Shown here: in pieces, positions 1-64,000 of the stretch | How positions within the stretch are numbered: the first letter of the stretch is position 1 | Layout: each line of letters opens with the position of its first letter | Assembly: GCA_030681595.1 (NCBI GenBank) | Contig: JAUXSB010000003.1 | Coordinates: forward strand, 31,207 to 95,206 | From: Candidatus Omnitrophota bacterium | GTDB taxonomy: Bacteria > Omnitrophota > Gorgyraeia > Ghiorseimicrobiales > Ghiorseimicrobiaceae | DNA: 64,000 nucleotides | Reading direction: 5' to 3' | Notes under the pieces: generated by a model | What the model was told of the DNA's origin: nothing | Databases searched by the model: none | The model's input: only the letters and a program-made list of their open reading frames with translations | Program-made: the position numbers and the translations under genes

Positions 1-531
1 ACGGTAATTTTCAACGCTGGTGGCGGCGATATTCACGTTAATCCTGCGGATATTGCCCTTAGCGGTTTGCACTGCGTAAATCTCATTAATTGTTTGCCTG
101 ACATAATCGATATTGTTGTTTTCCGGGTCTTCTCCGAATTCAATTAACAGCCGCTTATGCCCCATATTGATTAAGGTTTCAACCTGTTCTTTTATTTCGA
201 ACGAAGAAAGTTTCTTGCGCGCCAGCCCTTTATTGCTGGTATGAAAGTTACAGTATCGGCAGTCATTGACGCAAAAATCAGAAATGTATAAGGGGGCAAA
301 AAATACGATCCTCTCGCCGTAAATTTGGTCTTTGACTAGGCTGGCAATCCCAAAAAGCTCCTCTTTAAAGCCGCTATGATTAAGATTTAAGAGGCATCCC
401 ACTTCCTCTAAACTTAACCCTTTTTTATTTTTGGCCTTATCAAGAATAGAGGTAATATCTTCTTGGCTGGTATTCTCTGTTTTTCTTAGAATACTAAAAA
501 TCTTATCTTCGTTGATTATATTTTGCGGCAT
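1..531 (-). CDS. radical SAM protein, ThiH/HydG-like (2-iminoacetate synthase family), N-terminal ~177 aa only; the gene continues past the window start
   Basis: Own minus-strand translation from ATG at 531-529: MPQNIINEDKIF...ISDFCVNDCRYCNFHTSNKG (CxxxCxxC). It lies directly downstream of a ThiF-like gene. It is absent from the ORF track because it is cut by the window edge. Confidence 0.45.
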   Translation of the reverse strand, partial: MPQNIINEDKIFSILRKTENTSQEDITSILDKAKNKKGLSLEEVGCLLNLNHSGFKEELFGIASLVKDQIYGERIVFFAPLYISDFCVNDCRYCNFHTSNKGLARKKLSSFEIKEQVETLINMGHKRLLIEFGEDPENNNIDYVRQTINEIYAVQTAKGNIRRINVNIAATSVENYR

Positions 532-539
532 ATTTTCCT

Positions 540-1292
540 TTATTTTCTATAATCAGAACAAACCGTACACTCGGGATCATTCTTTACTCTTAGCTTCTTA
601 AAATCCATGGACTTGCCGTCAAAGACAAGCAGCTGGTTATAAAGATTACCCTCCATACCAAGCAGGCATTTTAACACTTCGGTTGCCTGGATACATCCGA
701 TTATGCCGGGAGTTGCACCAACCACCGGGAATACCCCGACAGGCGGAGACTCAGGGAATATACAATGAAGACAGGCCGTGTAAGGAATACGTATAGTGGT
801 AACCCTGCCCTCAAAACCCCAGATGCTTGCGTGCACAAGAGCTATCTTTTTTTCGACACAAAACTTATTCAATACATAACGCGTAGGAAAATTATCCATA
901 CAGTCAACAATAACCGACGAATCGCCGGCCAATTCCGCGATACTCTCTTCGTCAATTTTTTTATCAAAAGCATCCACCTCTACATGAGGGTTTATTCTTC
1001 TTAGGGTCATTTTAGCGCTTAGCGCCTTATATTTACCTATGCGCGTATGAGTATGCAAAATCTGCCTGTTAAGGTTTGAGATTTCAAGCGTATCGTAATC
1101 ACAGATGCGTATCCTGCCGACTCCGGCAGCGGCTAAATATATCGCCGCGGGGCTGCCTAACCCGCCTGCCCCGGCAATAAAAACAGTAGATTTTTTTAAC
1201 CTCTCCTGCCCTTCTCTGCCCCAGCCGTCAAGAAGCATCTGGCGATGATAACGTTTTAATTCCGGGTTAGTCAGTATTTTTTTATCGGCCAT
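540..1292 (-). CDS. ThiF/MoeB/HesA-family E1-like adenylyltransferase
   Basis: 250 aa with GAGGLGSPAAIYLAAAGVG nucleotide fold, DYDTLEISNLNRQ, and a C-terminal CxxC...CxxC motif. Confidence 0.75.
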   Translation of the reverse strand: MADKKILTNPELKRYHRQMLLDGWGREGQERLKKSTVFIAGAGGLGSPAAIYLAAAGVGRIRICDYDTLEISNLNRQILHTHTRIGKYKALSAKMTLRRINPHVEVDAFDKKIDEESIAELAGDSSVIVDCMDNFPTRYVLNKFCVEKKIALVHASIWGFEGRVTTIRIPYTACLHCIFPESPPVGVFPVVGATPGIIGCIQATEVLKCLLGMEGNLYNQLLVFDGKSMDFKKLRVKNDPECTVCSDYRK

Positions 1293-1300
1293 CGGCGGGG

Positions 1301-1786
1301 TTACTTTCTTAATTCATTATTAATAAATAAAGCTATCTTCCTTACAATTTCCTTTTTTTTCTTTTTAAGCTCGCGGCTTAAACCTTCACCAAAAGAAACA
1401 TCCTTTATTTGAATACCGGCAAGGTAAATTTTTGTTTTAACGCCTAATCTTTTAGAGAGCTCAAATAAATCTTTGAGGTTTAACTCATGAGAAGATACCG
1501 CCGGTAAATTTAAATCATATTCTATTTTTTCTAAATCAGAAATTATCAATTTACCGCAAGCTTGCCCCGCGTCTATGGCGTCAATTAAAAGGGCTTTATC
1601 GTAATCCATAAGGCGGGAAATAAGGTCGATGCTGGCACTACCGAAATTAAGGTAATCGATACCTTTTGTTTTTTGCAACGCTAAGAGGGAATCAAGGACA
1701 ACTATCCCGATTGCGTCGTCTCTGCGCGAAAGGCTGCCCAAACCAATTACGGCTTTTTTAGACACTTCGACTCTCTTCAGTGTCAA
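1301..1786 (-). CDS. NiFe hydrogenase maturation endopeptidase (HyaD/HycI family)
   Basis: 161 aa (VIGLGSLSRRDDAIGIVVLD...). It sits immediately downstream of a large-subunit gene that carries a C-terminal extension after DPCxxCxxH. Confidence 0.7.
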   Translation of the reverse strand: MTLKRVEVSKKAVIGLGSLSRRDDAIGIVVLDSLLALQKTKGIDYLNFGSASIDLISRLMDYDKALLIDAIDAGQACGKLIISDLEKIEYDLNLPAVSSHELNLKDLFELSKRLGVKTKIYLAGIQIKDVSFGEGLSRELKKKKKEIVRKIALFINNELRK

Positions 1787-3156
1787 TGGTGAGCGTTAGG
1801 CAAACCATTGACAAATTTTACATCCAAAAGGTGTGTGGCGCATGATATGCAAGGGTCATATGAACGCGCGAGCATTTCCAAATCCAAAGTAATCTGCGCT
1901 TGGGTCCTTTTACCTAAAAGCTCGGGTACGAGTTTACGCATATCCGCCTCTAAATTACCCATGTTCTGGTTCGTAGGGATAACACAATTAGCGTAAGAAA
2001 TGTTGCCTTTATTATTTATTGTATAATCATGAAATAACGAACCGCGCGGTACCTCGACACAGCCTACGCCTGAATTAGGCTTGTATTTAATTTTGCGCAA
2101 CTCGCTCCTCTTTGGCCATGAAGAGACTACTGTTTTTTTACTTAAGCCGTCGCCGAGAATCTTCTCCATAATTACGATTGACTCTTCCAAGCAATGCACC
2201 CATTCTACCAGTTGTATCGCGGTATTTAGATAAGGGTTATAACACGGCGCCTTTAACCCTAATTCCTGTACCGCTTCTTTGGCCTTTTTATTTAATTTAG
2301 CGCCGTTATTATTAAAACGCGAAATTGCCCCCACGGCATACGGCTTATTATTAATAGTAGAGATCTTTGCCCGCGAGTGCTCCACCACAGTTTCGGTAAA
2401 TAATTTCTTGTAATCCTTTGCCTTTATTTTATTTCTGCCGTTTACGGCCAAATCCCCGTCATACATCGCATACTCCGTATCATTAGCAAGCGACATATAT
2501 TGGGTGGGGCGTTCAAACTTCGGAAATTTAAGTTTTTTAATTACCTTTAGTGTTTCCTCGCCATCTTTGCGCGCCTCCAGCATCATCTTATATAATTTTA
2601 CCAAGCCTTCCCGCGAAGGCAGCTGGGTTAAGCCGCCGATAACATAACTTATAGGATGGATATGGCGGCCGGCAAGGACTTCTCCGGCATAGTCGCTCAT
2701 CCGTTTCATGCGCAGGGCCGTCTCAATTACCGGCCGGTGCGTCTGAATCAGCGGTATTACGCTTTTTACGCCTAAAAGATCCGGTGCCACCAAAAAATAA
2801 ATATGCAGGATATGGCTATCCATCTGCTCGGTGTATAAAAGGAGCTTACGCAGCATCACTGCCTCGTCAGACGGCTCAACTCCTAAAGCGGCCTCTGCCG
2901 CCTTTATGCTGGCCAGGCTATGCCCGCAGGCGCAAATTCCGCAGATACGGCTGGTCAAATGCTGTGCCTCCCAGATAGAGCGGCCTACCAGCATTGACTC
3001 AAAAAAACGCGGCGACTCAATTACCTGAAATTCACATTTAGTGAGTTTTCCGTTTTTTACATCCACGACTATATTGCCGTGGCCTTCGACACGCGTAAGG
3101 TAATGTACGTCGACTTTAACATCCTTAGAATAAACTTTAGGCGAAACTTTGCTCAT
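1783..3156 (-). CDS. NiFe hydrogenase large (alpha) subunit, group 3b sulfhydrogenase type
   Basis: 457 aa with N-terminal RICGICACGH and C-terminal DPCISCATH Ni-binding motifs. Gene order beta-gamma-delta-alpha matches Pyrococcus hydBGDA. Confidence 0.85.
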   Translation of the reverse strand: MSKVSPKVYSKDVKVDVHYLTRVEGHGNIVVDVKNGKLTKCEFQVIESPRFFESMLVGRSIWEAQHLTSRICGICACGHSLASIKAAEAALGVEPSDEAVMLRKLLLYTEQMDSHILHIYFLVAPDLLGVKSVIPLIQTHRPVIETALRMKRMSDYAGEVLAGRHIHPISYVIGGLTQLPSREGLVKLYKMMLEARKDGEETLKVIKKLKFPKFERPTQYMSLANDTEYAMYDGDLAVNGRNKIKAKDYKKLFTETVVEHSRAKISTINNKPYAVGAISRFNNNGAKLNKKAKEAVQELGLKAPCYNPYLNTAIQLVEWVHCLEESIVIMEKILGDGLSKKTVVSSWPKRSELRKIKYKPNSGVGCVEVPRGSLFHDYTINNKGNISYANCVIPTNQNMGNLEADMRKLVPELLGKRTQAQITLDLEMLARSYDPCISCATHLLDVKFVNGLPNAHH

Positions 3157-3901
3157 ATTTATCTCCTGAGGAAGCGTTATATAAAGTAAAATGTTTTAAT
3201 ACATCTTCTAATTTTAATCCGTATTTTAATAATATATCTTTCTGGCCGTCGGAAGCCGGATTATCCACTAAGCCGCGGCAGCCATAGCAACGGTTGCCAT
3301 TATTTACACACCAGGAATTACAGCCTGCGCGCGTAACCGGGCCCATACACTCTTCATCTTTTTCATAGCGGCAGACATTTTCGTTCATCTTACATTCCAC
3401 GCAAACAGCGTAATTAGGCACTGTATAAGCTTTTCCTAAAAGCAGGCATTTTATCACCGAGACTATCTCAGGTATATACGGCGGACAGCCATTAATAACA
3501 TAATCAACTTTTACCACTTCTTGTATCGGCATAACCTTAATCGTATTCACTTTATCCGATTTTTCGCCGTAGACCCGCTTCTTAGCCAGCTCAAGCGAAT
3601 GGAGATTTTTGATCCCGTTTACCCCGCCGATTGAAGCACAAGCACCAAACGCTACCACAACCTTTGCCTTTTCCCTAATCTTTTTAATCCGTTTAACATC
3701 ATTATCCGTAGAGATGCTCCCCTCAACAAAGGCGATATCATAGTCATCACTCGCCTCCGACATCGCCTCGCGGAAATTTACAATATCCACCAATTTTACA
3801 AGCTCTAAAAGGCTGTTGCCCATATTAACAATCTGTAATTGACAGCCTTCGCAGTCAGTAAAATCAAAAAAAGCCAGCTTCGGCTTAGCTTGTTTTTTCA
3901 T
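3137..3901 (-). CDS. NiFe hydrogenase small (delta) subunit
   Basis: 254 aa with FTDCEGCQ proximal-cluster motif and further Cys clusters (GCPPYIP..., CxxC). Confidence 0.8.
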   Translation of the reverse strand: MKKQAKPKLAFFDFTDCEGCQLQIVNMGNSLLELVKLVDIVNFREAMSEASDDYDIAFVEGSISTDNDVKRIKKIREKAKVVVAFGACASIGGVNGIKNLHSLELAKKRVYGEKSDKVNTIKVMPIQEVVKVDYVINGCPPYIPEIVSVIKCLLLGKAYTVPNYAVCVECKMNENVCRYEKDEECMGPVTRAGCNSWCVNNGNRCYGCRGLVDNPASDGQKDILLKYGLKLEDVLKHFTLYNASSGDKYEQSFA

Positions 3902-4751
3902 GGCATTCTCCTTTAAAATCCCTTAGTTCATGATAGGTAAAAACCGGGCCTGACTGACAGACATATTTCCCTTCAATCTGGCAATGCCCGCATTTGCCCA
4001 ACCCGCAACGCATCCTGCGCTCAAGAGAAACTATAATTTGATGATCGGGGATAGTCTTCTTAAGCAGTTCCTTAATTACAAACTTATACATTATCGGCGG
4101 ACCCACTACCACGGCATAAGTCCTTGCCGGATTAATATCCACTCCCGGAATTAAAGTCGTAATTAAACCCACATTTCCCTTCCAGTCGGGATCTGCCATA
4201 TCTACCGTACAGTTAGATTTAATCTCAGCCCGCTTCATCCACTCGTTGGTCTCCTGCCAAAACAAGAAATCTTTCGGCGTCTTACATCCCAATAATATCT
4301 GCACATAGCCAAAATCATTCCTCTGGCTCATAACATACCTAATTAAAGAACGCAGCGGCACAATCCCCAAGCCTCCTGCGACGATAACCAAATCATACCC
4401 AAACATATTATCTATGGGAAACCCCCGGCCAAAAGGCCCCCTTATCCCGATGGTATCGCCCTTATCCAATTTATGCATTGCATTAGTCAAGGTGCCGACA
4501 TTTCTTACGGTTAAATCAAAAAATCCTTTATCCGTAGGAGATGAACAAATAGAAATCGGCGCCTCTGCGTAGCCAAAGATAGAAACCATTACAAACTGCC
4601 CCGGTTCATGGGCAAGGTTAATTTTTCCTTCAAGCTCTATCCGGAAAAACTTTTCCTTATCGGTAAGCATCTTTGTTTCGATAATCTTTCCCCGCATCGG
4701 CTTATAGGGGGATGTCTTCATTTTTTCTAAAAGTATTTCGCGGTCAATCAT
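3885..4751 (-). CDS. hydrogenase gamma subunit, FAD/NAD(P)-binding oxidoreductase with C-terminal 2Fe-2S (AsrB-like)
   Basis: 288 aa; C-terminal RMRCGLGKCGHCQ...C; flavodoxin-reductase-like fold. Confidence 0.7.
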   Translation of the reverse strand: MIDREILLEKMKTSPYKPMRGKIIETKMLTDKEKFFRIELEGKINLAHEPGQFVMVSIFGYAEAPISICSSPTDKGFFDLTVRNVGTLTNAMHKLDKGDTIGIRGPFGRGFPIDNMFGYDLVIVAGGLGIVPLRSLIRYVMSQRNDFGYVQILLGCKTPKDFLFWQETNEWMKRAEIKSNCTVDMADPDWKGNVGLITTLIPGVDINPARTYAVVVGPPIMYKFVIKELLKKTIPDHQIIVSLERRMRCGLGKCGHCQIEGKYVCQSGPVFTYHELRDFKGECHEKTS

Positions 4752-4799
4752 CTTTTAACTCCTTTAATGAACCCCGCAGATGGCGGGGCAAATTCGGGT

Positions 4800-5858
4800 T
4801 TATAACTTATGCCGCTTCGTTCTATAAGTTATACCCTCATTTAAAAGCGCATTTACAGTATCAACAAGATTAATCTGCGCCATACAGGTACGCGTGCACC
4901 TTCCGCAACCGGTACAGAAATAACGGTTATATTTATCCACGGAATATTTAAACTTACGGTAATATCTGTGCTTTTGCCTGCCGTCGCGCCCATGCCTAAA
5001 ATCTTCGCCTCCGGCAACTTTAGCGAAATCGTCCATCTGGCAATAATTCCAGATACGGTACCTAATGCCTTCATTTAAAGATAGTTCCATTTCATCTACC
5101 ACGTCGAAACAATAACAGGTTGGGCACACCGCGGTGCAATTTCCGCAGGCAACACACCTCTTTCCCACATTCTGCCAAACTTTAGAGTTAAAGCCTCTGT
5201 CAAAGGCGTCATATACTACGGGAAGAGCATCCCCTAATTCCTCCTTGAACACCTTCTTTTTTTCTTCTCTTATTTGCTCAAGCAAAGAAACCTCTGATTC
5301 TTTTGCCTCCCGGATATAGCCTAAACCTGTAACCAAACCTTCGCCTTTTTCTGAATTGATATGAATAATAAAACTTTTGCCTAAGTCTGTCAGCATCAGG
5401 TCATATCCGCCGCGGGGATTATGATTCCCCATCGAAGCACAGTTGGCAAATTTGTCGCAATAGTTGAGGCATTCAATACCAATTATAGTCATCTTATCCT
5501 TACGATTTAAATAATTGGGGTCTTCCGGGCTATCCCTAAATACCACATCCATACACTGTATTCCGGCAATATCGCAAGTATGTACCCCAAAAAGTATATA
5601 TTCCTCAAAAACATCTATTGCCTTTGCGGTCTTAAAAGGCCGAACACTAAACTTCAGCAGTTTCTCTTTCTGGGGAAAATAATATTTCTTGGGAGGAAGT
5701 ATCGTAGGAATATATTCCAAACATACTTCACTGATATCCCTTACCGGCCTAAAAACAAAAGAATTTTCCTTCTTTCTGGGCGCATAAAGCCGGGCCCTAC
5801 TCTTTAAATGTTCGAGCCATTTGCTCAAGCCCTCTTTCTGAATAATTGCGTATTTCAC
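4800..5858 (-). CDS. hydrogenase beta subunit, 4Fe-4S ferredoxin-like (AsrA-like)
   Basis: CVACGNCTAVCPTC and CTGCGRCTRTC motifs. I moved the start from the track TTG (5897) to the in-frame GTG at 5858, which is preceded by GAGGAG plus a 6-nt spacer. The 13 upstream codons are encoded by the conserved leader motif CTCATTGAGGAG. Confidence 0.7.
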   Translation of the reverse strand: MKYAIIQKEGLSKWLEHLKSRARLYAPRKKENSFVFRPVRDISEVCLEYIPTILPPKKYYFPQKEKLLKFSVRPFKTAKAIDVFEEYILFGVHTCDIAGIQCMDVVFRDSPEDPNYLNRKDKMTIIGIECLNYCDKFANCASMGNHNPRGGYDLMLTDLGKSFIIHINSEKGEGLVTGLGYIREAKESEVSLLEQIREEKKKVFKEELGDALPVVYDAFDRGFNSKVWQNVGKRCVACGNCTAVCPTCYCFDVVDEMELSLNEGIRYRIWNYCQMDDFAKVAGGEDFRHGRDGRQKHRYYRKFKYSVDKYNRYFCTGCGRCTRTCMAQINLVDTVNALLNEGITYRTKRHKL

Positions 5859-6020
5859 AAAATTCTCCTCAATGAGCACATAAGTTACAGAACACAATGA
5901 TGTAACTTATAAGTGCGAATTGATCCCGTTGAGTGCCTAAAAATTATAGTATAGAATTTTTAGGCATATTACGAAACGGGATAGATCCGATTAATGAGCC
6001 CCGAAGCTTCGGGGCGAATT
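5859..6020 (-). promoter_or_regulatory. conserved structured intergenic/leader cassette, copy 1 (extended, with two GGGATCAATTCG boxes)
   Basis: Shares with three other loci, read in minus sense: a GC stem-loop, GGGATCAATTC(C/G)G, hairpin B (cataagttac...gtaacttatg), then (A/G)TG(T/C)(G/C)CTCATTGAGGAGG and the start codon. Local perfect palindromes gcctaaaaatt-N9-aatttttaggc and gccccgaag-c-ttcggggc. Confidence 0.6.
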
Positions 6021-6046
6021 GATCCCAACGATATGTCGGGATGGCT

Positions 6047-6289
6047 TCATTTAAAATTAATCTTGGTTATCTCAAACTCCGGGCCATATTTTACTTTCTT
6101 TATCACAATGGTTAAGCCTGACCATTTTGTGCCAGAAGTAACCTCTTTAAAATGTTCTAAAAAATGTTGTGCCGTAATAGCGCCGAATTCAGAAAGCGTT
6201 ACGTGTATCTTTTTAATCTTACGGCGTGTTTTGCTTTCCTCGTTTTTAAGGTATTTTAGGATATTATCAATAAGGTGCGTTTCATGCAT
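6047..6289 (-). CDS. HypA-like nickel metallochaperone N-domain, lacking the zinc-finger half
   Basis: 80 aa starting MHETHL... (MHE Ni-binding N-terminus, matching the HypA N-domain pattern). There are no Cys residues, so the CxxC...CxxC Zn module is missing. Possibly truncated by the adjacent cassette. Confidence 0.4.
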   Translation of the reverse strand: MHETHLIDNILKYLKNEESKTRRKIKKIHVTLSEFGAITAQHFLEHFKEVTSGTKWSGLTIVIKKVKYGPEFEITKINFK

Positions 6290-6364
6290 ATAAGTTTTCT
6301 AGATTATGTTAAATTGTGAAATGTTTCACAAAGTATATATTACTGTAATATTTTTTATTGTCAA

Positions 6365-6612
6365 GAAAAATCTGCCAATGCCGCCGTTGGCGGCACCCCG
6401 CTATTCGGCGGTGGCTGGCGATTCCCGCCGTAGGCGAATCCGCCTACGGCGGAAGATTTTGCGCGATGCCGCACATACTTGTGCGGCGCAAGAAAATTTT
6501 ACAGACTTGCCGCGCCCGAACCCGCCCGACCAAACATTCGTCCAGTCCGACTTCGGCCTGCCCGAATTAAGTCTGGCGGGTCTGGCGGGTTCGGGCGCGG
6601 CGCAAGATTTTT
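6365..6612. other. GC-rich cluster of perfect palindromes (possible structured ncRNA or REP-like element)
   Basis: gccgcc-gtt-ggcggc; ccgccgtaggcg-gaatc-cgcctacggcgg (12-bp perfect stem); ccgcaca-tactt-gtgcgg; a long-range inverted repeat ccgcgcccgaacccgcc...ggcgggttcgggcgcgg (17 bp) followed by TTTTTTT. It sits in AT-rich intergenic DNA between the glycosidase stop and the hypA-like start. Confidence 0.5.
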
Positions 6613-6643
6613 TTAAAAAGTTTTACCGGAAAATTAACCGTGC

Positions 6644-7900
6644 TTAATCTACCGAGATTGTTTTACTTGCCGAAGAAACATTCCCTTTGTTGTCGTAGGC
6701 AAATAAATAAACCCGGTAAAGGCCTTTCTTAGAAGGTAATTCTACTTTTGCCGCGCCATCTCTTATCGTCAAGGAAACATCTATGAAATCATTAACGTAA
6801 TATTGTAAGATGCCTTCGTGTGTGGTACTTAGTTTAATTTCATAGCGTAATCTATCCTTCTCCTCATCTTCAGCAAAAAACCTTACATCTATAATCTCGC
6901 CCGGTTTTACGCTGGCCCTATCCAGCGTAAAGAGTTTAATCTGTGGTGGCATATTCAATGGTTTTTTGCCGGTATAAAACTCATAGACAACCCAAAATGG
7001 CAGCCTTTTAAACATGGAATAATTTATATTCCACCATGTCATTGATTCCTGCGTTGTCTCGCCTAAATGAAAAACAAAGCCGCCTAAATTAAAACCCCTA
7101 AATTCCTCTATTTGACTGCAAAGCTCGCGATACCAGATTGCCTTTGCTTTATCATTAAGCTCAATTGCGGCGCCGTTTTCTTCCTTTCTGGATTGTGAAG
7201 CTATCGGCGGGCCAAATTCGCTTAAGGCATACGGCTTATTCATTTTTAAATAAAGATATGTACCGTGACAGGGGCGCAAAGTCGGGTACACATTCATTCC
7301 TATAATATCTACGGAGGGCATATATTCTTTTATATACTTTAGCTCCACATAGTTTGAGCCTGTATACATTACCGGATGTTTTGGGTCTATCTTATGGATT
7401 TTTTCTGCCAAATAATTTATAAATTTTGCCAAGGCAATTTTTTCATCCTCATCCTGCGTAAAAAATATGCACTCATTTCCTACGCCCCATATTAAGATAG
7501 CGTCGTGGCCTTTATATCGCTCGACATAATCCAGCACTTCCTTTTCTTTCTTCCGTTTATACCCGATGTCGAAATAGCTTACCCCCTTCTCCGGCAAGGC
7601 GCTGTTAATCCATATTCCTGCGCATACATAAATGCCGTATTTTCGCGCCTTCTCTAAATATTCTTCTGTCCCTTGATCTATGCCCCAGGTGCGTACAGTA
7701 TTTGCCCCTAATTCCTTAGCTAGCTTAAGATAATCTTCGCCGCCTTTACCCTTATGCAAGCCGCATCCAGCACCATTAATATAAAAAGGCGCTCCGTCAA
7801 CTAATAGCTGCCATGCGCCTTCCTCACCGTCAATTTTTACTTCTGTGCAATGCGCAATAGTGGAAAAAAATAAAAATAGCAAAGCAAAAAAACATCGCAT
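6644..7900 (-). CDS. secreted glycoside hydrolase, clan GH-A TIM barrel (GH5-like) with C-terminal beta-sandwich domain
   Basis: 418 aa with N-terminal signal peptide MRCFFALLFLFFSTIAHC, a GNECIF (NE catalytic-acid-like) motif and a TIM-barrel-like pattern. Confidence 0.5.
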   Translation of the reverse strand: MRCFFALLFLFFSTIAHCTEVKIDGEEGAWQLLVDGAPFYINGAGCGLHKGKGGEDYLKLAKELGANTVRTWGIDQGTEEYLEKARKYGIYVCAGIWINSALPEKGVSYFDIGYKRKKEKEVLDYVERYKGHDAILIWGVGNECIFFTQDEDEKIALAKFINYLAEKIHKIDPKHPVMYTGSNYVELKYIKEYMPSVDIIGMNVYPTLRPCHGTYLYLKMNKPYALSEFGPPIASQSRKEENGAAIELNDKAKAIWYRELCSQIEEFRGFNLGGFVFHLGETTQESMTWWNINYSMFKRLPFWVVYEFYTGKKPLNMPPQIKLFTLDRASVKPGEIIDVRFFAEDEEKDRLRYEIKLSTTHEGILQYYVNDFIDVSLTIRDGAAKVELPSKKGLYRVYLFAYDNKGNVSSASKTISVD

Positions 7901-7904
7901 AGCG

Positions 7905-8543
7905 CTAACCCTTCTTTTTTAACCTTTCCATATCCGAAGGTAATTCCGAATAGATATCTAAGCGTTTACCGGTTACGGGGTGATCAAAAGTAAGGCGGGA
8001 TGAATGAAGGGCAAGGCGCTTAAACTTTACCTCAAAATCCCTGCCGAAAGCAAATTTTCTTTCGCCTAATAGAGGATGGCCGATTTGCTTAAAATGAATG
8101 CGGATTTGGTTGGTCCTACCGGTGCGCGGGAAAACTTTAATCTCACTAAAACCATTAAAAAAATTCGCTACCTCAAAATCAGTAACGGCCAATTTTGGCT
8201 CTTCTCTCTCATCGTGCCTGATATAACTTTTTATGCGCCCCGAAGATTCTTTCAGTTTACCGCGCACAAAGGCGATATACTCCTTATATACTTTTTGCCG
8301 ATGGAAACTTTCCATCATTGCCTGCTGCGCTCTTTTAGTTTTAGCGTATATTATCAACCCGGAGGTCTGGCGGTCTAAGCGATGGCAGGGATAAAGCCGT
8401 AAATTTGGCTCTTTCTTTTCCGCCTCTTCATTAAGGATAGCAGTAAGGGTGCGGAATTCTTTTTTAGGAGTAGGGATTGTCAGAAGGCCGGAAGGCTTAT
8501 CCACGATAAGCAGATAGTCATCTTCATAGATAGTTTTGATCAT
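7905..8543 (-). CDS. RluA-family pseudouridine synthase
   Basis: 212 aa with HRLDRQTSGLIIYAKT catalytic Asp motif. Confidence 0.8.
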   Translation of the reverse strand: MIKTIYEDDYLLIVDKPSGLLTIPTPKKEFRTLTAILNEEAEKKEPNLRLYPCHRLDRQTSGLIIYAKTKRAQQAMMESFHRQKVYKEYIAFVRGKLKESSGRIKSYIRHDEREEPKLAVTDFEVANFFNGFSEIKVFPRTGRTNQIRIHFKQIGHPLLGERKFAFGRDFEVKFKRLALHSSRLTFDHPVTGKRLDIYSELPSDMERLKKKG

Positions 8544-8545
8544 GT

Positions 8546-8583
8546 GTCAAGCTGCAAGCTGCAAGCTCCAAGCTGCAAGCTTT
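8546..8583. repeat. heptamer microsatellite (caagctg/caagctc) x5
   Basis: caagctgcaagctgcaagctccaagctgcaagc read directly. Confidence 0.6.
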
Positions 8584-8595
8584 TAGCCTGAAGCC

Positions 8596-8650
8596 TGTGG
8601 CTTTGGCTATATTGAAAGCCAAACCACTGCCCTCTGGCTGGTGGCTTGTA
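8596..8650. repeat. single degenerate copy of the 44-bp repeat family (ggctttggctatattgaaagccaaacc core)
   Basis: tgtggctttggctatattgaaagccaaaccactgccctctggc is ~88% identical to the unit of the array at 35608-35795. Confidence 0.6.
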
Positions 8651-8679
8651 GCATGAAGCATATTTTCTCGCTACTTCTT

Positions 8680-10800
8680 TCATTTAAACAGACTATTCGA
8701 TACAATAAACGAGGCAAAAACGATAGAAATCATAGACATGAGCTTTATAAGAATATTTAAGCTCGGCCCTGAGGTATCTTTAAACGGATCCCCTACAGTA
8801 TCTCCGACAACACCTGCCTTATGCGCTAAAGAGCCCTTTCCGCCGAAATGCCCTTCTTCAATATATTTTTTGGCATTATCCCATGCGCCGCCAGAATTTG
8901 CCATCATTACCGCAAGGACAAAACCGCTGACAGTAGCGCCGGTTAAAAATCCGGCAACAGCGTTAACGCCTGCAATCATTCCTACTAAAATAGGGGCGAT
9001 TATGGCTAAGAGTGAAGGCAAAATCATTTCCTTTTGTGCTGCAGAGGTTGCGATATCTACGCAGCGCGCGTAATCCGGCTTTACCTCTCCAGACATAAGG
9101 CCGGCGATTTCTTTAAACTGACGACGCACCTCTACAACAATCTTGCCTGCGGCGCGGCCAACCGCGCGCATAGTCATAGAACAAAATAAAAACGGAAGCA
9201 TCCCGCCTAAAAATAAACCAACTAAGGTAGCCGGATTCATAATGCTCAGATCTAAAGAAATATTTAAGCCTTTCTCTTTTACGATTAGGCCTATCTGATC
9301 GCGGTAAGCGGCAATTAAGGCAAGAGCGGTAAGTGCTGCCGAACCGATAGCAAAGCCCTTACCGGTGGCAGCAGTAGTATTACCCAATGAATCCAAGGCA
9401 TCGGTCCTCTTTCTTACTTCCGGATCCAGATGCGACATCTCGGCATTGCCTCCGGCATTGTCAGCTACCGGCCCATAGGCATCGGTTGCCAAAGTAATCC
9501 CTAAAGTAGAAAGCATACCTACGGCAGAAATAGCAACGCCGTAAAGACCGATGGCAGGGTTTGCGGCTCCCCCGGATAAAAAATAACTTGCCAATATTGC
9601 TGCTGCAACGATAATTACCGGAAGCGCCGTAGACATCATTCCTACGGCAAGCCCGCCGATAATCACAGTTGCGGGGCCGGTTAAGGATTGCTCGGCAATA
9701 AAACGCGTAGGCTTAAACAAGCTTGAGGTATAATATTCAGTAGAGAGTCCGATTAACACGCCTGCCAATAAACCCGCCAATATCGACCAATAGACTCCGA
9801 TATGCTGCCAGCCTAAACAATTCCAAATAAGAAAAAACGAAATTACCGCCACTAAAAATGAACTGGTAAAAACTCCCTTACGTAAAGCCGCGAGTAATAC
9901 TCCTTGAGATGCCTCTTCGCGGCTTTGTACAAAAAACGTCCCAATTATGGAAGAAATTACCCCGACTGCCGCCATAACCATCGGCACCGTGACACCCGCA
10001 AGCCCCAAACCCGCAGCAACGCCTAAGGCGGAAGTCGCGACAATCGAGCCCACATAGGATTCATAAAGATCAGCGCCCATCCCGGCAACATCGCCTACGT
10101 TATCACCGACGTTATCGGCAATTACCGCCGGATTTCTCGGATCATCTTCAGGGATGCCCGCCTCAATTTTTCCTACTAAATCAGCTCCTACATCCGCGGC
10201 CTTGGTAAATATGCCTCCCCCGACTCTGGCAAAAAGCGCCTGGGAAGAAGCGCCCATGCCAAAACAAAGCATAGTTGAAGTAATCGCGGTAATCTTATCA
10301 ATTCCTATAGGTATCGGATGGCTAGAATAATACCAATTAAGAAAATAATACCAAATACTTAAATCCAAAAGGCCCAAACCGACCACGGTTAAACCCATTA
10401 CTGTCCCGCTGGAAAAAGCCACGCGCAGGCCGGAATTTAGGCTCTTCATTGCTGCGGCTGCCGTACGAGCCGAAGACTGTGTGGCAATAGCCATCCCGAT
10501 AAAACCGGAAAGCCCGGAAAATAAACCACCGGTTAAAAAAGCAAATGGCACAAAAATCACCAGATATTTATTCAGCGCCAAAACCAAAAGAATAAAAAAT
10601 ACTATTGCAAAAAATAAAAATACGCCTAAATATTGCCGCTTAAGGTAGGCCCACGCGCCGATTCTAACTGCCTGGGCGATTTCGCGCATTTGCGCGTTAC
10701 CTTCATCTTTTTTTAAAATTGACAACGCCAAATACAGCGCAAACAAAAGCGCTATGATCGAACTTATGGGCGCTAAATATAATATATCAAAACTAGACAT
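8680..10800 (-). CDS. hppA: membrane-bound proton/sodium-translocating pyrophosphatase
   Basis: 706 aa polytopic protein; [17 protein letters not shown]...[17 protein letters not shown] signature. Confidence 0.9.
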
Positions 10801-10900
10801 TTATTCTTTTAACCCGAATCGTGCATTAAAAATGGATGAAGATTAGCCATATTCACCATGATCTAATGCACAATTTGGGTTTAACCCTCTTAAAATTTTT

Positions 10901-10947
10901 TGGGCCAGGCTTAATTCAGGTTCTTCTCTGATTTTAAAGCCTGGCCC
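10901..10947. terminator. perfect 11-bp stem hairpin (gggccaggctt-N24-aagcctggccc) between the membrane-protein gene and hppA
   Basis: Read directly. A/T runs lie on both sides. Function uncertain (terminator, attenuator or processing site). Confidence 0.2.
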
Positions 10948-10960
10948 CTTATTTATTATA

Positions 10961-11631
10961 TTATTTCTTTCTTAACTTTTCTACTGCCTCGGAAACCATT
11001 TTACCTACCAGATCCTTGCATCCTAAACCAAACGCCAAAGCAAATCCTATCCCTAAAGACGCCAAAACAATGGTTATTAAAATATTTATAACCGCGGCGC
11101 CTATACTAAGCTGCTCTAACGCAATCACTACCGCAAGGACAGCAATAGCCACTTCAACAACCTTGGCTAAAATCTTTGCTTGTTCAATTCCGGCGTTTAT
11201 TGCCGCGGTACGTACTGTTGCCGCTAAGAACGTTGAAAGGAATATACCTAGCGCCAAAACAATAATCGCGATAATAACATTGGGCACATACAGTACCATC
11301 CTGTTTAACAGGTCTGCGGCTACGGTCAAACCGACAGCATTAACCGCCACCATTATCACGATCAAGACAACCAGCCAATAACATATAGCCCCTATCAATT
11401 CCGCAAGAGTTAATTTTATACCGCCTTTACTCAAGAAAGAATTAGCCCCAATCTGATCTGCGATAGAATCAATCTTGATAAGCTTAAAAAGCCTGGTAAT
11501 TAAATTCTGTACAAGTTTGGCGATAAGCCAACCTATGACTAAAATTACAATTACCAAAAGCAAATTGCTCACTAAAGTACCAATACGGTTGAGCAGGTTA
11601 CTTACCGGCTCAAAAAGAATTGTTTTCCACA
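10961..11631 (-). CDS. membrane protein with conserved TM-helix repeats (mechanosensitive-channel-associated TM_helix type)
   Basis: Hydrophobic repeats. I moved the start from the track GTG (11656) to ATG 11631, preceded by AAGGAGG plus 4 nt. The track N-terminus SSLKGGS is the translated leader motif TCGTCATTGAAAGGAGG. Confidence 0.4.
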
Positions 11632-11828
11632 TACTGCCTCCTTTCAATGACGACACAACTTATGGAGTCACGGACGGCATAAGTTGTATGTCGGAATTGA
11701 TGCCGAAAGCTACGAGAAAATTTGTAGCAAATTTTCGAGTGTTTTGCTTTCGGCGCAATGCATAACTTACAAATTCCAAAACCTCCGGATGAACGAGTTA
11801 TTTACGCGTAGTAAAACCTACCTTTTCA
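11632..11828 (-). promoter_or_regulatory. conserved structured intergenic/leader cassette, copy 2
   Basis: Sense orientation: gccgaaagc[aaaacactcgaaaatttg-cta-caaattttctcg]gctttcggc, ATCAATTCCG, hairpin acaacttatg...cataagttgt, GTGTCGTCATTGAAAGGAGG, cagt, ATG. It fills the whole pyrG-stop to next-start gap. Confidence 0.6.
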
Positions 11829-13460
<1,632 letters not shown>

Positions 13461-13536
13461 TTATGGCTCTGTCAATATGCAAATTAAGCTATTTGCTTAA
13501 GGGCATCGGGAATACCTATCATTGTGGATCAAAAGA

Positions 13537-15117
13537 TTAGCCGGGCTTCTCGATATCCAAAAGCGCACTGACTATCTTTTTGTCAAAATGGGTCCCCGCC
13601 TCTTTCTTCAATATCGTAAGCGCTTCTTTCCGGGAATACGCCTTCCTATAAGGCCGGTCGGAAGTAAGCGCTTGATAGGCATCGGCTATGGCAACAATGC
13701 GGGCGCTTAAAGGGATTTCCCCGTCCTTTAAGCCCGAAGGATACCCCTGTCCGTCAACCCTCTCATGGTGATGCAGAATTATCGGCGCAACATCCCTTAA
13801 AAAATGCACCGCCCGGATAATCTCAGCGCCTATCTGTGGATGCGTTTTTATTATTTTATATTCTTCGAAACTAAGCTTACCTTTTTTCCGCAGTATTGCG
13901 TCGCTTATGCCTATCTTGCCGATATCATGCAAGACTGCCGCCCGCTCTAAGCTTTCCAGCATATTTTTAGTAAAACCCATTTTTTTGCCGATACTTAAAA
14001 CTATGGAAACCATCCGCTCGGCATGTTCGGCAGTATAATAATCCCTTGCTTCCAAAGATTTGGAAAAAGCATACATCGACTCAAGCACAGTCTGGTCTAC
14101 GCGCTGGCCCAGCTTAACTATCTTTCTTTTTAAAACTTCCACCTCTTTTCTGTGGTCAATCCTTGCTGCCTTCTTTCTTATATTTCTATACATAGAGCTA
14201 AAAAGCATCGCCCTGTTTCCACCGGACTCTTTGGCGCGCTGCAAAGCGTTATCAGCCGCATCAAGGATCTCCTTCGTAGTGGTTAAGCCGCTGTCCAGAG
14301 AAAAATTCGATACGCCCATACTTAGTTTAACCTTAATGGAAATCTTATCTATCTTAAAAATATGGTTATTTAAACGCTCAATTATTCTGCTTGCGATATA
14401 TAAAGCGTTTTTCTTTTCTGTCTGCGGCATTATTGCCACAAATTCTTCTCCGCCGTATCTGGTTAAAATATCGGTCCTGCGCAAGAGATTCCTGACGAAA
14501 TCAGTAAAATCCGACAACAACCTGTTACCTGTTTGATGGCCGTATACATCATTTATGGATTTAAAATAATCTATATCCATAAGCATAACCGAGAGGTTTA
14601 AAGAATGCCGCCTCGCCAACTCAATTTCCGAAGTAAGCCTCTCCATCATGTAGCGGTAATTATAAAGCCCCGTATGCGGGTCTCTCACCGCCAGCTCTCT
14701 GAGCTTTTCCATCTGCCTGCGGTTCTCTTCTTCTAACTTTTTGCGCTCGGTAATATCCCGGGAGATATGGGCAATTGCTTTTATACCACCCTTTTTGCCG
14801 AAGATCGGGTAAGTAATAATTTCTGAATAGTACATTTCCTTATTTTTGCCATGATGTAGATGTTCAGCCTTGGCTACCTTACCGGTCTTTATTGTCTCAA
14901 GCATAGGGCAGGCATCATTCGGCGGAAGGCACTGCGATGTCCTCCTGTGCGTAATCTCGTAACACTTCTTCCCTTTAATGTCTTTTAAGGAAAGGCCCTC
15001 TTTATCCAAATACTGTTTATTTACCGTAACAATTGTGTAATCTTTCGGATTAACAATTAACACTATATCCGAGATAGCGTCAATTATTTCTTTAAAAAGT
15101 TCTCTGGTGATTTTCAT
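13537..15117 (-). CDS. PAS-GGDEF-HD-GYP c-di-GMP signalling protein
   Basis: 526 aa with RYGGEEF (GGDEF) and HHERVDGQGYP (HD-GYP) motifs. Confidence 0.8.
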   Translation of the reverse strand: MKITRELFKEIIDAISDIVLIVNPKDYTIVTVNKQYLDKEGLSLKDIKGKKCYEITHRRTSQCLPPNDACPMLETIKTGKVAKAEHLHHGKNKEMYYSEIITYPIFGKKGGIKAIAHISRDITERKKLEEENRRQMEKLRELAVRDPHTGLYNYRYMMERLTSEIELARRHSLNLSVMLMDIDYFKSINDVYGHQTGNRLLSDFTDFVRNLLRRTDILTRYGGEEFVAIMPQTEKKNALYIASRIIERLNNHIFKIDKISIKVKLSMGVSNFSLDSGLTTTKEILDAADNALQRAKESGGNRAMLFSSMYRNIRKKAARIDHRKEVEVLKRKIVKLGQRVDQTVLESMYAFSKSLEARDYYTAEHAERMVSIVLSIGKKMGFTKNMLESLERAAVLHDIGKIGISDAILRKKGKLSFEEYKIIKTHPQIGAEIIRAVHFLRDVAPIILHHHERVDGQGYPSGLKDGEIPLSARIVAIADAYQALTSDRPYRKAYSRKEALTILKKEAGTHFDKKIVSALLDIEKPG

Positions 15118-15131
15118 AGATTTAGCCCGAT

Positions 15132-15380
15132 TTAATGGTTTATATGCGGATGTTTTAGCTTATACCATTCGCAGAAAAAGCATTTCTCAATGCCGCGTTT
15201 ATCGCTGACTCTGCCGCAATATTGAGCCGCGACATGCCAACACTCTTTATCCGATTTATGGCTTTGGCGATATGGAAAGCCAAACCATTGCCTTGCCGGC
15301 TTATAGGCGGGGCAATTTTCTCTTGATTCTATTTTACATTCAAAATATTCCCAGCATGTTTTGGCATCTTTGTCAGGCAT
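15132..15380 (-). CDS. small Cys/Trp-rich protein (two-CW-like), paralog of 25662-25904, carrying an in-frame repeat-derived insertion
   Basis: 82 aa from ATG 15380, which overlaps the upstream hybrid-kinase stop as ATGCCTGA. KTCWEYFECKI...CPAYK aligns with KTACWEVRGCEI...CAAYK of the paralog. The extra 16 aa ARQWFGFPYRQSHKSD are encoded by a copy of the 44-bp repeat. Confidence 0.45.
   Translation of the reverse strand: MPDKDAKTCWEYFECKIESRENCPAYKPARQWFGFPYRQSHKSDKECWHVAAQYCGRVSDKRGIEKCFFCEWYKLKHPHINH
15254..15307. repeat. copy of the 44-bp repeat family embedded in-frame in a coding sequence
   Basis: ttatggctttggcgatatggaaagccaaaccattgccttgccggcttat is ~92% identical to the array unit. 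Confidence 0.6.
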
Positions 15381-16917
15381 GCTTTTTAGGTATAGTAAAG
15401 ATGAATTTGCTCCCCTCGCCCGGTTCCGACTCAACCCAAATTTTACCTTTATGCGCCTCAACAATTGCCTTTACTATGGATAAACCTAAGCCGGTTCCTC
15501 CCTGTTTACGTGATTCCCTATCGTATATTTGCTTAAATTTATCAAAAATTTTTTCCTGATCCTCTTTGGCTATGCCTTTTCCGGTATCAGAAACCGAACA
15601 CTCTATTGCTCCGGAAACATCTTTAACATCAATATGGATCCGGCCGTTTTCCGGAGTAAACTTAACCGCGTTAGAGATAAGATTAATAAAAACCTGCTCC
15701 AGCTTACTAAAATCTGCTAAAAACTCTACCCCTTCAGAAATAGAATAACCGGCGTTAAGATGCCGCTGCGCTATTAGAGGCTCAAAATCCGCCAGGCATT
15801 GTTGAATAAGCCGTTTTATATCTATCCGCTCTATATTTAGCTCATATTCTCCGGATTCTATTTTAGATAAATCCAACAGGTCTCCGGCCAAACCCAAGAG
15901 GCGGCTCGAAGTATTCCTGATTATTTCCAGGCATTGTTTCTGCTCTTCATTTATCGCGCCGGTTATCCCATCCAATACATTATTTACGCTTGCCTTGATT
16001 ATAGACAAAGGGGCCTTTAATTCATGGGTAACCATAGAAACAAAATCTGCCCGCATCTTCTCTATCGCCCTAATCTTACTGATATCTTTAAAAACCCAAA
16101 CGGCTCCGGTAACCCTGCTGTCGTTATCTTTTAATAATGAAAGACTGCTTAGGACAGGGATCTTCGCGTTGGGGCTGGGGCTTAATATAAATTCTGCCTC
16201 AAGAGTATTGCTGCCTGATGAAAGTAATTTTTCAAAATAGCAAACATTTTCGCATAGCGATCCAGAAAAAACCTGACAACACTCCCTGCCTAATACGTCC
16301 TTAGCCAAAAACCCGCTCATCAGTTCCATCGCGGGGTTAAAAGAGGTGATTTTTTTTTCGGAATCTAGGGTAATCAGGCCCTCGGTAAGGCTTAAAAGTA
16401 TAGCTTCAAGCTTTGTCTTTTCTAATGTCAGGCGATAGAGTTGCTTGTCTAAAAGGATGCTTACCTTAGAAAGGATCTCAACCGGATCCGAAGGAGAAAT
16501 AACCGCATCCGGTATGGCAATATCCCGCTTAGCCTTCCGGTAACCAGCAATAAATTTTTTAACTGTCTTTATGATTATTTCCGGAGTGTTAAAATCCTTA
16601 ACCATGAATTCATCTGCGCCGGTCTCAAGGCTCCAGAATTTTTCACTCTCTCCCTCCCGGCTGGTTAACATTAACACGGGTATACCAGAAATATCTTTAT
16701 CATCTTTAAGCAGGCGGCAAACCTGATAACCGTTCATCCGCGGCATAAATATATCCAAAAGTATTATATCCGGCCGCTCCCGATAAACGCTCCTGATGGC
16801 TTCGATTCCATCCGATGAAGTAACTGTCAAATACCCCTCATTTTTAAAAATGGAACTCAGCATATCCCTAACGGTAGGGCTGTCATCAGCGATTAAAATT
16901 TTCCCTTTATTATTCAT
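15373..16917 (-). CDS. hybrid sensor histidine kinase (REC-PAS-HisKA-HATPase)
   Basis: 514 aa; N-terminal receiver ILIADDSPTVRDM...LLDIFMP; H-box MVTHELKAPL; HATPase G-boxes. Confidence 0.8.
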   Translation of the reverse strand: MNNKGKILIADDSPTVRDMLSSIFKNEGYLTVTSSDGIEAIRSVYRERPDIILLDIFMPRMNGYQVCRLLKDDKDISGIPVLMLTSREGESEKFWSLETGADEFMVKDFNTPEIIIKTVKKFIAGYRKAKRDIAIPDAVISPSDPVEILSKVSILLDKQLYRLTLEKTKLEAILLSLTEGLITLDSEKKITSFNPAMELMSGFLAKDVLGRECCQVFSGSLCENVCYFEKLLSSGSNTLEAEFILSPSPNAKIPVLSSLSLLKDNDSRVTGAVWVFKDISKIRAIEKMRADFVSMVTHELKAPLSIIKASVNNVLDGITGAINEEQKQCLEIIRNTSSRLLGLAGDLLDLSKIESGEYELNIERIDIKRLIQQCLADFEPLIAQRHLNAGYSISEGVEFLADFSKLEQVFINLISNAVKFTPENGRIHIDVKDVSGAIECSVSDTGKGIAKEDQEKIFDKFKQIYDRESRKQGGTGLGLSIVKAIVEAHKGKIWVESEPGEGSKFIFTIPKKHA

Positions 16918-18470
16918 TTTGGTTTTACTGTTTCTATGTTTTTTTTGCAGGCGGCAAGCAATACTCCCGTGGTGACATCTTCCGAAAAAACAACCACTTC
17001 GTCTTTAGGCCTCTTAGCTAATATCTCCGAAGCGTTTCTAAATTCCCGCTCTGCTTTTTTAAATCTTTTCTGGCAATAAAAAATATTCCCCAGGTTAAAA
17101 TAGGCTAAGGCCATCGCCGGGTTAATATAGATCACCTTCTGAAAACCCTCTATCGCCTTATCCAAATCGCCCAACCTATTGAAAAGTACCCCCATTAAAT
17201 AATAAGCCTCTATAAAAAGGTTATCCACCTTGATAATCCGCTTTAATTCAGCTACGGCTTTTGCGTATTCGGCTTGATTAGAAAGTATCGTGGCTTTGGC
17301 AAAATATGCCTGGGTAAACTCGCGGTCTTCGGAAATTATCTTGTCAAAAACCGTAAGGGCTCTGTCGTATTTTTTCTCCTTAAACAACCTTACCCCTTCT
17401 TCAAAATCCGCTAAGTGCGCATCAAGAGCGGGCTTCTTCTCCGGTTCTTCCTGCCTTAAGGCAGGTTCTGCTATTTCCGGCAGCTCTTCGGCAACATGTA
17501 ATACCGACTCCAGATCAAGCTCCGGAATATTTATAAAAGGTTTTTCTGTTTCAATGGCTGCGCCGATTTGTTTTCTGTGAATAAAAACGTGGGGGAATTC
17601 AACTGCGCGAAATTTATTGGAAATCTGCCACAGGCTTTCTGCCGGGCCGATAAAAAGATATCCTTCGTCATTTAAGCAATTATAAAAATTATCAATAATC
17701 TTTTTGGTATTGGCTAAATCAAAATAAATAAGCACATTACGGCAGAAAATTATATCCAGATCCTGCATGTCGCCTAAATCAAATTCATCTTTAGACAAAT
17801 TATGGCGGGCGAATTTAACCATCATTCTTAGCGAAGGGCTGACCTCATACTTATCTCCGGCCGGAATAAAATATTTCTCAAGGATTTCCGGGCCTAAATT
17901 TCTTACTGCCTTTTTACTATAAAGGCCGAGCCTTGCTTTTTCAAGGCGCTCTCTGTTCACATCGGTAGTAAATACCGAAACTGCCCCATAGGCTGCCTGC
18001 GGTATCGTTTCCAGGGCATTTATTGCTATGGTGTAAGGCTCCTCACCTGTTGAACATCCCGCAGACCATATCTTAATCACCGGCTCGATATGGCCCGCCT
18101 CATTCTGCTTTGAAAGTTTATTTAAACGAGCAAATTTCCTGCGCGCAATCTCCGGCAGGATAAACTCACGTAAAACATCAAAATGCGCGGGGGTCCTGAA
18201 AAAGTCTGTTTCTCCTACTGTAATCAAATCAAGAAGATTAAAAATCTCCCTTCTACCCTCTAATCCGGAAGTTAAAAAACTATAGTAATCAGCAAAAGAC
18301 CGCTTGCCTGCCTTTTCCATTCTTTCTACAAGGCTAAAAGAAAGCGAATCCTTCTGGTCGATATTAAAATATATGCCGCTTTCTTGTAAAATAATCGGTT
18401 GGAATAAAGCGAACTCTTCTTTGGTCAGGGCATTAGGGTTAACTTTAAGATCCGGCATAGTTAAGATCAA
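16914..18470 (-). CDS. cheR: chemotaxis methyltransferase CheR fused to C-terminal TPR repeats
   Basis: 518 aa with DFFRTPAHFDVL and IWSAGCSTGEEPYTIAI motifs; TPR-like C-terminal half. Confidence 0.8.
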   Translation of the reverse strand: MILTMPDLKVNPNALTKEEFALFQPIILQESGIYFNIDQKDSLSFSLVERMEKAGKRSFADYYSFLTSGLEGRREIFNLLDLITVGETDFFRTPAHFDVLREFILPEIARRKFARLNKLSKQNEAGHIEPVIKIWSAGCSTGEEPYTIAINALETIPQAAYGAVSVFTTDVNRERLEKARLGLYSKKAVRNLGPEILEKYFIPAGDKYEVSPSLRMMVKFARHNLSKDEFDLGDMQDLDIIFCRNVLIYFDLANTKKIIDNFYNCLNDEGYLFIGPAESLWQISNKFRAVEFPHVFIHRKQIGAAIETEKPFINIPELDLESVLHVAEELPEIAEPALRQEEPEKKPALDAHLADFEEGVRLFKEKKYDRALTVFDKIISEDREFTQAYFAKATILSNQAEYAKAVAELKRIIKVDNLFIEAYYLMGVLFNRLGDLDKAIEGFQKVIYINPAMALAYFNLGNIFYCQKRFKKAEREFRNASEILAKRPKDEVVVFSEDVTTGVLLAACKKNIETVKPK

Positions 18471-18472
18471 CT

Positions 18473-18841
18473 TTAATCAAGAACAAGCATGCTCTTGGCA
18501 GTATTAATTATCTCACGGGGGTCTGTTTCTTTAGTTACGTATTTATCCGCGCCACATTCTAAGCCTAAATTTTTGGAACTGTCGTCTTTTCTTCCGGTCA
18601 GCATCAATACTTTTATTTTTTTAAGTTTCACGTCTTTCTTAACCATCGCACAGACATGAAAACCGTCTAACTGGGGAAGCATTAAATCTAAAATTATCAA
18701 ATCCGGTATTTCCTTGCGAGCTACAGTTAAGGCGTCTACGCCGTTATTCGCGGTTAATATGGTATTTTCGCTATCCTCCAATCCTTTACTCAGCATCTGA
18801 ACTATTGTAGGGCTATCATCGACAATTAAGATCTTAGGCAT
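18473..18841 (-). CDS. CheY-like single-domain response regulator
   Basis: 122 aa with ILIVDDSPTIV...ILDLMLP. Confidence 0.8.
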   Translation of the reverse strand: MPKILIVDDSPTIVQMLSKGLEDSENTILTANNGVDALTVARKEIPDLIILDLMLPQLDGFHVCAMVKKDVKLKKIKVLMLTGRKDDSSKNLGLECGADKYVTKETDPREIINTAKSMLVLD

Positions 18842-19346
18842 TGCCTTCCCTCCTTCGAATACCCACGAGATGTCTTAATTCTTCCTCATCCAAGACTAAA
18901 TCTAAACTAAGAATAAAAACCATTTTGTCATCTTTTTTAGCTACTGCCTTAATGAAGCTATTTTTTACTTCTAGGTTTACCAGCGGCGGCGCCGCTTCAA
19001 CAGCCTCTTCAGGAATACTCGTTACCTCAAGTACGCTGTCTACAATAAGGCCGACTAAAGCATTTTTTATGCGTACGATCATAATTCGTGTTTCTTTATC
19101 AAATACCTGTTTCTTTAATTCAAAAAGTTTCCTTAAGTCAATAACTCCTATTATGTGGCCCCTTAAATTTATTACCCCTTCAATAAAAGGCGGCATCTTG
19201 GGTAAAGGAGAAATCTCCTGAATTTTTAAAACTTCTCTTATATTTTTAACATCTACCCCGAATCGTTCTTTGCCTAAAGTAAAAATCACCACGTTTAAAT
19301 TTTGCCTTTTTTCCTTAATGAAGTCTCCCATAATCTTTCCCCGCAA
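18834..19346 (-). CDS. cheW: CheW coupling protein
   Basis: 170 aa CheW-like domain. Confidence 0.75.
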   Translation of the reverse strand: MRGKIMGDFIKEKRQNLNVVIFTLGKERFGVDVKNIREVLKIQEISPLPKMPPFIEGVINLRGHIIGVIDLRKLFELKKQVFDKETRIMIVRIKNALVGLIVDSVLEVTSIPEEAVEAAPPLVNLEVKNSFIKAVAKKDDKMVFILSLDLVLDEEELRHLVGIRRREGNA

Positions 19347-19351
19347 ACAAC

Positions 19352-20395
19352 CTACGAATTATTTATGAGTTCGTTGGCTATTTTATCAATGGGCAGCACC
19401 TTGTCTACCGCGCCCAGATCAATTGCCTCCTTGGGCATACCGAAAACTATGCAAGTTTTTTCATCTTGAGCGATAGTCTTACCGCCTGCTTCTTTAATTG
19501 CCTTAATGCCGCCTGCGCCGTCTCGGCCCATGCCGGTTAATATTACTCCCACGCTTTCATTCTTATAAACATCCGCCACTGACTTAAAAAGGATATCTGC
19601 GGATGGCTTAAAATTACCATAAGGCGCTTCGTCACTAAGTTCAATCGCCCCCGATTTTACTACCTTCATTTGAAAATCATTAGGCGCCACATAAGCTGTA
19701 CCCGCCTCGATACCTTCGTTATTCTCGGCTAATTTTATCTTAAGCGCACAGCAATTCGCCAGCCATTCCACCAATCCCTGGTCAAAACCTTTAGCAATAT
19801 GCTGGACTATCAGTATGCCCCAGGGAAAATTTTTAGGAATTCCGGTCAGAATAGAAGACAGGGCCTGAGGGCCTCCGGTAGAGGCGGCGATAGCCACAAT
19901 CTTTTTAAGCAATGCTTCTTTCGGAGGTGCCTGCCCTGATTTAACAGAGACTATAGGCACTGCTGATTTTTCTAACTTTGCCAAAGGGTGCTTGATTACT
20001 TTTACTTTAGACAAAAGCTTAATTTTATCAATAAGGGCGTCCTTTACTTTCTCTTCGATAAAGTCATTTTCAAAATTAATTTTCTCTACTACATCCAGCG
20101 CACCGAAAGAAATAGCCTTAAAAACCTCATCCATTTTACGCGGATAAGACGAAGTCAAAAGTAAAATAGGGGTAGGTTGGTAAGCCATGATCTGCTTAGT
20201 CGCTTCAACGCCGTTAATATCCGGCATCATAATATCCATCGTAATAATGTCCGGCTTAAGCGAAAAAGCAAGCTTTATCCCTTCTCTGCCGCTTGCGGCA
20301 ATACCAACAACTCTTAATTCCCGGTCAGAATCAAAAAGTTTTGTTAAGACCTTACTCACTAAAGGTGAATCCTCAACGATGAGAATGTTAATCAA
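19352..20395 (-). CDS. cheB: chemotaxis methylesterase CheB (REC plus methylesterase)
   Basis: 347 aa; N-terminal REC; IAASTGGPQAL and GMGRDGAGG motifs. Confidence 0.85.
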   Translation of the reverse strand: MINILIVEDSPLVSKVLTKLFDSDRELRVVGIAASGREGIKLAFSLKPDIITMDIMMPDINGVEATKQIMAYQPTPILLLTSSYPRKMDEVFKAISFGALDVVEKINFENDFIEEKVKDALIDKIKLLSKVKVIKHPLAKLEKSAVPIVSVKSGQAPPKEALLKKIVAIAASTGGPQALSSILTGIPKNFPWGILIVQHIAKGFDQGLVEWLANCCALKIKLAENNEGIEAGTAYVAPNDFQMKVVKSGAIELSDEAPYGNFKPSADILFKSVADVYKNESVGVILTGMGRDGAGGIKAIKEAGGKTIAQDEKTCIVFGMPKEAIDLGAVDKVLPIDKIANELINNS

Positions 20396-20463
20396 ATTAT
20401 AAACCTCCTTTAAAATAAATGGCGCTAAAAAATTTAGCCAAAAACCTGCGCTTTTTTTATTTA

Positions 20464-21738
20464 TTACTCCAATTTAAATTTACTAATAGACGACTTAAAT
20501 GCCTCGGATAATTTATTCAACTGCATAGCGCTATTGGCTATCTGCTTGGCCGCCACAGCAAACTGCTTGGTAACCGTATCAATGTTTTTCATTGCCTCGG
20601 CGACTTGCGAGGAGGCGGTCTTCTGCTGCTGGGTAGCCAGCGAGATTTCCTTGGAAATCTTGGCACTGTCTTCTACCATCTTTAAACCTTCGGAAACTCC
20701 CTGCGTTGAGTCTTCTATGCCCATTACTACATTATTAGTCTCGGATTGTATTTCACCAATCAGCTGCCTAATCTCACCGGTAGACTCTATGGAACGCTCG
20801 GCTAATTTCCTTACCTCGGAAGCGACTACGGCAAAGCCGCGCCCTGCCTCTCCTGCGCGCGCCGCCTCAATAGCGGCATTTAAAGCCAAAAGGTTGGTCT
20901 GGCTTGAGAGGTCGTCAATCATGGAAGTAATCTTGCCGATGGCCTGCGATTTTTCGCCTAGGCATAAGATTTTCTTGGCGGCATCGGAAACTTTGGCGTT
21001 TATCTCTTTCATTTCAAGCAGGGTGCGCTCTGCGGCACGGGTGACGTTAAAGGCATTTTCGGCAATCGCTGTGGCTGTGCGGGAAAGCTCTTCCATCGTA
21101 GAAGTGGTTTCAGTAACAGCGGAAGCCTGCTCAGTTAAAGCTACGCTCTGCTCTTCGGCGGCAGAACGAATCTGCGTAGTTTCAGCGCTCACTTCCAAGC
21201 CAGCCTCACGAATTTGTTTAATCAACTCTTTCAGGCTTTTAATCATATGGTTGAAAGATTCTACCAGAGGCTTAAGCACAGGCAAGATATCTAAGGCCAT
21301 CTCCTGCGCCAGATTGTTTTCTTTCGAAGCATTTATTGTAAATACAGTTAACCTGCTTATGTCTTCCTCTAATTCCCTTCTTGCCCTAACCGCAGACCCC
21401 TCTTCCATCCTTTTATCTATAAGCATCTGATGCAAGATTTCAACGGTCTTATTAAAAGTCTCGGAGAATTTCCCAAACTCATCATTTGTTTTTACATCTA
21501 ATACTAAATCGTAATTACCCATAGCCAGGCCTTTAGAGGTAATCAATATTATGTCTATGGCGGCTACTATCCCGCGGATCTTCCGCCAGCTAAAAAAAAC
21601 ACATACCCCTACTAATACCAATTGTATCAACACCTTTAAAATTATGGGTATATTCAATAATCCCACCGCTAAAATTCCAAGCGAACCGGCAACAGTACAG
21701 CTGCCGCTTACCAAAATCAATTTATGCCTGACTAGCAT
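20464..21738 (-). CDS. methyl-accepting chemotaxis protein (MCP-1)
   Basis: 424 aa; TM plus HAMP; [34 protein letters not shown] signalling domain. Confidence 0.85.
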
Positions 21739-21891
21739 TTAACACCCCCGTTTAAAAACTTAAAAATAAAAAGTAAAAAATAAAATATTATGACTGTTTG
21801 ATTCTCGCGATTTTTAAGCTTCAGTTGTCATTTTTTATTATTGGCTTTTAGTTTTTTATATTTAATATTTAATTTTTATTTTAGTTTTTAA

Positions 21892-24216
21892 CTATCCTGC
21901 CAGCCTCTCGATAGTCTCCAATAAATTAGTCTGGTCAAAGGCACTTTTAACAATATAAGCCTGGGCTCCTACTTCAATGCCGCGCCTCTTGTCTTCTTCT
22001 TTGGCAAGAGCCGTAACAAATATTAAAGGAATATCTTTATACTGCTCCTTTTGTTTAAAAGTCTTGCAAAATTCAAATCCGTCCATTCTCGGCATCTGCA
22101 CATCACAGACAATCAAATCATATTTTACCTGCGCTAATTTATCCAAAGCATCCAAACCGTCTATAGCGGTATTCACATGGTACCCTTGAGATTCCAAAAT
22201 ACTGCGTTCTAGTTCGCGCGTGGTAAGCGAATCCTCTACCACCAATATCTTCTTCTTTGCTTTCTCTTCTATTGAGAAAGTTTTCTGCTGAGCGAGTGCC
22301 GAATGGTCCATCCGGCTTGAAGCAATTAAATCCGCTACGTCTAAAATTACAATCACCTTGCCTGTCCCTAAAACCGTTGCCCCCGCGATGTTCTTGATTT
22401 TACCTAAATGCGGGCCTAAACTTTTAATGAATACCTCCTGCTCCGCCACAATGGTATCTACGATAAAACCAACCCGTTTTTCTAAAGAGGTAACGATAAT
22501 TACATTCAACTCTTCTTTATTTCTTCGTTCTTCATCTTCCTTAATTATGGCCGGTAAACCCAAAACATCGCTTAAACGCACCAATGCAACAGTACGCTCC
22601 CTTACCCGAATAGCCATTTTGTTCTCGACCGTAGAGATATCGGAGGGCTTAATTTTTAAAATCTCCTCTATTGAAAGCATAGGAAAAGCGTAGCTCTGAG
22701 CGTTAACATTAGCCAAAAGCACATCAATTATGGCGATAGTTAACGGCAATTCTAAAATTATCTTTGTACCCTTACCTTTTTCAAAAGTAATATGAACCTT
22801 ACCTTTTAACTTGTCGATCTGGGTCTTGACAATGTCTAACCCTACCCCTCTTCCGGAAATATCGGTGATAATAGGCGAGGTGGAAAACCCGCTCCTGAAA
22901 ATAAATAACGATACCTCTTCTTCGTTCATTTTATGTAATTCTATTTCTGAAGCCAGCCTCTTTTTAAGGATAATTTCTTTAATTTTATCAATATTTAAGC
23001 CCCGGCCGTCATCGGAAACCTCAATAACAACTTGGCCGCCTTCCTGGGCGGCATAAATGCGTATGGTTCCCTCCTCATTCTTACCGGCGGCCTTCCTTTC
23101 CTCGGGTAATTCTATCCCATGGTCAACGCAATTCCTCAAGATATGTATCAGCGGATCCTTTATTGCCTCCAGTACTTTTTTATCCAATTCCGTTTCATCC
23201 CCTTTTACTATCAGATTAATTTTTTTTGCCTGTTCAAATGCGATATCGCGCACCAGGCGCGGAAAATCGTCAAATATCGTTGAACACGAAAGCATCCTTA
23301 TCTCTTTCATCCGCTGTTGCAGCTCATCAATAATCGGATCCATGTGTATGGCTTCATTGGAAATTTCTTCAAATATAGCCGCCATTTCTTCCTTTATTTT
23401 TTCCGCGTCAACATTACACTGGTGCAAAACATCAAGGGAGCGCTTAAAATCAGCGCTGTTTTTAAAATCATCATTATTTTTAAAATCATCAAAAAAAACG
23501 GATAATCTCTTTTGGTGTTCTTTGGTAGACTTAGTTATTTTTTTAAGGGCGATTATTTTCTGCGATGCCTTAATTTTGTTTATCACCATCTCGCCTAACA
23601 GGTTAAGCAGCTTATTTATGCGGCTTAAAGAAACGCGCACATATTCGTCTATCGGCGCAGGCGAGGCTTGCGGCAGGGTGGAATTATTGACAGTTTCAAG
23701 AAAGCTCTCCTCTTTCTTTTTAATAACCTCCTCCTCGGCGGCAGGAGACTCTTTTTTCCTTTCCTCTTTTTTATCTTTTGCGCGGGATTGGGCCTTTAAT
23801 TCCTTATGCAGAGATTTACTATCCCTGCTTACTAAACATAATTCCAGCTCGCTGCATACCACGCTAACATCTATATCAACATGCTGGCCGCGTATAATCT
23901 TATCTAAAATGATTTTTATGGAATCTAAAGCTTTAAAAGTCTTATTTGCTATTTCCGATGAAAACTTCAAATTCTTTTCGGTTAGGGCGCCAAAAATATC
24001 CTCTATGCGGTGGGCGATCTCTTGTATCTCAAAAAAACCCATCATCCGGGCTACGCCTTTTAAAGTGTGCGCTACCCTAAAGAGCTCCTTTAGAAGCTCG
24101 GCATCATCAGGGTTTTTTTCCAAAACCACTAAACCCTTGCTTAATTTGCCTAAATGCTCCTCGGCTTCTGTCTTAAAAGTGGCGATAAACTCTGCCCTGT
24201 TAAATGCCCCTGACAT
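21892..24216 (-). CDS. cheA: chemotaxis histidine kinase CheA with C-terminal receiver domain
   Basis: 774 aa; Hpt AHTLKGVARMMGF; HATPase; CheW-like domain; C-terminal REC KKILVVEDS...CDVQMP. Confidence 0.9.
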   Translation of the reverse strand: MSGAFNRAEFIATFKTEAEEHLGKLSKGLVVLEKNPDDAELLKELFRVAHTLKGVARMMGFFEIQEIAHRIEDIFGALTEKNLKFSSEIANKTFKALDSIKIILDKIIRGQHVDIDVSVVCSELELCLVSRDSKSLHKELKAQSRAKDKKEERKKESPAAEEEVIKKKEESFLETVNNSTLPQASPAPIDEYVRVSLSRINKLLNLLGEMVINKIKASQKIIALKKITKSTKEHQKRLSVFFDDFKNNDDFKNSADFKRSLDVLHQCNVDAEKIKEEMAAIFEEISNEAIHMDPIIDELQQRMKEIRMLSCSTIFDDFPRLVRDIAFEQAKKINLIVKGDETELDKKVLEAIKDPLIHILRNCVDHGIELPEERKAAGKNEEGTIRIYAAQEGGQVVIEVSDDGRGLNIDKIKEIILKKRLASEIELHKMNEEEVSLFIFRSGFSTSPIITDISGRGVGLDIVKTQIDKLKGKVHITFEKGKGTKIILELPLTIAIIDVLLANVNAQSYAFPMLSIEEILKIKPSDISTVENKMAIRVRERTVALVRLSDVLGLPAIIKEDEERRNKEELNVIIVTSLEKRVGFIVDTIVAEQEVFIKSLGPHLGKIKNIAGATVLGTGKVIVILDVADLIASSRMDHSALAQQKTFSIEEKAKKKILVVEDSLTTRELERSILESQGYHVNTAIDGLDALDKLAQVKYDLIVCDVQMPRMDGFEFCKTFKQKEQYKDIPLIFVTALAKEEDKRRGIEVGAQAYIVKSAFDQTNLLETIERLAG

Positions 24217-24219
24217 AGC

Positions 24220-25374
24220 TTAAGTTTCCCTATCTGCTATTTCTTCCCTGAATTTGACTACATGTTTTTTAAGATTATCCGCGAGATCATTCAGCTTGGT
24301 GGAACTAGCAACTGACTGCTTGGCCGCCACGGCAAACTGCTTGGTAACCGTATCGATGTTTTTCATTGCCTCGGCGACTTGCGAGGAGGCGGTCTTCTGC
24401 TGCTGGGTAGCCAGCGAGATTTCTTTGGAAATCTTAGCACTGTCTTCTACCATCTTTAAACCTTCGGAAACACCGCGTGTTGAATCTTCTATGCCCATTA
24501 CTACGCTGTTAGTTTCCGCCTGTATTTCATTAATCAGCTGCCTAATCTCCTCGGTGGACTCGACTGAACGCTCGGCTAATTTCCTTACCTCGGAAGCGAC
24601 TACGGCAAAGCCGCGCCCTGCCTCTCCTGCGCGCGCCGCCTCAATAGCGGCATTTAAAGCCAGGAGGTTGGTCTGGCTTGAGAGGTCGTCAATCATGGAA
24701 GTAATCTTGCCGATGGTCTGCGATTTTTCGCCAAGTGCCAATATTTTCTTGGCGGCATCGGAAACTTTGACGCTTATCTCTTTCATTTCAAGCAGGGTGC
24801 GCTCTGCGGCACGGGTGACGTTATACGCGTTTTCAGCGATAGATGAAGCGGTACGGGAGAGCTCTTCCATTGTGCTGGTAGTTTCAGTGACGGCGGAAGA
24901 CTGTTCAGAGGCACCCGAGGCCTGTTCTTCGGTCGAGGCCATTATTTGGGCAGCGCAGGAAGTTACTTCCAGGCTTGCCTGCTGGATCTGATACATTAAA
25001 TTTCTTATACTTGCTATCCTCTTTACTGCCGCTCCTTCTTCCATCCGTTTATCAATAAGCATCTCATGAAGGATATCTATGGTGCGGTTAAAACTTTCGG
25101 CGAATTTACCAAATTCATCCTTGGTTTTTATATCCAACACTAAATCATAGTTGCCATAATTAAGCCCTTTGGATACATCCACAATCAACTCTAAAGGCGC
25201 AAGAAGCCTAAAAATGCCATATATGATAAGAATTACGCTAACCGCTATTAAGATAAACTTTGAACCGAGGTTTAAAGAAGGGGTTAATTGCAGGGTGTCT
25301 ATCCAGAATAAGCCGATAAAAAGCAAAATAATAGCTGCGCCGGTGATTAATAATAATTTATACTTTACACGCAT
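24220..25374 (-). CDS. methyl-accepting chemotaxis protein (MCP-2), paralog of MCP-1
   Basis: 384 aa. Its signalling domain is near-identical to MCP-1 (about 97% DNA identity over 150 compared bases, 24320-24480 vs 20534-20700). The N-terminal sensor/TM part differs. Confidence 0.85.
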
Positions 25375-25547
25375 AACTACCTCCTATCCCGCGTAAAAAA
25401 TTTTACTAAAAAATAAGTAAACTTTCATCGTCACGGCAGCCACAAAAATACCTGCTAAATAAATCAACTTTTCTGCCGGCCTGAAAGATTCTTTAAATAA
25501 ATGGGATCCGGTAGCCTTATTTAGCCTCTAAAAAACCTAGCGCGGGA

Positions 25548-25665
25548 TTTACCCCGTTAGAGAAACCGTCTTATTTTAGTCAGCGGTCATTACTAAATCC
25601 AACGATGGTCAAAACTCAGCGTCAGCGCAAACCATTAGAGAATTTCGTTCTCTAACGGGGTTTAC
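25548..25665. repeat. MITE-like element A with 14-bp terminal inverted repeats (accccgttagagaa / ttctctaacggggt)
   Basis: Read directly; ~118 bp; interior differs from copy B. Confidence 0.5.
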
Positions 25666-25904
25666 TGACTAACCTTAATTTCATCCCCTTTACCGTGATC
25701 CTTATAGACCTTACAAATCTTACAAACGCTGACATCTATGCCGGATTCGCCTTTACAGATAGTACCTTTTATTATCCAGCAAGGATATTCCTGTTTTTTG
25801 TATGCCGCGCAACTTGGCGCCCCACCGGGCTTAATCTCACAACCTCTTACTTCCCAACAAGCTGTTTTTCCGGACCAGAATCCTGTTCCTTTTGGTAAAG
25901 CCAT
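25662..25904 (-). CDS. small Cys/Trp-rich protein (two-CW-like)
   Basis: 80 aa with motifs ACWEVRGCE and YPCWIIKGTIC and 8 Cys. The ATG is preceded by GGGGAGG plus 5 nt. Confidence 0.45.
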   Translation of the reverse strand: MALPKGTGFWSGKTACWEVRGCEIKPGGAPSCAAYKKQEYPCWIIKGTICKGESGIDVSVCKICKVYKDHGKGDEIKVSQ

Positions 25905-26040
25905 CTTTTCCTCCCCTCAATGACGGCATAACTTATGGAGCCAGAGACGACATAAGTTATCAGCCGGAATTGATCCCGATAGTTACAAGAAAATTTAGTA
26001 TAAATTTTCGCAGTGTTTTACTATCGGGACAATGATCCCC
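25905..26040 (-). promoter_or_regulatory. conserved structured intergenic/leader cassette, copy 3
   Basis: Sense orientation: tcccgatagt[aaaacactgcgaaaattta-tac-taaattttc]ttgtaactatcggga, TCAATTCCG, hairpin cataacttatg...cataagttatg, CCGTCATTGAGGGGAGG, aaaag, ATG. Confidence 0.6.
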
Positions 26041-26147
26041 GTCGGTTATCTTATCCTCTGCAATTCGAAGAATTACGAGGACTTAGTCCCTGAAATTGCT
26101 TCGCAATTTCTAGGGGCGAGACGGGACAAACCGACCTTTCTATTTTC

Positions 26148-26669
26148 TTACCTCTTTAAAGCAAAAATCTTTTCTACGTTTAAAATCGCGAAAAAAACAT
26201 CGCCGGATTTGCATTCTCCGACAATATATTCCGCCCGCTCCGGATCCAGCGTCTCCAGCGGCGGGTCGATATTATTTAATTCCACGTCTGCAACTTTAGA
26301 TATCTCATCTACGACTATGCCGGTTTCAAACTCGTTTGCGCGGATAACCAAGATCCGGCTTTCCCTGCCAATAGGCAGAGGTGTAAGACCGAATATCTTT
26401 TTTAAATCAGTAATAGATAAAATATTGCCTCTTAGGTTAACTATACCGGCAATATGTGCCGGCGCGCAAGGAAGATAGGTAAGTTCAAATATTTTTGCCA
26501 CATCTTTTACCTTAGAAATTTCAACCCCGTACCACTCCTTACCGAGCCTAAAATTAATAAAGCGGAGTTTCCGCGCTTCCGGCCGCCTCTCTTCATCATA
26601 AAAATCCTTATCAAGGCCAACCCCTGCTTCCAATGCAGCATCCTTATTTTGCGCTAATTGATTATCCAT
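26148..26669 (-). CDS. CheW-like coupling protein (second copy)
   Basis: 173 aa CheW domain. Confidence 0.7.
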   Translation of the reverse strand: MDNQLAQNKDAALEAGVGLDKDFYDEERRPEARKLRFINFRLGKEWYGVEISKVKDVAKIFELTYLPCAPAHIAGIVNLRGNILSITDLKKIFGLTPLPIGRESRILVIRANEFETGIVVDEISKVADVELNNIDPPLETLDPERAEYIVGECKSGDVFFAILNVEKIFALKR

Positions 26670-26726
26670 AATTATGTTACAATAACATAAATAACGCTTT
26701 AAGGCAATTATTTTTACAGAGATATT

Positions 26727-27617
26727 TTAGTTCTTATACCTTCCTGAGACATTCGGCTTCGGCTCCATATGTATAATAACATCCGAAACACCTGAGATTT
26801 TATCTTTTATTTCTGTTTCTATTCTGTAACTTAATTTATGGGCGATATCCATACGCATATCATTCATTACTAAAACATGTAGGTCAACATGTATGTCATC
26901 ACATCTGCCGCGCGTACGGATCTTATGGACGCTCAAAACTCCTTCTATGGACATGGCTATTTCCTCTATCTTTTTTGTATCTACCACCGCTGAATCGCAA
27001 AGCACTAACGCGCTGTCCCTTAAAATCTCTACAGCGGCATGGGCGATAAATACCGAAATAAAGATAGCGATAAGCGGGTCCAGGAAATACCACCCTGACT
27101 TTACCGCGAATAATGCCGCAATTACAGAAAACGAAGTAAGTATATCCGCCTTAGTATGCGCGGAATCTGCTATTAATATATCGCTCTTTAGGCGCCTGCC
27201 TGCATTATATTCATAGAACACAACCATAAAATTAATAATTAAAGTGGCAAACATCACCGCAAAACTTAAAAAGTTCGCATCGGGGACAACCGGTTTGCGA
27301 AAACGCTCTATGCTTTCATGGATTATCCCGATACAGACAAAGAACAATAAAAATGCAATCCCTATAGAGGCGAACGTTTCGTACTTTTTGTGGCCGTATG
27401 GATGAGATTCGTCTTTCGGGCGCGAGGCAAGCCAGATACCCAGAAAGCCGATGATGTTTGATGCTCCATCAGACAAAGAATGATAACCGTCGGCGACCAT
27501 AGAACTGCTTTTAATAATATAGCCCATGATAAGTTTGGCCAAAGCGACCACCCAGTTTAAGGCTAATACATAAATAAGCAGCCTCTTTATTTCTAACGCC
27601 CTATTTTTGGCACCCAT
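26727..27617 (-). CDS. cation diffusion facilitator (CDF) metal efflux transporter
   Basis: 296 aa with HSLSDGASN and HPYGHKKYE motifs; 6 TM plus a C-terminal cytoplasmic domain. Confidence 0.8.
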   Translation of the reverse strand: MGAKNRALEIKRLLIYVLALNWVVALAKLIMGYIIKSSSMVADGYHSLSDGASNIIGFLGIWLASRPKDESHPYGHKKYETFASIGIAFLLFFVCIGIIHESIERFRKPVVPDANFLSFAVMFATLIINFMVVFYEYNAGRRLKSDILIADSAHTKADILTSFSVIAALFAVKSGWYFLDPLIAIFISVFIAHAAVEILRDSALVLCDSAVVDTKKIEEIAMSIEGVLSVHKIRTRGRCDDIHVDLHVLVMNDMRMDIAHKLSYRIETEIKDKISGVSDVIIHMEPKPNVSGRYKN

Positions 27618-27963
27618 ATTTATCCAATATCCCGTCTAACTGTTTGAGCATAAAAGGTTTTCTTAGAAATTCATCCACGCCGGCGACTTTCGCGAAAACT
27701 TCGCCTATATCCTTATACCCGGAAATCATAACCAACTTTGCCTGAGGATTTTCTTTTTTTATCGTCTTGATCAAATCTACGCCTGATAAATACGGCATAT
27801 CGCAATCAATAAATACAATATCATAGGTATCGCTTTCCACGCAACGCTTGGCTTCCCGTCCGTCAAAGGCAAGGCTTATTTCGTAATCATTATTTTTCTT
27901 CTTGAGGTATCTCTTCAGCGATAAACAATACTCTCTATCGTCGTCAGCAATAAGAATTTTCAT
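27601..27963 (-). CDS. single-domain response regulator receiver
   Basis: 120 aa with ILIADDDRE...IDCDMP. Confidence 0.8.
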   Translation of the reverse strand: MKILIADDDREYCLSLKRYLKKKNNDYEISLAFDGREAKRCVESDTYDIVFIDCDMPYLSGVDLIKTIKKENPQAKLVMISGYKDIGEVFAKVAGVDEFLRKPFMLKQLDGILDKYGCQK

Positions 27964-27971
27964 TTTTTATT

Positions 27972-28098
27972 TTTTACCCCGTTAGAGATACCCTATCTAC
28001 TGCTTAAGACCAACTACTTATTTATAGAAGCTCTATTCTGTTTTTGCCTATCCCGTAATAGACGGCCATCTATGATGGCCTATCTCTAACGGGGTTTA
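27972..28098. repeat. MITE-like element B with 15-bp terminal inverted repeats (accccgttagagata / tatctctaacggggt)
   Basis: Read directly; ~127 bp. It overlaps the last codons of the aldolase gene and contains the internal palindrome ggccatc-tat-gatggcc. Confidence 0.5.
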
Positions 28099-28877
28099 TG
28101 CTTTATCTCTTCATACAGCTCAAATGCCTGTTTTACCTTCGCCTTCTTATGTACGATTTCCCTCACTGCCATAATCATTCCAACAGGACAGTCAGATTGA
28201 AAAATATTCCTGCCCATATCCACCCCTATCGCTCCGTCGGACACTGCATTAAACGCCAGCTCCAGGGCAGCTTTTTCCTCAATTTTTTTTCCTCCGGCAA
28301 TAACCACCGGAACCGGGCATTCCTTAACTACCTGCGTAAAATTCTCGCAATAATAAGTTTTTACAAAATGCGCACCCAATTCCGCGGCAATCCTGCAACA
28401 CAGGCTCAAATAACGCGCGTCGCGGTTCATTTCTTTGCCTACGGCAGTAACTGCTAATACCGGAATGCCGTACTTTTGGCCTTCATCTACAAGATGAGCA
28501 AGGCTCAACAGCGTCTCTTTCTCGTATTCGCTACCCACAAATATCGAAAGAGCAACCGCGGAAACATTTAACCGTAAAGCATCCTCCATTGAAACAGTGA
28601 GCCCTTCGTTAGCTAAGGATTTTCCGATAACGCTTGTGCCTCCGGAAACGCGCAAAACAACCGGGACGTCATCTTGGGCATTAACGGACGCACGCAAGAT
28701 ACCCCGAGTAAGCATAAGAGAATCCGCGTACGGCAGAAGCGGCTTAATAGTTTCTTTCGGCTCTTCTAAACCTGAAGTAGGCCCTAAAAAATAACCATGG
28801 TCTATAGCCAGCATTACAGTACGTCCTGTCTCCGGTTTTATTATACGAGATAACCTGTTTTTTAATCCCCAATCCAT
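28086..28877 (-). CDS. DhnA-type class I aldolase family protein
   Basis: I moved the start from track ATG 28901 to ATG 28877, preceded by GGAGG plus 6 nt; the track N-terminus SSLRRKS is the translated leader motif. AIDHGYFLGP and GAHFVKTYY motifs. Confidence 0.55.
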   Translation of the reverse strand: MDWGLKNRLSRIIKPETGRTVMLAIDHGYFLGPTSGLEEPKETIKPLLPYADSLMLTRGILRASVNAQDDVPVVLRVSGGTSVIGKSLANEGLTVSMEDALRLNVSAVALSIFVGSEYEKETLLSLAHLVDEGQKYGIPVLAVTAVGKEMNRDARYLSLCCRIAAELGAHFVKTYYCENFTQVVKECPVPVVIAGGKKIEEKAALELAFNAVSDGAIGVDMGRNIFQSDCPVGMIMAVREIVHKKAKVKQAFELYEEIKHKPR

Positions 28878-29013
28878 GGATTTCCTCCTCAATGACGACA
28901 TAATTTACGGAAACGAAGTTGACGTAAATTATATGTCGGAATTGATCCCGCCGAATGTACCAAAATTATAGAATATAATTTTGGTACATTTTATGAGGCG
29001 GGATAAACATTAA
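28878..29013 (-). promoter_or_regulatory. conserved structured intergenic/leader cassette, copy 4
   Basis: Sense orientation: cccgcc...[gtaccaaaattata-ttc-tataattttggtac]...ggcggg, ATCAATTCCG, hairpin gacatataatttacg...cgtaaattatgtc, GTCATTGAGGAGG, aaatcc, ATG. Confidence 0.6.
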
Positions 29014-30063
29014 TCATTTCTGCGGATAAATAATTACTTTCACCGATTCTTTTGCCTCACTGACTAATTTAAAACCCAAAGCCGTATCTTTAAGCGGAAG
29101 CCGGTGCGTAATCATTTTCTCTAAACTAAGGCGCCCGGATTTTATCCAATCTAGCGCCTCGATGTGGTCGCAAGGGCTGCCTGCGTATGAAGAAATAATT
29201 TTACGCTCTGTACGCCAAAAGAGCTTATTTACCGGTAAATTTACGGCCGCGTCTTTATCGGTAGGCGCAAAAAATATTATTGTCCCTGCCAAATCCACTG
29301 ATTCAAACGCCTGATTTATAGCACTTGTTGCTCCCGTGCATAAGATAACTACATCAGCAAACCTTCCTTTATTGAGCTGGTAAAACCCTTGAGGCGTAAA
29401 TTCTTTTGCGTTTACGGCAAAGTCTGCGCCTAACTCTTTAGCTTTACTAAGCCGATGCTCATTGATATCTACCGCTACAATTAAACCAGCACCGCTTGCC
29501 CGCGCAAGATGGATATGTAAAAGCCCGGCTATTCCGCTTCCAATAACTAAAATTGATTGGTTCTTAGATAGATCGGCAATTCTTTGAGCTCGCAAGACAC
29601 AGGCAAGCGGCTCAATAAATGTAGCCAAATCAAAAGAAATATTTTCCGGCAGGCGATATACGCCGTCACGCACATTTATCGCCGGCAGGCGCACATATTC
29701 TGAAAATCCCCCGGGATAAAAATTAGTTTTACGCAGCGTCTCGCAGACCGTCTGGTAGCCATTTTTACAATAATAACACTCGTTGCAAGGGACATGGTGC
29801 GAAGCAGAAACCCTATCGCCCGTATCATATCCTTTAACGCCTTCTCCAACCTCAGCAACAGTCGCGGCTATTTCATGGCCCAATACTAAAGGAACCTTAT
29901 CTTTCCTGTACCACTCCATCACATCAGAACCGCATATCCCTGATGCCTCAACGCGTAACAAAAGCTCGCCCCTGCCTATTTTAGGCTTATCCGTTTCTTC
30001 GATACGCACATCAGAATTGCTGTAATATTTTGCTATACGCATATTCGTCATTCTTCCGAGCAT
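29014..30063 (-). CDS. zinc-dependent medium-chain dehydrogenase (threonine/sorbitol dehydrogenase-like)
   Basis: 349 aa with GHEIAATVAEVGEGV and CNECYYCKNG structural-Zn motif. Confidence 0.75.
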   Translation of the reverse strand: MLGRMTNMRIAKYYSNSDVRIEETDKPKIGRGELLLRVEASGICGSDVMEWYRKDKVPLVLGHEIAATVAEVGEGVKGYDTGDRVSASHHVPCNECYYCKNGYQTVCETLRKTNFYPGGFSEYVRLPAINVRDGVYRLPENISFDLATFIEPLACVLRAQRIADLSKNQSILVIGSGIAGLLHIHLARASGAGLIVAVDINEHRLSKAKELGADFAVNAKEFTPQGFYQLNKGRFADVVILCTGATSAINQAFESVDLAGTIIFFAPTDKDAAVNLPVNKLFWRTERKIISSYAGSPCDHIEALDWIKSGRLSLEKMITHRLPLKDTALGFKLVSEAKESVKVIIYPQK

Positions 30064-30202
30064 GTTTAAATCTACTCGTCATTAAAATAAAAATGCTTCT
30101 GAAACTTTATAAAAAAGCGATAGATGTTTCTTTTGTCGCCCGATGTTTTTCACTTCGCTGGGCACATTTTAGGCGCAGGGATTTGCTTAAAAAACCACTC
30201 CT

Positions 30203-30778
30203 TCATCTTAAACAAAAGGTTTTGCCATCCATCATTTTTTCCAGCCAAAAAACCTTCGTTATTTCATGCACTTCAGTGCTTCCGACAAACAAAAAATCTA
30301 ATTTCGGCCCCATTTGTTTTAAATATTCCTCTAACAAAATAAACTCATCTTTTTGATCATCATAACGTGTTAAAATTAAACGGCCGCCGGATTCGAGCAT
30401 GTCGAGATATCTCTTTAAGTATTTTTCTTGGCCTCTTTTCCCCCTCAAATCAAAAGATGTACAGATAAAAGTAAATTTTCTCTTTGGTTTAAATTTATAT
30501 TTGTCAGCGACCATGAAATTCATTTTAAATCCGGGAATCTTTTCTTTGCACTCTCCTACAAGCTCTTTACTAATATCAATTCCGAAAGGTATGAGGGTAA
30601 TGCCTTTCTCCTGCGCCCAAATACATAAATCTCTGAGTAAAATACCATTTGCACACCCAACGTCAAGAAAAGTTCCGTCTTTATGAACGCCTTCTAAAAT
30701 TACTTCTCTTGCTTTTCGCCACATTTCTTTCGAATTCAGCCAGGAAGATCGCGTTAGTTCAACATCGCAATTATCCAT
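30203..30778 (-). CDS. class I SAM-dependent methyltransferase (small)
   Basis: 191 aa with FLDVGCANG motif I. Confidence 0.5.
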   Translation of the reverse strand: MDNCDVELTRSSWLNSKEMWRKAREVILEGVHKDGTFLDVGCANGILLRDLCIWAQEKGITLIPFGIDISKELVGECKEKIPGFKMNFMVADKYKFKPKRKFTFICTSFDLRGKRGQEKYLKRYLDMLESGGRLILTRYDDQKDEFILLEEYLKQMGPKLDFLFVGSTEVHEITKVFWLEKMMDGKTFCLR

Positions 30779-30838
30779 AAATTTTTTCCAGCGGCGCTTC
30801 GCTCACCGCAATCTTTCTCTATTCCAAGTCTAAATTTA

Positions 30839-30926
30839 CGGAGGCGGAAGGATTCGAACCTTCGATCCACTTGCGCAGACTCCGGTTTTCGAAACCGGTG
30901 CACTCAACCAACTATGCGACGCCTCC
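30839..30926 (-). tRNA. tRNA-Ser (anticodon CGA), 88 nt, type II with long variable arm; CCA not encoded
   Basis: Manual fold: acceptor GGAGGCG/CGCCTCC, D-arm GCAT..GTGC, anticodon stem CCGGT/ACCGG with loop TTCGAAA (anticodon CGA), long variable arm, T-arm GAAGG-TTCGAAT-CCTTC. Confidence 0.8.
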
Positions 30927-31057
30927 AAAATATTTCCGCCGAAGGCGAAACCTCGCCAAACTAAAAGTTTGGCGGGCGAGAACGGCCCGTTATGACCACT
31001 TCGGTACCTCTCCAAAGTAAAAACAATAAATACAAAAACTAAAAATTAAGGAATCTT

Positions 31058-33265
31058 CTAGTAACTCTGCGAGCCCTCCTTGGGAGCATGGTAACCATTG
31101 CTAAACTCTACGCCATTTTCCGGAAACGCCTTTATCCTAAAAACCAAAAATATCTCTTCTCCGTATCCACGCCTTACATTATAATTAATCTCAACCTGCC
31201 AACAATGTAAATTTTTATATATTATATAGTTTTGCTCGCGGACACCGCCTGTCTCTCTTTCCCATCTTTCATAAACCCTAAACTTCCAATCCTCGTTTAA
31301 CCTATAAACAAGCTGGCCGGTAAATTGATTACGGTTATTTCTCTGATAGCGATAACCTGCGCCAAAAAAGTATTTGTAATCATCGCCTTCTGTTTTATGA
31401 TTTTCCTTATCGCCCATTAGCACCAAATCAAAGTTCGCGGCCTTAAAGGCACGGTCATCTTTGTCGTATTCTGAATCTGCCTCAAAACGCATCCATTCGT
31501 AAGGCGTAGCCTCAAAGTCAAAATTAATATTGCCAAATCTTGAACCTTGCGGCTTTAAGTGAAAATCATATCTGGTGTCCATGATAAACCTGACTAAATC
31601 TACGCTTTTTCCGCTGCGCTTGGTCTGCAATTTATTCTCTAGCCCCAAAGAGGCAGAATTAGACTTGGCTATGGAATCAATTCCATCAAAAGCAAAAAAT
31701 TTGGAAGAAGGCACTGTCGGCTCATGGATATACCCATAGCTTACCGAAGGCGTAATAACGTGGCGTAATTTATTAATGTCCAGTTTTAAAAAATCAGTCT
31801 TTGCGTCAAAAATACGGTAAAACTTAGTACTCATATCTATACCGGTATAAAAAGTACTGCGTAAAGCATCATCGCTTTCAGAATCCCTGTCCCTATCATA
31901 ATAGGTCTCTCTTAAAGCGACATAAGGGCTAGTCTCCACAAAACCGATTTTTTTAGGGTAGGAAAGCTGACTGTAGCTATCAATCCTGCTTACGTGATTG
32001 GTAGTATCGGACGGAGCGGCGGCCTTACTGTTTAAATTAACGACAGAGGCGACTCCGCTATAATAGAGCTTCGTTTCCCCTATTTCAGTGCTTGAAATAT
32101 CCCACTTTACTTCAGGCAGCTTTTCAGTTTCCGCCATAAATCTGTTTGTCCTCTTTTGGGCAAGAATGCTAAAAGTAGAAAAAGGCATGAGGCGTGTAAA
32201 TAAAAGATAAGAAGTATTGGTTACATCTTTTTCTTGTTCACGCAAAAAATAGTCATTCATAAAATTCGCATCGCTTAAACGGCTATACTCCAGTTTAAGG
32301 CTAGTGTCTTCATCCATATCCCACTTATGCCGCAGGCTGATCCTATACCTCTCCCGTTCAACTGTATTGCGGTTTTTTTCATCTACGTCTTCTTTCTTAA
32401 GTATTTCTTCGTTGATATTTTCCGAGAGGGAATTTATCCAAGGCTTCTTTAATTCCACATTTCTTTCATTCATATAATAAGTACGCAAGAACCCTTCGCC
32501 GAATAAATGCGTTTCGTATTTAGTGTCAAAACCGGAGGCGAAGTCCTTTCTTTCGCGGTAATCCAAATGGATCCTTCCGCGTAAATCCTCATTAAGATAA
32601 TACCTCCACGCGCTCAAAACATAATAACCCCAATCCTTAGACATCCCCGGAGTAACCGTAACCCTCGGGCGGTTGTCGTTTAAAGGGTGGACATAATTAG
32701 GCAGATAGGCAAGGGAAGAATTATAAAGCATGAAGTCGATACCGCGGGCGGTAACTTTTTCTCCTAAAGCAAAATCTATTTCTTTTGCCTTAAGCCTGTA
32801 ATGTGGCTTATCCCGGTCGCAGGTAGTAAAATACCCTTTATACATCCTTACCTCTTTATCTGATATTTTTTCCATGAGGTCCGCGGAAGCATAAAAAGGC
32901 AAAGATGTTAAGCGGGCGTTATCCATCGTCCCTTTTTGGGTATCTAAATTATAATTTGCTTCATCCGCTAATATTACGCTTCCTTCGCTCTCTATCCTGA
33001 CATTGCCAAAAGCGTGCGCGTCTTTAGTCTGTGTATTTACTGTCACTTTATCGCAGGTCAGCTTCGAGCCCTTATGGACAATAACGATATTTCCTTCAGC
33101 CAGAATTTTATTTTCTCCGCTGATAACTTCTACCTTATCACCGTCTACAATTATCGGCTCTATCTCTTCTGCGCAAAAACCAGAGGCGCTACCATAAGAT
33201 ATCAAAAACACCTGGATTAACGCAGCTATAACCCTGTTGTTTAAAAAATTTGAATTTAACCTCAA
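31058..33265 (-). CDS. lptD: LPS-assembly outer-membrane protein LptD/OstA family
   Basis: 735 aa with signal peptide and OstA N-domain, then a large beta-barrel-like region rich in aromatic residues. Confidence 0.7.
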   Translation of the reverse strand: MRLNSNFLNNRVIAALIQVFLISYGSASGFCAEEIEPIIVDGDKVEVISGENKILAEGNIVIVHKGSKLTCDKVTVNTQTKDAHAFGNVRIESEGSVILADEANYNLDTQKGTMDNARLTSLPFYASADLMEKISDKEVRMYKGYFTTCDRDKPHYRLKAKEIDFALGEKVTARGIDFMLYNSSLAYLPNYVHPLNDNRPRVTVTPGMSKDWGYYVLSAWRYYLNEDLRGRIHLDYRERKDFASGFDTKYETHLFGEGFLRTYYMNERNVELKKPWINSLSENINEEILKKEDVDEKNRNTVERERYRISLRHKWDMDEDTSLKLEYSRLSDANFMNDYFLREQEKDVTNTSYLLFTRLMPFSTFSILAQKRTNRFMAETEKLPEVKWDISSTEIGETKLYYSGVASVVNLNSKAAAPSDTTNHVSRIDSYSQLSYPKKIGFVETSPYVALRETYYDRDRDSESDDALRSTFYTGIDMSTKFYRIFDAKTDFLKLDINKLRHVITPSVSYGYIHEPTVPSSKFFAFDGIDSIAKSNSASLGLENKLQTKRSGKSVDLVRFIMDTRYDFHLKPQGSRFGNINFDFEATPYEWMRFEADSEYDKDDRAFKAANFDLVLMGDKENHKTEGDDYKYFFGAGYRYQRNNRNQFTGQLVYRLNEDWKFRVYERWERETGGVREQNYIIYKNLHCWQVEINYNVRRGYGEEIFLVFRIKAFPENGVEFSNGYHAPKEGSQSY

Positions 33266-33289
33266 AGCTATTACGCCCTTTCTTTAATC

Positions 33290-34201
33290 TTACTCAATGA
33301 ATAATAATGCCGCGCCAATTATCCCCGCGTCCTGGCCTAATTTTGCCCTAACAATTTTTACGATATTTTTTGCCGGAGCCATCGCCCGCCCTATGACAAC
33401 TTTTTCTACGGCGTCAAAAAGAATACTCCCTGCGCCGGCAACCCCTCCGCCAATCACAATACAATCCGGATTAAAAAAGTTAACTATGCCGGATAAGCAT
33501 AAGCCTAAATAGCTGCCCACCTCCTGCCATAGTTTTCTCGCTTCTCTATTGCCATGCCTTGCTTTTTGAGTTAATTCTTCCAGCTTGATAGCGCCGAATA
33601 AAGCCTTTGCCTTCTTTAAAATGCGGCTGTTACCGATATAGCTTTCCAGGCATCCTTTTGCGCCGCAGCCGCACTTAGGCCCATCCGCGGCAACAGGAAT
33701 ATGCCCTATCTCTCCCGCAGAAAGGCTTGAACCGCGATAAAGCTTGCCCTCTACTATTATCCCTCCTCCTACGCCTGTACCTAAAGTCAAACAAACCATG
33801 TTACGGGATTTTTTCCCCGCCCCAAGTTTAAATTCAGCAAGCGTGATAAGATTTACGTCGTTATCAATTAATACAGGAAGGTGGATTTTCTGCCGGATAA
33901 TTCTGGCAAGAGAAACCTCCTTCCATCCGGCGATATTAGGGAAATAATGCACGATGCCTTTTTGGCTGTCTATCGGCCCGGGCAAACCTATACCTACACC
34001 CCGGACTTTTTCTTTACGTATCTTATGCTTATTTAATAAGTTTTGAATATAAAAAAGGAGTGCGTTAATGAGGCACTCTTTTCCGCGGAATTTCTGGGTA
34101 GAAAAAATAATCTTATCTTTAATTTTAAGCCTATTGTCTAGAAGCCCGATTTTAGTATTAGTCCCGCCTAAGTCTATACCAATGATAAAATCCTGGCTCA
34201 T
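33290..34201 (-). CDS. ROK-family glucokinase
   Basis: 303 aa with IGIDLGGTNTK and ROK zinc motif CGCGAKGCLE. Confidence 0.7.
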   Translation of the reverse strand: MSQDFIIGIDLGGTNTKIGLLDNRLKIKDKIIFSTQKFRGKECLINALLFYIQNLLNKHKIRKEKVRGVGIGLPGPIDSQKGIVHYFPNIAGWKEVSLARIIRQKIHLPVLIDNDVNLITLAEFKLGAGKKSRNMVCLTLGTGVGGGIIVEGKLYRGSSLSAGEIGHIPVAADGPKCGCGAKGCLESYIGNSRILKKAKALFGAIKLEELTQKARHGNREARKLWQEVGSYLGLCLSGIVNFFNPDCIVIGGGVAGAGSILFDAVEKVVIGRAMAPAKNIVKIVRAKLGQDAGIIGAALLFIE

Positions 34202-34314
34202 ATATAAGAGTATTTAAATTTATTAAGGTATAAAAATAAAAAACTTATTAAAAAATTATACCATTGAAAAATTTGAGAGGCAAGTTTTATTATTAAACAG
34301 TTAAACAAGTATTT

Positions 34315-35364
34315 TTAGGCAGGATTCACAAAGAAAAGCGAAGGGAATACATTCATCAGGATTATAAATATGGCAACTACTATTATCCAACCCGCCAACG
34401 CAGATAATATACTTAAAGCCGCTTCTTTCTTCAAAACTCTCCTGATATCGCAGGTAAGGCCGATGGCCGCCAGGGCCGCGCCGAAAATAATCTTATACCA
34501 TGGCTTAATCAGGGGCGAATATTGCTCTAGGGGCGTATAAGTAAAAAGCAGGGCCGCGCCAAAGAACAAATAAGCGATAGTTAAGCTGTATTTAATTACC
34601 GAAAGGCGTATCTCTGCGGTAGCTTTTTTTGACTTTAACTGATTCAAGAAAAGCACGATAAAACTAAACGGAAGGATGAGCGTGGTGCGGATATATTTAA
34701 CATTCAAGGCGAGCTTATCCAGGCCCTTTTCCATAAAAGTTCCTGCCGTCTGGACTAAGCCATCCTGATTAAAGGTCAACCCGCAGAATATGGCAAACTT
34801 TTCGCCATAAACATCGGCCGCGAAAAACAATTTATTCAGGAAAAATACACTGGCAAAAAATGACACCACGCCTACGAGAAGTATGCTGATAAGCGCTTTA
34901 GTCACATCTTCTTCCTCGGCATCAACCATGGGAGAACTTACCGCGATGGCGGCCACCCCGCATATAGCCGAGCCCACAGATGTAAGAAGGTTAGTCTTGT
35001 ACGTTACCTTGAGTAACTTATTAAGAAAATAAACTATTAAAAAAGTAAGCGCTGAATAAATTACGCATTGGAAGAGGATATCGCTGCCGATAACGCAGCA
35101 TAAAGCGATCTTTTTAAAATTAATCTCGGTGCCGTACAAAAACAAACCTACGGGCAAAAGAATATCTTTGCATAATGCCGTACCTATCCAAAGCGAATTT
35201 TTACGCGGAAAACAAGAACCGATAATAACGCCGATAATTACCGCGACAGCGAACGCGTTAATAAACTTATACAAACCGGATAACCAATAACTAAAAATAG
35301 ATATGCCCAAGGCAAGCAAAAAACCGGGTAACGCTAAAGCAAACAATCCCTTTTCTTTACCCAT
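34315..35364 (-). CDS. polytopic membrane protein (possibly YeiH/UPF0324-type exporter)
   Basis: 349 aa, highly hydrophobic; family assignment is tentative. Confidence 0.3.
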   Translation of the reverse strand: MGKEKGLFALALPGFLLALGISIFSYWLSGLYKFINAFAVAVIIGVIIGSCFPRKNSLWIGTALCKDILLPVGLFLYGTEINFKKIALCCVIGSDILFQCVIYSALTFLIVYFLNKLLKVTYKTNLLTSVGSAICGVAAIAVSSPMVDAEEEDVTKALISILLVGVVSFFASVFFLNKLFFAADVYGEKFAIFCGLTFNQDGLVQTAGTFMEKGLDKLALNVKYIRTTLILPFSFIVLFLNQLKSKKATAEIRLSVIKYSLTIAYLFFGAALLFTYTPLEQYSPLIKPWYKIIFGAALAAIGLTCDIRRVLKKEAALSILSALAGWIIVVAIFIILMNVFPSLFFVNPA

Positions 35365-35593
35365 GGCTCTTTTCCCCTTCTTGGCTTAAACCAGATATAG
35401 TCAAACTATCGGTTTTAAGTATTTTTTTTGCTTCTTCGACAAGCTTTGTTTCCAGCTGCACGTCATCAGGCGTATCTTCGGAAAAACTCTCCACATCCTG
35501 GCCAAGCTTGAAACTCAACATCGCCACAGCCAGATTCTTAAAAACAGACCTCGCCTTTACTACATCAACTATCGCCTTAAGTTTTCCCGCCAT
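35357..35593 (-). CDS. small acidic hypothetical protein
   Basis: 78 aa ORF overlapping the downstream gene by 8 nt; no recognisable motif. Confidence 0.3.
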   Translation of the reverse strand: MAGKLKAIVDVVKARSVFKNLAVAMLSFKLGQDVESFSEDTPDDVQLETKLVEEAKKILKTDSLTISGLSQEGEKSHG

Positions 35594-35607
35594 AAATTAC
35601 CTTTGCA

Positions 35608-35795
35608 CTTATGGCTTTGGCTAAATTGAAAGCCAAACCATTGCCTTGTGGCTTATGGCTTTGGCTATATTGAAAGCCAAACCATTGCCTTGTGGCTTAT
35701 GCCTTTGGCTATATTGAAAGCCAAACCATTGCCTTGTGGCTTATGCCTTTGGCTATATTGAAAGCCAAACCATTGCCTTACCGGCTTATGCCTTA
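35608..35795. repeat. tandem array, ~4.4 copies of a 44-bp unit (cttatggctttggctatattgaaagccaaaccattgccttgtgg)
   Basis: Read directly with period 44 bp. Copies differ at 1-3 positions. The unit contains the hairpin tttggc-N10-gccaaa. It lies at the left boundary of the low-GC radical SAM island. Confidence 0.85.
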
Positions 35796-36032
35796 TTCAA
35801 ATTTACTATTTTAATTATATCAACTTTCTTCAAATATTGCAACCCAATAAATTACCGCGAGCCTTATTATAGTTATAGCACATAAATTAACTACTGGCGC
35901 AGAAAATAACGCCTTATACATAAGCGCATTAAGGTTACAAGACATTCTGCTATGCAGGCAACACTTCAACTTATCTTTCCGCATTAATGCTCATTTAAAT
36001 ATAATGCTGCTTATGAAAATATTAATGCAGTA

Positions 36033-36956
36033 TCACAAAAACCAGGTTATAAGCGCTCCGGAAAACATCCAAAAGGCAAAGGGCGTAGTTTTCTGAATAG
36101 TTCTTTCGGAATAAAAATCAATTATTTTCTTAAGCATAGGGAACAGCAGCATAATCAATACGGTCGATATGAATGTATTTTTTATTTCAAAAATAAATCT
36201 TTTATCCGTATACACAAAGTATAGTATCAAAAAAACAAAAGTAATCATTATAAATTTGGTATTTTTTTTAAACATTTTGGAAAGCTTTTTAAAAAGCAAT
36301 AGGGCGATCAACATCAAAATATTCTGATCGGGTAAAATCCTACCGATTAAATTTTGTAATGCTTGTCGTAAAACCTTAAAAGCTAGAAAAAGAGTAAGAA
36401 AGCCAAAAAAGACTTTGCTTAATTCAATTTTATTAAATTTACTCTTCTCTTTAATTAATTCTGCGGTTTGCTTCTTTAATTTCCCAAAATTAAATTTTTT
36501 AATAAAGTAGGCGCATGACCGCAAAAAAAGATAAGCTGTCGCCGGTATAAAAATACTTAACAACAATGAAAAGGAAGCAAAGTAATAATTAAAATAAACC
36601 CGAGAATACTGCCCCATTGGAATAAGGGCAGAATAGCAGATAAAAAGCTTCGCATCCCCTGCTCCCCACATCTTAAAATACCATAGCGAATATGCCACAA
36701 TTATACTCGTTATTAAATTAACGCACCATTTGTCAAAATTATGGACTAAACCAGAAGATATTTCTGCTAAAACATTATTCGTAATTCCGCTTAAGGACAG
36801 ATAATAAATAATCCAGGAGGATAAATATAAAACACATGCGTAGATTAATCCTATTAAAATCCACTTATTTCTGATTTTAGAATACCTTAAGTCTTCGTAA
36901 GACGTAACAAGCCCGATAAAGAAAATTATCGGCAAAAAAATAATATTATTAATCAT
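36033..36956 (-). CDS. A24-family aspartic peptidase-like polytopic membrane protein (prepilin/preflagellin peptidase-like)
   Basis: 307 aa with SYEDLRYSKIRN (first catalytic Asp context) and WGAGDAKL (the GxGD-type second Asp motif of PilD/FlaK). Confidence 0.45.
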   Translation of the reverse strand: MINNIIFLPIIFFIGLVTSYEDLRYSKIRNKWILIGLIYACVLYLSSWIIYYLSLSGITNNVLAEISSGLVHNFDKWCVNLITSIIVAYSLWYFKMWGAGDAKLFICYSALIPMGQYSRVYFNYYFASFSLLLSIFIPATAYLFLRSCAYFIKKFNFGKLKKQTAELIKEKSKFNKIELSKVFFGFLTLFLAFKVLRQALQNLIGRILPDQNILMLIALLLFKKLSKMFKKNTKFIMITFVFLILYFVYTDKRFIFEIKNTFISTVLIMLLFPMLKKIIDFYSERTIQKTTPFAFWMFSGALITWFL

Positions 36957-37214
36957 ATAACTAATAAGCTTTGTTAAAATTTATTTTATTTATTCTTGTT
37001 TCTAAATTATTACTATTACAACACATTGGCAACAAACAAGTTATGTATTTTTTAAAGCATCGTTAATAAATAAGGTTATATCTTTGCAACGCATAACCAT
37101 AACGTAACGCATTGCATTACAATAAGTTGTGAAAGAAGATTTCGCAAGATGCCCCTATTTTTAATAAAGCCCTGTAATAAATATTCCTCACGTAATTTTT
37201 TCTGTATTAAAGAT

Positions 37215-37700
37215 TCAAATATTATTGGATAATATCTTTTCCGAAATTTCTAACACCAAGCTTTTCAACTTAGAAAAATTGTTAGCATTTAATTTTAGAT
37301 ATTTATAGTAATATATAACGTAATCATGGTTAAAAAGTATGCCGTTACTCAGTTTATATTCGCCAAGATGCCGTAAAGCGAAAGCTAAATCTATCCAGTT
37401 ATCAAGATTGTCGGGGTTACGAGAAATGGATTTTAAAAAATATTTCTTCGCCTGAGAAAAGTCTTCGGCGATATAATAAATATATCCTGCAAGCGAAAAG
37501 ATTGTTTCTATCTGTTCTTCTTTTAACCAATTTTTAATTTTCCCTTGCAACATTCTTAATTTCTCGGGAGAAGAAAAATAAAGAATGGATAACCGGTAGA
37601 AAAGCGAATCTATCCGTTCAATATAGCCAGAAATATAATTTGTCTGACGAGGCGAGAGATCAAAACCAGCAATATTTTTAAATTCGTTACATATATCCAT
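37215..37700 (-). CDS. TPR-repeat protein
   Basis: 161 aa with TPR-like helical repeats (AKKYFLKSISRNPDNLDNWIDLAFAL). Confidence 0.45.
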   Translation of the reverse strand: MDICNEFKNIAGFDLSPRQTNYISGYIERIDSLFYRLSILYFSSPEKLRMLQGKIKNWLKEEQIETIFSLAGYIYYIAEDFSQAKKYFLKSISRNPDNLDNWIDLAFALRHLGEYKLSNGILFNHDYVIYYYKYLKLNANNFSKLKSLVLEISEKILSNNI

Positions 37701-38770
37701 TAATTAAACTGAACAATAAAAGGTATCTCCGGGGCAAAATTTCTCCTCTGCCATCTGATCCTTCTTATCAACTTGCCATTATTCAAAATCACAACATCTC
37801 TATCCTCTAAAAATACACAGTTTCCTCTTTTTAAGTCACTTTCATAAAGGTTATTTTCAGACATTTGACCAATGAAGTAGACATCTTTATAATGTAACTT
37901 ACCATTTTTAATCTCGCCATCAAAGGCATAAAATTTTATTTCATAAAAGATTAATAGGGGTAGTTTTAAATGCCTATCAATCTTTTCTACAAATTCCGGC
38001 TCTTCCGCATAAATCGCTTTTTTTATTTTTCTGGCCAATTCTATCGTAGCCTTACAATTATAAGCACAAGGCATATGATAGATATAGGAATAGGTAATAT
38101 CCCTAGTACAAGGATTAGATAAATAATGGTATCTATTTTTCTTGGTATTCTTAAATGCTTCATAAAGATAACTATACTTATACCAGTTATTAAACTGTCG
38201 AAAAAAACCGACACAACATTTTGGATATCCAAGGTTATATCCAAATTTAAAAATATCTATACCAGGCCTATCAATTACTCTATGTTTGATTATTAAAGGA
38301 TACCATCCATCTCTAAAACAATTTTCTAAGTTACCTTTTGATTTAGCAATAAATACATGAACAAGGCCATCTTTGCTTGACCCATTAAACGGTAAGCCAA
38401 ATGCATAAGTCGTAGTTAGGCGTTTACCACCTATAACATTTTTTAAAATATTTTTCTTTTTTGACATCCTAAAAACAGTATCGGTCCTTACAATAAGACC
38501 ATAGCGTTTGCATATTCTACGGTATTCATCATATCTATCCACCCTTACCCAGTCGTCCATCGCTGGCTTTATCTCTTTCACTGTAGCCATTATATTCACT
38601 AACTGCCCACTGCCCTTAATCTGGACAAATTCTCTACAGAATTTTTTTGGATAATAGGATTCAAACATTATAGATATAATGAAACTCCATGGCTTTACAG
38701 ACGCAGCACCCAAGAACCGCCTGCGCTTCGTTTTAGCTATGCCTGAAAGCAGGCATAGCTGCGACATCAC
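37700..38770 (-). CDS. hypothetical protein (no rSAM motif), cluster member
   Basis: 356 aa, tightly coupled (start/stop overlaps) with neighbours; GYPKCCVGFF motif of unknown meaning. Confidence 0.3.
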   Translation of the reverse strand: MMSQLCLLSGIAKTKRRRFLGAASVKPWSFIISIMFESYYPKKFCREFVQIKGSGQLVNIMATVKEIKPAMDDWVRVDRYDEYRRICKRYGLIVRTDTVFRMSKKKNILKNVIGGKRLTTTYAFGLPFNGSSKDGLVHVFIAKSKGNLENCFRDGWYPLIIKHRVIDRPGIDIFKFGYNLGYPKCCVGFFRQFNNWYKYSYLYEAFKNTKKNRYHYLSNPCTRDITYSYIYHMPCAYNCKATIELARKIKKAIYAEEPEFVEKIDRHLKLPLLIFYEIKFYAFDGEIKNGKLHYKDVYFIGQMSENNLYESDLKRGNCVFLEDRDVVILNNGKLIRRIRWQRRNFAPEIPFIVQFN

Positions 38771-38794
38771 GCCACAACGCTTTTTGCGGATAAC

Positions 38795-39766
38795 TTAAGC
38801 GCCTTTTATCGGCCTGAATTCTTCAGAGCCATATGCCTTTAAATAATGGACATATGGCCCAAGACAAAGGCTATTGAATACGCACCCACTACAAGAAACC
38901 ACCTTCCTTCTAGAGGTATATTTAAATGAATCATCTTTATTCTTTACACTCACCAAATAACCTCTGGAAATTTTTAATATTACGCATCTGAACATCTCCT
39001 TGTCAATCTTATTAATTATGCAAAATGGCATAGAGAGAAAATATCTTGCAAAATATATAAATAAATCAGAATGATAACGATATCTTTTTGTATACAACTC
39101 TACGGCTTTTTTAAAATACCTTATGACCTTTGTATATCTGGGCATTAGAAAATGGTAAAAAATAAGGGAAGCGGCATGCGGCCTATAATGATCTATCATA
39201 AAACGCATTCCAGGAAACTGTTCAATTTTAAGCCTTACCAAAGATGGAATATCCGCATAATTTTGCGTTAAAAAAATACCGTTTAATGTTACGGGTAAAT
39301 CAAACCGAGATAAATTGTTCAATGCCTCCATCAAATCAACAAATGAACCTGGAGAATTAGTTATCGCATCGTTTATCTTTGCAGTAGATCCGTAAATAGG
39401 AACATGAAATCCATTAGCTCCTGCCGTTACGACTTTCTTTAGAAAAACAAAATTCTTTAATTTTCTTCCCGTGGTTTGAACGGTGATATTTGTAAAAGAT
39501 AATTTACGCGCAAAAACTAATAAATCAATAATGGATGAACGGTTCAGTATTTCGTTACCCGTAAAGCATATCTTGCGAAAACCAAGCGACTTCGCAAGGC
39601 GTATCCTACATTTAATTGTATTTATATCATCCGGCTCATCATGGGTAAGTTGTTGCGTATTTTTTCCATGTACTAATCGGCTGTTCTGACAAAACACGCA
39701 AGAGTTATCGCATTGCGAATCTAATACTAAAATTATTTCATCGTTGTTTTGGAGAATAGGCATCAC
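38795..39766 (-). CDS. radical SAM protein, island paralog family (twitch-like C-terminal 4-Cys)
   Basis: 323 aa with CDNSCVFC and a C-terminal FCIIN...CSGCVFNSLCLG...YGSEEFRPIK. Confidence 0.7.
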   Translation of the reverse strand: MMPILQNNDEIILVLDSQCDNSCVFCQNSRLVHGKNTQQLTHDEPDDINTIKCRIRLAKSLGFRKICFTGNEILNRSSIIDLLVFARKLSFTNITVQTTGRKLKNFVFLKKVVTAGANGFHVPIYGSTAKINDAITNSPGSFVDLMEALNNLSRFDLPVTLNGIFLTQNYADIPSLVRLKIEQFPGMRFMIDHYRPHAASLIFYHFLMPRYTKVIRYFKKAVELYTKRYRYHSDLFIYFARYFLSMPFCIINKIDKEMFRCVILKISRGYLVSVKNKDDSFKYTSRRKVVSCSGCVFNSLCLGPYVHYLKAYGSEEFRPIKGA

Positions 39767-40650
39767 TTAACAGGTTTAAACTCTTGCCACCCAAAAAACT
39801 CAGGATATTCACGCCAGGGTCCCTCGCAAATTTTGAAATATTTGCATTCTTCACACTTCGGCCCTTTAAGTTTTCCATGTTCTCTGCGCCACTGGTTAAA
39901 ATTGGTTATCGGTTTAATATCAAATACCTTGGTTTCAGGAATAATCGCTTCACTAGCACAATTGGCATATTCGCTTAAAAAACAATACGGTATGGCTTCA
40001 GTTTTTGGCATTTTTTTCTTCCTAATGCCAATTTCCAGGCCGCGTTTTAAATAAAGAATAATATCTTTTTTCTGCGGTATTAGCCAACTATGATTCGCTA
40101 ATGCGTTTCCTAAAATATGAGGAAAGGAAAAACGATATTCAACCACCCCTAAGCCAACTAACATCAAAGCAATCTTAGGTAAAAAGCGGTAATTCAATGC
40201 AGTAATAACTGTATTAGTAAATACTACGCGACCAGAAGAAAGGAGATGCTTAATACCACAAATCGTCTGAGCGAAACTTCCCCTCGCTCCCGTATGGCTA
40301 TCATGCAACTCAGCATTATGTCCATGTACCGATATAGTAAAAAGACTTGCACCTGCCTCTATCATTTTTTTACAAAAATCTTTATACCTAAACATTCTTC
40401 CGTTGCTTTGAATATGAACAATATATCCTAACTTTTTAGAATATCTTACCAAGTCTATGATATCAAAACGTATTGTAGGTTCTCCACCTGTAAAAATTAC
40501 CTCTTTATAACTATCTTTCGAATCAGCTAAAATAGTTTCTATCTGTGAGCGCGCCATATCGTTGTAGATTTTGCGCTTGTTACCTTGGACACAAAAACTA
40601 CAGTGGTTATTACATCTAAAACTAATTTTTATATCCAGCCTCTTATGCAT
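39763..40650 (-). CDS. radical SAM protein, island paralog family
   Basis: 295 aa with CNNHCSFC, FTGGEPT, SVHGHNAELHDSHTG, and C-terminal IPYCF...CEECKYFKICEG...FGWQEFKPV. It is a close paralog of 55967-56872. Confidence 0.75.
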   Translation of the reverse strand: MHKRLDIKISFRCNNHCSFCVQGNKRKIYNDMARSQIETILADSKDSYKEVIFTGGEPTIRFDIIDLVRYSKKLGYIVHIQSNGRMFRYKDFCKKMIEAGASLFTISVHGHNAELHDSHTGARGSFAQTICGIKHLLSSGRVVFTNTVITALNYRFLPKIALMLVGLGVVEYRFSFPHILGNALANHSWLIPQKKDIILYLKRGLEIGIRKKKMPKTEAIPYCFLSEYANCASEAIIPETKVFDIKPITNFNQWRREHGKLKGPKCEECKYFKICEGPWREYPEFFGWQEFKPVK

Positions 40651-40681
40651 ACATCTATCCTAACCTTAATTATCCGTTGTC

Positions 40682-41614
40682 TTACGGCTCGCTTTTAACA
40701 TGTTTTATTGTCTCTTCTTTGGAAACAAAAACAGCGTATAGTTCTTGCGAAGAAAAATATTTATCCATCGCATAAAGGCCGGGACATATTTCATTCAAAA
40801 AACAAACACTACAACACTCAACCTTGCCATATGACCATCCTCTTTGGACTTTAAGGCCCTTTTCATCTAAGAAATAAATCGCGCGCTTCTCTCTCTTTAT
40901 TATTTTTCTGGCTTCCGTAGAACAATGTGCAAAATCAGCCATGTAACATAAGGGTACGCGTTCCGCCCTAAAAGTTCTCTTTTGCTCGGCTAAAAAATGC
41001 ATTGCCCTATTGAGCTCTAATTCAAAATCTATCAGTCGGGGAATCGTATCGGGATTTTCTGATGCGCGGTTCATCGAAGGGTCAATATTATTCCAGATAA
41101 AATGGCGAATAAACGGATATCTATTCACAAGCCACGCCGTAATTCTGCTTAAATGATCGGCATTATATTTATTAATCACGGTAATAACATCAACCTGCAA
41201 ATTTAACTTTTTGGCATTGTTAAGCGTTTTTTTAATGTTACATAAAGAATCCTTGTTCTCAGTAAGAAAACCCTGAATATCAGCACTATCAGAGTAGATG
41301 GATAAATTGATATGGTTTAATCCTGCCTCTGCCAATGAGTTAATATATTTAAAGTCGGCTGTTTTTTGGCCATTCGTTATTATTCTGACTGGAAAATTTT
41401 TGTTTGTTGCATACGCGATCAATTCAATGAGATCTGGATATAGGGTCGGCTCTCCTCCGCTTAAAATAACCCCATCGCAACCTATCTTGACATAATAATC
41501 AATTAACTCCTTAGCTTTCTTAAGAGATATGGTTTTATCAAACGACGGATTAGAACAAAATCTGCATTTTTGATTACAAATACGCGTAACCTGTATATAA
41601 GCTAATTCGGCCAT
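40682..41614 (-). CDS. radical SAM protein, island paralog family
   Basis: 310 aa with CNQKCRFC, LSGGEPT, and C-terminal VPLCY...CCSVCFLNEICPG. Confidence 0.7.
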   Translation of the reverse strand: MAELAYIQVTRICNQKCRFCSNPSFDKTISLKKAKELIDYYVKIGCDGVILSGGEPTLYPDLIELIAYATNKNFPVRIITNGQKTADFKYINSLAEAGLNHINLSIYSDSADIQGFLTENKDSLCNIKKTLNNAKKLNLQVDVITVINKYNADHLSRITAWLVNRYPFIRHFIWNNIDPSMNRASENPDTIPRLIDFELELNRAMHFLAEQKRTFRAERVPLCYMADFAHCSTEARKIIKREKRAIYFLDEKGLKVQRGWSYGKVECCSVCFLNEICPGLYAMDKYFSSQELYAVFVSKEETIKHVKSEP

Positions 41615-41618
41615 GTTT

Positions 41619-42644
41619 TCAGTAATTGCATTTATGTTTATGCTTGTTTTTTATTTCTGAATCAAATATGCTAATCCGCTCTAAAGTATGCAATATTTCT
41701 TTCGGATTTTTATCTGAAAGCGTTAGATTAAAATTAGGATAAACTTTTAGATAATCTCTTCTTACCCCCGGGCATATTTCACACAAAGAACAGCCTCTGC
41801 ATTCTCTGTATTTATAAAAATCTTCTTTGGCGATATCATTTTGAGTCCTGAGATTATTTATCCCGCGCGAATCAAGATATAAGTTATTATGATATAAATT
41901 TTCTTTTAATTCAACACTGGACCATTCATAAGAAGAGAGGATACATAACGGAAAACCGCAAGCAGAAATTTTATCCGTAGGGTTATCCCCTCCTAACGCC
42001 TTTAACGCTTTTAAAAGATAAGGCTGAATCTTATTTAGCGGAGGAAGTATCTTTTTGTAAAAAGTACTGTCATTGCCGCCTAAATCCATAAATTTAAATT
42101 TTACCCTGAATGGCGTATGCCTTAATATTTTTTTAAGATGAGTCGCCATGCCCTCTAATTCTTTATAATTCAAGCTATTAATTACCGTGTTGAAATTAAT
42201 CGCTAGCCTTTCTCTTATCTTTTTATTATCCTTATTAAATGATTCGATATTTAGTAAAGCCTTTTCCTGTAAAGAATGGCAAAACTTATTTCTTGATATG
42301 GCATTTGCAACCTTTGGGATATGCGAGTGAAAAGAAAAATTTATCTGCACGACTCCGCCTTTAATAACCTTAACTAAAAAATCATAGTAACTAAGCATTG
42401 AACCGTTAGTTGTAACCTTAAGTTTTAAATTACATTTTTTGGCTTCTTCCAATATTTTTAAAAAATCTGGCCTAATGAATGATTCCCCGGTCATTAACAT
42501 AACTGTATCTTCCTTGTAACTCTTAACTTTTTGAAACAATTGCCTAATTTCTCCAAAAGAAAGATCTTTTTTATGCTTATGCTGCCTATCCAGACAAAAT
42601 AAACAGTTGAAATTACATTTTTGGGTAATGCCTGTAATAATCAT
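41619..42644 (-). CDS. radical SAM protein, island paralog family (divergent)
   Basis: 341 aa with CNFNCLFC and C-terminal FPLCIL...CRGCSLCEICPG. Confidence 0.65.
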   Translation of the reverse strand: MIITGITQKCNFNCLFCLDRQHKHKKDLSFGEIRQLFQKVKSYKEDTVMLMTGESFIRPDFLKILEEAKKCNLKLKVTTNGSMLSYYDFLVKVIKGGVVQINFSFHSHIPKVANAISRNKFCHSLQEKALLNIESFNKDNKKIRERLAINFNTVINSLNYKELEGMATHLKKILRHTPFRVKFKFMDLGGNDSTFYKKILPPLNKIQPYLLKALKALGGDNPTDKISACGFPLCILSSYEWSSVELKENLYHNNLYLDSRGINNLRTQNDIAKEDFYKYRECRGCSLCEICPGVRRDYLKVYPNFNLTLSDKNPKEILHTLERISIFDSEIKNKHKHKCNY

Positions 42645-44734
42645 TAATTTTCTATCGGCTTTAAATCAGAAAACGAATAAATTAATGCGTATTCTCGCCA
42701 TACGCCATTACAAAAATTATATAAATTACATTTAACACAATTTGGCCCCTTAATTTTGCCTAAATTTAAATTATTTTCCCGCGAATTAAATCTTAAAGTA
42801 TTTTCGGTATATTCCACACATTGGCTAAGGTACTTATGCCATCCTCCTATACATAACGGGACACCGCAATATGGATTAAATATCATTAAATCACATTTTT
42901 TAGCCAGCTCGACTGCCTTTTTGATATAGGGAGAGATTATTCCATATGACGGTATAAGATACTTATTTATTAATGCCCGCTCCCGCGGCTGGATAACCGA
43001 AAGCGAGATATTTTTAATTTGGGGAAATTTATTATGAACAAATTTTATGTATTCGGGTAACTCTTTGTAATTTTGGGTAGTTATAACCGGATTTAAGGTA
43101 ACATCAATATTTAATTCTAATGAATTCCTAATCCCTGCGATAGCCATATCGAAGGCACCCTCCAACCCTACCAGCTTATCATGAATTCCAGGTACTGAAG
43201 AATGCAGGCTAATAAATAGCTTATTCAGCCCGGCATATTTCAATTTTTTTAAATAATCGTTATCGGATAGCCTTATCGCGTTAGTTTGAACCTGAACTAT
43301 TTTTACTCCTTTTCTATGGGCATATTTTATCAACTCCGAAAGGTCTTTTCTCAGGGTAGGCTCACCGCCGGTAATATCCAACTCCAACCTTAATTCCTTA
43401 TCAAGTGCGGTCAAGCGGCCTATTTCAAGTTTAGCCTGTTTAGTCGAAAGCTCTTTTAGAGCATACGATTCCGGAGGAACATTACAAAATAAACATCCGG
43501 CATTACACGCTGAGCCTAATCGTAAAAGCTTATATGGGGAGTTTTTCTTGACATCACCAATACTAATTTTCTTTAACCCGGCTTTAATCGGTGATAAAAC
43601 CTCAAATCCGTGCTTACGGATATAATTACACTGCATTCCAGCACAGCCTGCCATATGTTTGCACTCCTTGCATCTTTTACTTTTCAAAAAATATCTGTGT
43701 TGAATATAAAAATCAAGAAACTTTAAAATATCTTTATTTTTTTGGTCATTTTGCACATATACTGCCGGCCTGCCCGAATATCCCGGTTCATTTATTTCCC
43801 CTAAACAAAAAGGGGAGGCATGCGAAAGTATTTTATTTTTTTTCTTTAATTCTATTAAATCCTTACAAAAATTTTCTAAAAAACAAAACCGGCACCTCAA
43901 GCCTTTACAATCCATCACTTTGCCTTTAAAAAGAAAATTATTAAACATATCCTTGCGGCCGCCTACTTCATCGTATAATTTAGCCGGGTGCTGGATTAAA
44001 TATTCAAATCCTTCAAGATACTGCGGGGGGAAACGATTTGTCCATATATGTAGCCGCGGATCTTTGGATAGCATAAAAGCTTTGCGCAAAAATTTAATTG
44101 ATTTTTGAATATCATAAAAGAGAATATCCCTCTTAGCCCATGCTTGCCCAAATGGGATAACTTGCAAAAGATCAAACTCATATACGCCCAAATTAATAAA
44201 GAATTCTAAAATACTTGCTAAATACATTACATTAATTTTGTTTATCACAATATCAACACTAACAATCAAATCTTTTTCTTTTAAAGCATTAACTAAGGCT
44301 ACTAACGACTGCTGAAATGATCCCGGTACTTTAGTTTGTTGATCATGAAGCCTGCTATTATGCCCATGCAGCGAAAAGGTTATTTCTGATACACCGCTTT
44401 CTATTGCCTGCTTTAAGAAGCTCTGGTAGGCAAACATCCGGCCATTGGTAATAACTTGAATATGGCTGTATCCTAATGTCCTCGCCATATTAACAATATT
44501 AAAAAAATCCGGATGGATTGTTGGTTCTCCCCCGCTTAAAACAACTCGTCTTATCCCTAAACCTCTGCCTTTTTGTAAATCGGCTTTGATCTTCTCTAAA
44601 GGGATTACGCTCCCATCATGGGCTTCTTTATCTAAACAAAAGAGGCAGCGGTTATTACAACCCCGGGTTAGCCGTACCCAGTGTCTTTTTACCTGTGGTA
44701 TAATTTCTCGTTGCATAGAATAGCCTTTTATCAT
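42644..44734 (-). CDS. tandem-fused double radical SAM protein (two complete paralog-family modules)
   Basis: 696 aa. Module 1 has CNNRCLFC...SLHGHNSRLHDQQT...CKECKHMAGCAG. Module 2 has CNAGCLFC...SLHSSVPGIHDKL...VPLCIGG...CVKCNLYNFCNG. Confidence 0.75.
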   Translation of the reverse strand: MIKGYSMQREIIPQVKRHWVRLTRGCNNRCLFCLDKEAHDGSVIPLEKIKADLQKGRGLGIRRVVLSGGEPTIHPDFFNIVNMARTLGYSHIQVITNGRMFAYQSFLKQAIESGVSEITFSLHGHNSRLHDQQTKVPGSFQQSLVALVNALKEKDLIVSVDIVINKINVMYLASILEFFINLGVYEFDLLQVIPFGQAWAKRDILFYDIQKSIKFLRKAFMLSKDPRLHIWTNRFPPQYLEGFEYLIQHPAKLYDEVGGRKDMFNNFLFKGKVMDCKGLRCRFCFLENFCKDLIELKKKNKILSHASPFCLGEINEPGYSGRPAVYVQNDQKNKDILKFLDFYIQHRYFLKSKRCKECKHMAGCAGMQCNYIRKHGFEVLSPIKAGLKKISIGDVKKNSPYKLLRLGSACNAGCLFCNVPPESYALKELSTKQAKLEIGRLTALDKELRLELDITGGEPTLRKDLSELIKYAHRKGVKIVQVQTNAIRLSDNDYLKKLKYAGLNKLFISLHSSVPGIHDKLVGLEGAFDMAIAGIRNSLELNIDVTLNPVITTQNYKELPEYIKFVHNKFPQIKNISLSVIQPRERALINKYLIPSYGIISPYIKKAVELAKKCDLMIFNPYCGVPLCIGGWHKYLSQCVEYTENTLRFNSRENNLNLGKIKGPNCVKCNLYNFCNGVWREYALIYSFSDLKPIEN

Positions 44735-45693
44735 TTAATTGCCCTGAATTCGCCCCAGCCAACCTTTTCGGCATAAAGATTATCTATACCGCTGCATTTA
44801 TAATAATATTTGCATGGTTTACAGCTTTTATTTTTTATATTCCTTGATTCACGAGGTAATATTTCTACTCTTTTATTTTTAACCTGAAGTGGGATTTCGG
44901 ATTCCCCGACGTAATTTTCATAACCTACCATCAAACAAAGCGGCACAGGAGATATCTGTATAACGCCGGATAATCTAAACAGCTTATCTACTTTTAACCT
45001 ATCAATTACATTCCTAACTTCTTTAGCTACATCCAAATAAGTAACAAATAACTGACTGAAGAATCTTTCTGCGTTGCCGGAATACATTGGCATATTTAAC
45101 ACAATGCTATCTACTTTATTAAACGGTAAGATTTTTCTTAAGAAATTTTCAATATCTCTGTAGTTAATTTTTGTCATGGTAAAATTAACATTAAGCCGAA
45201 ATCTATATTTTTCCTTTAAAGAGACCATGTTGCATAACCCTTGCCATGTTTGTTCAAATGCACCGCTGCTACGAGTTAAGGCATCATGGATTTTTTTATT
45301 ACTCCCGTGAAGAGAAATATTAATCTCATTTAGCCCGCTATCTAATAATTCAATGCAAAAGTTTTTATATCTTAATAAACGCCCGTTTGTCTGTAGGCAA
45401 ATATCTTTATATCCCCACTTCTTAGATAATCTTATGAAATAAAGTAAGCCCTTATTCAGCGTTGACTCTCCCCCCGTAAATGATATGGAATCGACTTCTT
45501 TTGTTTTTCTTCCATCTCTTTTAAACATATCCAGATTTAAAAATGGTTCTCCGTTGACACTGCAATAATATTTTGACAACATATTCTGGCCATTAATACA
45601 ATCGCGATCACAGCAAAAAATACAATTATTGTTACAACACCCGCTGGTTTTAATATGAATTCTACTATCAGGGCTTATAATTACGTTATCCAT
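44731..45693 (-). CDS. radical SAM protein, island paralog family
   Basis: 320 aa with CNNNCIFC, FTGGEST, SLHGSNKKIHDALT, and C-terminal CKPCKYYYKCSG...VGWGEFRAIK. Confidence 0.7.
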   Translation of the reverse strand: MDNVIISPDSRIHIKTSGCCNNNCIFCCDRDCINGQNMLSKYYCSVNGEPFLNLDMFKRDGRKTKEVDSISFTGGESTLNKGLLYFIRLSKKWGYKDICLQTNGRLLRYKNFCIELLDSGLNEINISLHGSNKKIHDALTRSSGAFEQTWQGLCNMVSLKEKYRFRLNVNFTMTKINYRDIENFLRKILPFNKVDSIVLNMPMYSGNAERFFSQLFVTYLDVAKEVRNVIDRLKVDKLFRLSGVIQISPVPLCLMVGYENYVGESEIPLQVKNKRVEILPRESRNIKNKSCKPCKYYYKCSGIDNLYAEKVGWGEFRAIK

Positions 45694-45696
45694 TCT

Positions 45697-47055
45697 CTAA
45701 CGGTAAAAAAATAATGCGTAGATATATTTTTCTTCCGGCTTATCAAAATAAAAACAAATGTAATCATCAAAAATCTTTATTTTTCCAAGCCGCTTTAAAG
45801 CGTAAATAGCATAAGGAAAGGCAACAAAAATACTTGTACCAAACACAGCCTCAAATATTTTTTGAGGAACCTTGGATTCTAAGGCTAAATGATTTATTAT
45901 AAATTTTATCATCGCCTCTTTTTTCCTTAATATTCTACCCTCATATATTTTACTATCAAACTCAAAATGCCTCGGTTGCTTAACTTGACGATACTCCAGC
46001 ATACCATGTATATACGACCTGGAAAATGTTCCCAGGCCAAAGGTACACCCTGCGTATTCACCGGAATAATCTTGGGAAAAACTAGAGTCAAGATGTTCCT
46101 TATGGCGAAAGCCCCAATGGAACCTGGCAGGGTCAAAAGAGTCCGCTACATAGCCGAATTTCCGGCTTAATACACGCATAATTTTTAATGCCCGTGAAAT
46201 CATGGATGGATAATGCTTTTGAAAATAATCTGCGCGGCTCATCTTGAAATATTTACGCAGATATCCGTCATTAGGCGGCATTAAACCATAGACAACGATA
46301 TTATAAGGCCTTAATTTAGCAATTTCAGAAAAACTTTTTGTAAAGCCATTTGGGCTATCCCCTGCGAGACCGGCTATTAAATCGACACTAATATCCCTAA
46401 AACCATTTTCTTTTACCAGCCCAATTGCTTTTTTAATGCTCGCGTAATCCTGATAGTCCCTTTTATGAATTTTTAAAACCTTAGCATTTAAAGTTTGCAC
46501 GCCAAAACTAACTCTATTAAATCCAAAATGCTTAAGTAAGCTCAATCTTGAATTTCTTGTACTGCCTGGATTACATTCGGCTGTTTTTTGGCTATCGCCA
46601 CAAAATGAAAAATACCGGAAAAGATTTGTGAGAACCTTATCAAGTTGTTTGCTGTTTAAAATACTTGGTGTACCGCCTCCGACATAAAGATTACGGAATT
46701 TAATTTGGCTGAATGTATCGGAAAAAAAACACATATTCTCAATCAAATAATCCACATACCGGTCTATCTCTCTCCTGTCTCTTGCTGTCTGCGAAGGATA
46801 CGAACAATAAACACATTTTGACTGACAAAATGGGATATGGATGTAGAAATCGATATCGCACGGGTTGTTTTTATTTTTAGCATACTGGATAAATTTAGCC
46901 CAATAATCTTTAATTAGGCGGGGGCTAATCTGCCGGTTATAATCGGAATATGTATGCAGTTGATTAATATCATAAAAATAATCCCTCCGCCTAAGAATAT
47001 TTTCAAAATACGACACCTCATTCCTTAATATTTTTAAAATGTTGTTATCGCTCAT
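45697..47055 (-). CDS. HemN/HemW-like radical SAM protein (class-C-like)
   Basis: 452 aa with YIHIPFCQSKCVYCSYPS signature. Confidence 0.7.
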   Translation of the reverse strand: MSDNNILKILRNEVSYFENILRRRDYFYDINQLHTYSDYNRQISPRLIKDYWAKFIQYAKNKNNPCDIDFYIHIPFCQSKCVYCSYPSQTARDRREIDRYVDYLIENMCFFSDTFSQIKFRNLYVGGGTPSILNSKQLDKVLTNLFRYFSFCGDSQKTAECNPGSTRNSRLSLLKHFGFNRVSFGVQTLNAKVLKIHKRDYQDYASIKKAIGLVKENGFRDISVDLIAGLAGDSPNGFTKSFSEIAKLRPYNIVVYGLMPPNDGYLRKYFKMSRADYFQKHYPSMISRALKIMRVLSRKFGYVADSFDPARFHWGFRHKEHLDSSFSQDYSGEYAGCTFGLGTFSRSYIHGMLEYRQVKQPRHFEFDSKIYEGRILRKKEAMIKFIINHLALESKVPQKIFEAVFGTSIFVAFPYAIYALKRLGKIKIFDDYICFYFDKPEEKYIYALFFYR

Positions 47056-47063
47056 ATGAATAA

Positions 47064-47990
47064 CTAAATAGGGCTTAATTCTTTATCGCCAAATTCTTTA
47101 TAATAACGCTTAAATATTCCCCCGCAGATATTCTTCTTTGCGCAACGCTGGCATACAACTGTATAGATCCTCCCCCTAACCGGCCTGTACGAATGCGTAA
47201 CCTTAAGAAATCTTTGGCTACTTCTATGCATCTTTTCGATTGTCGTCCGGGGAGACCACCAAAGATCATTAGAACAGCCCTGATAATTATTCAATATACA
47301 AAGCGGTATCCCAAAAAATCTAACAACCAAAGAATTCCTATCGGCTTCGGATATAATTGTTCTAATGTTTTCTTTAATTAACTTAAGGGGCACGGATAGC
47401 TCGCAAAAATTATCCAAAGCATTGCCTTCAGGAGCAATATTAGAAATGAGTATCTGCTTTATTTTTTTGAAATTAGAGATAAATTTGATTATGCGATCTA
47501 GCGATCCAAAATTATACCGCGTCAATACGATATTAACAATGCCGAATATGTCTTTCGGATGCCTATCTATATTTTTTAACGCACGAAGCAAATTATCAAA
47601 ACTATGTTCGTTATTTGTATGAAAATTATGGAGTTTAGCGCTGTGGCCATGCAAAGAGAAGCAGAACTCATCAACATAATTTAAGGCCTCCCGAGTGAAA
47701 TCTTTTAAATAAAATAATCCTCCGTTACTCGTAGTATAAGTTTTATAGCCTTTAGTTTTTGCTAATTTAACTATTTCCACAAAATCGGGATGAAAAGTCG
47801 GTTCTCCTCCGGTAAAAGTAACATGATTAATTCTTCCCTTGTGATATTTTTCCAAAACGTTATTTACAACCGATTTCGGCAAAAAATACCCTTTAAACTT
47901 TATTAGCTGCTTATGCTCACTGCAAAAAATACAGTTATTTACGCAATCATAGGATATATGCAATTCTAATCGTTGTATATTATTTTCCAT
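47064..47990 (-). CDS. radical SAM protein, island paralog family
   Basis: 308 aa with CVNNCIFC, FTGGEPT, SLHGHSAKLHNFHT, and C-terminal IPLCIL...CQRCAKKNICGG...FGDKELSPI. Confidence 0.75.
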   Translation of the reverse strand: MENNIQRLELHISYDCVNNCIFCSEHKQLIKFKGYFLPKSVVNNVLEKYHKGRINHVTFTGGEPTFHPDFVEIVKLAKTKGYKTYTTSNGGLFYLKDFTREALNYVDEFCFSLHGHSAKLHNFHTNNEHSFDNLLRALKNIDRHPKDIFGIVNIVLTRYNFGSLDRIIKFISNFKKIKQILISNIAPEGNALDNFCELSVPLKLIKENIRTIISEADRNSLVVRFFGIPLCILNNYQGCSNDLWWSPRTTIEKMHRSSQRFLKVTHSYRPVRGRIYTVVCQRCAKKNICGGIFKRYYKEFGDKELSPI

Positions 47991-47994
47991 ATCA

Positions 47995-48912
47995 TTATTT
48001 AATCGGCTTTATTTCGCGATCACCATAATATTTTAGGTATATATCCCAAACACCTTTACACTTATCAGCAATCTTACAAAATAAACATTTTCTAATTTTT
48101 ATTCGATTAATTATTTTTTTTGACTCGATATTTTCGTACTGTTCAATTTTATTTTTAGATATCAACCGAGGCGTACTTTCAAACGAATATTCATTTTCCT
48201 CGATAGTACCGGATATCTGCTTAAGATAGTCCCCAAAATAGCATAAGCAGGGAACATTTAAAGCCGCATAGCTAACCTCATCATCTAACCGCCCAATATC
48301 TAAAAATTTGCGAATATAATACGCGGCTGTAGAAATACGCGGCGTATATTTATAAAAATCACGCGGGGAACTAACATAAATGAGGCATGCCGTTTTTATC
48401 CCAACACGATAGATTAACTTACCTATATCATATAAATATTTATAATTCTGCTTAACAATTACCGTGTTTGTACCTATATTATCAAACCCGAATTTCCTAA
48501 GGTTGGCAATCCCTTCCTTAAGATGTTTAAAGCTCCCCTCTACCTGCGATAGATAATCGTGTAATTTTGCATTATGCCCGTTGATCGTAAAGATTATACG
48601 AGAAATTCCTGCCTCAATAGCCCTACGAGTAAAATCTTCATAAGAGAAAAACCTGCCATTTGTAGTCAAAGTGATATTTTGAAAACCTATATTTTTGGCA
48701 AATTTTAGCAAATAAAAAAAGTCCGGCCTAATCGTAACCTCCCCCCCGGCAAAAAAAGCATCAACAGCCCCAGCTTTTTTCGCTTCTTTAATCTCCCGCA
48801 TTATTTCCTGTGTCGTTTTAACAGGAATACCCCTATATGCCCTATCGCCGCAAAAACGGCAATAATTATTACAGGAATAACCGGTAAGAAATTTTGCTGT
48901 TTTATCTTGCAT
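47995..48912 (-). CDS. radical SAM protein, island paralog family
   Basis: 305 aa with CNNYCRFC, FAGGEVT, TINGHNAKLHDYLS, and C-terminal CLFCKIADKCKG...YGDREIKPIK. Confidence 0.75.
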   Translation of the reverse strand: MQDKTAKFLTGYSCNNYCRFCGDRAYRGIPVKTTQEIMREIKEAKKAGAVDAFFAGGEVTIRPDFFYLLKFAKNIGFQNITLTTNGRFFSYEDFTRRAIEAGISRIIFTINGHNAKLHDYLSQVEGSFKHLKEGIANLRKFGFDNIGTNTVIVKQNYKYLYDIGKLIYRVGIKTACLIYVSSPRDFYKYTPRISTAAYYIRKFLDIGRLDDEVSYAALNVPCLCYFGDYLKQISGTIEENEYSFESTPRLISKNKIEQYENIESKKIINRIKIRKCLFCKIADKCKGVWDIYLKYYGDREIKPIK

Positions 48913-48922
48913 TGATAATAGT

Positions 48923-50455
48923 TTATTGCTTGGAGTTAGAGTTGAAGCACCGATTGTACTGCCCGCATTCTCGGCAAAATCCCCGCCATAAGTTTAAATT
49001 GAGATTATCCACCATAAGGCGACTTTGTGTTAACGCCGCAAGATATTTCGATTTCTTATAAATACAATAGATCTCGGAATGATACAACTTCAAAATTTCG
49101 CTGATATCGGCTTCGGAAAAAAATTCTGTGCAATATGGGATGACGGATAAATTAGATTTGGAGAAATTATAAAAATCCTTTAAGGAATTTACTTTACTTA
49201 ATACTCCGTATTTTTCTGGATAAAGGAATAGTGGAGAAGCAGGGTCAATCGCAGTTGAGTCCTGGCGTATTTCAACATTCGCTAATCTATTCCGTATGGA
49301 ATTAATGAATTTTAATGTTTCATATATATTTTTTTTTGTTTCAAAAGGCAAACCCGCGGAAAACGATAAGCATAATTTAAGATTTTTTTTATTGGCATAC
49401 AATAAAATCTCTAATATTTCATTATTTGAATAGCCCGCCTCTTTATTCATTTTCCTGATTTTTCGCGATCCGCTTTCTAAAAAAATTGAAATAATTGACC
49501 CCCTTTGAAATGTTTTCGCGAATTCGTCAATAAATACCTTTGTTGATAATCTGCAATCACCAAAATTTATAGTTAGGTCGATTTTATTTTTCCGTATTTC
49601 TTTAAACAAATCCATAAAATATGCATCATTCTGGCTCACCGCATACATATGCAGTTTATTGATATTATATTTTTTCAGTCTTTTTAAATCCTTAATCACA
49701 TATTTCACATCGGCAAAAACAATTTTACTTCTCTTGTTAATATTTTTTTGGGCCGAACACCCTCCCCCACAAAAAGAACAGCTCCTGACGCATCCCCGGC
49801 TAGCAGTATAATAAAATATTGGTTCGCTATCCTTATTGTTTAAATCCATAGAGAAGAATCTTATATATTTATCGTGGTTACGAATAAGTTTAAAGTTCGC
49901 ATATGATAATCTGTTAATTATGGCTTTGCCGGCAACATAAGTATGGGGGTTTTCAACTATGCCTTCACCGTCTCTCCATACCAAGTTCGGGATAAGGCGC
50001 AACCCCTCCGGAGATTTACTTCGGATACTATTTAAAAGCGCTAATAAAGGGATTTCCGCATCACCCTTGATGACAAAATCTATTTCTTTATATGTACGCA
50101 TAATTTCAGTGGCGAAAAGTGAAGCCGTCATCCCGCCTACTATCACCGTAATCTTTTTAATCCCGCGTTTTAAATATTTAATCGCCTCCAATACTTCGTA
50201 TGTATGCTGATACCAATGAAGATCAAATAATACTGCCCAATAACCTCTACTTATAACAAAATTTTTCAAGTCAAAACTGGGATTTAAGCTTTTTTCCAGG
50301 CCCAGATGAATAATAGACGGTTTAAAGCTATTTTTTGATAAATAGTCTGCGATGCCTATCATGCCGCGAGGCATCAATTTTATGCTAGGATTTTTCCCCT
50401 CTCTGGATACATGGACAAAACAAACTTTATTATTAAGCTTAAGGTTAGCAGCCAT
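48923..50455 (-). CDS. B12-binding-domain radical SAM protein (class-B-like)
   Basis: 510 aa with an N-terminal Rossmann-like cobalamin-binding region (IVGGMTASLFATE...FVIKGDAEIPL) and CVRSCSFC. Confidence 0.65.
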   Translation of the reverse strand: MAANLKLNNKVCFVHVSREGKNPSIKLMPRGMIGIADYLSKNSFKPSIIHLGLEKSLNPSFDLKNFVISRGYWAVLFDLHWYQHTYEVLEAIKYLKRGIKKITVIVGGMTASLFATEIMRTYKEIDFVIKGDAEIPLLALLNSIRSKSPEGLRLIPNLVWRDGEGIVENPHTYVAGKAIINRLSYANFKLIRNHDKYIRFFSMDLNNKDSEPIFYYTASRGCVRSCSFCGGGCSAQKNINKRSKIVFADVKYVIKDLKRLKKYNINKLHMYAVSQNDAYFMDLFKEIRKNKIDLTINFGDCRLSTKVFIDEFAKTFQRGSIISIFLESGSRKIRKMNKEAGYSNNEILEILLYANKKNLKLCLSFSAGLPFETKKNIYETLKFINSIRNRLANVEIRQDSTAIDPASPLFLYPEKYGVLSKVNSLKDFYNFSKSNLSVIPYCTEFFSEADISEILKLYHSEIYCIYKKSKYLAALTQSRLMVDNLNLNLWRGFCRECGQYNRCFNSNSKQ

Positions 50456-50800
50456 TTAAAAGCGTGAAAATGTGTTTTCTTTCGAATAAATACGCAAATT
50501 ACTGTGAATCATTTTTTTAAATTTACGGTTATCCCCCTAGGTGTTTAAAAGTATATCCCGTATAGACGAAGAGGTTTTTCCGATATCATCCAAACTTTTT
50601 ATATCATTCACTGTGCCAAAATAAAATTCTCTTTTTAGCTTTTTAAATTTAGTCTCAAGCAATGGCCCCCCACAAAATATATCCCCCCGTCGCAATCAAC
50701 AGCCGGTTCAGAAGATATGATCCGCTCACCTTCCCGAATTTTGAAATTCGCTATAAAATTAATAATCTATTGATACTGGGTAAAACTTGCGTATCCATAA

Positions 50801-51742
50801 TCATTTTATCGGCTTTAATTCTGAATCGCCGTATAGCTTATAATAAGGCCGAAAAATTCCTTTGCAAAAATTATTTTTTTTACATACCCTGCATAATCTG
50901 GTTTTAGCGGCCATTGGGGTAGAGCGATTAATTTTTCGCAGGCGCAAAGAACCTTTCTTGTACTCCATTCTATCGTATTGCTCGTTAGCCTCTGCACTAC
51001 AATCATCTATATTGCCTGAAAAATCAGGCAGTACACAAGAAGGAACCCCAAAAATCCTGATATTCATCTTCAGGATTTGAGCTAAATTAAAAATGAGATG
51101 CGCTTTTTTTTCCCATTTACTTAACCTTACCGTATATTCCATGATAAATTTTTTATTTGCCGTTACGGGGACCATATTTGAAAATAACACCCTCTTTACT
51201 CCCAAATTATGCAACCCTATAATTATATCTTTTAAATATGGAAAATTATATTTTGTGACTACGGAGTTAGTTAATAAGTTAATTCGCGGATTTATGTCCA
51301 GGATATTCCGTAAGGCGCCGATTACTTTTTTGAAACTTCCGGGATTATTGGTATGACTATCATGAAGCCCAGCATTATGGCCATGCATAGAAATAACTAT
51401 CTCATCAATAAATGGGACTACCTTAGCCGCGAAAGAATACGAACTAAGCATAACGCCATTAGTGTTAAGATGCACCTCAAAACCATGGCTTTTTGCGGCA
51501 TAAAGAACATCGAAAAAATACGGATACAGCGTCGGTTCTCCCCCGGTAATAAATAGTGAACTATATTTCCCGGAATTTTTTTTAAAGAATGCGGTAATCC
51601 TATTCAAAGCAAAAGGTTGTAGGCTAAGATTCTCCTGTGCTCTGTTATCGGCTTCCAAACAAAAATCGCAATTGTTGGTACAGGCATAAGAAAGCATTAT
51701 TTCTAAGCGCTTTATTTGCTTACTCTTCTTCAATGTATGCAT
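50801..51742 (-). CDS. radical SAM protein, island paralog family
   Basis: 313 aa with CTNNCDFC, ITGGEPT, SMHGHNAGLHDSHT, and C-terminal VPSCVLP...CRVCKKNNFCKG...YGDSELKPIK. Confidence 0.75.
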   Translation of the reverse strand: MHTLKKSKQIKRLEIMLSYACTNNCDFCLEADNRAQENLSLQPFALNRITAFFKKNSGKYSSLFITGGEPTLYPYFFDVLYAAKSHGFEVHLNTNGVMLSSYSFAAKVVPFIDEIVISMHGHNAGLHDSHTNNPGSFKKVIGALRNILDINPRINLLTNSVVTKYNFPYLKDIIIGLHNLGVKRVLFSNMVPVTANKKFIMEYTVRLSKWEKKAHLIFNLAQILKMNIRIFGVPSCVLPDFSGNIDDCSAEANEQYDRMEYKKGSLRLRKINRSTPMAAKTRLCRVCKKNNFCKGIFRPYYKLYGDSELKPIK

Positions 51743-53114
51743 CTAAGTCTTGATGTTCTATATCATTAATTCTACTTTTAGCAACAGAATACTTACTTTT
51801 AAAAATATTCATAACTTTTTTGCTGTAAAAAATTTTGGATAAGATAAAATACTGTTTTTTATCCTTAAAATTTGGCCGAAAAATTAAACTGCTGTCTAAA
51901 CAATTTAAATTTCGCTTTAAAAAACTAATTTCTTTTTTAAAGGCCGGATTAAAATCAACGCCAAACAGCTTAAAAAACTTTCTTTTGTTTATCCCTTGAT
52001 AAAGAAACTTAATAATATAATATCTGCTTTCTTCATCCCTGTTCATTTTATAGCCATTATATAACTGGGCTGATTTAAAATAATTATTAATACCGGTTGA
52101 TAAACGGTAACATCTGTTTGCAAACGCATAAGATATCGCGCCGTATCCTAAGCCCAAAATAGATACCTTAAAATCTGGGGACTCAAATAAATTAATCTGC
52201 GGGTTTATTGCTTCCTTTGATAAAGCCGACCCTGCGCGGCCGATGCTTTTATAGCCAGAAAATTTCTCTAAAATATTTCTCTTGATATCAACCATCATCT
52301 TCCTTCTTCTTATGTCGCGTTGCGTAAATTTAAAATTTTTCCTTGAAAATAAGGTATTTTTATCTGGCAAAAAAGGATTAACATGAATAATATCGGGGTG
52401 CAATTTAACAACCATCAATAATGATTTAACGAATGACTGTATTGTCTGCCCCGGTAAGCCAGCCATTAAATCAATATTCAAATACGGAATGCCTATTTCT
52501 CTTGCCTGAGTAAACGCTCGGTAAACTGAATCTCGGGTTTGTTTTCTCGCCATCTTTACCAATACTTTTTTATCCAGTGTTTCTACGCCGATAGTCAGGC
52601 GCTTTAATCCTAGATCCTTAAGTAATCTTAACTTACCGCTATCAAGAGAATTCGGATGCGCATCAATGGCGAATAAAAAATAATCCTCAAAGCAGAACTT
52701 TCCTTTTATGTATTGAATCAAATCTGCAATCTGCTGGTTTCTCAATACAGTCGGCGTGCCTCCTCCTATATATAAAGAACTAAATTTAATGCCCCTGAAT
52801 AGGCTATGAAAAGAATCGATTTCTTTCTTTAAAGCTCCCAGGTAAGTATCAAGCTGAGAGAAACTCGATAGCGGGAAAGAAACACAATTACAATAAACGC
52901 ATTTTGTCTGGCAAAAAGGAATATGTATATAAAGGCATATTTTATTAAGACGGGGGTCTCGCTTTAAATTACGGGCAACGTTTTTCCATGATTTAATAAT
53001 CTCATCCTTGCTAACATTAGACCAAATCAAAGGCGGAGGATATAATACGGGATAACCATCTTCCAAAGAATGCAATGTGATATTTGTAAAAAGCGCATTA
53101 TCCATAATATCCAT
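51720..53114 (-). CDS. HemN/HemW-like radical SAM protein (class-C-like), second copy
   Basis: 464 aa with YIHIPFCQTKCVYCNC signature. Confidence 0.7.
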   Translation of the reverse strand: MDIMDNALFTNITLHSLEDGYPVLYPPPLIWSNVSKDEIIKSWKNVARNLKRDPRLNKICLYIHIPFCQTKCVYCNCVSFPLSSFSQLDTYLGALKKEIDSFHSLFRGIKFSSLYIGGGTPTVLRNQQIADLIQYIKGKFCFEDYFLFAIDAHPNSLDSGKLRLLKDLGLKRLTIGVETLDKKVLVKMARKQTRDSVYRAFTQAREIGIPYLNIDLMAGLPGQTIQSFVKSLLMVVKLHPDIIHVNPFLPDKNTLFSRKNFKFTQRDIRRRKMMVDIKRNILEKFSGYKSIGRAGSALSKEAINPQINLFESPDFKVSILGLGYGAISYAFANRCYRLSTGINNYFKSAQLYNGYKMNRDEESRYYIIKFLYQGINKRKFFKLFGVDFNPAFKKEISFLKRNLNCLDSSLIFRPNFKDKKQYFILSKIFYSKKVMNIFKSKYSVAKSRINDIEHQDLDAYIEEE

Positions 53115-54082
53115 TAATTAATAGACGTGAAATCGTCAACGCCAAAATTATCGATATAATCTTTATATGGCCCGATACAGCTGTTCCTTCTCTTGCAATC
53201 CAGGCATTTATCAATCGGGGGATTTTGAATAATTACCTCCTTAGCATATAAATTGGGGTAAGAATCTAAATTTAAAACTTTTTTATCAAACGCAATACAA
53301 AATGGAAGTTCGGAAGAAGCGTCGTTTAGTTTACCGAATCTCTCCAAAACACAAACCGGAAAACCACGGAGAAATTCTTTTGACTTTTTTAGCTTGAAGA
53401 ATAAATTACGATACGGAACCATTAAATCCTTATAGTTAATGTCCTTGGGAAATGGATGAAATTTAACATGGATGAACCCATCAAAAAAAAATCTTGGGAA
53501 GGCATAATTACAAAACCCGAGAATATCATCTAAAAAACAATAATTTTGCTTTAATACAATGGAATGAAGATTGATATTCAACTCCCTAATCTTATTTAAT
53601 GCGCGTAAAACGCTGACAAGCGCTTCAAATGAACCTTTTTTCCGGACAACTCTGTCATGCACTCTAGCATCGGCGCCATAAATCGGTATATAGAAATTAA
53701 ATTTTAAAGGCAGACGCAAGATATTATCTAATGTATCTTTTTGTCCTAATTTTAACCCGGAAGTATGCAGATTGACTTCTTCATAGCCAAGCTTATGGCT
53801 AAAATTTAAAATTTGCGCTATAAATGGATGTGCCAGAGGCTCATCACCGCTTAAAAATATCTTTTTTAACTTTAGCCGCCTTCCAATGGCTAAAAGCCCT
53901 TTTATCCTAAACAATTCGCTATTAAGGCTATTATTTTTAATTTTACCCGGCTTACCGGGATAATTGGAAGTGCAAAAAATACAGTCATAGTCGCATTTAC
54001 TTGAAATTGGCAGAAGCGCATATTCAATTTTATTTAAAAGGGGCAAATTCTTTGTCACCATAGATTTTAAGGTATTCTTCAA
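53114..54082 (-). CDS. radical SAM protein, island paralog family
   Basis: 322 aa with CDYDCIFC, LSGDEPL, and C-terminal FPVCVL...CLDCKRRNSCIG...FGVDDFTSI. Confidence 0.7.
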   Translation of the reverse strand: MKNTLKSMVTKNLPLLNKIEYALLPISSKCDYDCIFCTSNYPGKPGKIKNNSLNSELFRIKGLLAIGRRLKLKKIFLSGDEPLAHPFIAQILNFSHKLGYEEVNLHTSGLKLGQKDTLDNILRLPLKFNFYIPIYGADARVHDRVVRKKGSFEALVSVLRALNKIRELNINLHSIVLKQNYCFLDDILGFCNYAFPRFFFDGFIHVKFHPFPKDINYKDLMVPYRNLFFKLKKSKEFLRGFPVCVLERFGKLNDASSELPFCIAFDKKVLNLDSYPNLYAKEVIIQNPPIDKCLDCKRRNSCIGPYKDYIDNFGVDDFTSIN

Positions 54083-54977
54083 AGATTCCTCCGCATACAG
54101 AAAATAGCCGGCATTTTATACATTTAGCGATTTTTATTCTCGACATATCAATTATATTGCTGGAAAAATTTGATATTGATTTTCGCGTGCTTATTTCCCT
54201 ATTCCAAAGGCACATTTCTGAGTCATTCTTAAACCTTTTACCTATCCTCATCTCTGGCTCATAAACTTCAAAAGCATACATAAAATTATCCTTGCCTAAA
54301 ATACATAACGGCACGCCCCCGAATCTTAACGGTATCCCGGATTCTTTTGAATATTCTGCCAATTTAAGGATATATTGCTTAAGCTTACTAAAATTTACTA
54401 CTAAATTTTTATAATCGTTTTTCGCATTTCCGCTAGGGACCAAATTTAAGTACCTTACGCAGCGGGGGCTATATTTAGACACGACTTTAAATATATCCAG
54501 CAATGACGCGGCATTATGTTTTGTTATGGTTACATTTACAAGAAATGCTTTTTTATAATATTTCCTAACATTTTTAAAAGCTTTTATCAATATCTTAAAA
54601 CTATTCTTATTGCCGGTATGTAAATTATGCACATATTCATCCGGGCCTTGTATTGAAAGGCACAAATCGTCGATATATTCAAAAGCCCTATTGCAAAAAA
54701 CTTTATCGGTAAACATAACACCATTCGATATAACATAAATTTGATAATTTAGATTTTTTGCGGCATGTAAAATTTCAAGAAACTTAGAATGCAAAGTTGG
54801 TTCTCCTCCCATAAAATGGACTAAACGCGCTCCCCGCTTTTTCTCTTTTTTCAGAACTTTTATTATAAATCCAAACGGGAGTTCACTATTATCAAACCTT
54901 GAATTCTCGCTGCAAAAAATACAGTTATTTGAACATTTATTCGCGATAAATAATTCTATCCTGTTTATTTTAAACAT
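54030..54977 (-). CDS. radical SAM protein, island paralog family
   Basis: 315 aa with CSNNCIFC, FMGGEPT, SIQGPDEYVHNLHT, and C-terminal VPLCILG...CIKCRLFSVCGG...YGDKEFAPFK. Confidence 0.75.
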   Translation of the reverse strand: MFKINRIELFIANKCSNNCIFCSENSRFDNSELPFGFIIKVLKKEKKRGARLVHFMGGEPTLHSKFLEILHAAKNLNYQIYVISNGVMFTDKVFCNRAFEYIDDLCLSIQGPDEYVHNLHTGNKNSFKILIKAFKNVRKYYKKAFLVNVTITKHNAASLLDIFKVVSKYSPRCVRYLNLVPSGNAKNDYKNLVVNFSKLKQYILKLAEYSKESGIPLRFGGVPLCILGKDNFMYAFEVYEPEMRIGKRFKNDSEMCLWNREISTRKSISNFSSNIIDMSRIKIAKCIKCRLFSVCGGIFEEYLKIYGDKEFAPFK

Positions 54978-55977
54978 ATGATTTATGTTTTATGGAAAAA
55001 TGCAGGTCTGCCTTATAATTCATGCCCTGATTTCGTTTCCTGTCCGTACTGATAATGCATGGATACATAACAAAATCATTTTTATCGCAAATTTTAATAA
55101 GATCTTCAATCGCGTTAAGATGAGATCTTAAATTCCAGCATTTCAAAAAATTAAAAATCTCTTTGTACGAGCTACTGAAATCGGAAATATTGTTTTCGTA
55201 AATTTTTAATATTTTTAACGGAATAAGGTGGCCGCCCTTATCAAAACGGTATGCGATTTGGTAAAAAGCGGACTTTTCTTTTGTGAATTTTTCAAAGAAA
55301 TTTTCAAAATAAGCATACTGCCGCCAAGTAAGCAGGTCTCTATACCTGCCTAAACTCAAATGCTTTGAATAATTGTATATTTTAATGCTGTATGTTGAAT
55401 CGCAAAAAAAATCTATCCCAATAACACTTATTAAATAATCTTTTAAGGCAGTAATAATATCTTCGCCATTAAAATTTATAATTTTACTAATAGTTGAAAT
55501 TTTGTTAAGCCTGCTCTTTTGAGAATCAGAAATGAGTAATTCTTCTAAGTATATTTTTAATCTTGGGTATGAGCCTATAGGCCAATCCATGCCGAATGTG
55601 GTCTGATGTTTATCCCTAACTTTTATCGCATTGAAAATCTCTTTAAGCTTGAGTGTGTTGTAGCGTGTTTTATAATTATAATTCAATACGTTAAAAGCAT
55701 TAATTATTTTTTTATCAAATGATTGTTTTTCATTATAATTGTTGTAGGTAAACCTAAAATTTGAAATATGGTCATACCCTTTGATTAAAGAAAAGGAAAA
55801 GTCAAATTTAAAATGCGCCGGGACATCTCTATGGTTGGAATGTTTTATTATCGAATCTTTTACTGCGCTTACAACTTTTTTATTAATGCTACCGCCTATC
55901 TCGCCTAACAGATAGCCTATAATATTCGAGATGGATAAAAAAAATAAACGATTTCTATTTATTGCGCTATCGCCCAT
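54970..55977 (-). CDS. hypothetical protein (non-rSAM) embedded between rSAM genes
   Basis: 335 aa, Asn/Tyr/Phe-rich, no recognisable motif; overlaps both neighbours by 8-11 nt. Confidence 0.3.
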   Translation of the reverse strand: MGDSAINRNRLFFLSISNIIGYLLGEIGGSINKKVVSAVKDSIIKHSNHRDVPAHFKFDFSFSLIKGYDHISNFRFTYNNYNEKQSFDKKIINAFNVLNYNYKTRYNTLKLKEIFNAIKVRDKHQTTFGMDWPIGSYPRLKIYLEELLISDSQKSRLNKISTISKIINFNGEDIITALKDYLISVIGIDFFCDSTYSIKIYNYSKHLSLGRYRDLLTWRQYAYFENFFEKFTKEKSAFYQIAYRFDKGGHLIPLKILKIYENNISDFSSSYKEIFNFLKCWNLRSHLNAIEDLIKICDKNDFVMYPCIISTDRKRNQGMNYKADLHFSIKHKSYV

Positions 55978-56872
55978 ATTTTTTTAGGACAGGGACAAAT
56001 TCTGACCAGCCAAATTTTTCAGGATACTCTTTCCACGGCCCTTCACAAATTTTATAATGATAGCAATGCCTGCAAGACAAATTCTTCGCTTTTCCTTCTT
56101 TTTTACGTACTTTCGTAAAATCATCGATAACCTTTCCAAGGTCATAAATTATTGTTTCGGGTATAATCTTTTCAGCGATATAATCTTCATAGCCTTGCAT
56201 GAAACAATAAGGTATTGCTTCTGTCATGACTTTTTTATTAGCCTTGATACCTATACCCAAACCTTCCTTAACATAGGGCATAACCATTGAAATTCTCGGC
56301 ACAACAGAATAAAAATTATCGCCTGCCGAACCGGCAGCATGGACAAATGCAAATTGAAATTGGTCAACGCCAAGTTTTACCAAAAGCTCAGCGATTTGCG
56401 CTAGATGCCTATAATTAGGTTTAGTAATAACCGTGTTAGTGATTACAGTTTGATTTCGTTGTTTTAAATTTATTATTCCCGCGACAGTCTCGTTAAAGCT
56501 GCCGGCAGAAGAAGTCAAATAATCATGGACTTGGGCGATATGCCCATGGAGTGCCGGAGAAAATTCATTCGCCCCTGCGGCAATAATTTCATCGCAAAAC
56601 TTTTTATAATAGAATATCCTGCCGTTAGTTTGTATTTGGATAATTTTAAATTTCAATCTTTTGGCATGGCCAACCAAATCTAAAATATCGCTTCGTATTG
56701 TAGGCTCGCCTCCGGTAAAAACAACCCCATCGCAGTCTCGCCTGGCATCCTCTAAAATCTTCTTTATAGCAAGAGTATCTTTATCGCTTTGCAGGTGTCT
56801 CTTCTTGCCCTGGACGCAAAACCGGCAATGGTTATTGCAAGCAAATCCGATTTTAATATCAACTCTTTTCAT
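55967..56872 (-). CDS. radical SAM protein, island paralog family (close paralog of 39763-40650)
   Basis: 301 aa with CNNHCRFCVQGKKR, FTGGEPT, ALHGHIAQVHDYLT, and C-terminal IPYCFMQ...CRHCYHYKICEGPWKEYPEKFGWSEFVPV. Confidence 0.75.
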   Translation of the reverse strand: MKRVDIKIGFACNNHCRFCVQGKKRHLQSDKDTLAIKKILEDARRDCDGVVFTGGEPTIRSDILDLVGHAKRLKFKIIQIQTNGRIFYYKKFCDEIIAAGANEFSPALHGHIAQVHDYLTSSAGSFNETVAGIINLKQRNQTVITNTVITKPNYRHLAQIAELLVKLGVDQFQFAFVHAAGSAGDNFYSVVPRISMVMPYVKEGLGIGIKANKKVMTEAIPYCFMQGYEDYIAEKIIPETIIYDLGKVIDDFTKVRKKEGKAKNLSCRHCYHYKICEGPWKEYPEKFGWSEFVPVLKKYGR

Positions 56873-57842
56873 TTTTAAGGTAGCGCACGAAAGATGTTAA
56901 AACTTTATCTACTGCCATTGTAGAATCAAAAATCGGCTTAGAGACGCCCTCTTTAATTATTTGCCTAATATTTGCCAAACCGGGAAAATGAGTTTTTATA
57001 AAAGGAAGGCTTCTAACGGACCCGATCTTAAGTTGTTTTCTAAAAGGGGCGAAATATTTAGCCAAAAATAAATTATTTGTGAAAATGTCGCCATTACAGT
57101 CAACGACTAAACCGGCGTTAAATAAAGGAACGGTATTCGTAAAGTCTAAATTCCTAATATAGATATCCATTTTATTTCTGTTCCCTAGTATAAATCTTGC
57201 GATTTTATAAAAATTATTTTTCAACAATTTTATTTTATTTTTATCCCAATAAATAAAATAAGCCGGCAAAAAGTTAAAACGATTAAAACCCAGCTTCAGG
57301 ACATAGATAAAATTATTATAAAATACCTCTGCGGTATTGGGCGCAATAACCATATTTATAGTTACGCGGCCCGGATAAGAAGAAAAGAGTTTGTGTCTAT
57401 TTAAAATTATTGTATCAAACGATTCTTTTTTATTCTTTGTAATCCTATTGCGTAATTGGGTATCTCGATCGCCATCTAAACTTATAATTAATTCTATATC
57501 CCTGTTTGTCTTTAAAAAATCTATGATTTTATTGTTTAATAACGACCCGTTGGTCGTCAGTTGAAATTGAATTTTTTTATGCAAAATTTCCGCTTTTTTT
57601 CTTGCGAATATTATAATATCCCTTAGCAAAGCAAAATTCATTAATGGCTCGCCGCCGGAAAATTTGATTAAACAATTATCGGGCGCGATTTTCAAAAAAA
57701 AATCTACGGATATTATGGCGATATCATAATTTATCTTTGAAAAATCACGTATGGTTGGACAATACCGGCACTGGAAATTACAGCGATGGTTTATTATAAT
57801 TATTAGTTGCGGGGGGAGCGAATTAATATTACCATTGGCCAT
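56859..57842 (-). CDS. radical SAM protein adjacent to the His-Xaa-Ser precursor (HxsB/HxsC-like partner)
   Basis: INHRCNFQCRYC. I moved the start to ATG 57842 (MANGNINSLPP...), overlapping the last 4 codons of the precursor. The track N-terminal extension MAPMAPMAP is the alternate frame of the precursor's 9-bp DNA repeat. Confidence 0.6.
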   Translation of the reverse strand: MANGNINSLPPQLIIIINHRCNFQCRYCPTIRDFSKINYDIAIISVDFFLKIAPDNCLIKFSGGEPLMNFALLRDIIIFARKKAEILHKKIQFQLTTNGSLLNNKIIDFLKTNRDIELIISLDGDRDTQLRNRITKNKKESFDTIILNRHKLFSSYPGRVTINMVIAPNTAEVFYNNFIYVLKLGFNRFNFLPAYFIYWDKNKIKLLKNNFYKIARFILGNRNKMDIYIRNLDFTNTVPLFNAGLVVDCNGDIFTNNLFLAKYFAPFRKQLKIGSVRSLPFIKTHFPGLANIRQIIKEGVSKPIFDSTMAVDKVLTSFVRYLKNEKS

Positions 57843-58125
57843 GAGAACCATGGGAACTATGGGAGCCATGGGAGCCATGGGAGCCATGCGGAGTGCCCGA
57901 ATTATGCCCTCCTCTGCCGGCTGTAACAAGAGCATTAGCATGGTTATTATGCGAAGCATGGCTGGCAGCCTGGGCAGAATCAGGCTTAAACATCGCGGAT
58001 AAAACAGCTAAAGATATCCCTATCTTAGCGATATCCTTTTTGCTAATTTTACCTTCTTCTCTTAAAAGGAAATCTTTTATTTGCTTCTTGATCCGCGGTA
58101 ACCTACTTTCGTTTTTTTCTTTCAT
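57829..58125 (-). CDS. His-Xaa-Ser repeat precursor protein (HxsA-like)
   Basis: 98 aa. Charged N-region, hydrophobic IAKIGISLAVLSAMF, AQA-AS signal-peptidase-like site, then a His-rich core ASHASHNNHANALVTAGRGGHNSGTPHGSHGSHGSHSSHGSHGQW. G-rich SD 4 nt before the ATG. It is encoded by a ccatgggag tandem DNA repeat. Confidence 0.6.
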   Translation of the reverse strand: MKEKNESRLPRIKKQIKDFLLREEGKISKKDIAKIGISLAVLSAMFKPDSAQAASHASHNNHANALVTAGRGGHNSGTPHGSHGSHGSHSSHGSHGQW

Positions 58126-58154
58126 CGTACCCCCCCCTTGCTTATAGCTAGAAA

Positions 58155-58895
58155 CTACTCTACCGGCTGTCTATCGGCTTCTTTAGAAAAACTATCTTTT
58201 GAAGCTGGATAATACTGTTCAAAGAAATTTCTAAAACTTTTGCATTTCTTGCAAACACTCTCATCCCGTGATACGCTGCCTTTACATAACATGCTAAGGT
58301 ATTCATCGCTTATCTCATTACACTTATTAACATCATTAGTTTCCAACGCCTGTATATAATAAACCCTACCGGTGCACTTCTTATCCCCTTTACTGCAATA
58401 CTTAGGGTCTCTAAGCCTAAGCGCCATACAGTCATTTTTCTGGTCCTTACTTATTGAATTATCACACGCAGCAACATCTTGAGCAAAAAAACTGTCCGCT
58501 ACTTTACGGCAATCTACGGCAGTTGGTTTACCTTCCTGTTTCTGGCAGGCCTCCATAAACTTCTGGGTAACAGAACCCATCACAACCAGTTCGCTAAAAA
58601 ATCTGTGGAAACCATAGAAATTACGCCTACATAAATTAGCTTCATCTTTCGATAAATTATTGCATACACTTACGTTATCTCTAGCGGCTGCTAAACACGT
58701 CAGATATGTATCTAAAAAACCCTGCCTTTTCGAATAACCTTCAAATATAACTTTACTTAAATTGTCTATATTAAAATCATTGATTGCTTGTTCCTTGGCA
58801 TTATCTTCGGCCAAAGCATTACAATTATTAAACCCAACTAAAAAGCATCCACCCAACAAAGCTATTACTAAAAACCTGAATATGAAAGTTTTCAT
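58155..58895 (-). CDS. secreted Cys-rich lipoprotein-like protein
   Basis: Start taken at ATG 58895, which overlaps the upstream gene stop as ATGA. MKTFIFRFLVIALLGGC lipobox-like signal. About 18 Cys residues scattered through the mature part. Confidence 0.45.
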   Translation of the reverse strand: MKTFIFRFLVIALLGGCFLVGFNNCNALAEDNAKEQAINDFNIDNLSKVIFEGYSKRQGFLDTYLTCLAAARDNVSVCNNLSKDEANLCRRNFYGFHRFFSELVVMGSVTQKFMEACQKQEGKPTAVDCRKVADSFFAQDVAACDNSISKDQKNDCMALRLRDPKYCSKGDKKCTGRVYYIQALETNDVNKCNEISDEYLSMLCKGSVSRDESVCKKCKSFRNFFEQYYPASKDSFSKEADRQPVE

Positions 58896-60361
58896 AGCGC
58901 CGCCTTTCCTTTCGTGCAATCTTTTACCCAGCGTTCAAATATATTCTTATATTGACTATTCTGTAATTTTTCAAAGAGATAGTCCAAAATCGCGCCGTTA
59001 ATCTTACATCTTCCATTAAAAGGCTGAAATATATTTTTGCTTTCCGTATAATTTAATAAAGGGCACACACCGCAATATGGTTTATAGACACATTGGCTGC
59101 ACTCAGGGATATTATCTAAACAGGAGCTTATACACATCGCCTTAACAGTTGGATGCTCAATTATATTTTTATATGTGTCGGTTTTTACGTTTCCGACCTT
59201 AAATGATTCATCTCCTAGCCTGCTAAGCATCCTGCCTTCGTCGCATGTGTAGATATCACCGTTATAATTATAAGCTACTTGGCCGATACCGGCGCCGCAA
59301 GGAGAGCGCATATCCATATAGCCGGGGTCATAATCAGTAAGTATTTTATATAGGAATATGAACGCCGTCCTCTCGTAAAAATTGCTTCCTTTTAAATTTA
59401 ACTCTAAGATATAATCCAGGGATTCTTTATAAAACTCAATAAATTCTCCCCACGAATACGCGAGGCTATCCGCCTTGGGCGCCAATGCAAATGTGGACAA
59501 GGGACGTAAATGGATACAATCTAATCCACCCTTTATATACTCATCAATAATCTCTTTGGAATGGCCGAAACAACGATTGGTCACCGTCAATAATGCATTT
59601 GGGCGGTGCTTAAAACCCGTTTTTTCAAATTCTATTTTTATCTTCCTAAGCCACTTTACGGTATTGCGGTAGCTATTGATATTCTTATTAAGGCTTACGC
59701 GATTTCTATTATGTATATGTTCCGGGCCATCAAGCGATGTACAAATACTTACGTCATTTTTTATTAAAAATTTTAATATCTCATCTGTTAAACAACTCAA
59801 ATTAGAAACAAGAGAAAGCGTTAATTTTTTTTCTTTATTCTTATTTTTTTTCTTGGCATATTCAATTATAAATTTTACTGTATTAAAATTAAGTAACGGC
59901 TCTCCTCCTTGAAATTCGATAGTAATTTCGGGGGCCGGAAATTCAAAAATTTTATCAACAACAGACTTGGCTGTCGGGATATCCATATCTAAACCGGCCG
60001 TCTTAATGCCTCCGGAGTTAGCTTGACAATAGGCGCATTTGTGGTCGCATCTTAATGTTACCACTATTATATGCAAGCTAGTCCCTCGAGATAAAAAATC
60101 GTGCTTGTTTGCATATTTGGCAATTAACTTATCAAAATCTAATTTATTACGCACAAAACTTTTGTTTATAAGCTCATCGTATTTAACCTCATCCTGCTTC
60201 ATAATCTCGTTAATCTCTCCCTTTATGAAGCTATTAAACCAGCCCGGTTTTAAAAAACAGTATTCTCCTACATCATTAGTGACAAGATAGCTGCCGTTAA
60301 ACCTCTTGAAACGAAAGTATGAAACCGCTTTCTTGTCAATCAAATTTACATCTATAGCCAT
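58892..60361 (-). CDS. radical SAM/SPASM-domain maturase (HxsB-like)
   Basis: 489 aa with VVTLRCDHKCAYC rSAM motif and a C-terminal SPASM-type Cys cluster CGAG...YTCDEG...CISSCLDNIPECSQCVYKPYCGVCP. Confidence 0.65.
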   Translation of the reverse strand: MAIDVNLIDKKAVSYFRFKRFNGSYLVTNDVGEYCFLKPGWFNSFIKGEINEIMKQDEVKYDELINKSFVRNKLDFDKLIAKYANKHDFLSRGTSLHIIVVTLRCDHKCAYCQANSGGIKTAGLDMDIPTAKSVVDKIFEFPAPEITIEFQGGEPLLNFNTVKFIIEYAKKKNKNKEKKLTLSLVSNLSCLTDEILKFLIKNDVSICTSLDGPEHIHNRNRVSLNKNINSYRNTVKWLRKIKIEFEKTGFKHRPNALLTVTNRCFGHSKEIIDEYIKGGLDCIHLRPLSTFALAPKADSLAYSWGEFIEFYKESLDYILELNLKGSNFYERTAFIFLYKILTDYDPGYMDMRSPCGAGIGQVAYNYNGDIYTCDEGRMLSRLGDESFKVGNVKTDTYKNIIEHPTVKAMCISSCLDNIPECSQCVYKPYCGVCPLLNYTESKNIFQPFNGRCKINGAILDYLFEKLQNSQYKNIFERWVKDCTKGKAAL

Positions 60362-60561
60362 TCTTTATTACTCCATAAGGCATAATTGGCAAACTCGTCA
60401 ACAAATACTTTTTTAAAATCTTGATCAATATCATTTATTTCTACCTGCGTATAGTTTTTAGTATTTTTAATTATAAATTTCGCCAAATGGGCATAAGCCG
60501 AAACTGCCGCTTTAACCGCCCTCCTATTATATAATTTATTATTAAACTTTAGATTCCACAT
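60352..60561 (-). CDS. small protein coupled to the SPASM maturase (possible HxsD-like)
   Basis: 69 aa, overlapping both neighbours by 10-20 nt; DEFANYALW motif. The HxsD assignment is from memory of that family only. Confidence 0.25.
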   Translation of the reverse strand: MWNLKFNNKLYNRRAVKAAVSAYAHLAKFIIKNTKNYTQVEINDIDQDFKKVFVDEFANYALWSNKEWL

Positions 60562-60967
60562 TATCTTTTTTTACTTTTTTATTTTTACCGTATTTATCTT
60601 CCCAGGGCACAGCTATCCCAAGCGGATCATCGCGATAATCCAGCTTTTCATCAGAAGAAAACAAATCAAAATTTGAATCCGGCGGAGTAGAGTATAGGGC
60701 ACGGGCAACAACATATTCGCGTATCTTCTTATTATTTTTACTTACTATACACCTTAAAGCAGAATATAATAGTTCATTCATAAAGCTATCTTTCAGTAAC
60801 TCTATTTGCCTATCGGAAAGTTTCTTTTTGGGCTTAAGCGAAACTACCACCTTCTCGTCTTTACCGGCATCTAAATCCAGAAAAAAATAAATAGAATCAA
60901 TAAAAAGATAACACGTGCTTAAAATGGCTTCTAACGGATATATTTTGGTTCTTAGTTCTATTTTCAT
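60542..60967 (-). CDS. hypothetical protein
   Basis: 141 aa ORF translationally coupled to the downstream gene. Confidence 0.3.
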   Translation of the reverse strand: MKIELRTKIYPLEAILSTCYLFIDSIYFFLDLDAGKDEKVVVSLKPKKKLSDRQIELLKDSFMNELLYSALRCIVSKNNKKIREYVVARALYSTPPDSNFDLFSSDEKLDYRDDPLGIAVPWEDKYGKNKKVKKDNVESKV

Positions 60968-61010
60968 GCCTCACCTTTTTTAAAAAGCTAATCTGGATAT
61001 CACTACAATA

Positions 61011-61601
61011 CTATGTTTCACAACACATCATCGATCCGGCTTTAGGCAAAACCATATCCGTACAGCTTGTGCTAGCTGCTGAAGTAGTGCAAGTCCCGCC
61101 TTGCGTAAAAGGTATATAAGACAAGCGTGAAGTGCAACTCTCCCCCGCATCAGTACAGACACCATTATTATTCCAATCGCCGCATTGCATCAACGAAGGA
61201 ACATCATTAGCAGTAAAAGTCATCAGACGACAACCGAGTCCTGCGGCTTGAATTCGCGCAAGCTGAGCAGTCCGAATATTCCAGAAAGTTACAGTATTTG
61301 AGAATGTCGCTCCATCACTAATTCTTATCTCTAAATCATTAGCTCCGGCATCACCGCCGATACCGATTACATCTCCATAACCTGTCCTAACTATGGCGAA
61401 ATTCGGCCACCAAGTAACATCACCAACAGGAAAACCAACCCTAGCTCGTTGCGCTTCAAGGTCTCCGTAAACCCCAAAAGGCGAAGGGTAATAATTAGTG
61501 ATGGTGATATCTTCAGCTTGAGATAAAACAGGGGATGCGGAAAATAAAAGGCAGGAAAAAGAAAAAAGAAAAACAGCAACAATTAATTTTACCTTTTGCA
61601 T
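61011..61601 (-). CDS. secreted protein with Cys-rich C-terminus (first gene of the island)
   Basis: 196 aa with signal peptide MQKVKLIVAVFLFSFSCLLFSASPVLSQA. The C-terminal 60 aa contain 9 Cys and end in CCET. Confidence 0.4.
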   Translation of the reverse strand: MQKVKLIVAVFLFSFSCLLFSASPVLSQAEDITITNYYPSPFGVYGDLEAQRARVGFPVGDVTWWPNFAIVRTGYGDVIGIGGDAGANDLEIRISDGATFSNTVTFWNIRTAQLARIQAAGLGCRLMTFTANDVPSLMQCGDWNNNGVCTDAGESCTSRLSYIPFTQGGTCTTSAASTSCTDMVLPKAGSMMCCET

Positions 61602-61674
61602 AAAAGATAATTAGTGATACTTTATGATATAATTTTAATTTACAACTTAAATATACCTCAATTACCCACGGCTG

Positions 61675-62997
61675 TCAACTTATTTTTGCCTTGCTTTTAA
61701 GCTTTCCAATCATTACGCCTGAAGCACATTCCACTAAGAGCGCTTTTATTAACCTGTTTTTTAAATCAGCGCGGCTTTTAATCAAAACTTTAATATAGTT
61801 ATCTGTATGGCCCTGCCAAAAATACGGCTCTTCTTTAGAACGGTTTTCAATAAGCACAAAAGGTTCCTTACCTAGAAACCTCTTTCGATAAACCAAAGAA
61901 CAATCGTTGGCGACACCTTTAAGATATGCCGCTCTGCGTTTAACTGTTTGCGGCGCGATATTACTTTTAAATTTTTTTGCCGCGGCCGTAGGCTCTCTTC
62001 TGGAATAACAAAAGATATGTGTCCTTAGGGGGTTAATCTCCCTGATTAAATTAACGGTGTTTTGAAAATTTTCTTCGCTCTCACAAGGAAAACCTACTAA
62101 GACATCAGTAGTAATAGCAATACCTTCAATCAACCCTTTTATCTCATTAATCAGCCGTAAGTACGTGGCGCTATCATAATTACGATTCATCATTTTTAAA
62201 ATACTGTCGTCGCCTGACTGCAGCGGAATATGCAAATGCCGGCATAATTTTTTCGAACTGCGTAATTTTCTAATTAAGGCGGCATTAACATCCATTGGCT
62301 CAATAGAGCTTAAGCGGATGCGTAAAAGGCCGCCGATATTTTCCAGGCTTTCTATTACTTCAACTAAATTTGCCTCCTGAAGGCCATCCTTACCGTAGGA
62401 ACCTAAGCATATGCCGCATAAGACGATCTCTTTAACCCCGGTTTTTACCAAACGCTCTGCCTCAAGCGTAACCTCTGAAAGCGTACGGCTGCGGGACCGC
62501 CCACGCACATAAGGGACTTTACAGAAACTGCAAAAGTTGTTGCAGCCATCTTGTATTTTTAAAAAAGCGCGGGTATTACCTTTAAAAACGCCTATACCAT
62601 CAGGAAAAAAGCTTTTAGAGATGATGAAATCTACATCGGGCACACCGGAAAGAGACGGGGCATCTTTTTGCGCTAAACACCCTGTTACAATAATTTTAGC
62701 ATCGGGATTTTCTCTTTTTATGCGCCGGATAAGCTCACGGCTCTTTGCATCGGCAACAGCAGTAACTGTACAGGTATTAATCAGGCAGAAACGCGAAGGA
62801 CAACCGTTATCAAGCTCTTCAAAACCGGCGCGCATAAAGCGTGCCCTGATGCTCTGTGTATCGTATTGATTGACTTTACAACCAAGAGTATAAAATTTAA
62901 TGGTTCGACTACGTGCTTCGACAGGCTCAGCATCCTGAGCGGAGTCGAAGGACTCACCATTAATCCTGAGCGAAGTCGAATGGTTAATTGTTTTCAT
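61675..62997 (-). CDS. MiaB/RimO/MtaB-family radical SAM methylthiotransferase
   Basis: 440 aa with MTTase N-domain FYTLGCKVNQYDTQ, rSAM IQDGCNNFCSFC, and a C-terminal TRAM-like region. Confidence 0.75.
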   Translation of the reverse strand: MKTINHSTSLRINGESFDSAQDAEPVEARSRTIKFYTLGCKVNQYDTQSIRARFMRAGFEELDNGCPSRFCLINTCTVTAVADAKSRELIRRIKRENPDAKIIVTGCLAQKDAPSLSGVPDVDFIISKSFFPDGIGVFKGNTRAFLKIQDGCNNFCSFCKVPYVRGRSRSRTLSEVTLEAERLVKTGVKEIVLCGICLGSYGKDGLQEANLVEVIESLENIGGLLRIRLSSIEPMDVNAALIRKLRSSKKLCRHLHIPLQSGDDSILKMMNRNYDSATYLRLINEIKGLIEGIAITTDVLVGFPCESEENFQNTVNLIREINPLRTHIFCYSRREPTAAAKKFKSNIAPQTVKRRAAYLKGVANDCSLVYRKRFLGKEPFVLIENRSKEEPYFWQGHTDNYIKVLIKSRADLKNRLIKALLVECASGVMIGKLKSKAKIS

Positions 62998-63032
62998 CCC
63001 TTAGAAATTATATCCCGCAGAAATATCAATTT

Positions 63033-63770
63033 CTAACGGGACAGGTACAACTTTATAAAACTCACAACTGCTATCGCGGCAGTTTCCACACGCATTACCA
63101 AATCCCCTAATGAAACCGGGATAAATCCTTTTTGCACCGCTAGCTCAACTTCCTGAACGCTGAAATCGCCTTCTGGCCCAATAAGGATCAGTATTTCTTT
63201 ATAATCAGAACGTATAAAAACATCTTTTAGGGGCTTGTGGCTTCCGCCTAAAGTAGGTATCAATTTCAAATCAAAATCACCTGCCTTGGAGAAAACTTCC
63301 CCTATTCCTCTAACCGGCTCAACAATGGGCAAGCCGCTTCTCTGGCTCTGTTTGCTTGCGCTTAAAGCAATTTTTTGCCAACGCTGATGATGTTTTTCTT
63401 TCTGCTCATTGTTCCACCTGACAACAGTATGTTCTGTCAGAAGAGGGATTATTCTATTTGCTCCCAATTGGGTAAGCTTATCTATAATATCATCCATCTT
63501 GCTACTCTTAGGCACAGCGCAGGCGATGGCGATATTTATCTTGTTATCTCTTGTAGCAGCTGTCTTAATTTTTTGTATCTTTACAGCGACAAAATCCGGA
63601 TTTATTTTATGAATCGCACCTTCATATTCATAACCTTTATCATTAAACACAACAACCTTATCATTTACCTTCATACGTAAGACATTTTTGATATGATGCA
63701 GCTCTTTTGTATCTTTAATATAGATATAGCTGCCTGTTATATCAGCATTTCCACAATAAAATCTCTTCAT
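63033..63770 (-). CDS. rsmE: 16S rRNA (uracil1498-N3)-methyltransferase RsmE family
   Basis: 245 aa RsmE-like; PUA-like N-terminus plus SPOUT C-terminal pattern (LIGPEGDFS). Confidence 0.65.
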   Translation of the reverse strand: MKRFYCGNADITGSYIYIKDTKELHHIKNVLRMKVNDKVVVFNDKGYEYEGAIHKINPDFVAVKIQKIKTAATRDNKINIAIACAVPKSSKMDDIIDKLTQLGANRIIPLLTEHTVVRWNNEQKEKHHQRWQKIALSASKQSQRSGLPIVEPVRGIGEVFSKAGDFDLKLIPTLGGSHKPLKDVFIRSDYKEILILIGPEGDFSVQEVELAVQKGFIPVSLGDLVMRVETAAIAVVSFIKLYLSR

Positions 63771-64000
63771 TATTCGGAGAATACTTCTGCGGTGAAGGTA
63801 TAGAGCTCAGTATCCTTATCTTTCCAGGCATCTGGGGGCAATCCGGCCTTATGGGAGCAAAGATTAGAAAGGAATTCTTCGCGGCTCCAGCCGGTTTCAG
63901 CAGCAACTTGCGGAAGGAATACCCCGGAATAAAAACCTTTTTTTACGATTACGCCGTGTTTACCCATAATAATATTAGCGGGGTTAAATTCACGCGCAGG
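63770..64000 (-). CDS. AMMECR1-domain protein, C-terminal part; the gene continues past the window end
   Basis: GVFLPQVAAETGWSREEFLSNLCSHKAGLP AMMECR1 C-terminal signature; the frame is open to position 64000. Confidence 0.5.
   Translation of the reverse strand, partial: PAREFNPANIIMGKHGVIVKKGFYSGVFLPQVAAETGWSREEFLSNLCSHKAGLPPDAWKDKDTELYTFTAEVFSE

Follow-up and report, generated by a model that had tools for sequence, protein, structure and literature searches.

What does one locus do with thirteen versions of the same radical SAM (rSAM) module? Within the window, by which we mean the whole 64,000-nucleotide stretch analysed here, which comes from an uncultured Omnitrophota bacterium, the ORF listing places 12 genes of one rSAM family, comprising 13 modules of about 300 aa each, on the minus strand between 38795 and 56872. 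The initial annotation left this family uncharacterised and unplaced. It is HxsC-like by NCBIfam profiles, by common motifs and by its Hxs operon setting; the 13 modules are old, distinct HxsC relatives and are part of a His-Xaa-Ser peptide-maturation system in an exceptionally large form, which further ultra-small bacteria and archaea also possess. The members of the array are:

55967..56872, minus: HxsC-like paralog g56872, the most conserved type (HxsC4 166 bits, HxsC 104 bits)
54030..54977, minus: HxsC-like paralog (Radical_SAM, HxsC4/HxsC profiles, alignment)
53114..54082, minus: HxsC-like paralog, GGE motif GDEP (profiles, alignment)
50801..51742, minus: HxsC-like paralog (profiles, alignment)
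47995..48912, minus: HxsC-like paralog, g48912 type (profiles, alignment)
47064..47990, minus: HxsC-like paralog, g47990 type (profiles, alignment; orthologues up to 50% identity)
44731..45693, minus: HxsC-like paralog (profiles, alignment)
42644..44734, minus: HxsC-like two-module fusion, 696 aa (two Radical_SAM stretches)
41619..42644, minus: most divergent HxsC-like paralog, TGES motif, long C-terminal extension (profiles, alignment)
40682..41614, minus: HxsC-like paralog, g41614 type (profiles; orthogroup)
39763..40650, minus: HxsC-like paralog, 50% identical to g56872 (NCBIfam, alignment)
38795..39766, minus: HxsC-like paralog, GNEI variant (NCBIfam, alignment)

Pfam Radical_SAM is found above threshold in all 12 genes, directly for ten and through precomputed Pfam matches for 39763-40650 and 38795-39766. 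A MAFFT alignment of the 13 modules agrees with the earlier proposal of a single family with a SAM cluster and four conserved tail cysteines, and the cysteine positions are indeed shared. Both CxxxCxxC with an invariant Phe and the tail CxxCx5CxG....Y....G..E..P..IK are present in 13/13 modules, and an upstream P-x-C Cys in 12; GGEPT is degenerate in three (GDEP, TGES and GNEI), its Glu being kept in all, while TNG, a (S/T)xHG..a..HD..T...GSF box and N.v..k.NY are broadly conserved. When homologues are added to the array modules in a 40-sequence alignment, there is no variation at C12, C16, C19, C267, C270 or C276, and C223 shows conservation of at least 90%. No array paralog matches Pfam SPASM, whereas HxsB of the same operon does, and the AF2 model of the g56872 paralog (55967-56872; pLDDT 94.7) has as its closest folds SkfB, a RiPP maturase with a twitch domain, BlsE and SuiB. 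Each module is thus predicted to hold a SAM cluster and one twitch-like auxiliary Fe-S site, as had been suggested in preference to a full SPASM domain.

The NCBIfam HxsC4 and HxsC profiles are matched by all 12 genes far beyond chance, with E-values of 1e-11 to 1e-64; one or other is the top NCBIfam match for 11 of them, and the HxsC4 alignments are full-length. None of the 12 reaches the curated HxsC or HxsC4 cutoff in the profile search. An array paralog finds the annotated Aeromonas HxsC by BLASTP at E 2e-20, and this canonical protein has the HG..HD..GxF box, IPHC and CxxCx5CC tail in common with the array family, but also carries an N-terminal domain of about 110 aa that the array modules lack. 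Orthology to MoaA, QueE or NirJ, which the initial annotation had named as a possible objection to its reading, was rejected on scores far under the curated cutoffs.

Upstream of the array lies a conserved head, followed by one further rSAM gene (56859..57959):

61011..61601, minus: secreted protein, 196 aa, Cys-rich C-terminus, first gene of the head
60542..60967, minus: HxsD (TIGR03976, 55.4 bits against a cutoff of 50; HxsD in GenBank)
60352..60561, minus: HxsD-like protein, 69 aa (NF038315 HxsD_rel, 64.8 bits against 41)
58892..60361, minus: HxsB, rSAM/SPASM maturase (TIGR03978, 490.4 bits against 370; Pfam SPASM)
58155..58919, minus: secreted Cys-rich protein of about 250 aa, conserved in the head (positional homologues)
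57829..58125, minus: HxsA4 precursor, 98 aa (NF038313, 60.7 bits against 55; HxsA4 in GenBank)
56859..57959, minus: rSAM, PapB/CcpM-like core, without SPASM Cys (NCBIfam/Pfam)

The initial annotation overlooked the head genes and HxsA4 (57829-58125). GenBank already names HxsA4, HxsB, HxsD and the HxsD-like protein, and the locus is partly annotated. Neighbouring ORFs overlap by up to 53 nt or are at most 31 nt apart, except at one junction with a gap of 345 bp; with genes so tightly packed or overlapping, array and head are probably a single operon. Just upstream of the first head gene is the best promoter-like site, TTGACA-17-TATATT (11/12, at 61678-61650), in a region where such sites are no more numerous than in shuffled controls. 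The 196-aa product of the first head gene matches nothing in Pfam or NCBIfam; a related Omnitrophota genome encodes a homologue in the same position, beside MtaB (phmmer E 1e-25). HxsB shares 38% identity with an Aeromonas plasmid protein annotated as hxsB, an HxsD-like counterpart of 66-75 aa sits between HxsD and HxsB at three other loci (L002, L004, L089), and the ~250-aa protein, with no Pfam or NCBIfam family match, has positional homologues in L004, L025 and L089.

The HxsA4 precursor consists of a conserved leader, a hydrophobic segment, AQA and a His-Xaa-Ser run ending ...HGSHGSHGSHSSHGSHGQW, with Trp as the C-terminal residue; it contains 10 His residues and 7 HxS units. The orthologous peptides found at 22 loci are rich in His, and 16 of them have W or Y as their last residue. 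The listed N-terminus of the neighbouring PapB/CcpM-like rSAM (MAPMAPMAP...) comes from reading the hxsA4 repeat in a different frame; the true start of this rSAM is therefore probably Met40, near 57842.

We compared the locus with 80 species-representative loci anchored on the g56872 type, with 10-kb flanks. Hxs head genes occur within 10 kb at 30 of the 80, HxsA4, HxsB and HxsD together at 14, at least five modules within 21 kb at 45, and the PapB/CcpM-like rSAM type, often in multiple copies, at 37; 44 loci, many of them truncated, have neither Hxs nor NifH context. Head gene order is the same in Parcubacteria and other Omnitrophota. In a close relative this head occupies the equivalent chromosomal site together with a different tailoring set, and head and this particular array are therefore separable.

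Serial duplication inside one operon, if meant as recent, is not the origin of the array. Several paralog types have orthologues 50-60% identical in CPR bacteria, Elusimicrobiota, Myxococcota and DPANN archaea, as against about 25% identity between paralogs inside the operon; orthologues of g56872 reach 52-71% in bacteria and archaea, and the g41614 type forms a clear orthogroup (median 51% identity, 35 loci). For five window paralogs the sampled loci contain no relative that is at least 40% identical. Two pairs had been singled out as close duplicates, which is overstated: 39763-40650 and 55967-56872, the best pair, are 50% identical and 47064-47990 and 54030-54977 just 35%, the remaining module pairs lying at 18-33%. 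Judged by these sequence comparisons, the paralogs are ancient separate subfamilies with orthologues across phyla and domains.

The 696-aa gene does comprise two fused modules, as first described, with the boundary in the MAFFT alignment near residue 384 (N-module aa 1-384, C-module aa 385-696) and not near 350; the N-module, the one lacking the P-x-C Cys, has an extra Cys-rich insert, C-x4-C-x2-C-x5-C...C. A frameshift artefact, which had been raised as a possible origin, is excluded because an identical 696-aa protein is present in a Logan contig and the same N-type and C-type fusion recurs in Azambacteria and Woesearchaeota loci; this g44734N-g44734C type is seen in L009 and L082. Seventeen other two-module fusions were seen among the sampled loci, and the fused type pairs in this Rosetta-stone comparison are g44734N-g44734C, g44734C-g48912 (g48912 being often joined to g44734C in other loci), g56872-g48912, g42644-g56872 and g47990-g41614, so that neighbouring subfamilies are fused in differing combinations by lineage.

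Four genes within the array span are outside the family (two HemN-like rSAMs, one B12-binding rSAM and one 335-aa non-rSAM protein), and three more genes follow downstream:

54970..55977, minus: 335-aa protein, predicted ABBA (PT-barrel) aromatic prenyltransferase fold (AF2, Foldseek)
51720..53114, minus: HemN-like rSAM (HemN/HemW/ChuW relatives), under all cutoffs (NCBIfam)
48923..50455, minus: B12-binding-domain rSAM (TIGR04190-like, 175 bits against a cutoff of 500)
45697..47055, minus: second HemN-like rSAM (NCBIfam)
37700..38770, minus: 356-aa Cys-containing protein (weak DUF483, 22.3 bits, under the cutoff of 25)
37215..37700, minus: small TPR protein (Pfam)
36033..36956, minus: Peptidase A24 (prepilin peptidase)-like membrane protein (PF01478, 24.3 bits, under the cutoff of 26.5)

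The 335-aa protein belongs to no Pfam or NCBIfam sequence family. Its AF2 model (pLDDT 79) has five aa-bb repeats and is predicted to fold like an ABBA aromatic prenyltransferase, since the best 50 Foldseek matches in the PDB are all such enzymes (TM up to 0.71), including the cyanobactin enzymes PirF, PagF and PatF and the His prenyltransferase FunA; homologues occur in L007, L009, L010, L073 and L074. The 356-aa protein has homologues in several loci. In the A24-like protein, named 'prepilin peptidase' in GenBank, both catalytic-Asp motifs are readable (YEDL..., GAGDAKL), and a homologue is present at 28 of the 80 loci, 18 of them with Hxs head genes.

Does this suite act on a peptide? It might instead make or remodel a small-molecule cofactor, for example of tetrapyrrole type, with the Hxs head merely adjacent or serving only as carrier or scaffold, a reading we consider unlikely. 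The array family's nearest sequence and fold relatives include the small-molecule enzymes BlsE (its top PDB sequence match), GDGT-MAS, viperin and MoaA, but among homologues with a name the peptide maturases HxsC and HxsC4 stand closest. The operon's pair of HemN-like rSAMs and its single B12 rSAM would also suit a cofactor, yet such enzymes are frequent peptide methyltransferases too. In Myxococcota, g56872-type and g44734N-type genes stand alone as a minimal pair whose 10-kb surroundings are free of Hxs genes, and at six loci (L039, L041, L073, L074, L078, L079) NifH-type genes lie directly beside g56872- and g41614-type genes, in a suite of the same subfamilies plus r366, p335 and HemN-like genes with no Hxs head in range. 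Against this, the 64-kb window contains no NifH-like ORF, and none of the 80 loci has NifH and Hxs genes together within 10 kb, compared with 30 that have Hxs. Méheust et al. described neighbourhoods of group VI NifH/D/K paralogs in Elusimicrobia, Gracilibacteria and Myxococcales that contain 0-13 rSAM genes, a part of which have B12 or HemN_C domains, and proposed tetrapyrrole-type cofactor synthesis for the rSAM-rich ones (bioRxiv 10.1101/765248), an idea drawn from NifH phylogeny; but in GWA2_69_24, a published Elusimicrobia genome of their set (our L051), two sets of HxsD/HxsB and an HxsA4 with 17 repeats lie within the rSAM suite.

If the substrate is a peptide, the number of enzymes could still be explained in other ways. 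The initial annotation's suggestion that each residue or repeat of a repetitive substrate has its own paralog fits in that such a substrate, HxsA4, is present, with His and HxS counts of the same order of magnitude as the 13 modules. We nevertheless think it highly improbable, as HxS counts in orthologous peptides run from 3 to 53 while no other locus exceeds 11 modules in 21 kb, and the two are uncorrelated (Spearman rho 0.10, n=23, p 0.64; rho 0.23, n=17, p 0.38), in a test limited by the 10-kb flanks. Two assemblies, otherwise identical over the aligned 140 nt, differ by a 9-bp (HGS) indel that gives 7 or 8 HxS units, yet their HxsB (489 aa) and fusion protein (696 aa) are the same, the enzymes being unchanged; and the repeats are near-identical HGS units, with nothing therefore to give site-specific recognition. 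Alternatively most modules may be non-catalytic or redundant, either building the structure of a hetero-oligomer or decaying after duplication, and leave the chemistry to a few. The three degenerate GGE motifs, the five paralogs without closer relatives and the frequent fusions, which suggest physical association, all point that way, but the CxxxCxxC triad, the three-Cys tail and the GGE Glu are retained throughout, and all ORFs are intact in a compact operon of a small genome, so that we rate this as improbable.

We lean, with some reserve, towards the reading in which a His-Xaa-Ser maturation operon of HxsA4 type has been expanded and the HxsC-derived modules make up its tailoring arm. HxsD and its HxsD-like companion would present the HxsA4 leader in trans to serial rSAM enzymes that lack a leader domain of their own and would work together as a multi-enzyme assembly, each subfamily performing one distinct chemical step on every HxS unit or on the conserved pre-repeat motif AH.N.(F/L).N.G..G.H. 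The HemN-like and B12 rSAMs could add carbon (methyl or methylene), the ABBA-fold protein might prenylate an aromatic residue, either His or the C-terminal Trp/Tyr, and the A24-type peptidase and/or signal peptidase would cut off the leader upon membrane insertion or export. Canonical HXS acts as an anti-phage effector located in the envelope, and the biological role of the system in the window may parallel it.

The 12 open reading frames at 38795-56872 all lie on the minus strand and belong to a single family, and since one of them encodes a 696-aa protein of two modules (42644-44734) the array comprises 13 modules. The landmarks that the initial annotation described as common to the family are real, both in a MAFFT alignment of the 13 modules and in a 40-sequence alignment that includes homologues. 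CxxxCxxC with an invariant Phe is present in 13 of the 13 modules, as is the tail CxxCx5CxG...Y....G..E..P..IK; the TNG, (S/T)xHG..a..HD..T...GSF and N.v..k.NY elements are seen across the modules, and the GGE(P)T motif is degenerate in three. The P-x-C Cys is found in 12 modules, the exception being the N-terminal module of the fusion, which has an extra Cys-rich insert instead. Adding homologues leaves the three Cys of the SAM cluster and three in the tail without variation, with the P-x-C Cys kept in at least 90% of the sequences. For the two pairs previously regarded as close duplicates, identity is only 50% and 35%, and it falls to 18-33% among the rest. Four genes within the interval lie outside the family: two encode HemN-like radical SAM (rSAM) proteins, one a B12-domain rSAM protein and one a 335-aa non-rSAM protein.

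Membership of the radical SAM superfamily is clear, with 10 of the genes matching PF04055 at 45.9-145.7 bits (cutoff 29.5) and the other two having precomputed matches to the same model. The best NCBIfam models for 11 of the 12 genes are HxsC4 (NF038332) and/or HxsC (TIGR03977). The single-module genes score 43.6-104.2 bits and the fusion 186.7 bits (over two stretches) against the HxsC equivalog cutoff of 267.9, which Aeromonas HxsC, used as a control, passes with 395.9 bits; against HxsC4, an exception model with a cutoff of 500, the paralogs score 56-217 bits in alignments that for most of them cover the full 335-position profile. The Aeromonas reference, from an annotated hxsD-hxsB-hxsC-hxsA operon on a plasmid, is 20-29% identical to the paralogs and has in common with them the PLYGAMARDHDYH..GAF box, IPHC and CDDCASKAVCCG. 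The ~110-aa N-terminal domain of HxsC is missing in every paralog, all of which begin 3-30 residues before CxxxCxxC, while HxsD, HxsB and HxsA4 are encoded 1-4 kb upstream of the paralogs on the same strand. The family, initially described as uncharacterised, is labelled only 'radical SAM protein' in GenBank, and its best NCBIfam matches place it as HxsC-like. It is not orthologous to MoaA, NirJ or QueE: MoaA scores reach at most 67.8 bits for single-module genes and 129.6 for the fusion (two stretches) against a cutoff of 284, NirJ scores at most 67.7 and 119.8 against 515, and QueE_Clost 28.5 against 260. Orthology to viperin, BlsE and Tes was rejected likewise, with scores far below curated cutoffs. 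A PADLOC v2 scan of the head and paralog proteins returned only generic viperin-like rSAM similarity, which is uninformative because this release lacks Hxs models, that for canonical HxsC included.

The AF2 model of the first paralog (55967-56872; pLDDT 94.7, pTM 0.91) shows a partial barrel and, after it, a beta-hairpin (240-249) between C223 and the CxxCx5C helix region, and the putative auxiliary-cluster ligands C223, C267, C270 and C276 are conserved in the sequence alignment. The top PDB matches found by Foldseek were the twitch enzyme SkfB (E 1e-12, TM 0.63), BlsE, GDGT-MAS, SuiB and viperin, at no more than 19% identity, and a profile search of PDB sequences agrees with these. Together the model and these matches support a SPASM/twitch-clade enzyme with one predicted auxiliary site. 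A SPASM domain is recognizable by a Pfam match or by the motif CX9-15GX4C ... CX2CX5CX3C ... C, with seven Cys and two auxiliary clusters; none of the 10 paralogs scanned matched PF13186 at E<0.01, HxsB in the same operon does match, and the conserved tail Cys number only four. The fusion N-module, with nine Cys in its sequence, may be an exception to this non-SPASM pattern. Of the architecture proposed initially, the partial barrel is seen in the model, and the single auxiliary cluster stands as a prediction.

The genes at the head of the operon, upstream of the array, had escaped the initial annotation; HxsD, HxsD-like, HxsB and HxsA4 all score above curated cutoffs and are so named in GenBank for this genome, in which every paralog is simply a 'radical SAM protein'. 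Several operon proteins are identical to its MDP18526xx records, and the MtaB gene that flanks the region likewise has a 100% identical protein there.

Components of the operon head and genes downstream of the array (window coordinates)
61011-61601, minus strand: secreted Cys-rich protein, a head component with no family assignment
60542-60967, minus strand: HxsD (TIGR03976, 55.4 bits; cutoff 50)
60352-60561, minus strand: HxsD-like protein, 69 aa (HxsD_rel, NF038315, 64.8 bits; cutoff 41)
58892-60361, minus strand: HxsB (TIGR03978, 490.4 bits; cutoff 370)
58155-58919, minus strand: secreted Cys-rich protein of ~250 aa, a head component with no family assignment
57829-58125, minus strand: HxsA4 precursor, 98 aa, with seven His-Xaa-Ser (HxS) units (NF038313, 60.7 bits over residues 9-98; cutoff 55)
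Downstream of the array: DUF483-like protein, TPR protein and A24 (prepilin peptidase)-like membrane protein

The ORFs overlap or abut at every junction except for a 345-bp gap at 50456-50800, an arrangement consistent with a single operon of ~25 kb containing 17 rSAM genes and 18 rSAM modules. This only sizeable non-coding gap has no convincing ORF or Rfam match, and may hold an internal promoter or other regulatory element. Rfam and tRNA scans found nothing in or beside the operon, their only match being a tRNA-Ser at 30838-30927. Counts in a promoter and terminator scan were not above those of shuffled controls; the one site of note, upstream of 61601, is near consensus. The PapB-like rSAM ORF between hxsA4 and the array (56859-57959, minus strand) differs in length between gene callers (366 versus 363 aa), and its listed N-terminus, MLRIITMLMLLLQPAEEGIIRALRMAPMAPMAPIVPMVLM ('MAPMAPMAP'), is the 3' end and repeat of hxsA4 in another frame; its true start is probably Met40, at ~57842.

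The HxsA4 peptide of the window, MKEKNESRLPRIKKQIKDFLLREEGKISKKDIAKIGISLAVLSAMFKPDSAQAASHASHNNHANALVTAGRGGHNSGTPHGSHGSHGSHSSHGSHGQW, was compared with others of its type, giving a set of 22. These have in common the leader (I/L)PKIKK.(I/L)K.FL.SEEGKI.KK, then a hydrophobic stretch often ending in AxA, a semi-conserved AH.N.(F/L).N.G..G.H motif and finally an (HxS)n run, with a C-terminal Trp or Tyr in 16 of the 22. Between 3 and 53 HxS units are present per peptide, the most extreme precursors being those at L081 17945-18664 (53 HxS), L077 14205-14672 (30) and L071 487-885 (25), and a further locus (L007) encodes two different HxsA4-type peptides. The conserved EE(G/A)K ahead of the hydrophobic segment in these 22 loci loosely resembles, in sequence, a class III (pilin-type) signal, from which it differs in that ~10 polar residues separate the Gly/Ala from the hydrophobic stretch. 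The A24 prepilin-peptidase-like membrane protein of the window is encoded at 36033-36956 on the minus strand, and recurs in 28 of the 80 loci. Both secreted Cys-rich proteins are conserved in other Omnitrophota heads (L004, L025 and L089) and could partner the mature peptide outside the cytoplasm.

The 335-aa protein within the array interval (54970-55977, minus strand) belongs to no sequence family and is labelled 'hypothetical protein'. A word-based homologue search found only three non-identical relatives, so that its structural model rests on a shallow alignment of four sequences; the model is of medium confidence (pLDDT 79) and contains five aa-bb units by DSSP, the repeat number of the PT-barrel fold. 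The top 50 PDB matches found by Foldseek are all ABBA aromatic prenyltransferases (E down to 9e-9, TM up to 0.71), among them Trp DMATS enzymes, the cyanobactin peptide prenyltransferases PirF, PagF and PatF, and the free-His prenyltransferase FunA. With identity to solved ABBA enzymes at ~10%, this is a fold-level prediction of an ABBA aromatic prenyltransferase, and the predicted fold is in keeping with a peptide substrate rich in His and terminating in Trp or Tyr. CPR, Omnitrophota and Elusimicrobia loci also encode relatives, L073 and L074 of the NifH-linked group among them.

The first paralog has more than 3000 relatives, and genes of its type (g56872; types are named here by gene end coordinate, with N and C for the modules of the fusion) are 52-71% identical across bacteria and archaea, with orthologues at 52-67% when each species is represented by one genome. 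We profiled 80 loci anchored on this type, from one-genome-per-species data with flanks ending at 10 kb. As labelled, they comprise ~24 Patescibacteria/CPR, two Omnitrophota, 11 Elusimicrobiota, 11 Myxococcota-type and ~24 archaeal loci (15 named DPANN), with single records from Planctomycetia, Verrucomicrobia, Spirochaetes and Desulfobacter. At least five HxsC-like modules lie within 21 kb in 45 of the 80, with a maximum of 11; Hxs head genes are present in 30, HxsA4, HxsB and HxsD together in 14, the A24-like peptidase in 28 and the PapB-like rSAM type in 37. The head order of HxsD, HxsD-like, HxsB, ~250-aa protein and peptide is the same in Parcubacteria and other Omnitrophota. In an Omnitrophota relative (L089 11325-21260; ENA ERZ21828306 contig-100_13) the same head lies at the same chromosomal site, beside MtaB (86% identical), with a different tailoring set that includes a GT28-type glycosyltransferase, an rSAM-SPASM protein, a DUF2334 protein, an amine oxidase and other rSAMs, showing that the head is conserved and the tail is variable; a type II secretion/type IV pilus gene set lies upstream in that locus. 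The GC content is 0.30-0.37 across ~36-61.6 kb as against 0.41-0.44 in the flanks. The simple insertion island that this might suggest is rejected in view of the same-site head of L089 and its different tailoring set, which favour a conserved head with a variable tail.

The paralogs had been attributed to serial duplication within one operon. A recent local burst is contradicted by the finding that individual window paralogs are matched much better by modules of other genomes than by one another. The g41614 type has a median identity of 51% in 35 loci, with a best match at least 1.5-fold above the second-best in 27 of 37 modules, and members of its orthogroup come from Elusimicrobiota, CPR, Myxococcota, Verrucomicrobia and archaea; top identities to other window types are 60% (g44734N), 51% (g44734C), 50% (g47990) and 46% (g48912). 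Five window paralogs have no relative of at least 40% identity in the sampled flanks. We relied on best-hit margins because single-linkage clustering of 397 modules chained the g56872, g44734N, g40650 and g48912 types at 35-40% identity and gave no clean orthogroups. Judged by these sequence comparisons, the array is an old, differentiated enzyme set. A minimal pair is seen on a Myxococcota chromosome (OY782497; L014 9932-12530), where a 543-aa g44734N-type gene carrying the extra Cys-rich insert comes directly after a g56872-type gene; the same pair occurs in L008, L015, L018, L019 and L029, and has no Hxs or Nif genes within 10 kb.

The 696-aa tandem fusion, for which a frameshift artefact had been considered, is genuine: exactly the same protein occurs in a Logan assembly, possibly from the same sample, and the same N-type and C-type arrangement is found in one Azambacteria and one Woesearchaeota locus. 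These two are among 17 other two-module ORFs in the comparison loci, where further combinations are g44734C-g48912, g56872-g48912, g42644-g56872 and g47990-g41614. By Rosetta-stone logic, this variety of fusions suggests that the paralogs work in physical association.

The idea that each enzyme serves one residue or repeat of the substrate is not supported, chiefly because HxS counts range from 3 to 53 against no more than 13 modules. HxS and module counts do not correlate in the 23 loci compared (rho 0.10, p 0.64) or in the 17 with at least 9 kb downstream (rho 0.23, p 0.38), a test that is weak alone because loci end at 10 kb. A change of one repeat between assemblies also argues against such a correspondence: window hxsA4 (57829-58125) and its counterpart in the Logan assembly of SRR13727519 (L001 7654-7959), over an aligned stretch otherwise identical, differ by one CATGGCTCC (His-Gly-Ser, 9 bp) unit, giving seven and eight HxS respectively. 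Either the copy number varies in the population or a perfect 9-bp repeat collapsed during assembly.

What the array makes is a question on which a second genomic context bears. Between 0 and 13 rSAM genes, some with B12 or HemN_C domains, have been reported beside group VI NifH/D/K paralogs in groundwater Elusimicrobia, two Gracilibacteria and 14 Myxococcales, with the proposal that tetrapyrrole reduction leads to a new cofactor (Méheust et al., bioRxiv 10.1101/765248); those rSAM genes were not classified, and HxsA4, HxsB and HxsD were not noted. In six of our loci (L039, L041, L073, L074, L078 and L079) NifH-type genes (FGKGGIGKST...GCDPK), several of them fused into 580-770-aa proteins, adjoin g56872-type and g41614-type genes, and these appear to be the group VI clusters of that study.

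NifH-type genes adjoining g56872-type and g41614-type genes (locus coordinates)
L039 9139-9954
L041 9097-9954
L073 2570-4786
L074 2571-4790
L079 11795-13534 and 15583-17889

The Elusimicrobia and Myxococcota neighbourhoods have in common with the window the g56872, g41614, g44734N/C, g47990 and g48912 types together with the PapB-like and HemN-like types, and two of them (L073 and L074) have the prenyltransferase-like protein. The six NifH-linked loci have no Hxs genes within 10 kb; four apparent 'NifH + Hxs' loci from looser component calling proved to be spurious, arising from weak HxsB cross-hits, and strict best-label calling gives none. These likenesses would fit an array that makes a cofactor or other small molecule. 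Unlike those neighbourhoods, the window has no Nif paralog (no NifH-like ORF), and a genome of the Méheust set, GWA2_69_24 (L051), has an rSAM suite that includes two HxsD/HxsB sets and an HxsA4 of 17 repeats. The same suite is thus found in three contexts: with an Hxs head in 30 loci, with Nif paralogs in six and with neither in range in 44, many of which end early. We regard a cofactor or small-molecule product as unlikely, and somewhat favour the most economical reading, that the modules are rSAM enzymes derived from HxsC which tailor the peptide in an expanded HxsA4-type system. In such a system HxsD and the HxsD-like protein would be trans-acting adaptors and each paralog would contribute a distinct step. 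A broader and more doubtful extension of this peptide-tailoring reading is that the HxsA4 operon is a 'mega-RiPP' pathway shared horizontally across domains, as a typical feature of lineages that are ultra-small or episymbiotic (CPR, DPANN and Omnitrophota) and of groundwater Elusimicrobiota, in which at least 12 distinct HxsC-derived rSAMs form a fused or associated assembly line and, with class B-/C-like methylases and an ABBA prenyltransferase, turn a (His-Gly-Ser)n peptide of variable length into a polymer, alkylated and heavily cross-linked, of undescribed chemical type. If so, the group VI 'nitrogenase-like' proteins would act on a peptide-derived substrate and not on a tetrapyrrole.

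The type of system is known at the annotation level, since NCBIfam models exist, and the rSAM suites have been noticed once before, in the different context of Nif paralogs. A full-text literature search returned no paper on HxsA4 or HxsC4 systems or on the paralog array, and the searchable literature does not connect the Hxs and Nif contexts, trace the array to HxsC or record its CPR/DPANN/Omnitrophota spread; the generic GenBank labels mask a coherent family. Here the HxsC scaffold has diversified into at least 12 conserved subfamilies in one operon, acting on or beside a His-Xaa-Ser repeat peptide. The ~25 kb devoted to this system, common to bacteria and DPANN archaea, is a large share of a small genome. 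Relevant to rSAM and RiPP enzymology, it offers a testable entry point in one precursor, defined enzymes and natural fusions that hint at partner enzymes, and could yield new radical peptide chemistry and an explanation of the rSAM suites beside group VI nitrogenase paralogs.

The paralogs resemble the twitch proteins SkfB and BtrN and the SPASM maturases SuiB, anSME and PqqE in their rSAM core, a partial TIM barrel, and in what comes after it: a Cys, then a beta-hairpin, a helix and CxxCx5C. They differ in being no more than 19% identical to these, in lacking an N-terminal RRE or other substrate-binding domain and in having one predicted auxiliary site, and from a reading of published motifs their Cys spacing (one Cys plus CxxCx5C) is closer to the second half of the SPASM motif than to the BtrN pattern. 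In the PQQ and mycofactocin pathways an rSAM enzyme and a small chaperone (PqqD or MftB) act on a short ribosomal precursor. By analogy, the window would provide a SPASM/twitch-clade rSAM, small stand-alone partners (HxsD and HxsD-like) and a short precursor, with the differences that its rSAMs are an order of magnitude more numerous, its substrate is repetitive and there is no evidence of a redox-cofactor product. Among NCBIfam models, HxsA4 and HxsD_rel are passed by the 98-aa peptide and the 69-aa protein, and most paralogs match HxsC4 best over the full length, none of them reaching its cutoff.

Also closely related is the HXS system of Pseudomonadota, HxsD-HxsB-HxsC-HxsA, which Haft & Basu defined (as cited in PMC9062424). 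It was not until 2026 that the canonical system of four genes was shown to act against phages, by blocking the entry of their DNA; in it, HxsB, HxsC and HxsD are necessary for N-terminal processing of HxsA and a +8 Da modification in an SHRSS repeat, HxsC binds HxsD and matured HxsA acts in the periplasm; the chemistry of the modification is still unsolved, and that study, which does not mention HxsA4-type or multi-rSAM variants, places about 99.7% of canonical systems in Pseudomonadota and finds exactly four genes in 99.8% (PMC13128918). As in the canonical system, HxsB and HxsD of the window pass equivalog cutoffs, the operon encodes a ribosomal protein with tandem His-Xaa-Ser, and the paralogs are homologous to HxsC over the whole rSAM core and Cys tail. 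The window differs in having 13 HxsC-like modules and not one, all without the N-terminal domain and below the HxsC cutoff, in a 98-aa HxsA4 substrate with a distinct leader, a C-terminal repeat run and no peptidoglycan-binding domain, and, unlike the D-B-C-A order, in head genes that do not immediately adjoin the paralogs. It also has in addition an HxsD-like protein, a PapB-like rSAM, two HemN-like rSAMs, a B12 rSAM, an ABBA prenyltransferase-like protein and an A24 peptidase, and, where the canonical system belongs to Pseudomonadota, the hosts here are Omnitrophota, CPR, Elusimicrobiota and DPANN.

What the first reader, a model, noticed from the sequence alone, without database searches (positions are those of the whole stretch)
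45697..53114. Class-B-like (B12-binding) and two class-C-like (HemN-like) rSAM genes interleaved in the island
HemN-like rSAMs (YIHIPFCQ(S/T)KCVYC at 45697-47055 and 51720-53114) are the scaffold of class C radical SAM methyltransferases. The B12-domain rSAM (48923-50455) resembles class B methyltransferases. Both act in RiPP tailoring, for example thiopeptide and proteusin pathways. Their presence suggests C-methylation steps on top of whatever the twitch-family paralogs do. They could equally be genuine coproporphyrinogen-oxidase-type enzymes, but two copies plus a B12 enzyme inside a maturase island argues for tailoring roles.
Basis: partly seen in the sequence, partly recalled or inferred. 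Interest (0 to 1): 0.55.

Follow-up and report, generated by a model that had tools for sequence, protein, structure and literature searches.

The report
HemN-like and B12 radical-SAM maturases
Two HemN-like genes and one B12-domain radical-SAM gene lie inside an 18-domain enzyme island that modifies a His-Gly-Ser-repeat peptide in an Omnitrophota bacterium; they are real, do not look like heme enzymes, and the HemN-like pair belongs to an uncurated clade that travels with, and is sometimes fused to, the island's other enzymes.

Summary
There are three intact minus-strand ORFs: two HemN-like radical-SAM (rSAM) proteins (452 and 464 aa, both with YIHIPFCQxKCVYC) and one B12-domain rSAM protein (510 aa).

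The island (about 36-61.6 kb, 35% GC against 42%) is an expanded His-Xaa-Ser (Hxs) system. It holds HxsD, an HxsD-like protein, HxsB, a 98-aa HxsA4 precursor ending in (HGS)n-HGQW, 13 HxsC-like rSAM domains and accessory proteins.

Both HemN-likes score below every curated cutoff (HemN, HemW, HemZ, ChuW, STM4012). They lack HemW's HNxxYW motif but keep the HemN fold (TM 0.75-0.79 to 1OLT) and most two-SAM contacts. Their clade lies in Hxs-type rSAM islands in 11 of 13 loci. About 18 of 145 representatives are fused to HxsC-like domains. A heme role is therefore very unlikely, and they look like core partners rather than add-ons.

The B12-domain protein has class-B architecture (closest folds TsrM, MgmA, TokK, CysS, but also cobalamin-free AprD4). 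Its link to Hxs islands is looser.

C-methylation or other one-carbon transfer to the His-rich core is plausible but untested. I rate this a new variant of a known kind, of moderate interest.

The parts
51720..53114 (-). HemN-like rSAM protein W464 (464 aa). Hxs-island clade, sub-lineage with the fourth Cys (CxxxCxxCxC).
   Evidence: AF2 pLDDT 91, and Foldseek gives 1OLT at TM 0.75/0.79. Residue mapping. Clade placement.
45697..47055 (-). HemN-like rSAM protein W452 (452 aa). Second sub-lineage (with P0019/P0029), 29% identical to W464, no fourth Cys.
48923..50455 (-). B12-binding-domain rSAM protein (510 aa). N-terminal Rossmann-like domain, CVRSCSFC core, C-terminal CRECGQYNRC tail.
57829..58125 (-). 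HxsA4-type precursor (98 aa). Leader, hydrophobic segment, then a core ending HGSHGSHGSHSSHGSHGQW. This is the presumed substrate.
   Evidence: NF038313 HxsA4 scores 60.7 bits against a cutoff of 55. Homologous precursors occur in L002, L005, L008, L011.
58892..60361 (-). HxsB rSAM/SPASM maturase (489 aa).
   Evidence: TIGR03978 scores 490 bits against a cutoff of 370.
60542..60967 (-). HxsD (141 aa).
   Evidence: TIGR03976 scores 55.4 bits against a cutoff of 50.
60352..60561 (-). HxsD-like small protein (69 aa).
   Evidence: NF038315 scores 64.8 bits against a cutoff of 41.
56859..57839 (-). rSAM protein of about 326 aa, PapB/SCIFF-maturase-like N-half. The mechanical ORF runs on to 57959 and overlaps the precursor in another frame.
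55967..56872 (-). HxsC-like paralog c1. This type adjoins, or is fused to, HemN-clade proteins elsewhere.
   Evidence: HxsC4 166 bits, HxsC 104 bits, both below cutoff..
54970..55977 (-). Orphan 335-aa protein with five internal repeats. A homolog follows the HemN-like gene in L002, and a similar domain is fused N-terminally to a HemN-clade protein (P0007).
53114..54977 (-). HxsC-like paralogs c2 (54030-54977) and c3 (53114-54082). The c3 stop overlaps the W464 start.
50801..51742 (-). HxsC-like paralog c4. Overlaps the 3' end of W464 by 23 nt.
47064..48912 (-). HxsC-like paralogs c5 (47995-48912) and c6 (47064-47990), lying between the B12 gene and W452.
38795..45693 (-). HxsC-like paralogs c7 (44731-45693), fused c8-c9 (42644-44734), c10 (41619-42644), c11 (40682-41614), c12 (39763-40650) and c13 (38795-39766).
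36033..38770 (-). Distal accessory genes: a 356-aa protein (weak DUF483), a 161-aa TPR protein, and a 307-aa membrane protein with a weak prepilin-peptidase A24 match (candidate leader peptidase).

Best explanation
The three genes encode accessory or core radical-SAM enzymes of a greatly expanded HxsA4-type His-Xaa-Ser peptide-maturation island. They are not heme enzymes.

The two HemN-like proteins belong to a distinct, uncurated clade of the HemN superfamily that works with HxsC-like rSAM enzymes. Inference: they bind two SAM molecules, cleave the first, and turn the methyl group of the second into a SAM-based methylene radical. That radical then acts on the (His-Gly-Ser)n core of the 98-aa precursor. 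The most likely outcome is transfer of a one-carbon unit (a methyl group or a methylene bridge) to an sp2 carbon, such as a His imidazole or the conserved C-terminal Trp.

The B12-domain protein has class-B architecture. It most likely performs a cobalamin-dependent methylation of the same peptide. This is less certain, and the protein's association with the island is looser.

Shown here: family, fold, retained cofactor-binding residues, operon embedding, conserved synteny and gene fusions. Inferred: the substrate and the chemistry.
For: Island identity:
- HxsB, HxsD, the HxsD-like protein and HxsA4 all pass their curated cutoffs.
- There are 13 HxsC-like domains with intact CxxxCxxC.

Not heme enzymes:
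- Scores are HemN 138-153 bits against 325, HemW 140-152 against 205, HemZ 150-169 against 321, and ChuW 122-123 against 400.
- The HemW HNxxYW motif (PMC10114718) is absent.
- No heme genes lie in the other 35 kb of the window.

Catalytic competence:
- The full HemN fold is predicted (TM 0.75/0.79 to 1OLT over 438 columns).
- HemN Y56, H58, the three cluster Cys, GGGTP, R184 and D209 are kept.
- NocN SAM-II contacts Y34, Y96, R153 and D196 are kept in both proteins. Position 96 is Tyr as in NocN; it is His in HemN and Phe in HemW (contacts taken from PMC12871812).

Dedicated to Hxs-type islands:
- 11 of 13 independent loci place a clade member among HxsC-like arrays and/or HxsA4, HxsB and HxsD.
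- HxsA4-type precursors occur in L002, L005, L008 and L011.
- About 18 of 145 clade representatives are fused to HxsC-like domains, and 8 are tandem HemN-HemN fusions.
- A c1-type HxsC-like gene adjoins the HemN-like gene in L002, L008 and L010 and is fused to it in P0265 and P0268.

Chemistry:
- Characterised class C enzymes transfer one-carbon units to sp2 carbons (PMC12871812).

B12-domain protein:
- Its top folds are the cobalamin-dependent methylases TsrM, MgmA, TokK and CysS.
- Its N-domain has near-invariant residues: H15, H80, W81, GG107-108, D126 and GDxE.
- Close relatives lie in the Hxs-type islands L004 and L005.
Against: - There is no direct evidence of methyl transfer.
- Class C methylases are polyphyletic, and HemN uses the same intermediate only to abstract hydrogen (PMC10114718).
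- W452 lacks the NocN S225 equivalent (it has Val), and its HemN F310/Q311 region cannot be aligned. W464 has D for E145 and E for Q172.
- The canonical four-gene HXS system installs a +8 Da (+C/-4H) change without any HemN-like enzyme (PMC13128918).
- Two of the 13 loci (L009, L013) are not Hxs-type.
- The B12 domain scores just under the Pfam cutoff.
- AprD4, which has the same fold but (from my own knowledge) uses no cobalamin, matches nearly as well (TMt 0.73).
- One 38%-identical relative of the B12-domain protein is a solitary gene (L006).
- No cobalamin riboswitch or cobalamin genes were seen in the window.
- The locus annotation rests on ad hoc HMMs built from this window. The tree is a rough neighbour-joining tree.
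Confidence: 0.6

Rival explanations
1. The HemN-like enzymes act on the Hxs peptide but transfer no carbon. They use the SAM-derived methylene radical, or 5'-dA radical, only to abstract hydrogen, as HemN does. The result would be oxidative chemistry such as desaturation, decarboxylation or C-C/C-N/C-O cross-linking of His and Ser residues.
For: HemN uses the two-SAM intermediate without methyl transfer (PMC10114718). W464 keeps the HemN-type fourth Cys and an N-terminal segment, and its fold is closest to HemN. In sequence searches HemN scores better than NocN.
Against: Position 96 is Tyr as in the methylase NocN, not His as in HemN. All characterised non-heme HemN-like enzymes in natural-product pathways transfer a C1 unit (PMC12871812, PMC10114718). 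The island already holds 15 other rSAM domains of cross-linking type (HxsB, HxsC-like).
Confidence: 0.22
2. The HemN-like genes are genuine heme-pathway proteins that merely lie in the island. They would be a coproporphyrinogen dehydrogenase, a HemW heme chaperone, or a ChuW-type heme-degrading methylase.
For: The best solved relative is E. coli HemN, and the fold is the same. Public pipelines label some relatives 'oxygen-independent coproporphyrinogen-3 oxidase'.
Against: They score below all curated cutoffs and lack the HNxxYW motif. Two divergent copies are translationally coupled to HxsC-like genes. The clade is co-located with Hxs-type islands in 11 of 13 loci and fused to HxsC-like domains. 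No heme genes lie in the window.
Confidence: 0.03
3. The 510-aa 'B12' protein is not a methyltransferase. Either its Rossmann-like N-domain binds no cobalamin (as in AprD4 or the MiaB-type N-domain), or it uses cobalamin for another radical reaction such as a BchE/OxsB-type cyclisation or rearrangement.
For: AprD4 and MiaB are strong fold matches (TMt 0.73 and 0.58). The Pfam B12-binding score is just below the cutoff. The best curated family is TIGR04190, of unknown function, at 175 bits against 500. The RiPP C-methyltransferase model TIGR03975 scores only 55 bits against 282. No DxHxxG motif is present.
Against: The four best fold matches are cobalamin-dependent methylases. PF02310 is annotated in nearly all of the 76 relatives. 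The N-domain carries near-invariant polar and aromatic residues, which suggests a bound cofactor.
Confidence: 0.35

Closest known systems
Canonical HXS (HxsD-HxsB-HxsC-HxsA) antiphage system of Pseudomonadota (PMC13128918)
   Same: HxsB and HxsD pass the curated models. The precursor carries His-Xaa-Ser repeats. HxsC-type rSAM enzymes are present. The gene order starts HxsD, then HxsB.
   Different: According to the paper, 99.8% of canonical systems have only four genes and 99.7% are in Pseudomonadota. This island is in Omnitrophota and has 13 HxsC-like domains, all below the HxsC and HxsC4 cutoffs. It also has an extra rSAM, two HemN-likes, a B12-rSAM and orphan proteins. Its precursor is a short 98-aa HxsA4 type with no detected peptidoglycan-binding domain. 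An antiphage function was not tested here.
Class C radical-SAM methylases in RiPP pathways (NosN/NocN, TbtI)
   Same: They share the HemN-like scaffold. Four of the five NocN SAM-II contacts are conserved, including Tyr96. Both are encoded in a peptide-maturation cluster.
   Different: Sequence match to NocN is modest (E 2.5e-21 and 7e-17 over the rSAM core). These proteins have an N-terminal segment of about 55 aa that NocN lacks. S225 is replaced by a clade-specific His in W464. The substrate is a His/Gly/Ser repeat, not a thiazolyl peptide. No activity is known.
E. coli HemN / CPDH (PDB 1OLT)
   Same: It is the best sequence and fold match (TM 0.75-0.79). Y56, H58, the CxxxCxxC motif, GGGTP, R184 and D209 are kept, and W464 also keeps the fourth Cys.
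   Different: Scores are 138-153 bits against the 325-bit cutoff. The RNFQGY region has diverged. The context is Hxs-type, not heme.
Class B cobalamin-dependent rSAM methylases (TsrM, MgmA, TokK, CysS; PoyB/C-type RiPP C-methyltransferases)
   Same: The three-part architecture and overall fold match, and there is a canonical CxxxCxxC.
   Different: Identity is 12-16%. TIGR03975 scores only 55 bits against 282. The subfamily has its own C-terminal CxxCx5C tail and N-domain signature. Cobalamin binding is unproven.
NCBIfam STM4012 family (NF006067) and TIGR04190 (Ta0216-type B12/rSAM), both uncharacterised
   Same: These are the best curated matches over nearly full length: 151-184 bits for the HemN-likes and 175 bits for the B12-domain protein.
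   Different: All scores are far below the cutoffs (380 and 500), so these proteins are not members. No functional information can be carried over, and no literature on STM4012 was found.

Membership tests
Class C (HemN-like) radical-SAM methyltransferase | HemN-type rSAM core with a CxxxCxxC cluster motif | tested here: met
   YIHIPFCQ(S/T)KCVYC is present. Pfam Radical_SAM scores 62-77 bits. HemN and NocN are the best PDB sequence hits.
Class C (HemN-like) radical-SAM methyltransferase | [quoted passage not shown] | tested here: inconclusive
   NocN Y34, Y96, R153 and D196 are conserved in both proteins. S225 is His in W464 and Val in W452. HemN F310/Q311 is only loosely alignable in W464 and not alignable in W452. 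Actual binding cannot be tested in silico.
Class C (HemN-like) radical-SAM methyltransferase | HemN-like C-terminal domain forming the substrate pocket | tested here: met
   Pfam HemN_C was not detected. However, the AF2 model (pLDDT 91) superposes on 1OLT over 438 of 464 residues. W452 was not modelled. It aligns with W464 over residues 52-422.
Class C (HemN-like) radical-SAM methyltransferase | Transfer of a SAM-derived C1 unit to the substrate | not testable with these tools
   This needs biochemistry and isotope labelling. Phylogeny does not predict it, because class C enzymes are polyphyletic (PMC10114718).
HemN / coproporphyrinogen dehydrogenase (TIGR00538) | Score at or above the curated equivalog cutoff (324.95 bits) | tested here: not met
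   Scores are 138.3 and 153.5 bits.
HemN / coproporphyrinogen dehydrogenase (TIGR00538) | Heme-biosynthesis genomic context | tested here: not met
   The 64-kb window has no heme genes. Clade members lie in Hxs-type islands. The rest of the genome was not available.
HemW heme chaperone (TIGR00539) | Curated cutoff of 205.4 bits, the conserved HNxxYW motif, and no N-terminal extension | tested here: not met
   Scores are 140 and 152 bits. The motif is absent, and an N-terminal segment of about 55 aa with GYxxxYPP..W is present. The motif is taken from PMC10114718.
Class B cobalamin-dependent radical-SAM methyltransferase | N-terminal B12-binding (PF02310) Rossmann-like domain | tested here: inconclusive
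   The score is 31.5 bits against a gathering cutoff of 32.1. PF02310 is precomputed for the identical protein and for nearly all of the 76 relatives. The fold matches TsrM and TokK but also cobalamin-free AprD4.
Class B cobalamin-dependent radical-SAM methyltransferase | rSAM core with CxxxCxxC following the B12 domain | tested here: met
   C222-C226-C229 are invariant across 61 sequences.
Class B cobalamin-dependent radical-SAM methyltransferase | Bound cobalamin and methyl transfer through methylcobalamin | not testable with these tools
   DxHxxG is absent, but this motif is not diagnostic for class B. There is no cobalamin riboswitch.
RiPP maturation rSAM C-methyltransferase (TIGR03975) | Curated cutoff of 281.85 bits | tested here: not met
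   The score is 55.2 bits.
His-Xaa-Ser (Hxs) system | HxsB, HxsD and a His-Xaa-Ser repeat precursor all present | tested here: met
   HxsB scores 490 against 370. HxsD scores 55.4 against 50. The HxsD-like protein scores 64.8 against 41. HxsA4 scores 60.7 against 55.
His-Xaa-Ser (Hxs) system | An HxsC or HxsC4 partner rSAM scoring above its curated cutoff | tested here: not met
   The best single-domain scores are HxsC 104 against 267.9 and HxsC4 166 against 500. All 13 domains are HxsC-like but below the cutoffs.

The most novel reading that the evidence does not exclude
The Hxs-island HemN-like clade forms obligate pairs or complexes with specific HxsC-like rSAM enzymes (the c1 type) and the 335-aa orphan protein. 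Together they insert SAM-derived one-carbon bridges into the His-Xaa-Ser repeats, for example as methylene or methine links between imidazole and neighbouring residues. That would be a new kind of RiPP or protein cross-link. It would also give a chemical handle on the unexplained '+C/-4H' modification reported for the antiphage HXS effector.
Probability: 0.12. Interest if true: 0.85.

Novelty: new variant of a known kind. Interest (0 to 1): 0.55.

Why it matters
The chemistry of the His-Xaa-Ser system is unsolved. The only experimental paper (2026) reports an antiphage effector with an unassigned +8 Da (+C/-4H) modification.

This island, and at least ten related loci, show a much larger version of the system. 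In it, a dedicated HemN-like clade is a conserved and sometimes physically fused partner of the HxsC-type enzymes. HemN-like enzymes characteristically generate a one-carbon radical from SAM.

That gives concrete, testable enzyme-substrate pairs: a 98-aa (HGS)n peptide and defined rSAM modules. It extends HemN-like and class-B-type rSAM enzymes to a new substrate class. It also defines a HemN subfamily that public pipelines currently mislabel as coproporphyrinogen oxidase.

Tried and rejected
- **Cobalamin riboswitch.** I searched the 345-bp gap upstream of the B12 gene and the whole window against Rfam. Only a tRNA at 30839-30926 was found.
- **Promoter and terminator scan, 45-54 kb.** Counts were no higher than in shuffled sequence, so this was uninformative.
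- **DxHxxG motif as a cobalamin test.** It is absent in 60 of 61 relatives, so it is not a usable discriminator.
- **PADLOC-DB (2023).** It has no Hxs models. Only weak, generic pVip-type rSAM hits came back.
- **Genome scan with the 15-sequence clade alignment.** I repeated it with 6 sequences. That returned only 5 clade loci and then HemW-level hits.
- **Clade size.** The word-index homolog search suggested only about 14 relatives. The exhaustive profile search corrected this to at least 145 representatives at 50% identity.
- **The 335-aa orphan protein.** There were no Pfam, NCBIfam or PDB-sequence hits. An L004 ORF I first added to its alignment proved unrelated (15% identity) and was dropped.
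- **Literature.** Searches for STM4012 and for Omnitrophota rSAM islands found nothing relevant.

Full report
**Observation**

The stretch 45697-53114 holds six minus-strand ORFs.
- Two are HemN-like radical-SAM (rSAM) proteins. W452 (45697-47055) carries 'YIHIPFCQSKCVYC'. W464 (51720-53114) carries 'YIHIPFCQTKCVYC'.
- One is a 510-aa protein (48923-50455). It has an N-terminal B12-binding-type domain, scoring Pfam 31.5 bits against a gathering cutoff of 32.1. It has a CVRSCSFC rSAM core (Pfam Radical_SAM 63 bits).
- The other three are rSAM paralogs of about 300 aa.

The best solved-structure sequence match for both HemN-likes is E. coli HemN (1OLT; E 6e-35 and 2e-27). The class C methylase NocN comes next (9p2u; 2.5e-21 and 7e-17). 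The two HemN-likes are only 29% identical to each other.

**What the island is**

All genes from about 36.0 to 61.6 kb lie on the minus strand in a low-GC block (about 35%, against about 42% in the flanks). The island contains:
- HxsD (TIGR03976, 55 bits against a cutoff of 50).
- An HxsD-like protein (NF038315, 65 against 41).
- HxsB (TIGR03978, 490 against 370).
- A 98-aa precursor at 57829-58125, hidden under the mechanical 5' extension of a neighbouring ORF. It ends ...HGSHGSHGSHSSHGSHGQW and passes the NCBIfam HxsA4 model (60.7 against 55).
- Thirteen HxsC-like rSAM domains in twelve genes. All have an intact CxxxCxxC, and all score below the HxsC and HxsC4 cutoffs. They are mutually only 20-36% identical, so they are old paralogs.

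Adding HxsB, a 326-aa PapB-like rSAM, the two HemN-likes and the B12 protein gives 18 rSAM domains in the island. The flanks are housekeeping genes. MtaB and RsmE lie on one side. A YeiH-family transporter, a ROK kinase and an LptD-like protein lie on the other. Further out are hydrogenase, H+-PPase, CTP synthase and chemotaxis genes. No heme or cobalamin genes were found. The identical public proteins come from a 307-kb contig of a Candidatus Omnitrophota MAG.

**The HemN-like proteins**

Against NCBIfam, both proteins fall below every curated cutoff:

| Model | Scores (bits) | Cutoff (bits) |
|---|---|---|
| STM4012 family | 151 / 184 | 380 |
| HemZ | 150 / 169 | 321 |
| HemN | 138 / 154 | 325 |
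| HemW | 140 / 152 | 205 |
| ChuW/HutW | 122 / 123 | 400 |

- Pfam HemN_C is not detected. Even so, an AlphaFold model of W464 (pLDDT 91) superposes on HemN 1OLT over 438 columns with TM 0.75/0.79. All other PDB hits cover only the rSAM core.
- The alignment keeps HemN Y56, H58, the three cluster cysteines, GGGTP, R184 and D209. W464 also keeps HemN's fourth Cys, while W452 has Tyr there.
- The NocN structure paper (PMC12871812) lists five SAM-II contacts. Y34, Y96, R153 and D196 are conserved in both proteins. Position 96 is Tyr as in NocN, His in HemN and Phe in HemW. S225 is replaced by a clade-typical His in W464 (motif PDxxH(V/I)NPF) and by Val in W452.
- HemW's HNxxYW motif (PMC10114718) is absent. 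An N-terminal segment of about 55 aa is present that HemW and NocN lack.

I conclude that these are probably catalytically competent, dual-SAM HemN-type enzymes. They belong to none of the characterised subfamilies.

**Context and fusions**

The word-index search found only about 14 close relatives, none with Pfam HemN_C, before the scores dropped to HemW level. An exhaustive profile search corrected this. At least 145 representatives at 50% identity score 305 bits or more over nearly the full profile, and no score cliff was reached.

I examined thirteen independent loci using HMMs built from the window's own genes. In eleven of them the HemN-clade gene lies among HxsC-like arrays and/or next to HxsA4, HxsB and HxsD.
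- The eleven loci are the window, L001, L002/3, L004, L005, L008, L010, L011, L012, L014 and L015.
- The bins are labelled Omnitrophota, Planctomycetales, Spirochaetes and 'archaeon'.
- L009 and L013 are the exceptions.

HxsA4-type precursors occur in L002, L005, L008 and L011. They share the same leader (..PKIKKxIKxFLLxEEGKISKK..) and carry (H-x-S)n tails ending in GQW, GSW or GGWC. L015 has the leader but a poly-Gly core. L005 is a smaller island at the same RsmE-MtaB locus, so this site appears to be variable.

Gene fusions give independent support. About 18 of the 145 representatives are natural fusions of a HemN-clade domain with one to three HxsC-like domains, in either order. Eight are tandem HemN-HemN fusions.

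The fused HxsC-like domain of P0265 and P0268 is 55-56% identical to window paralog c1 (55967-56872). A c1-type gene directly adjoins the HemN-like gene in L002 (71% identical), L008 (61%) and L010 (49%). L001 keeps the window's order of c3-like, W464-type, then c4/c6-like.

The 335-aa orphan protein (54970-55977) has a homolog immediately after the HemN-like gene in L002. It is also weakly similar (E 3e-4) to the N-terminal extension of the 749-aa HemN-clade protein P0007.

In a rough neighbour-joining tree, the Hxs-linked proteins group apart from E. coli HemN, HemW, a group of about 450-505-aa relatives lacking HemN_C (P0036, P0094, P0117, P0118) and NocN. W464 and W452 fall in different sub-lineages. 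Several islands carry two different copies (window, L002, L008, L010, L011), which argues for non-redundant roles.

Together these results make a heme function very unlikely. The HemN-likes look like a conserved module of HxsA4-type systems rather than late decoration.

**The B12-domain protein**

- About 76 relatives were found, and nearly all are annotated with PF02310 plus PF04055.
- The best curated family is the uncharacterised TIGR04190 (175 bits against 500). The RiPP C-methyltransferase model TIGR03975 scores only 55 against 282.
- The AlphaFold model (pLDDT 92.6) is closest to the cobalamin-dependent methylases TsrM, MgmA, TokK and CysS (E 1e-16 to 1e-19, TM up to 0.67). It also matches AprD4 (TMt 0.73) and MiaB, whose N-domains bind no cobalamin; that last point is my own knowledge.
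- DxHxxG is absent in 60 of 61 members. The N-domain nevertheless has near-invariant H15, H80, W81, GG107-108, T110, A111, S112, D126 and G131-D-x-E-x-P136, which is consistent with a bound cofactor.
- The closer subclade (down to about 35% identity) ends in a CxxCx5C(F) tail that resembles the tails of the HxsC-like paralogs.
- Context is mixed. Close relatives sit in the Hxs-type islands L004 and L005. A 35%-identical relative is in a different rSAM/B12-rich cluster (L007). A 38%-identical relative is solitary in a Latescibacteria contig (L006).
- No cobalamin riboswitch precedes the gene.

The class-B architecture is established. Cobalamin use and methylation are inferences.

**Mechanism**

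Established knowledge:
[quoted passage not shown] This gives a methylene radical.
- HemN uses that radical for hydrogen abstraction.
- Class C methylases add it to sp2 carbons, producing methyl groups, lactone bridges or cyclopropanes (PMC10114718, PMC12871812).

Inference for this island:
- The HxsA4 core consists almost only of His, Gly and Ser, with one conserved C-terminal Trp.
- The imidazole and indole carbons are therefore its only side-chain sp2 carbon targets.
- I consider C1 transfer to these positions (methylation or methylene bridging) the most likely reaction, at roughly 50%.
- HemN-type oxidative chemistry without carbon transfer is the main rival.

The only experimental study of an Hxs system (PMC13128918) reports maturation of HxsA by HxsB and HxsC, an HxsC-HxsD complex, and a +8 Da (+C/-4H) change on an SHRSS motif. 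That system has no HemN-like enzyme, so carbon addition in Hxs chemistry does not strictly need one. The study also shows that canonical systems are four-gene, Pseudomonadota-restricted antiphage modules. Whether the Omnitrophota island serves defence, makes a secreted natural product, or does something else is open.

**Novelty and verdict**

NCBIfam already holds HxsA4, HxsC4 and HxsD-like models, so curators have seen variant Hxs systems. However, no curated model covers the HemN-like clade or the B12 subfamily. I also found no paper describing expanded Hxs islands or their HemN-like partners.

I classify this as a new variant of a known kind. Interest is moderate (0.55). It would be higher if the C1-bridge reading proves true.

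Noticed in passing
window 57829-58125 (-): A 98-aa HxsA4-type precursor ending in HGSHGSHGSHSSHGSHGQW. It is masked by the 5' extension of the 366-aa rSAM ORF (56859-57959), read in another frame. That rSAM probably starts near 57839-57848. The 9-bp tandem repeat at 57838-57893 encodes the HGS repeats.
   Followed up: yes
window 35596-35815: A 44-bp tandem repeat of about 4.2-4.5 copies at 96% identity. Each unit contains the palindrome TTTGGCTATATTGAAAGCCAAA. It lies in the intergenic space at the low-coordinate edge of the low-GC island.
   Followed up: partly
window 54970-55977 (-): An orphan 335-aa protein with no Pfam, NCBIfam or PDB-sequence match and only 3 relatives in 5.8 billion proteins. 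It has five internal 'xGIDF...KIY'-type repeats. From memory these recall ABBA/PT-barrel prenyltransferases; this was not tested. A similar domain is fused to a HemN-clade protein (P0007), and a homolog follows the HemN-like gene in L002.
   Followed up: partly
window 61011-61601 (-) and 58155-58919 (-): Two Cys-rich proteins with signal-peptide-like N-termini (196 and 254 aa) and no family match. One lies just upstream of HxsD and the other between HxsB and the precursor. Weak counterparts occur in L005 and L002. Their role is unknown.
   Followed up: no
window 36033-36956 (-): A 307-aa polytopic membrane protein with a weak prepilin-peptidase A24 match (24 bits). Weakly similar ORFs recur in L004, L005, L010, L011, L014 and L015. 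It is a candidate leader peptidase for HxsA4.
   Followed up: partly
window 50456-50800: A 345-bp non-coding gap directly upstream of the B12-rSAM gene. It is the only sizeable gap in the focal stretch (about 45-54 kb) examined here. No Rfam family (including the cobalamin riboswitch) and no convincing promoter or terminator was found.
   Followed up: yes
window 42644-44734 (-): A 696-aa protein made of two fused HxsC-like rSAM domains. Similar double-domain proteins occur in L004, L008, L009 and L014.
   Followed up: partly
window 48923-48985 (C-terminus of the B12-rSAM) and the C-termini of the HxsC-like paralogs: The B12-rSAM subfamily ends in CxxCx5C(F), here CRECGQYNRCF. This resembles the CxxCx5CxG...Y..YG..EF.PI tails of the HxsC-like paralogs. 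P0015 is a HemN-clade protein that carries such an HxsC-type tail. This may be a shared auxiliary-cluster or docking module.
   Followed up: partly
L005 (JGI 3300032118, 55-kb contig), whole locus: A smaller Hxs/HemN-like/B12 island lies at the same RsmE-MtaB chromosomal locus as in the window. It lacks a recognisable HxsB and has NifH/NifD-like genes upstream. This suggests a variable island site in related genomes.
   Followed up: partly
L015:4969-5379 (-): A precursor with the HxsA4-type leader but no His-Xaa-Ser repeats. Its core ends HDDGGGGGGGGGWC. It sits in a minimal cluster (HxsD, HxsB, a HemN-clade gene, two PapB-like rSAMs, an A24-like protein) with no HxsC-like genes, from a bin labelled 'uncultured archaeon'.
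   Followed up: no

What the first reader, a model, noticed from the sequence alone, without database searches (positions are those of the whole stretch)
57829..58125. 98-aa His-Xaa-Ser repeat precursor encoded by a 9-bp tandem DNA repeat, with a secretion-signal-like N-terminus and a frame-overlapped rSAM partner
The C-terminal core HGSHGSHGSHSSHGSHGQW is a run of His-Xaa-Ser units and is encoded by ccatgggag repeats. The other reading frame of the same repeat gives the MAPMAPMAP tail that the ORF track attached to the downstream rSAM gene. Two things favour the His frame: a G-rich SD 4 nt before its ATG, and a clean rSAM start at ATG 57842 (MANGNINSL..., 20 aa before CxxxCxxC). The precursor has a long charged N-region, a hydrophobic segment and an AQA/AS cleavage-like site. 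It may therefore be exported or membrane-anchored, which is unusual for rSAM substrates. The repeat number could be variable.
Basis: partly seen in the sequence, partly recalled or inferred. Interest (0 to 1): 0.85.

Follow-up and report, generated by a model that had tools for sequence, protein, structure and literature searches.

The report
HxsA4 His-Xaa-Ser repeat precursor gene
This small gene is real and encodes a His-Gly-Ser-rich peptide that is probably exported, but it belongs to a catalogued family (HxsA4, the substrate of His-Xaa-Ser radical-SAM systems) and this exact protein already carries that name in GenBank; what is unusual is its neighbourhood of 17 radical-SAM genes.

Summary
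ORF 57829..58125 (-) encodes 98 aa ending HGSHGSHGSHSSHGSHGQW, over a 9-bp tandem repeat. An 8-G run lies 4 nt before the ATG.

It scores above NCBIfam's cutoff for HxsA4 (NF038313). The identical protein is in GenBank as [quoted passage not shown]. So the precursor is already known.

- **Frame.** Against a 92%-identical strain, the region shared with the long rSAM ORF shows 7 synonymous and 5 non-synonymous codon changes in the His frame, but 0 and 13 in the MAPMAP frame. Four orthologous rSAM genes start after the HxsA4 stop.
- **Export.** A 12-residue hydrophobic core, a Pro and an AxA site occur in 106 of 120 relatives. This fits the 2026 report that canonical HxsA is a periplasmic antiphage effector.
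- **Repeat number.** Near-identical strains differ by whole HxS units.

The context departs from the canonical HxsD-B-C-A order. Here it is: secreted protein, HxsD, HxsD-like, HxsB, a conserved secreted Cys-rich helical protein, HxsA4, a truncated HxsB-like rSAM, then an array. The block holds 17 rSAM genes and an ABBA-prenyltransferase-fold protein, and has low GC. Function in Omnitrophota is untested.

The parts
57829..58125 (-). hxsA4 coding sequence (98 aa plus stop), the His-Xaa-Ser repeat precursor
   Evidence: ORF. NF038313 HxsA4 scores 60.7 bits against a cutoff of 55. The identical GenBank protein is named HxsA4. Against L011 there are 19 synonymous and 7 non-synonymous codon changes.
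58130..58137 (-). SD-like run of eight G, 4 nt upstream of ATG 58125
   Evidence: Sequence. The equivalent position reads GGGGGGAG in L004, GGAGGGG in L011 and GGAGG in L001.
58024..58125 (-). Residues 1-34: long, charged, conserved N-region (LPxIKKxIKDFLLxEEGKISKK). Inferred to be the leader recognised by the maturases.
   Evidence: This is the most conserved part of the family. F19 is invariant, and P10, K14, L20, E23, E24, G25 and K26 are at least 90% conserved. The role as a recognition leader is inference.
57967..58023 (-). Residues 35-53: 12-residue hydrophobic core (IGISLAVLSAMF), then KPDS, then AQA. This is a signal-peptidase-I-like signal.
   Evidence: All 106 relatives that carry the EEGK-type motif (of 120 examined) have an AxA-like site. 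The first core His lies about 19-22 residues after the start of the hydrophobic core. No SignalP-type predictor was available.
57832..57966 (-). Residues 54-98: predicted mature core (45 aa; 10 His, 9 Ser, 9 Gly, 1 Arg, no acidic residue) ending in Trp
   Evidence: Composition. H62, H74 and H83 are invariant, and the GGHxS entry motif and the C-terminal W are conserved.
57838..57893 (.). 9-bp tandem DNA repeat that encodes the HxS units (residues 80-94 are five HxS units)
   Evidence: TRF: period 9, 6.1 copies, 87% matches. Strain L011 has a 9-bp in-frame insertion here.
56859..57842 (-). Radical-SAM gene (327 aa from ATG 57842), HxsB-like N-terminal half without a SPASM domain. It overlaps the hxsA4 stop by 14 nt.
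   Evidence: Pfam Radical_SAM only. It matches the HxsB model over profile positions 82-228, below cutoff. CNFQCRYC starts at residue 21 and there is no C-terminal Cys cluster. Orthologues at 37-44% identity directly follow HxsA4 in L001, L006, L007 and L008.
55967..56872 (-). HxsC-like radical-SAM gene (301 aa), the best-conserved rSAM of this type of system
   Evidence: HxsC4 model 166 bits (cutoff 500) and HxsC model 104 bits (cutoff 268). Orthologues at 54-65% identity occur in L001, L002, L006, L007 and L008.
54970..55977 (-). 335-aa protein predicted to have the ABBA/PT-barrel aromatic prenyltransferase fold (accessory)
   Evidence: No Pfam or NCBIfam hit. AF2 gives pLDDT 79 and five alpha-alpha-beta-beta repeats. 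Foldseek against PDB matches DMATS, IptA, PriB, PagF, PirF and FunA at E down to 3.7e-9, TM 0.67-0.71.
38795..54977 (-). Co-directional array of 14 further radical-SAM genes: 11 HxsC-like genes (one with two domains), 2 HemN-like and 1 B12-binding
58155..58895 (-). 246-aa secreted, Cys-rich, all-helical protein. It is conserved between hxsB and hxsA4, and its ATG overlaps the hxsB stop as ATGA.
58892..60361 (-). hxsB, the radical-SAM/SPASM maturase
   Evidence: TIGR03978 scores 490 bits against a cutoff of 370, full length.
60352..60561 (-). HxsD-like small protein (69 aa)
   Evidence: NF038315 scores 64.8 bits against a cutoff of 41.
60542..60967 (-). hxsD (141 aa)
   Evidence: TIGR03976 scores 55.4 bits against a cutoff of 50.
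61011..61601 (-). 196-aa secreted protein, probably the first gene of the operon
   Evidence: Its N-terminal 55 aa are conserved upstream of hxsD in six other loci. The best promoter-like match in the region (TTGACA-17-TATATT, 11 of 12) lies at 61678..61650 (-). That is a consensus match only.

Best explanation
The ORF is hxsA4. It is the ribosomally made substrate of a His-Xaa-Ser (HXS) radical-SAM maturation system of the type found in Omnitrophota and Elusimicrobiota.

Shown by sequence and comparison:
- It is translated in the His frame from ATG 58125, behind a G-rich SD site.
- The pre-peptide has three parts. The first is a 34-residue conserved charged N-region. The second is a 12-residue hydrophobic core followed by Pro and AQA. 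The third is a 45-residue His/Ser/Gly core that starts with a conserved HxNxF...GGHxS segment, continues with a variable number of HxS units and ends in Trp.
- It sits in one co-directional gene block with HxsD, an HxsD-like protein, HxsB, a conserved secreted helical Cys-rich protein, a truncated HxsB-like rSAM that overlaps its stop codon, and HxsC-like rSAM paralogues.

Inferred by analogy with the E. coli HXS system (PMC13128918) and with RiPP (ribosomally made, post-translationally modified peptide) logic:
- The conserved N-region is the handle by which cytoplasmic HxsB, the HxsC-like enzymes and HxsD bind the peptide.
- They install radical-SAM modifications on or near the HxS units.
- The peptide is then exported by the Sec pathway and cut after AQA.
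- This releases a modified His-rich peptide of about 45 aa into the periplasm, where it may act together with the co-encoded secreted helical protein.

The end function (a block to phage DNA entry, as in E. coli, or metal binding) is not established for this variant.

The 9-bp DNA repeat makes the number of HxS units change between strains, probably by slippage.
For: - **Family membership:** NF038313 scores 60.7 bits against a cutoff of 55, and the identical GenBank protein is named HxsA4.
- **Partner genes above curated cutoffs:** HxsB 490 (cutoff 370), HxsD 55.4 (cutoff 50), HxsD-like 64.8 (cutoff 41).
- **Conserved architecture:** the arrangement recurs in L001, L002, L003, L006, L007 and L008, and in simpler form in an Elusimicrobiota locus.
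- **Frame:** 7 synonymous and 5 non-synonymous codon changes in the His frame, against 0 and 13 in the alternative frame, over 57843..57959. Overall the gene shows 19 and 7. Orthologous rSAM genes start after the HxsA4 stop.
- **Signal peptide:** the pattern holds in 106 of 120 relatives (alignment).
- **Published precedent:** canonical HxsA has a signal peptide, is periplasmic, needs HxsB, HxsC and HxsD for processing, and carries a +8 Da modification in an HxS unit.
- **Link to canonical HxsA:** the HxsA4 profile aligns to Aeromonas HxsA across the GGHxSHxSH segment (hhalign probability 82%, E 1e-5).
- **Repeat polymorphism:**
Against: - No experiment exists for any HxsA4-type system.
- No signal-peptide predictor was available, so the export call rests on hand-read rules.
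- None of the local rSAMs reaches the curated HxsC cutoff (best 104 bits against 267.9) or the HxsC4 cutoff (best whole-protein score 216.8 bits for the two-domain gene 42644..44734, and 166 for the best single-domain gene, against 500).
- HxsA4 lacks the peptidoglycan-binding domain of canonical HxsA. Its repeat 'x' residues are Gly, Ser or Ala rather than Arg. The electrostatic DNA-binding model proposed for E. coli therefore transfers poorly.
- One HxsA4-like gene (L009) has no rSAM gene close to it; the only one in the 20-kb locus lies about 10 kb away on the opposite strand at the locus edge.
- It is not shown that all 17 rSAM genes act on this peptide.
Confidence: 0.8

Rival explanations
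1. The peptide is not cleaved. The hydrophobic segment acts as an N-in/C-out signal anchor, so the modified His-rich tail is displayed on the periplasmic face of the inner membrane.
For: The very long basic N-region (12 K/R in 34 residues) would favour N-in retention. In E. coli, HxsA processing was not simple signal-peptide removal.
Against: The uncharged core is only 12 residues between K34 and K47. That is short for a membrane helix and typical of a signal-peptide h-region. A helix-breaking Pro and an AxA site follow at the canonical distance in 106 of 120 relatives examined.
Confidence: 0.15
2. The mature peptide is mainly a periplasmic metal-binding molecule for Ni, Zn or Cu (buffer, chaperone or metallophore) rather than an antiphage effector.
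For: The core has 10 His in 45 residues, in a His-tag-like (His-Gly-Ser)n array with no acidic and one basic residue. The locus is syntenic with housekeeping genes (MiaB-like, RsmE, AMMECR1) both here and in L002, unlike typical mobile defence islands.
Against: No metal transporter or metalloregulator was seen in the block. The only experimental study of an HXS system found antiphage activity. Hypervariable repeat number among strains is more typical of conflict genes.
Confidence: 0.25
3. It is the precursor of a heavily tailored secreted RiPP natural product that acts on other cells. Omnitrophota are thought to be host-dependent or predatory. Many of the 17 rSAM enzymes and the prenyltransferase-fold protein would decorate it.
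For: The gene block contains one precursor, 17 rSAM genes and an ABBA prenyltransferase-fold protein. The peptide has a conserved C-terminal Trp or Trp-Cys, which are plausible prenyl acceptors.
Against: No RiPP peptidase or ABC exporter was recognised among the block genes scanned. The prenyltransferase-like gene is present in only a few loci. Nothing shows that the distal rSAM genes act on HxsA4.
Confidence: 0.15
4. The His ORF is spurious, and the repeat encodes a Met-Ala-Pro N-terminal extension of the rSAM enzyme.
For: Automatic gene callers chose a MAPMAP start for the rSAM gene in the related contigs L004 and L011. The longest ORF in the window is 366 aa.
Against: In that frame there are 0 synonymous and 13 non-synonymous changes against L011, and ATG 57959 is ATT in L004. 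The extension is absent from all four orthologues. The His frame matches a curated family with about 200 members.
Confidence: 0.02

Closest known systems
HxsA4 family (NCBIfam NF038313, 'His-Xaa-Ser repeat protein HxsA4'); HxsA3 (NF038309) is the next nearest
   Same: It gives a full-length match above the curated cutoff (residues 9-98 on profile positions 2-93). The identical sequence is annotated HxsA4 in GenBank (MDP1852669.1). It shares the leader, the hydrophobic core with AxA, the GGHxS segment, the HxS units and the C-terminal Trp with about 200 relatives from Omnitrophota and Elusimicrobiota.
   Different: Nothing at the protein level. The neighbourhood is larger than the simple Elusimicrobiota form (HxsD, HxsB, HxsD', a 342-aa protein, HxsA4 and one 381-aa rSAM). 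No local rSAM reaches the HxsC4 cutoff.
Canonical HXS antiphage system HxsD-HxsB-HxsC-HxsA (Li et al. 2026, PMC13128918). From my own knowledge, the family was first defined bioinformatically by Haft and Basu in 2011.
   Same: HxsB and HxsD equivalogs are present. The substrate has an N-terminal export signal and tandem HxS units entered by a G-G/A-H-x-S motif. The rSAM genes are adjacent.
   Different: HxsA4 is 98 aa, against 192-214 aa for canonical HxsA. It has no peptidoglycan-binding domain. Its repeat 'x' residues are Gly/Ser/Ala, not Arg/Ser. It has a 34-residue conserved N-region, against a 22-residue plain signal peptide. The TIGR03979 HxsA model does not match. The gene order differs from D-B-C-A, which 99.6% of canonical systems follow. 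There are extra parts: an HxsD-like protein, a secreted helical Cys-rich protein, a truncated HxsB-like rSAM and many HxsC-like paralogues. The phylum is Omnitrophota, whereas 99.7% of canonical systems are in Pseudomonadota. No antiphage test has been done.
Radical-SAM/SPASM RiPP systems with leader-core precursors, such as the SCIFF, ranthipeptide PapA/PapB and CcpM families
   Same: A small precursor sits next to rSAM maturases. The N-terminal part is conserved and the C-terminal core is repetitive and variable. The rSAM after HxsA4 scores best against PapB, CcpM and SCIFF-type maturase models, all below cutoff.
   Different: The conserved leader is fused to a Sec-type signal. No dedicated peptidase or ABC exporter was recognised. 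The targets are His/Ser/Gly units, not Cys-containing motifs (the core has no Cys).
ABBA (PT-barrel) aromatic and peptide prenyltransferases (DMATS, IptA, PriB, cyanobactin PagF/PirF/PatF, His prenyltransferase FunA). This applies to the neighbouring 335-aa protein only.
   Same: The predicted fold matches at TM 0.67-0.71 and E down to 3.7e-9. Lys-x-Tyr pairs are invariant on barrel strands.
   Different: There is no sequence-level family match. Activity and substrate are unknown. It is present in only a few HxsA4 loci.

Membership tests
HxsA4 (NF038313) | Whole-protein score at or above NCBIfam's curated cutoff of 55 bits | tested here: met
   60.7 bits, E 2e-16, residues 9-98 on profile positions 2-93 of 93.
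HxsA4 (NF038313) | C-terminal tandem His-Xaa-Ser units | tested here: met
   HGS-HGS-HGS-HSS-HGS then HGQW. The family range is 3-25 H-x-x triplets.
HxsA4 (NF038313) | Conserved N-terminal region shared with family members | tested here: met
   The LPxIKKxIKDFLLxEEGKISKK motif is aligned in 42 sequences, and the FLxEEGK motif occurs in 102 of 120.
His-Xaa-Ser (HXS) system | Adjacent HxsB radical-SAM/SPASM maturase (TIGR03978, cutoff 370) | tested here: met
   58892..60361 scores 490.4 bits, full length.
His-Xaa-Ser (HXS) system | HxsD (TIGR03976, cutoff 50) | tested here: met
   60542..60967 scores 55.4 bits. In addition, the HxsD-like protein (NF038315) scores 64.8 bits against a cutoff of 41.
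His-Xaa-Ser (HXS) system | HxsC equivalog (TIGR03977, cutoff 267.9) or HxsC4 (NF038332, cutoff 500) | tested here: not met
   For single-domain genes the best scores are 104 (HxsC) and 166 (HxsC4), both for 55967..56872. The two-domain gene 42644..44734 scores 186.7 and 216.8 as a whole protein. Twelve HxsC-like paralogues have these as their best or near-best families, all below cutoff.
Canonical HxsA (TIGR03979) as in the E. coli antiphage HXS system | Match to the HxsA model, and a C-terminal peptidoglycan-binding domain | tested here: not met
   There is no TIGR03979 hit at E<=0.01 and no Pfam domain. Only the GGHxSHxS segment aligns to Aeromonas HxsA.
Canonical HXS system | Gene order hxsD-hxsB-hxsC-hxsA | tested here: not met
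   The order here is hxsD, hxsD-like, hxsB, secreted protein, hxsA4, then rSAM genes. The canonical order is described and seen in Aeromonas.
Canonical HXS system | Signal peptide and periplasmic location of the HxS protein | tested here: inconclusive
   An h-region, Pro and AxA pattern is present and conserved. No predictor or experiment was available.
Canonical HXS system | rSAM-dependent covalent modification (+8 Da) and antiphage activity | not testable with these tools
   These are known only for the E. coli system. PADLOC-DB 2.0 gave no HXS-system match (only generic viperin hits for the rSAM proteins).

The most novel reading that the evidence does not exclude
In Omnitrophota the HXS system has become a much larger machine. 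A single exported His-rich peptide whose repeat number varies between strains would be processed by many of the 17 clustered radical-SAM enzymes: 12 diverged HxsC-like paralogues, 2 HemN-like, 1 B12-dependent, 1 truncated HxsB-like and HxsB itself. In some strains an ABBA-fold prenyltransferase would add a further modification. The peptide would then work in the periplasm with a dedicated disulfide-rich helical partner protein that has no solved structural relative. That would be a new class of heavily modified envelope effector, distinct in chemistry and probably in target from the E. coli antiphage HxsA.
Probability: 0.25. Interest if true: 0.7.

Novelty: already known. Interest (0 to 1): 0.35.

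Why it matters
The precursor itself adds nothing new. It is a correctly recognised member of a curated family. The family's founding system was shown in 2026 to be a periplasmic antiphage defence.

What may matter is the setting. HxsA4-type loci in Omnitrophota have never been studied. They lack the peptidoglycan anchor and the basic repeats on which the published mechanism rests. They also carry one of the densest runs of radical-SAM genes one is likely to see: 17 genes within about 21.6 kb of a ~26-kb low-GC block.

If those enzymes act on this one peptide, the locus would be a rich source of new radical-SAM peptide chemistry. It would also test whether HxS peptides have a general role in the envelope beyond phage defence.

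The strain-level changes in repeat number give a simple marker for diversifying pressure on the peptide.

Tried and rejected
- **Genome scan with the 327-aa rSAM.** The scan of genome contigs returned one irrelevant distant hit in Akkermansia. Orthologues were obtained instead through contigs that carry HxsA4 homologues.
- **Word-index homologue search for the 254-aa neighbour.** It found only one near-identical protein. The exhaustive phmmer search was needed to find relatives.
- **PADLOC.** There was no HXS match, only generic viperin hits for the rSAMs. It therefore says nothing about defence.
- **Relatedness of the L009 272-aa neighbour to the 246-aa protein.** BLASTP gave E 0.18 and hhalign gave 10% probability. 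The result is inconclusive.
- **A second precursor in the window.** A family HMM and an HxS regular expression over all six frames found only this ORF and its antisense shadow. The 345-bp gap at 50455..50801 holds no convincing precursor.
- **Own promoter or terminator for hxsA4.** None was found, and the total number of matches in the region is at chance level.
- **RNA elements.** Rfam and tRNA scans found only a tRNA-Ser at 30838..30927.
- **Literature.** No paper on HxsA4, HxsC4 or Omnitrophota rSAM arrays was found.
Full report
**1. What is in the sequence**

On the minus strand, an ORF runs from ATG 58125 to TAA 57829 and encodes 98 aa: MKEKNESRLPRIKKQIKDFLLREEGKISKKDIAKIGISLAVLSAMFKPDSAQAASHASHNNHANALVTAGRGGHNSGTPHGSHGSHGSHSSHGSHGQW.

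- Eight G (58137..58130) lie 4 nt upstream of the ATG.
- Tandem Repeats Finder reports a 9-bp repeat at 57838..57893 with 6.1 copies and 87% matches. Three copies are perfect.
- On the coding strand the unit is TCC-CAT-GGC. Shifted by one base it reads ATG-GCT-CCC. This is why the longest ORF of the downstream radical-SAM (rSAM) gene (56859..57959, 366 aa) begins ...MAPMAPMAPIVPMVLMANGN.
- ATG 57842 gives MANGNINSL..., with CNFQCRYC starting at residue 21. It overlaps the end of the small ORF by 14 nt.

**2. What it is**

The 98-aa protein scores 60.7 bits against NCBIfam NF038313, "His-Xaa-Ser repeat protein HxsA4". The curated cutoff is 55. It scores 51.8 against HxsA3, below that model's cutoff. 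It has no Pfam domain.

A search of 5.8 billion proteins returned about 200 relatives. The top hit is the identical sequence, already named [quoted passage not shown] in GenBank (MDP1852669.1, on a 307-kb contig). Other named members come from Omnitrophota and Elusimicrobiota.

The identity of the ORF is thus settled and already recorded.

**3. Which frame is translated**

Two closely related strains were recovered: L004 (about 96% DNA identity) and L011 (about 92%).

| Region and comparison | Frame | Synonymous | Non-synonymous |
|---|---|---|---|
| 57843..57959 vs L011 | His frame | 7 | 5 |
| 57843..57959 vs L011 | rSAM-extension frame | 0 | 13 |
| Whole small ORF vs L011 | His frame | 19 | 7 |

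The start codon of the 366-aa ORF (57959) is ATT in L004.

In four other Omnitrophota loci the orthologous rSAM gene (37-44% identity) begins after the HxsA4 stop codon. In three of them it starts two residues before the block that aligns to LIIIINHRCNF. The L008 call starts later and lacks that block.

The Met-Ala-Pro head is therefore an ORF-calling artefact. The same artefact was made by the gene callers on L004 and L011.

ATG 57842 is the most likely rSAM start. ATG 57851 cannot be excluded. An SD-like G-rich element before the small ORF is conserved: GGGGGGAG in L004, GGAGGGG in L011 and GGAGG in L001.

**4. Anatomy of the peptide**

An alignment of 42 relatives and a survey of 120 show a constant plan with four elements.

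- **(i) A long charged N-region.** It carries the family's most conserved motif, LPxIKKxIKDFLLxEEGKISKK. F19 is invariant, and P10, K14, L20, E23-K26 are at least 90% conserved.
- **(ii) A short uncharged core.** Here it is IGISLAVLSAMF, 12 residues between K34 and K47.
- **(iii) A Pro and a small-x-small site.** Here it is KPDSAQA|A. Such a site is present in all 106 relatives that carry the EEGK-type motif, and the first core His lies about 19-22 residues after the start of the hydrophobic core.
- **(iv) A core.** It has invariant H62, H74 and H83, a GGHxS entry motif, a run of H-x-x triplets (3 to 25 across the family) and a C-terminal GQW or GGWC.

A 12-residue hydrophobic stretch is too short for a membrane helix and typical of a signal-peptide h-region. 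The simplest reading is a Sec/signal-peptidase-I signal with an unusually long, conserved n-region. The predicted mature peptide is 45 aa with 10 His, 9 Ser, 9 Gly, one Arg and no acidic residue. No signal-peptide predictor was available, so this step is reasoned from rules and not computed.

**5. Repeat-number variation**

L004 has the same repeat tract. L011 has a 9-bp in-frame insertion, which adds one His-Ala-Ser unit.

Other 90%-identity clusters contain members that are 95-100% identical outside the repeat but differ by 1, 3, 4, 5 or 9 whole units.

One caveat is that these are short-read assemblies. The differences are shorter than a read, so they are probably real.

**6. The neighbourhood**

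All genes from 61601 down to 38795 are on the minus strand, mostly overlapping or nearly abutting. In order they are:

| Coordinates | Product | Evidence |
|---|---|---|
| 61011..61601 | 196-aa secreted protein | |
| 60542..60967 | HxsD, 55.4 bits (cutoff 50) | |
| 60352..60561 | HxsD-like, 64.8 bits (cutoff 41) | |
| 58892..60361 | HxsB, 490 bits (cutoff 370) | |
| 58155..58895 | 246-aa secreted Cys-rich protein; its ATG overlaps the hxsB stop as ATGA | |
| 57829..58125 | hxsA4 | |
| 56859..57842 | 327-aa rSAM resembling the N-terminal half of HxsB, without a SPASM domain | |
| 55967..56872 | 301-aa HxsC-like rSAM | |
| 54970..55977 | 335-aa protein with no family match | |
| 38795..54977 | 14 more rSAM genes | |

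In total the block holds 17 rSAM genes with 18 domains:
- 12 HxsC-like genes of about 300 aa. They have an N-terminal CxxxCxxC and a C-terminal CxxCx5CxG, and are 23-50% identical to one another.
- 2 HemN-like genes.
- 1 B12-binding gene.
- The truncated HxsB-like gene.
- HxsB itself.

None reaches the curated HxsC or HxsC4 cutoff.

The order HxsD, small HxsD-like, HxsB, secreted protein, HxsA4, rSAM run recurs in six other Omnitrophota contigs. The 301-aa rSAM is the best conserved, at 54-65% identity.

An Elusimicrobiota locus shows a simpler form with one 381-aa rSAM after HxsA4. One HxsA4-like gene (L009) is paired only with a secreted Cys-rich protein. The only rSAM gene in that 20-kb locus lies about 10 kb away at its edge, on the opposite strand.

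The family HMM and a regular-expression scan find no second precursor in the window. The block from about 35.4 to 61.7 kb has GC 0.31-0.38, against 0.41-0.44 in the flanks.

**7. Two neighbours looked at more closely**

The 335-aa protein has only four close homologues. It folds, at pLDDT 79, into five alpha-alpha-beta-beta repeats. These match ABBA/PT-barrel prenyltransferases: DMATS, IptA and PriB, the cyanobactin enzymes PagF, PirF and PatF, and the histidine prenyltransferase FunA. E-values go down to 3.7e-9 with TM 0.67-0.71. Lys-x-Tyr pairs on the strands are invariant. It is an accessory gene, with a homologue only in L008 among the compared loci.

**8. How it most likely works**

The only experimental work on an HXS system is Li et al. 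2026 (PMC13128918). It reports the following for the E. coli system:
- HxsB, HxsC and HxsD are each needed for its N-terminal processing.
- A +8 Da modification maps to an SHRSS motif.
- The matured protein is periplasmic and blocks phage DNA entry, probably by electrostatic DNA binding.

By analogy, and from the anatomy above, I infer three steps. First, the conserved N-region of HxsA4 is the handle for the cytoplasmic maturases. Second, the core is modified. Third, the peptide is exported and cut after AQA.

Two features caution against carrying over the end function. HxsA4 has no peptidoglycan anchor, and its repeat positions are Gly/Ser/Ala rather than Arg. Only the G-G/A-H-x-S-H-x-S segment aligns between the HxsA4 profile and Aeromonas HxsA. 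The always-adjacent secreted helical protein may supply in trans what the anchor domain supplies in cis. That idea is speculation.

**9. Comparison and verdict**

The ORF is a member of HxsA4. It meets the model cutoff, the repeat and leader features, and the requirement for HxsB and HxsD partners.

It is not a canonical HxsA. There is no TIGR03979 match, no PG-binding domain, a different gene order and no HxsC equivalog.

However, the thing is already catalogued and this exact protein is already named, so novelty is "already known" and interest is modest.

The residual interest lies in the uncharacterised Omnitrophota-type architecture:
- a single repeat-variable exported peptide;
- a dedicated secreted partner of unknown fold;
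- 17 rSAM genes and, here, a prenyltransferase-fold protein.

No paper in the searchable library describes this architecture.

Noticed in passing
window 38795..60361 (-): The block holds 17 radical-SAM genes (18 domains) in one co-directional run. Twelve are diverged HxsC-like paralogues of about 300 aa, including one two-domain fusion (42644..44734, 696 aa). There are also two HemN-like genes (45697..47055 and 51720..53114), one B12-binding gene (48923..50455), a truncated HxsB-like gene and HxsB. None reaches a curated HxsC or HxsC4 cutoff.
   Followed up: partly
window 54970..55977 (-): A 335-aa protein with no sequence-family match is predicted to have the ABBA/PT-barrel prenyltransferase fold. 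It matches DMATS, IptA, PriB, PagF, PirF and FunA at E down to 3.7e-9. It sits inside the rSAM array, next to a His-rich, Trp-terminated peptide, and is present in only a few related loci.
   Followed up: partly
window 58155..58895 (-): A secreted, Cys-rich, all-helical protein (AF2 pLDDT 92) always lies between hxsB and hxsA4. It has 119 cluster representatives and no solved structural relative. Its true start is probably ATG 58895, which overlaps the hxsB stop as ATGA, rather than the TTG 58919 of the ORF list.
   Followed up: partly
window ~35400..61700: The whole Hxs/rSAM block has GC 0.31-0.38, against 0.41-0.44 in the flanks. Even so, its junction with the MiaB-like, RsmE and AMMECR1 genes is conserved in another Omnitrophota contig (L002).
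   Followed up: partly
window 61011..61601 (-) and 61650..61678 (-): A 196-aa secreted protein with a Cys-rich C-terminus precedes hxsD. Its first 55 residues are conserved at the same position in six other loci. The best sigma-70-like match in the region (TTGACA-17-TATATT) lies just upstream and may mark the operon start.
   Followed up: no
L009 9208..10330: An HxsA4-like gene (109 aa) overlaps a 272-aa secreted Cys-rich gene. The only rSAM gene in that 20-kb locus lies about 10 kb away at its edge, on the opposite strand. This suggests that the pairing of peptide and secreted protein can exist apart from the maturase genes. Homology of the 272-aa protein to the window's 246-aa protein is unproven.
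   Followed up: partly
window 57751..58002 (+): An antisense 83-aa ORF (…MGTMGAMGAMGAM…) over the same repeat weakly matches the HxsA4 HMM (E 3.5e-6). The match comes only from low-complexity mirroring and is an artefact.
   Followed up: yes
window 30838..30927 (-): tRNA-Ser (anticodon CGA). It is the only RNA gene detected in the window.
   Followed up: no
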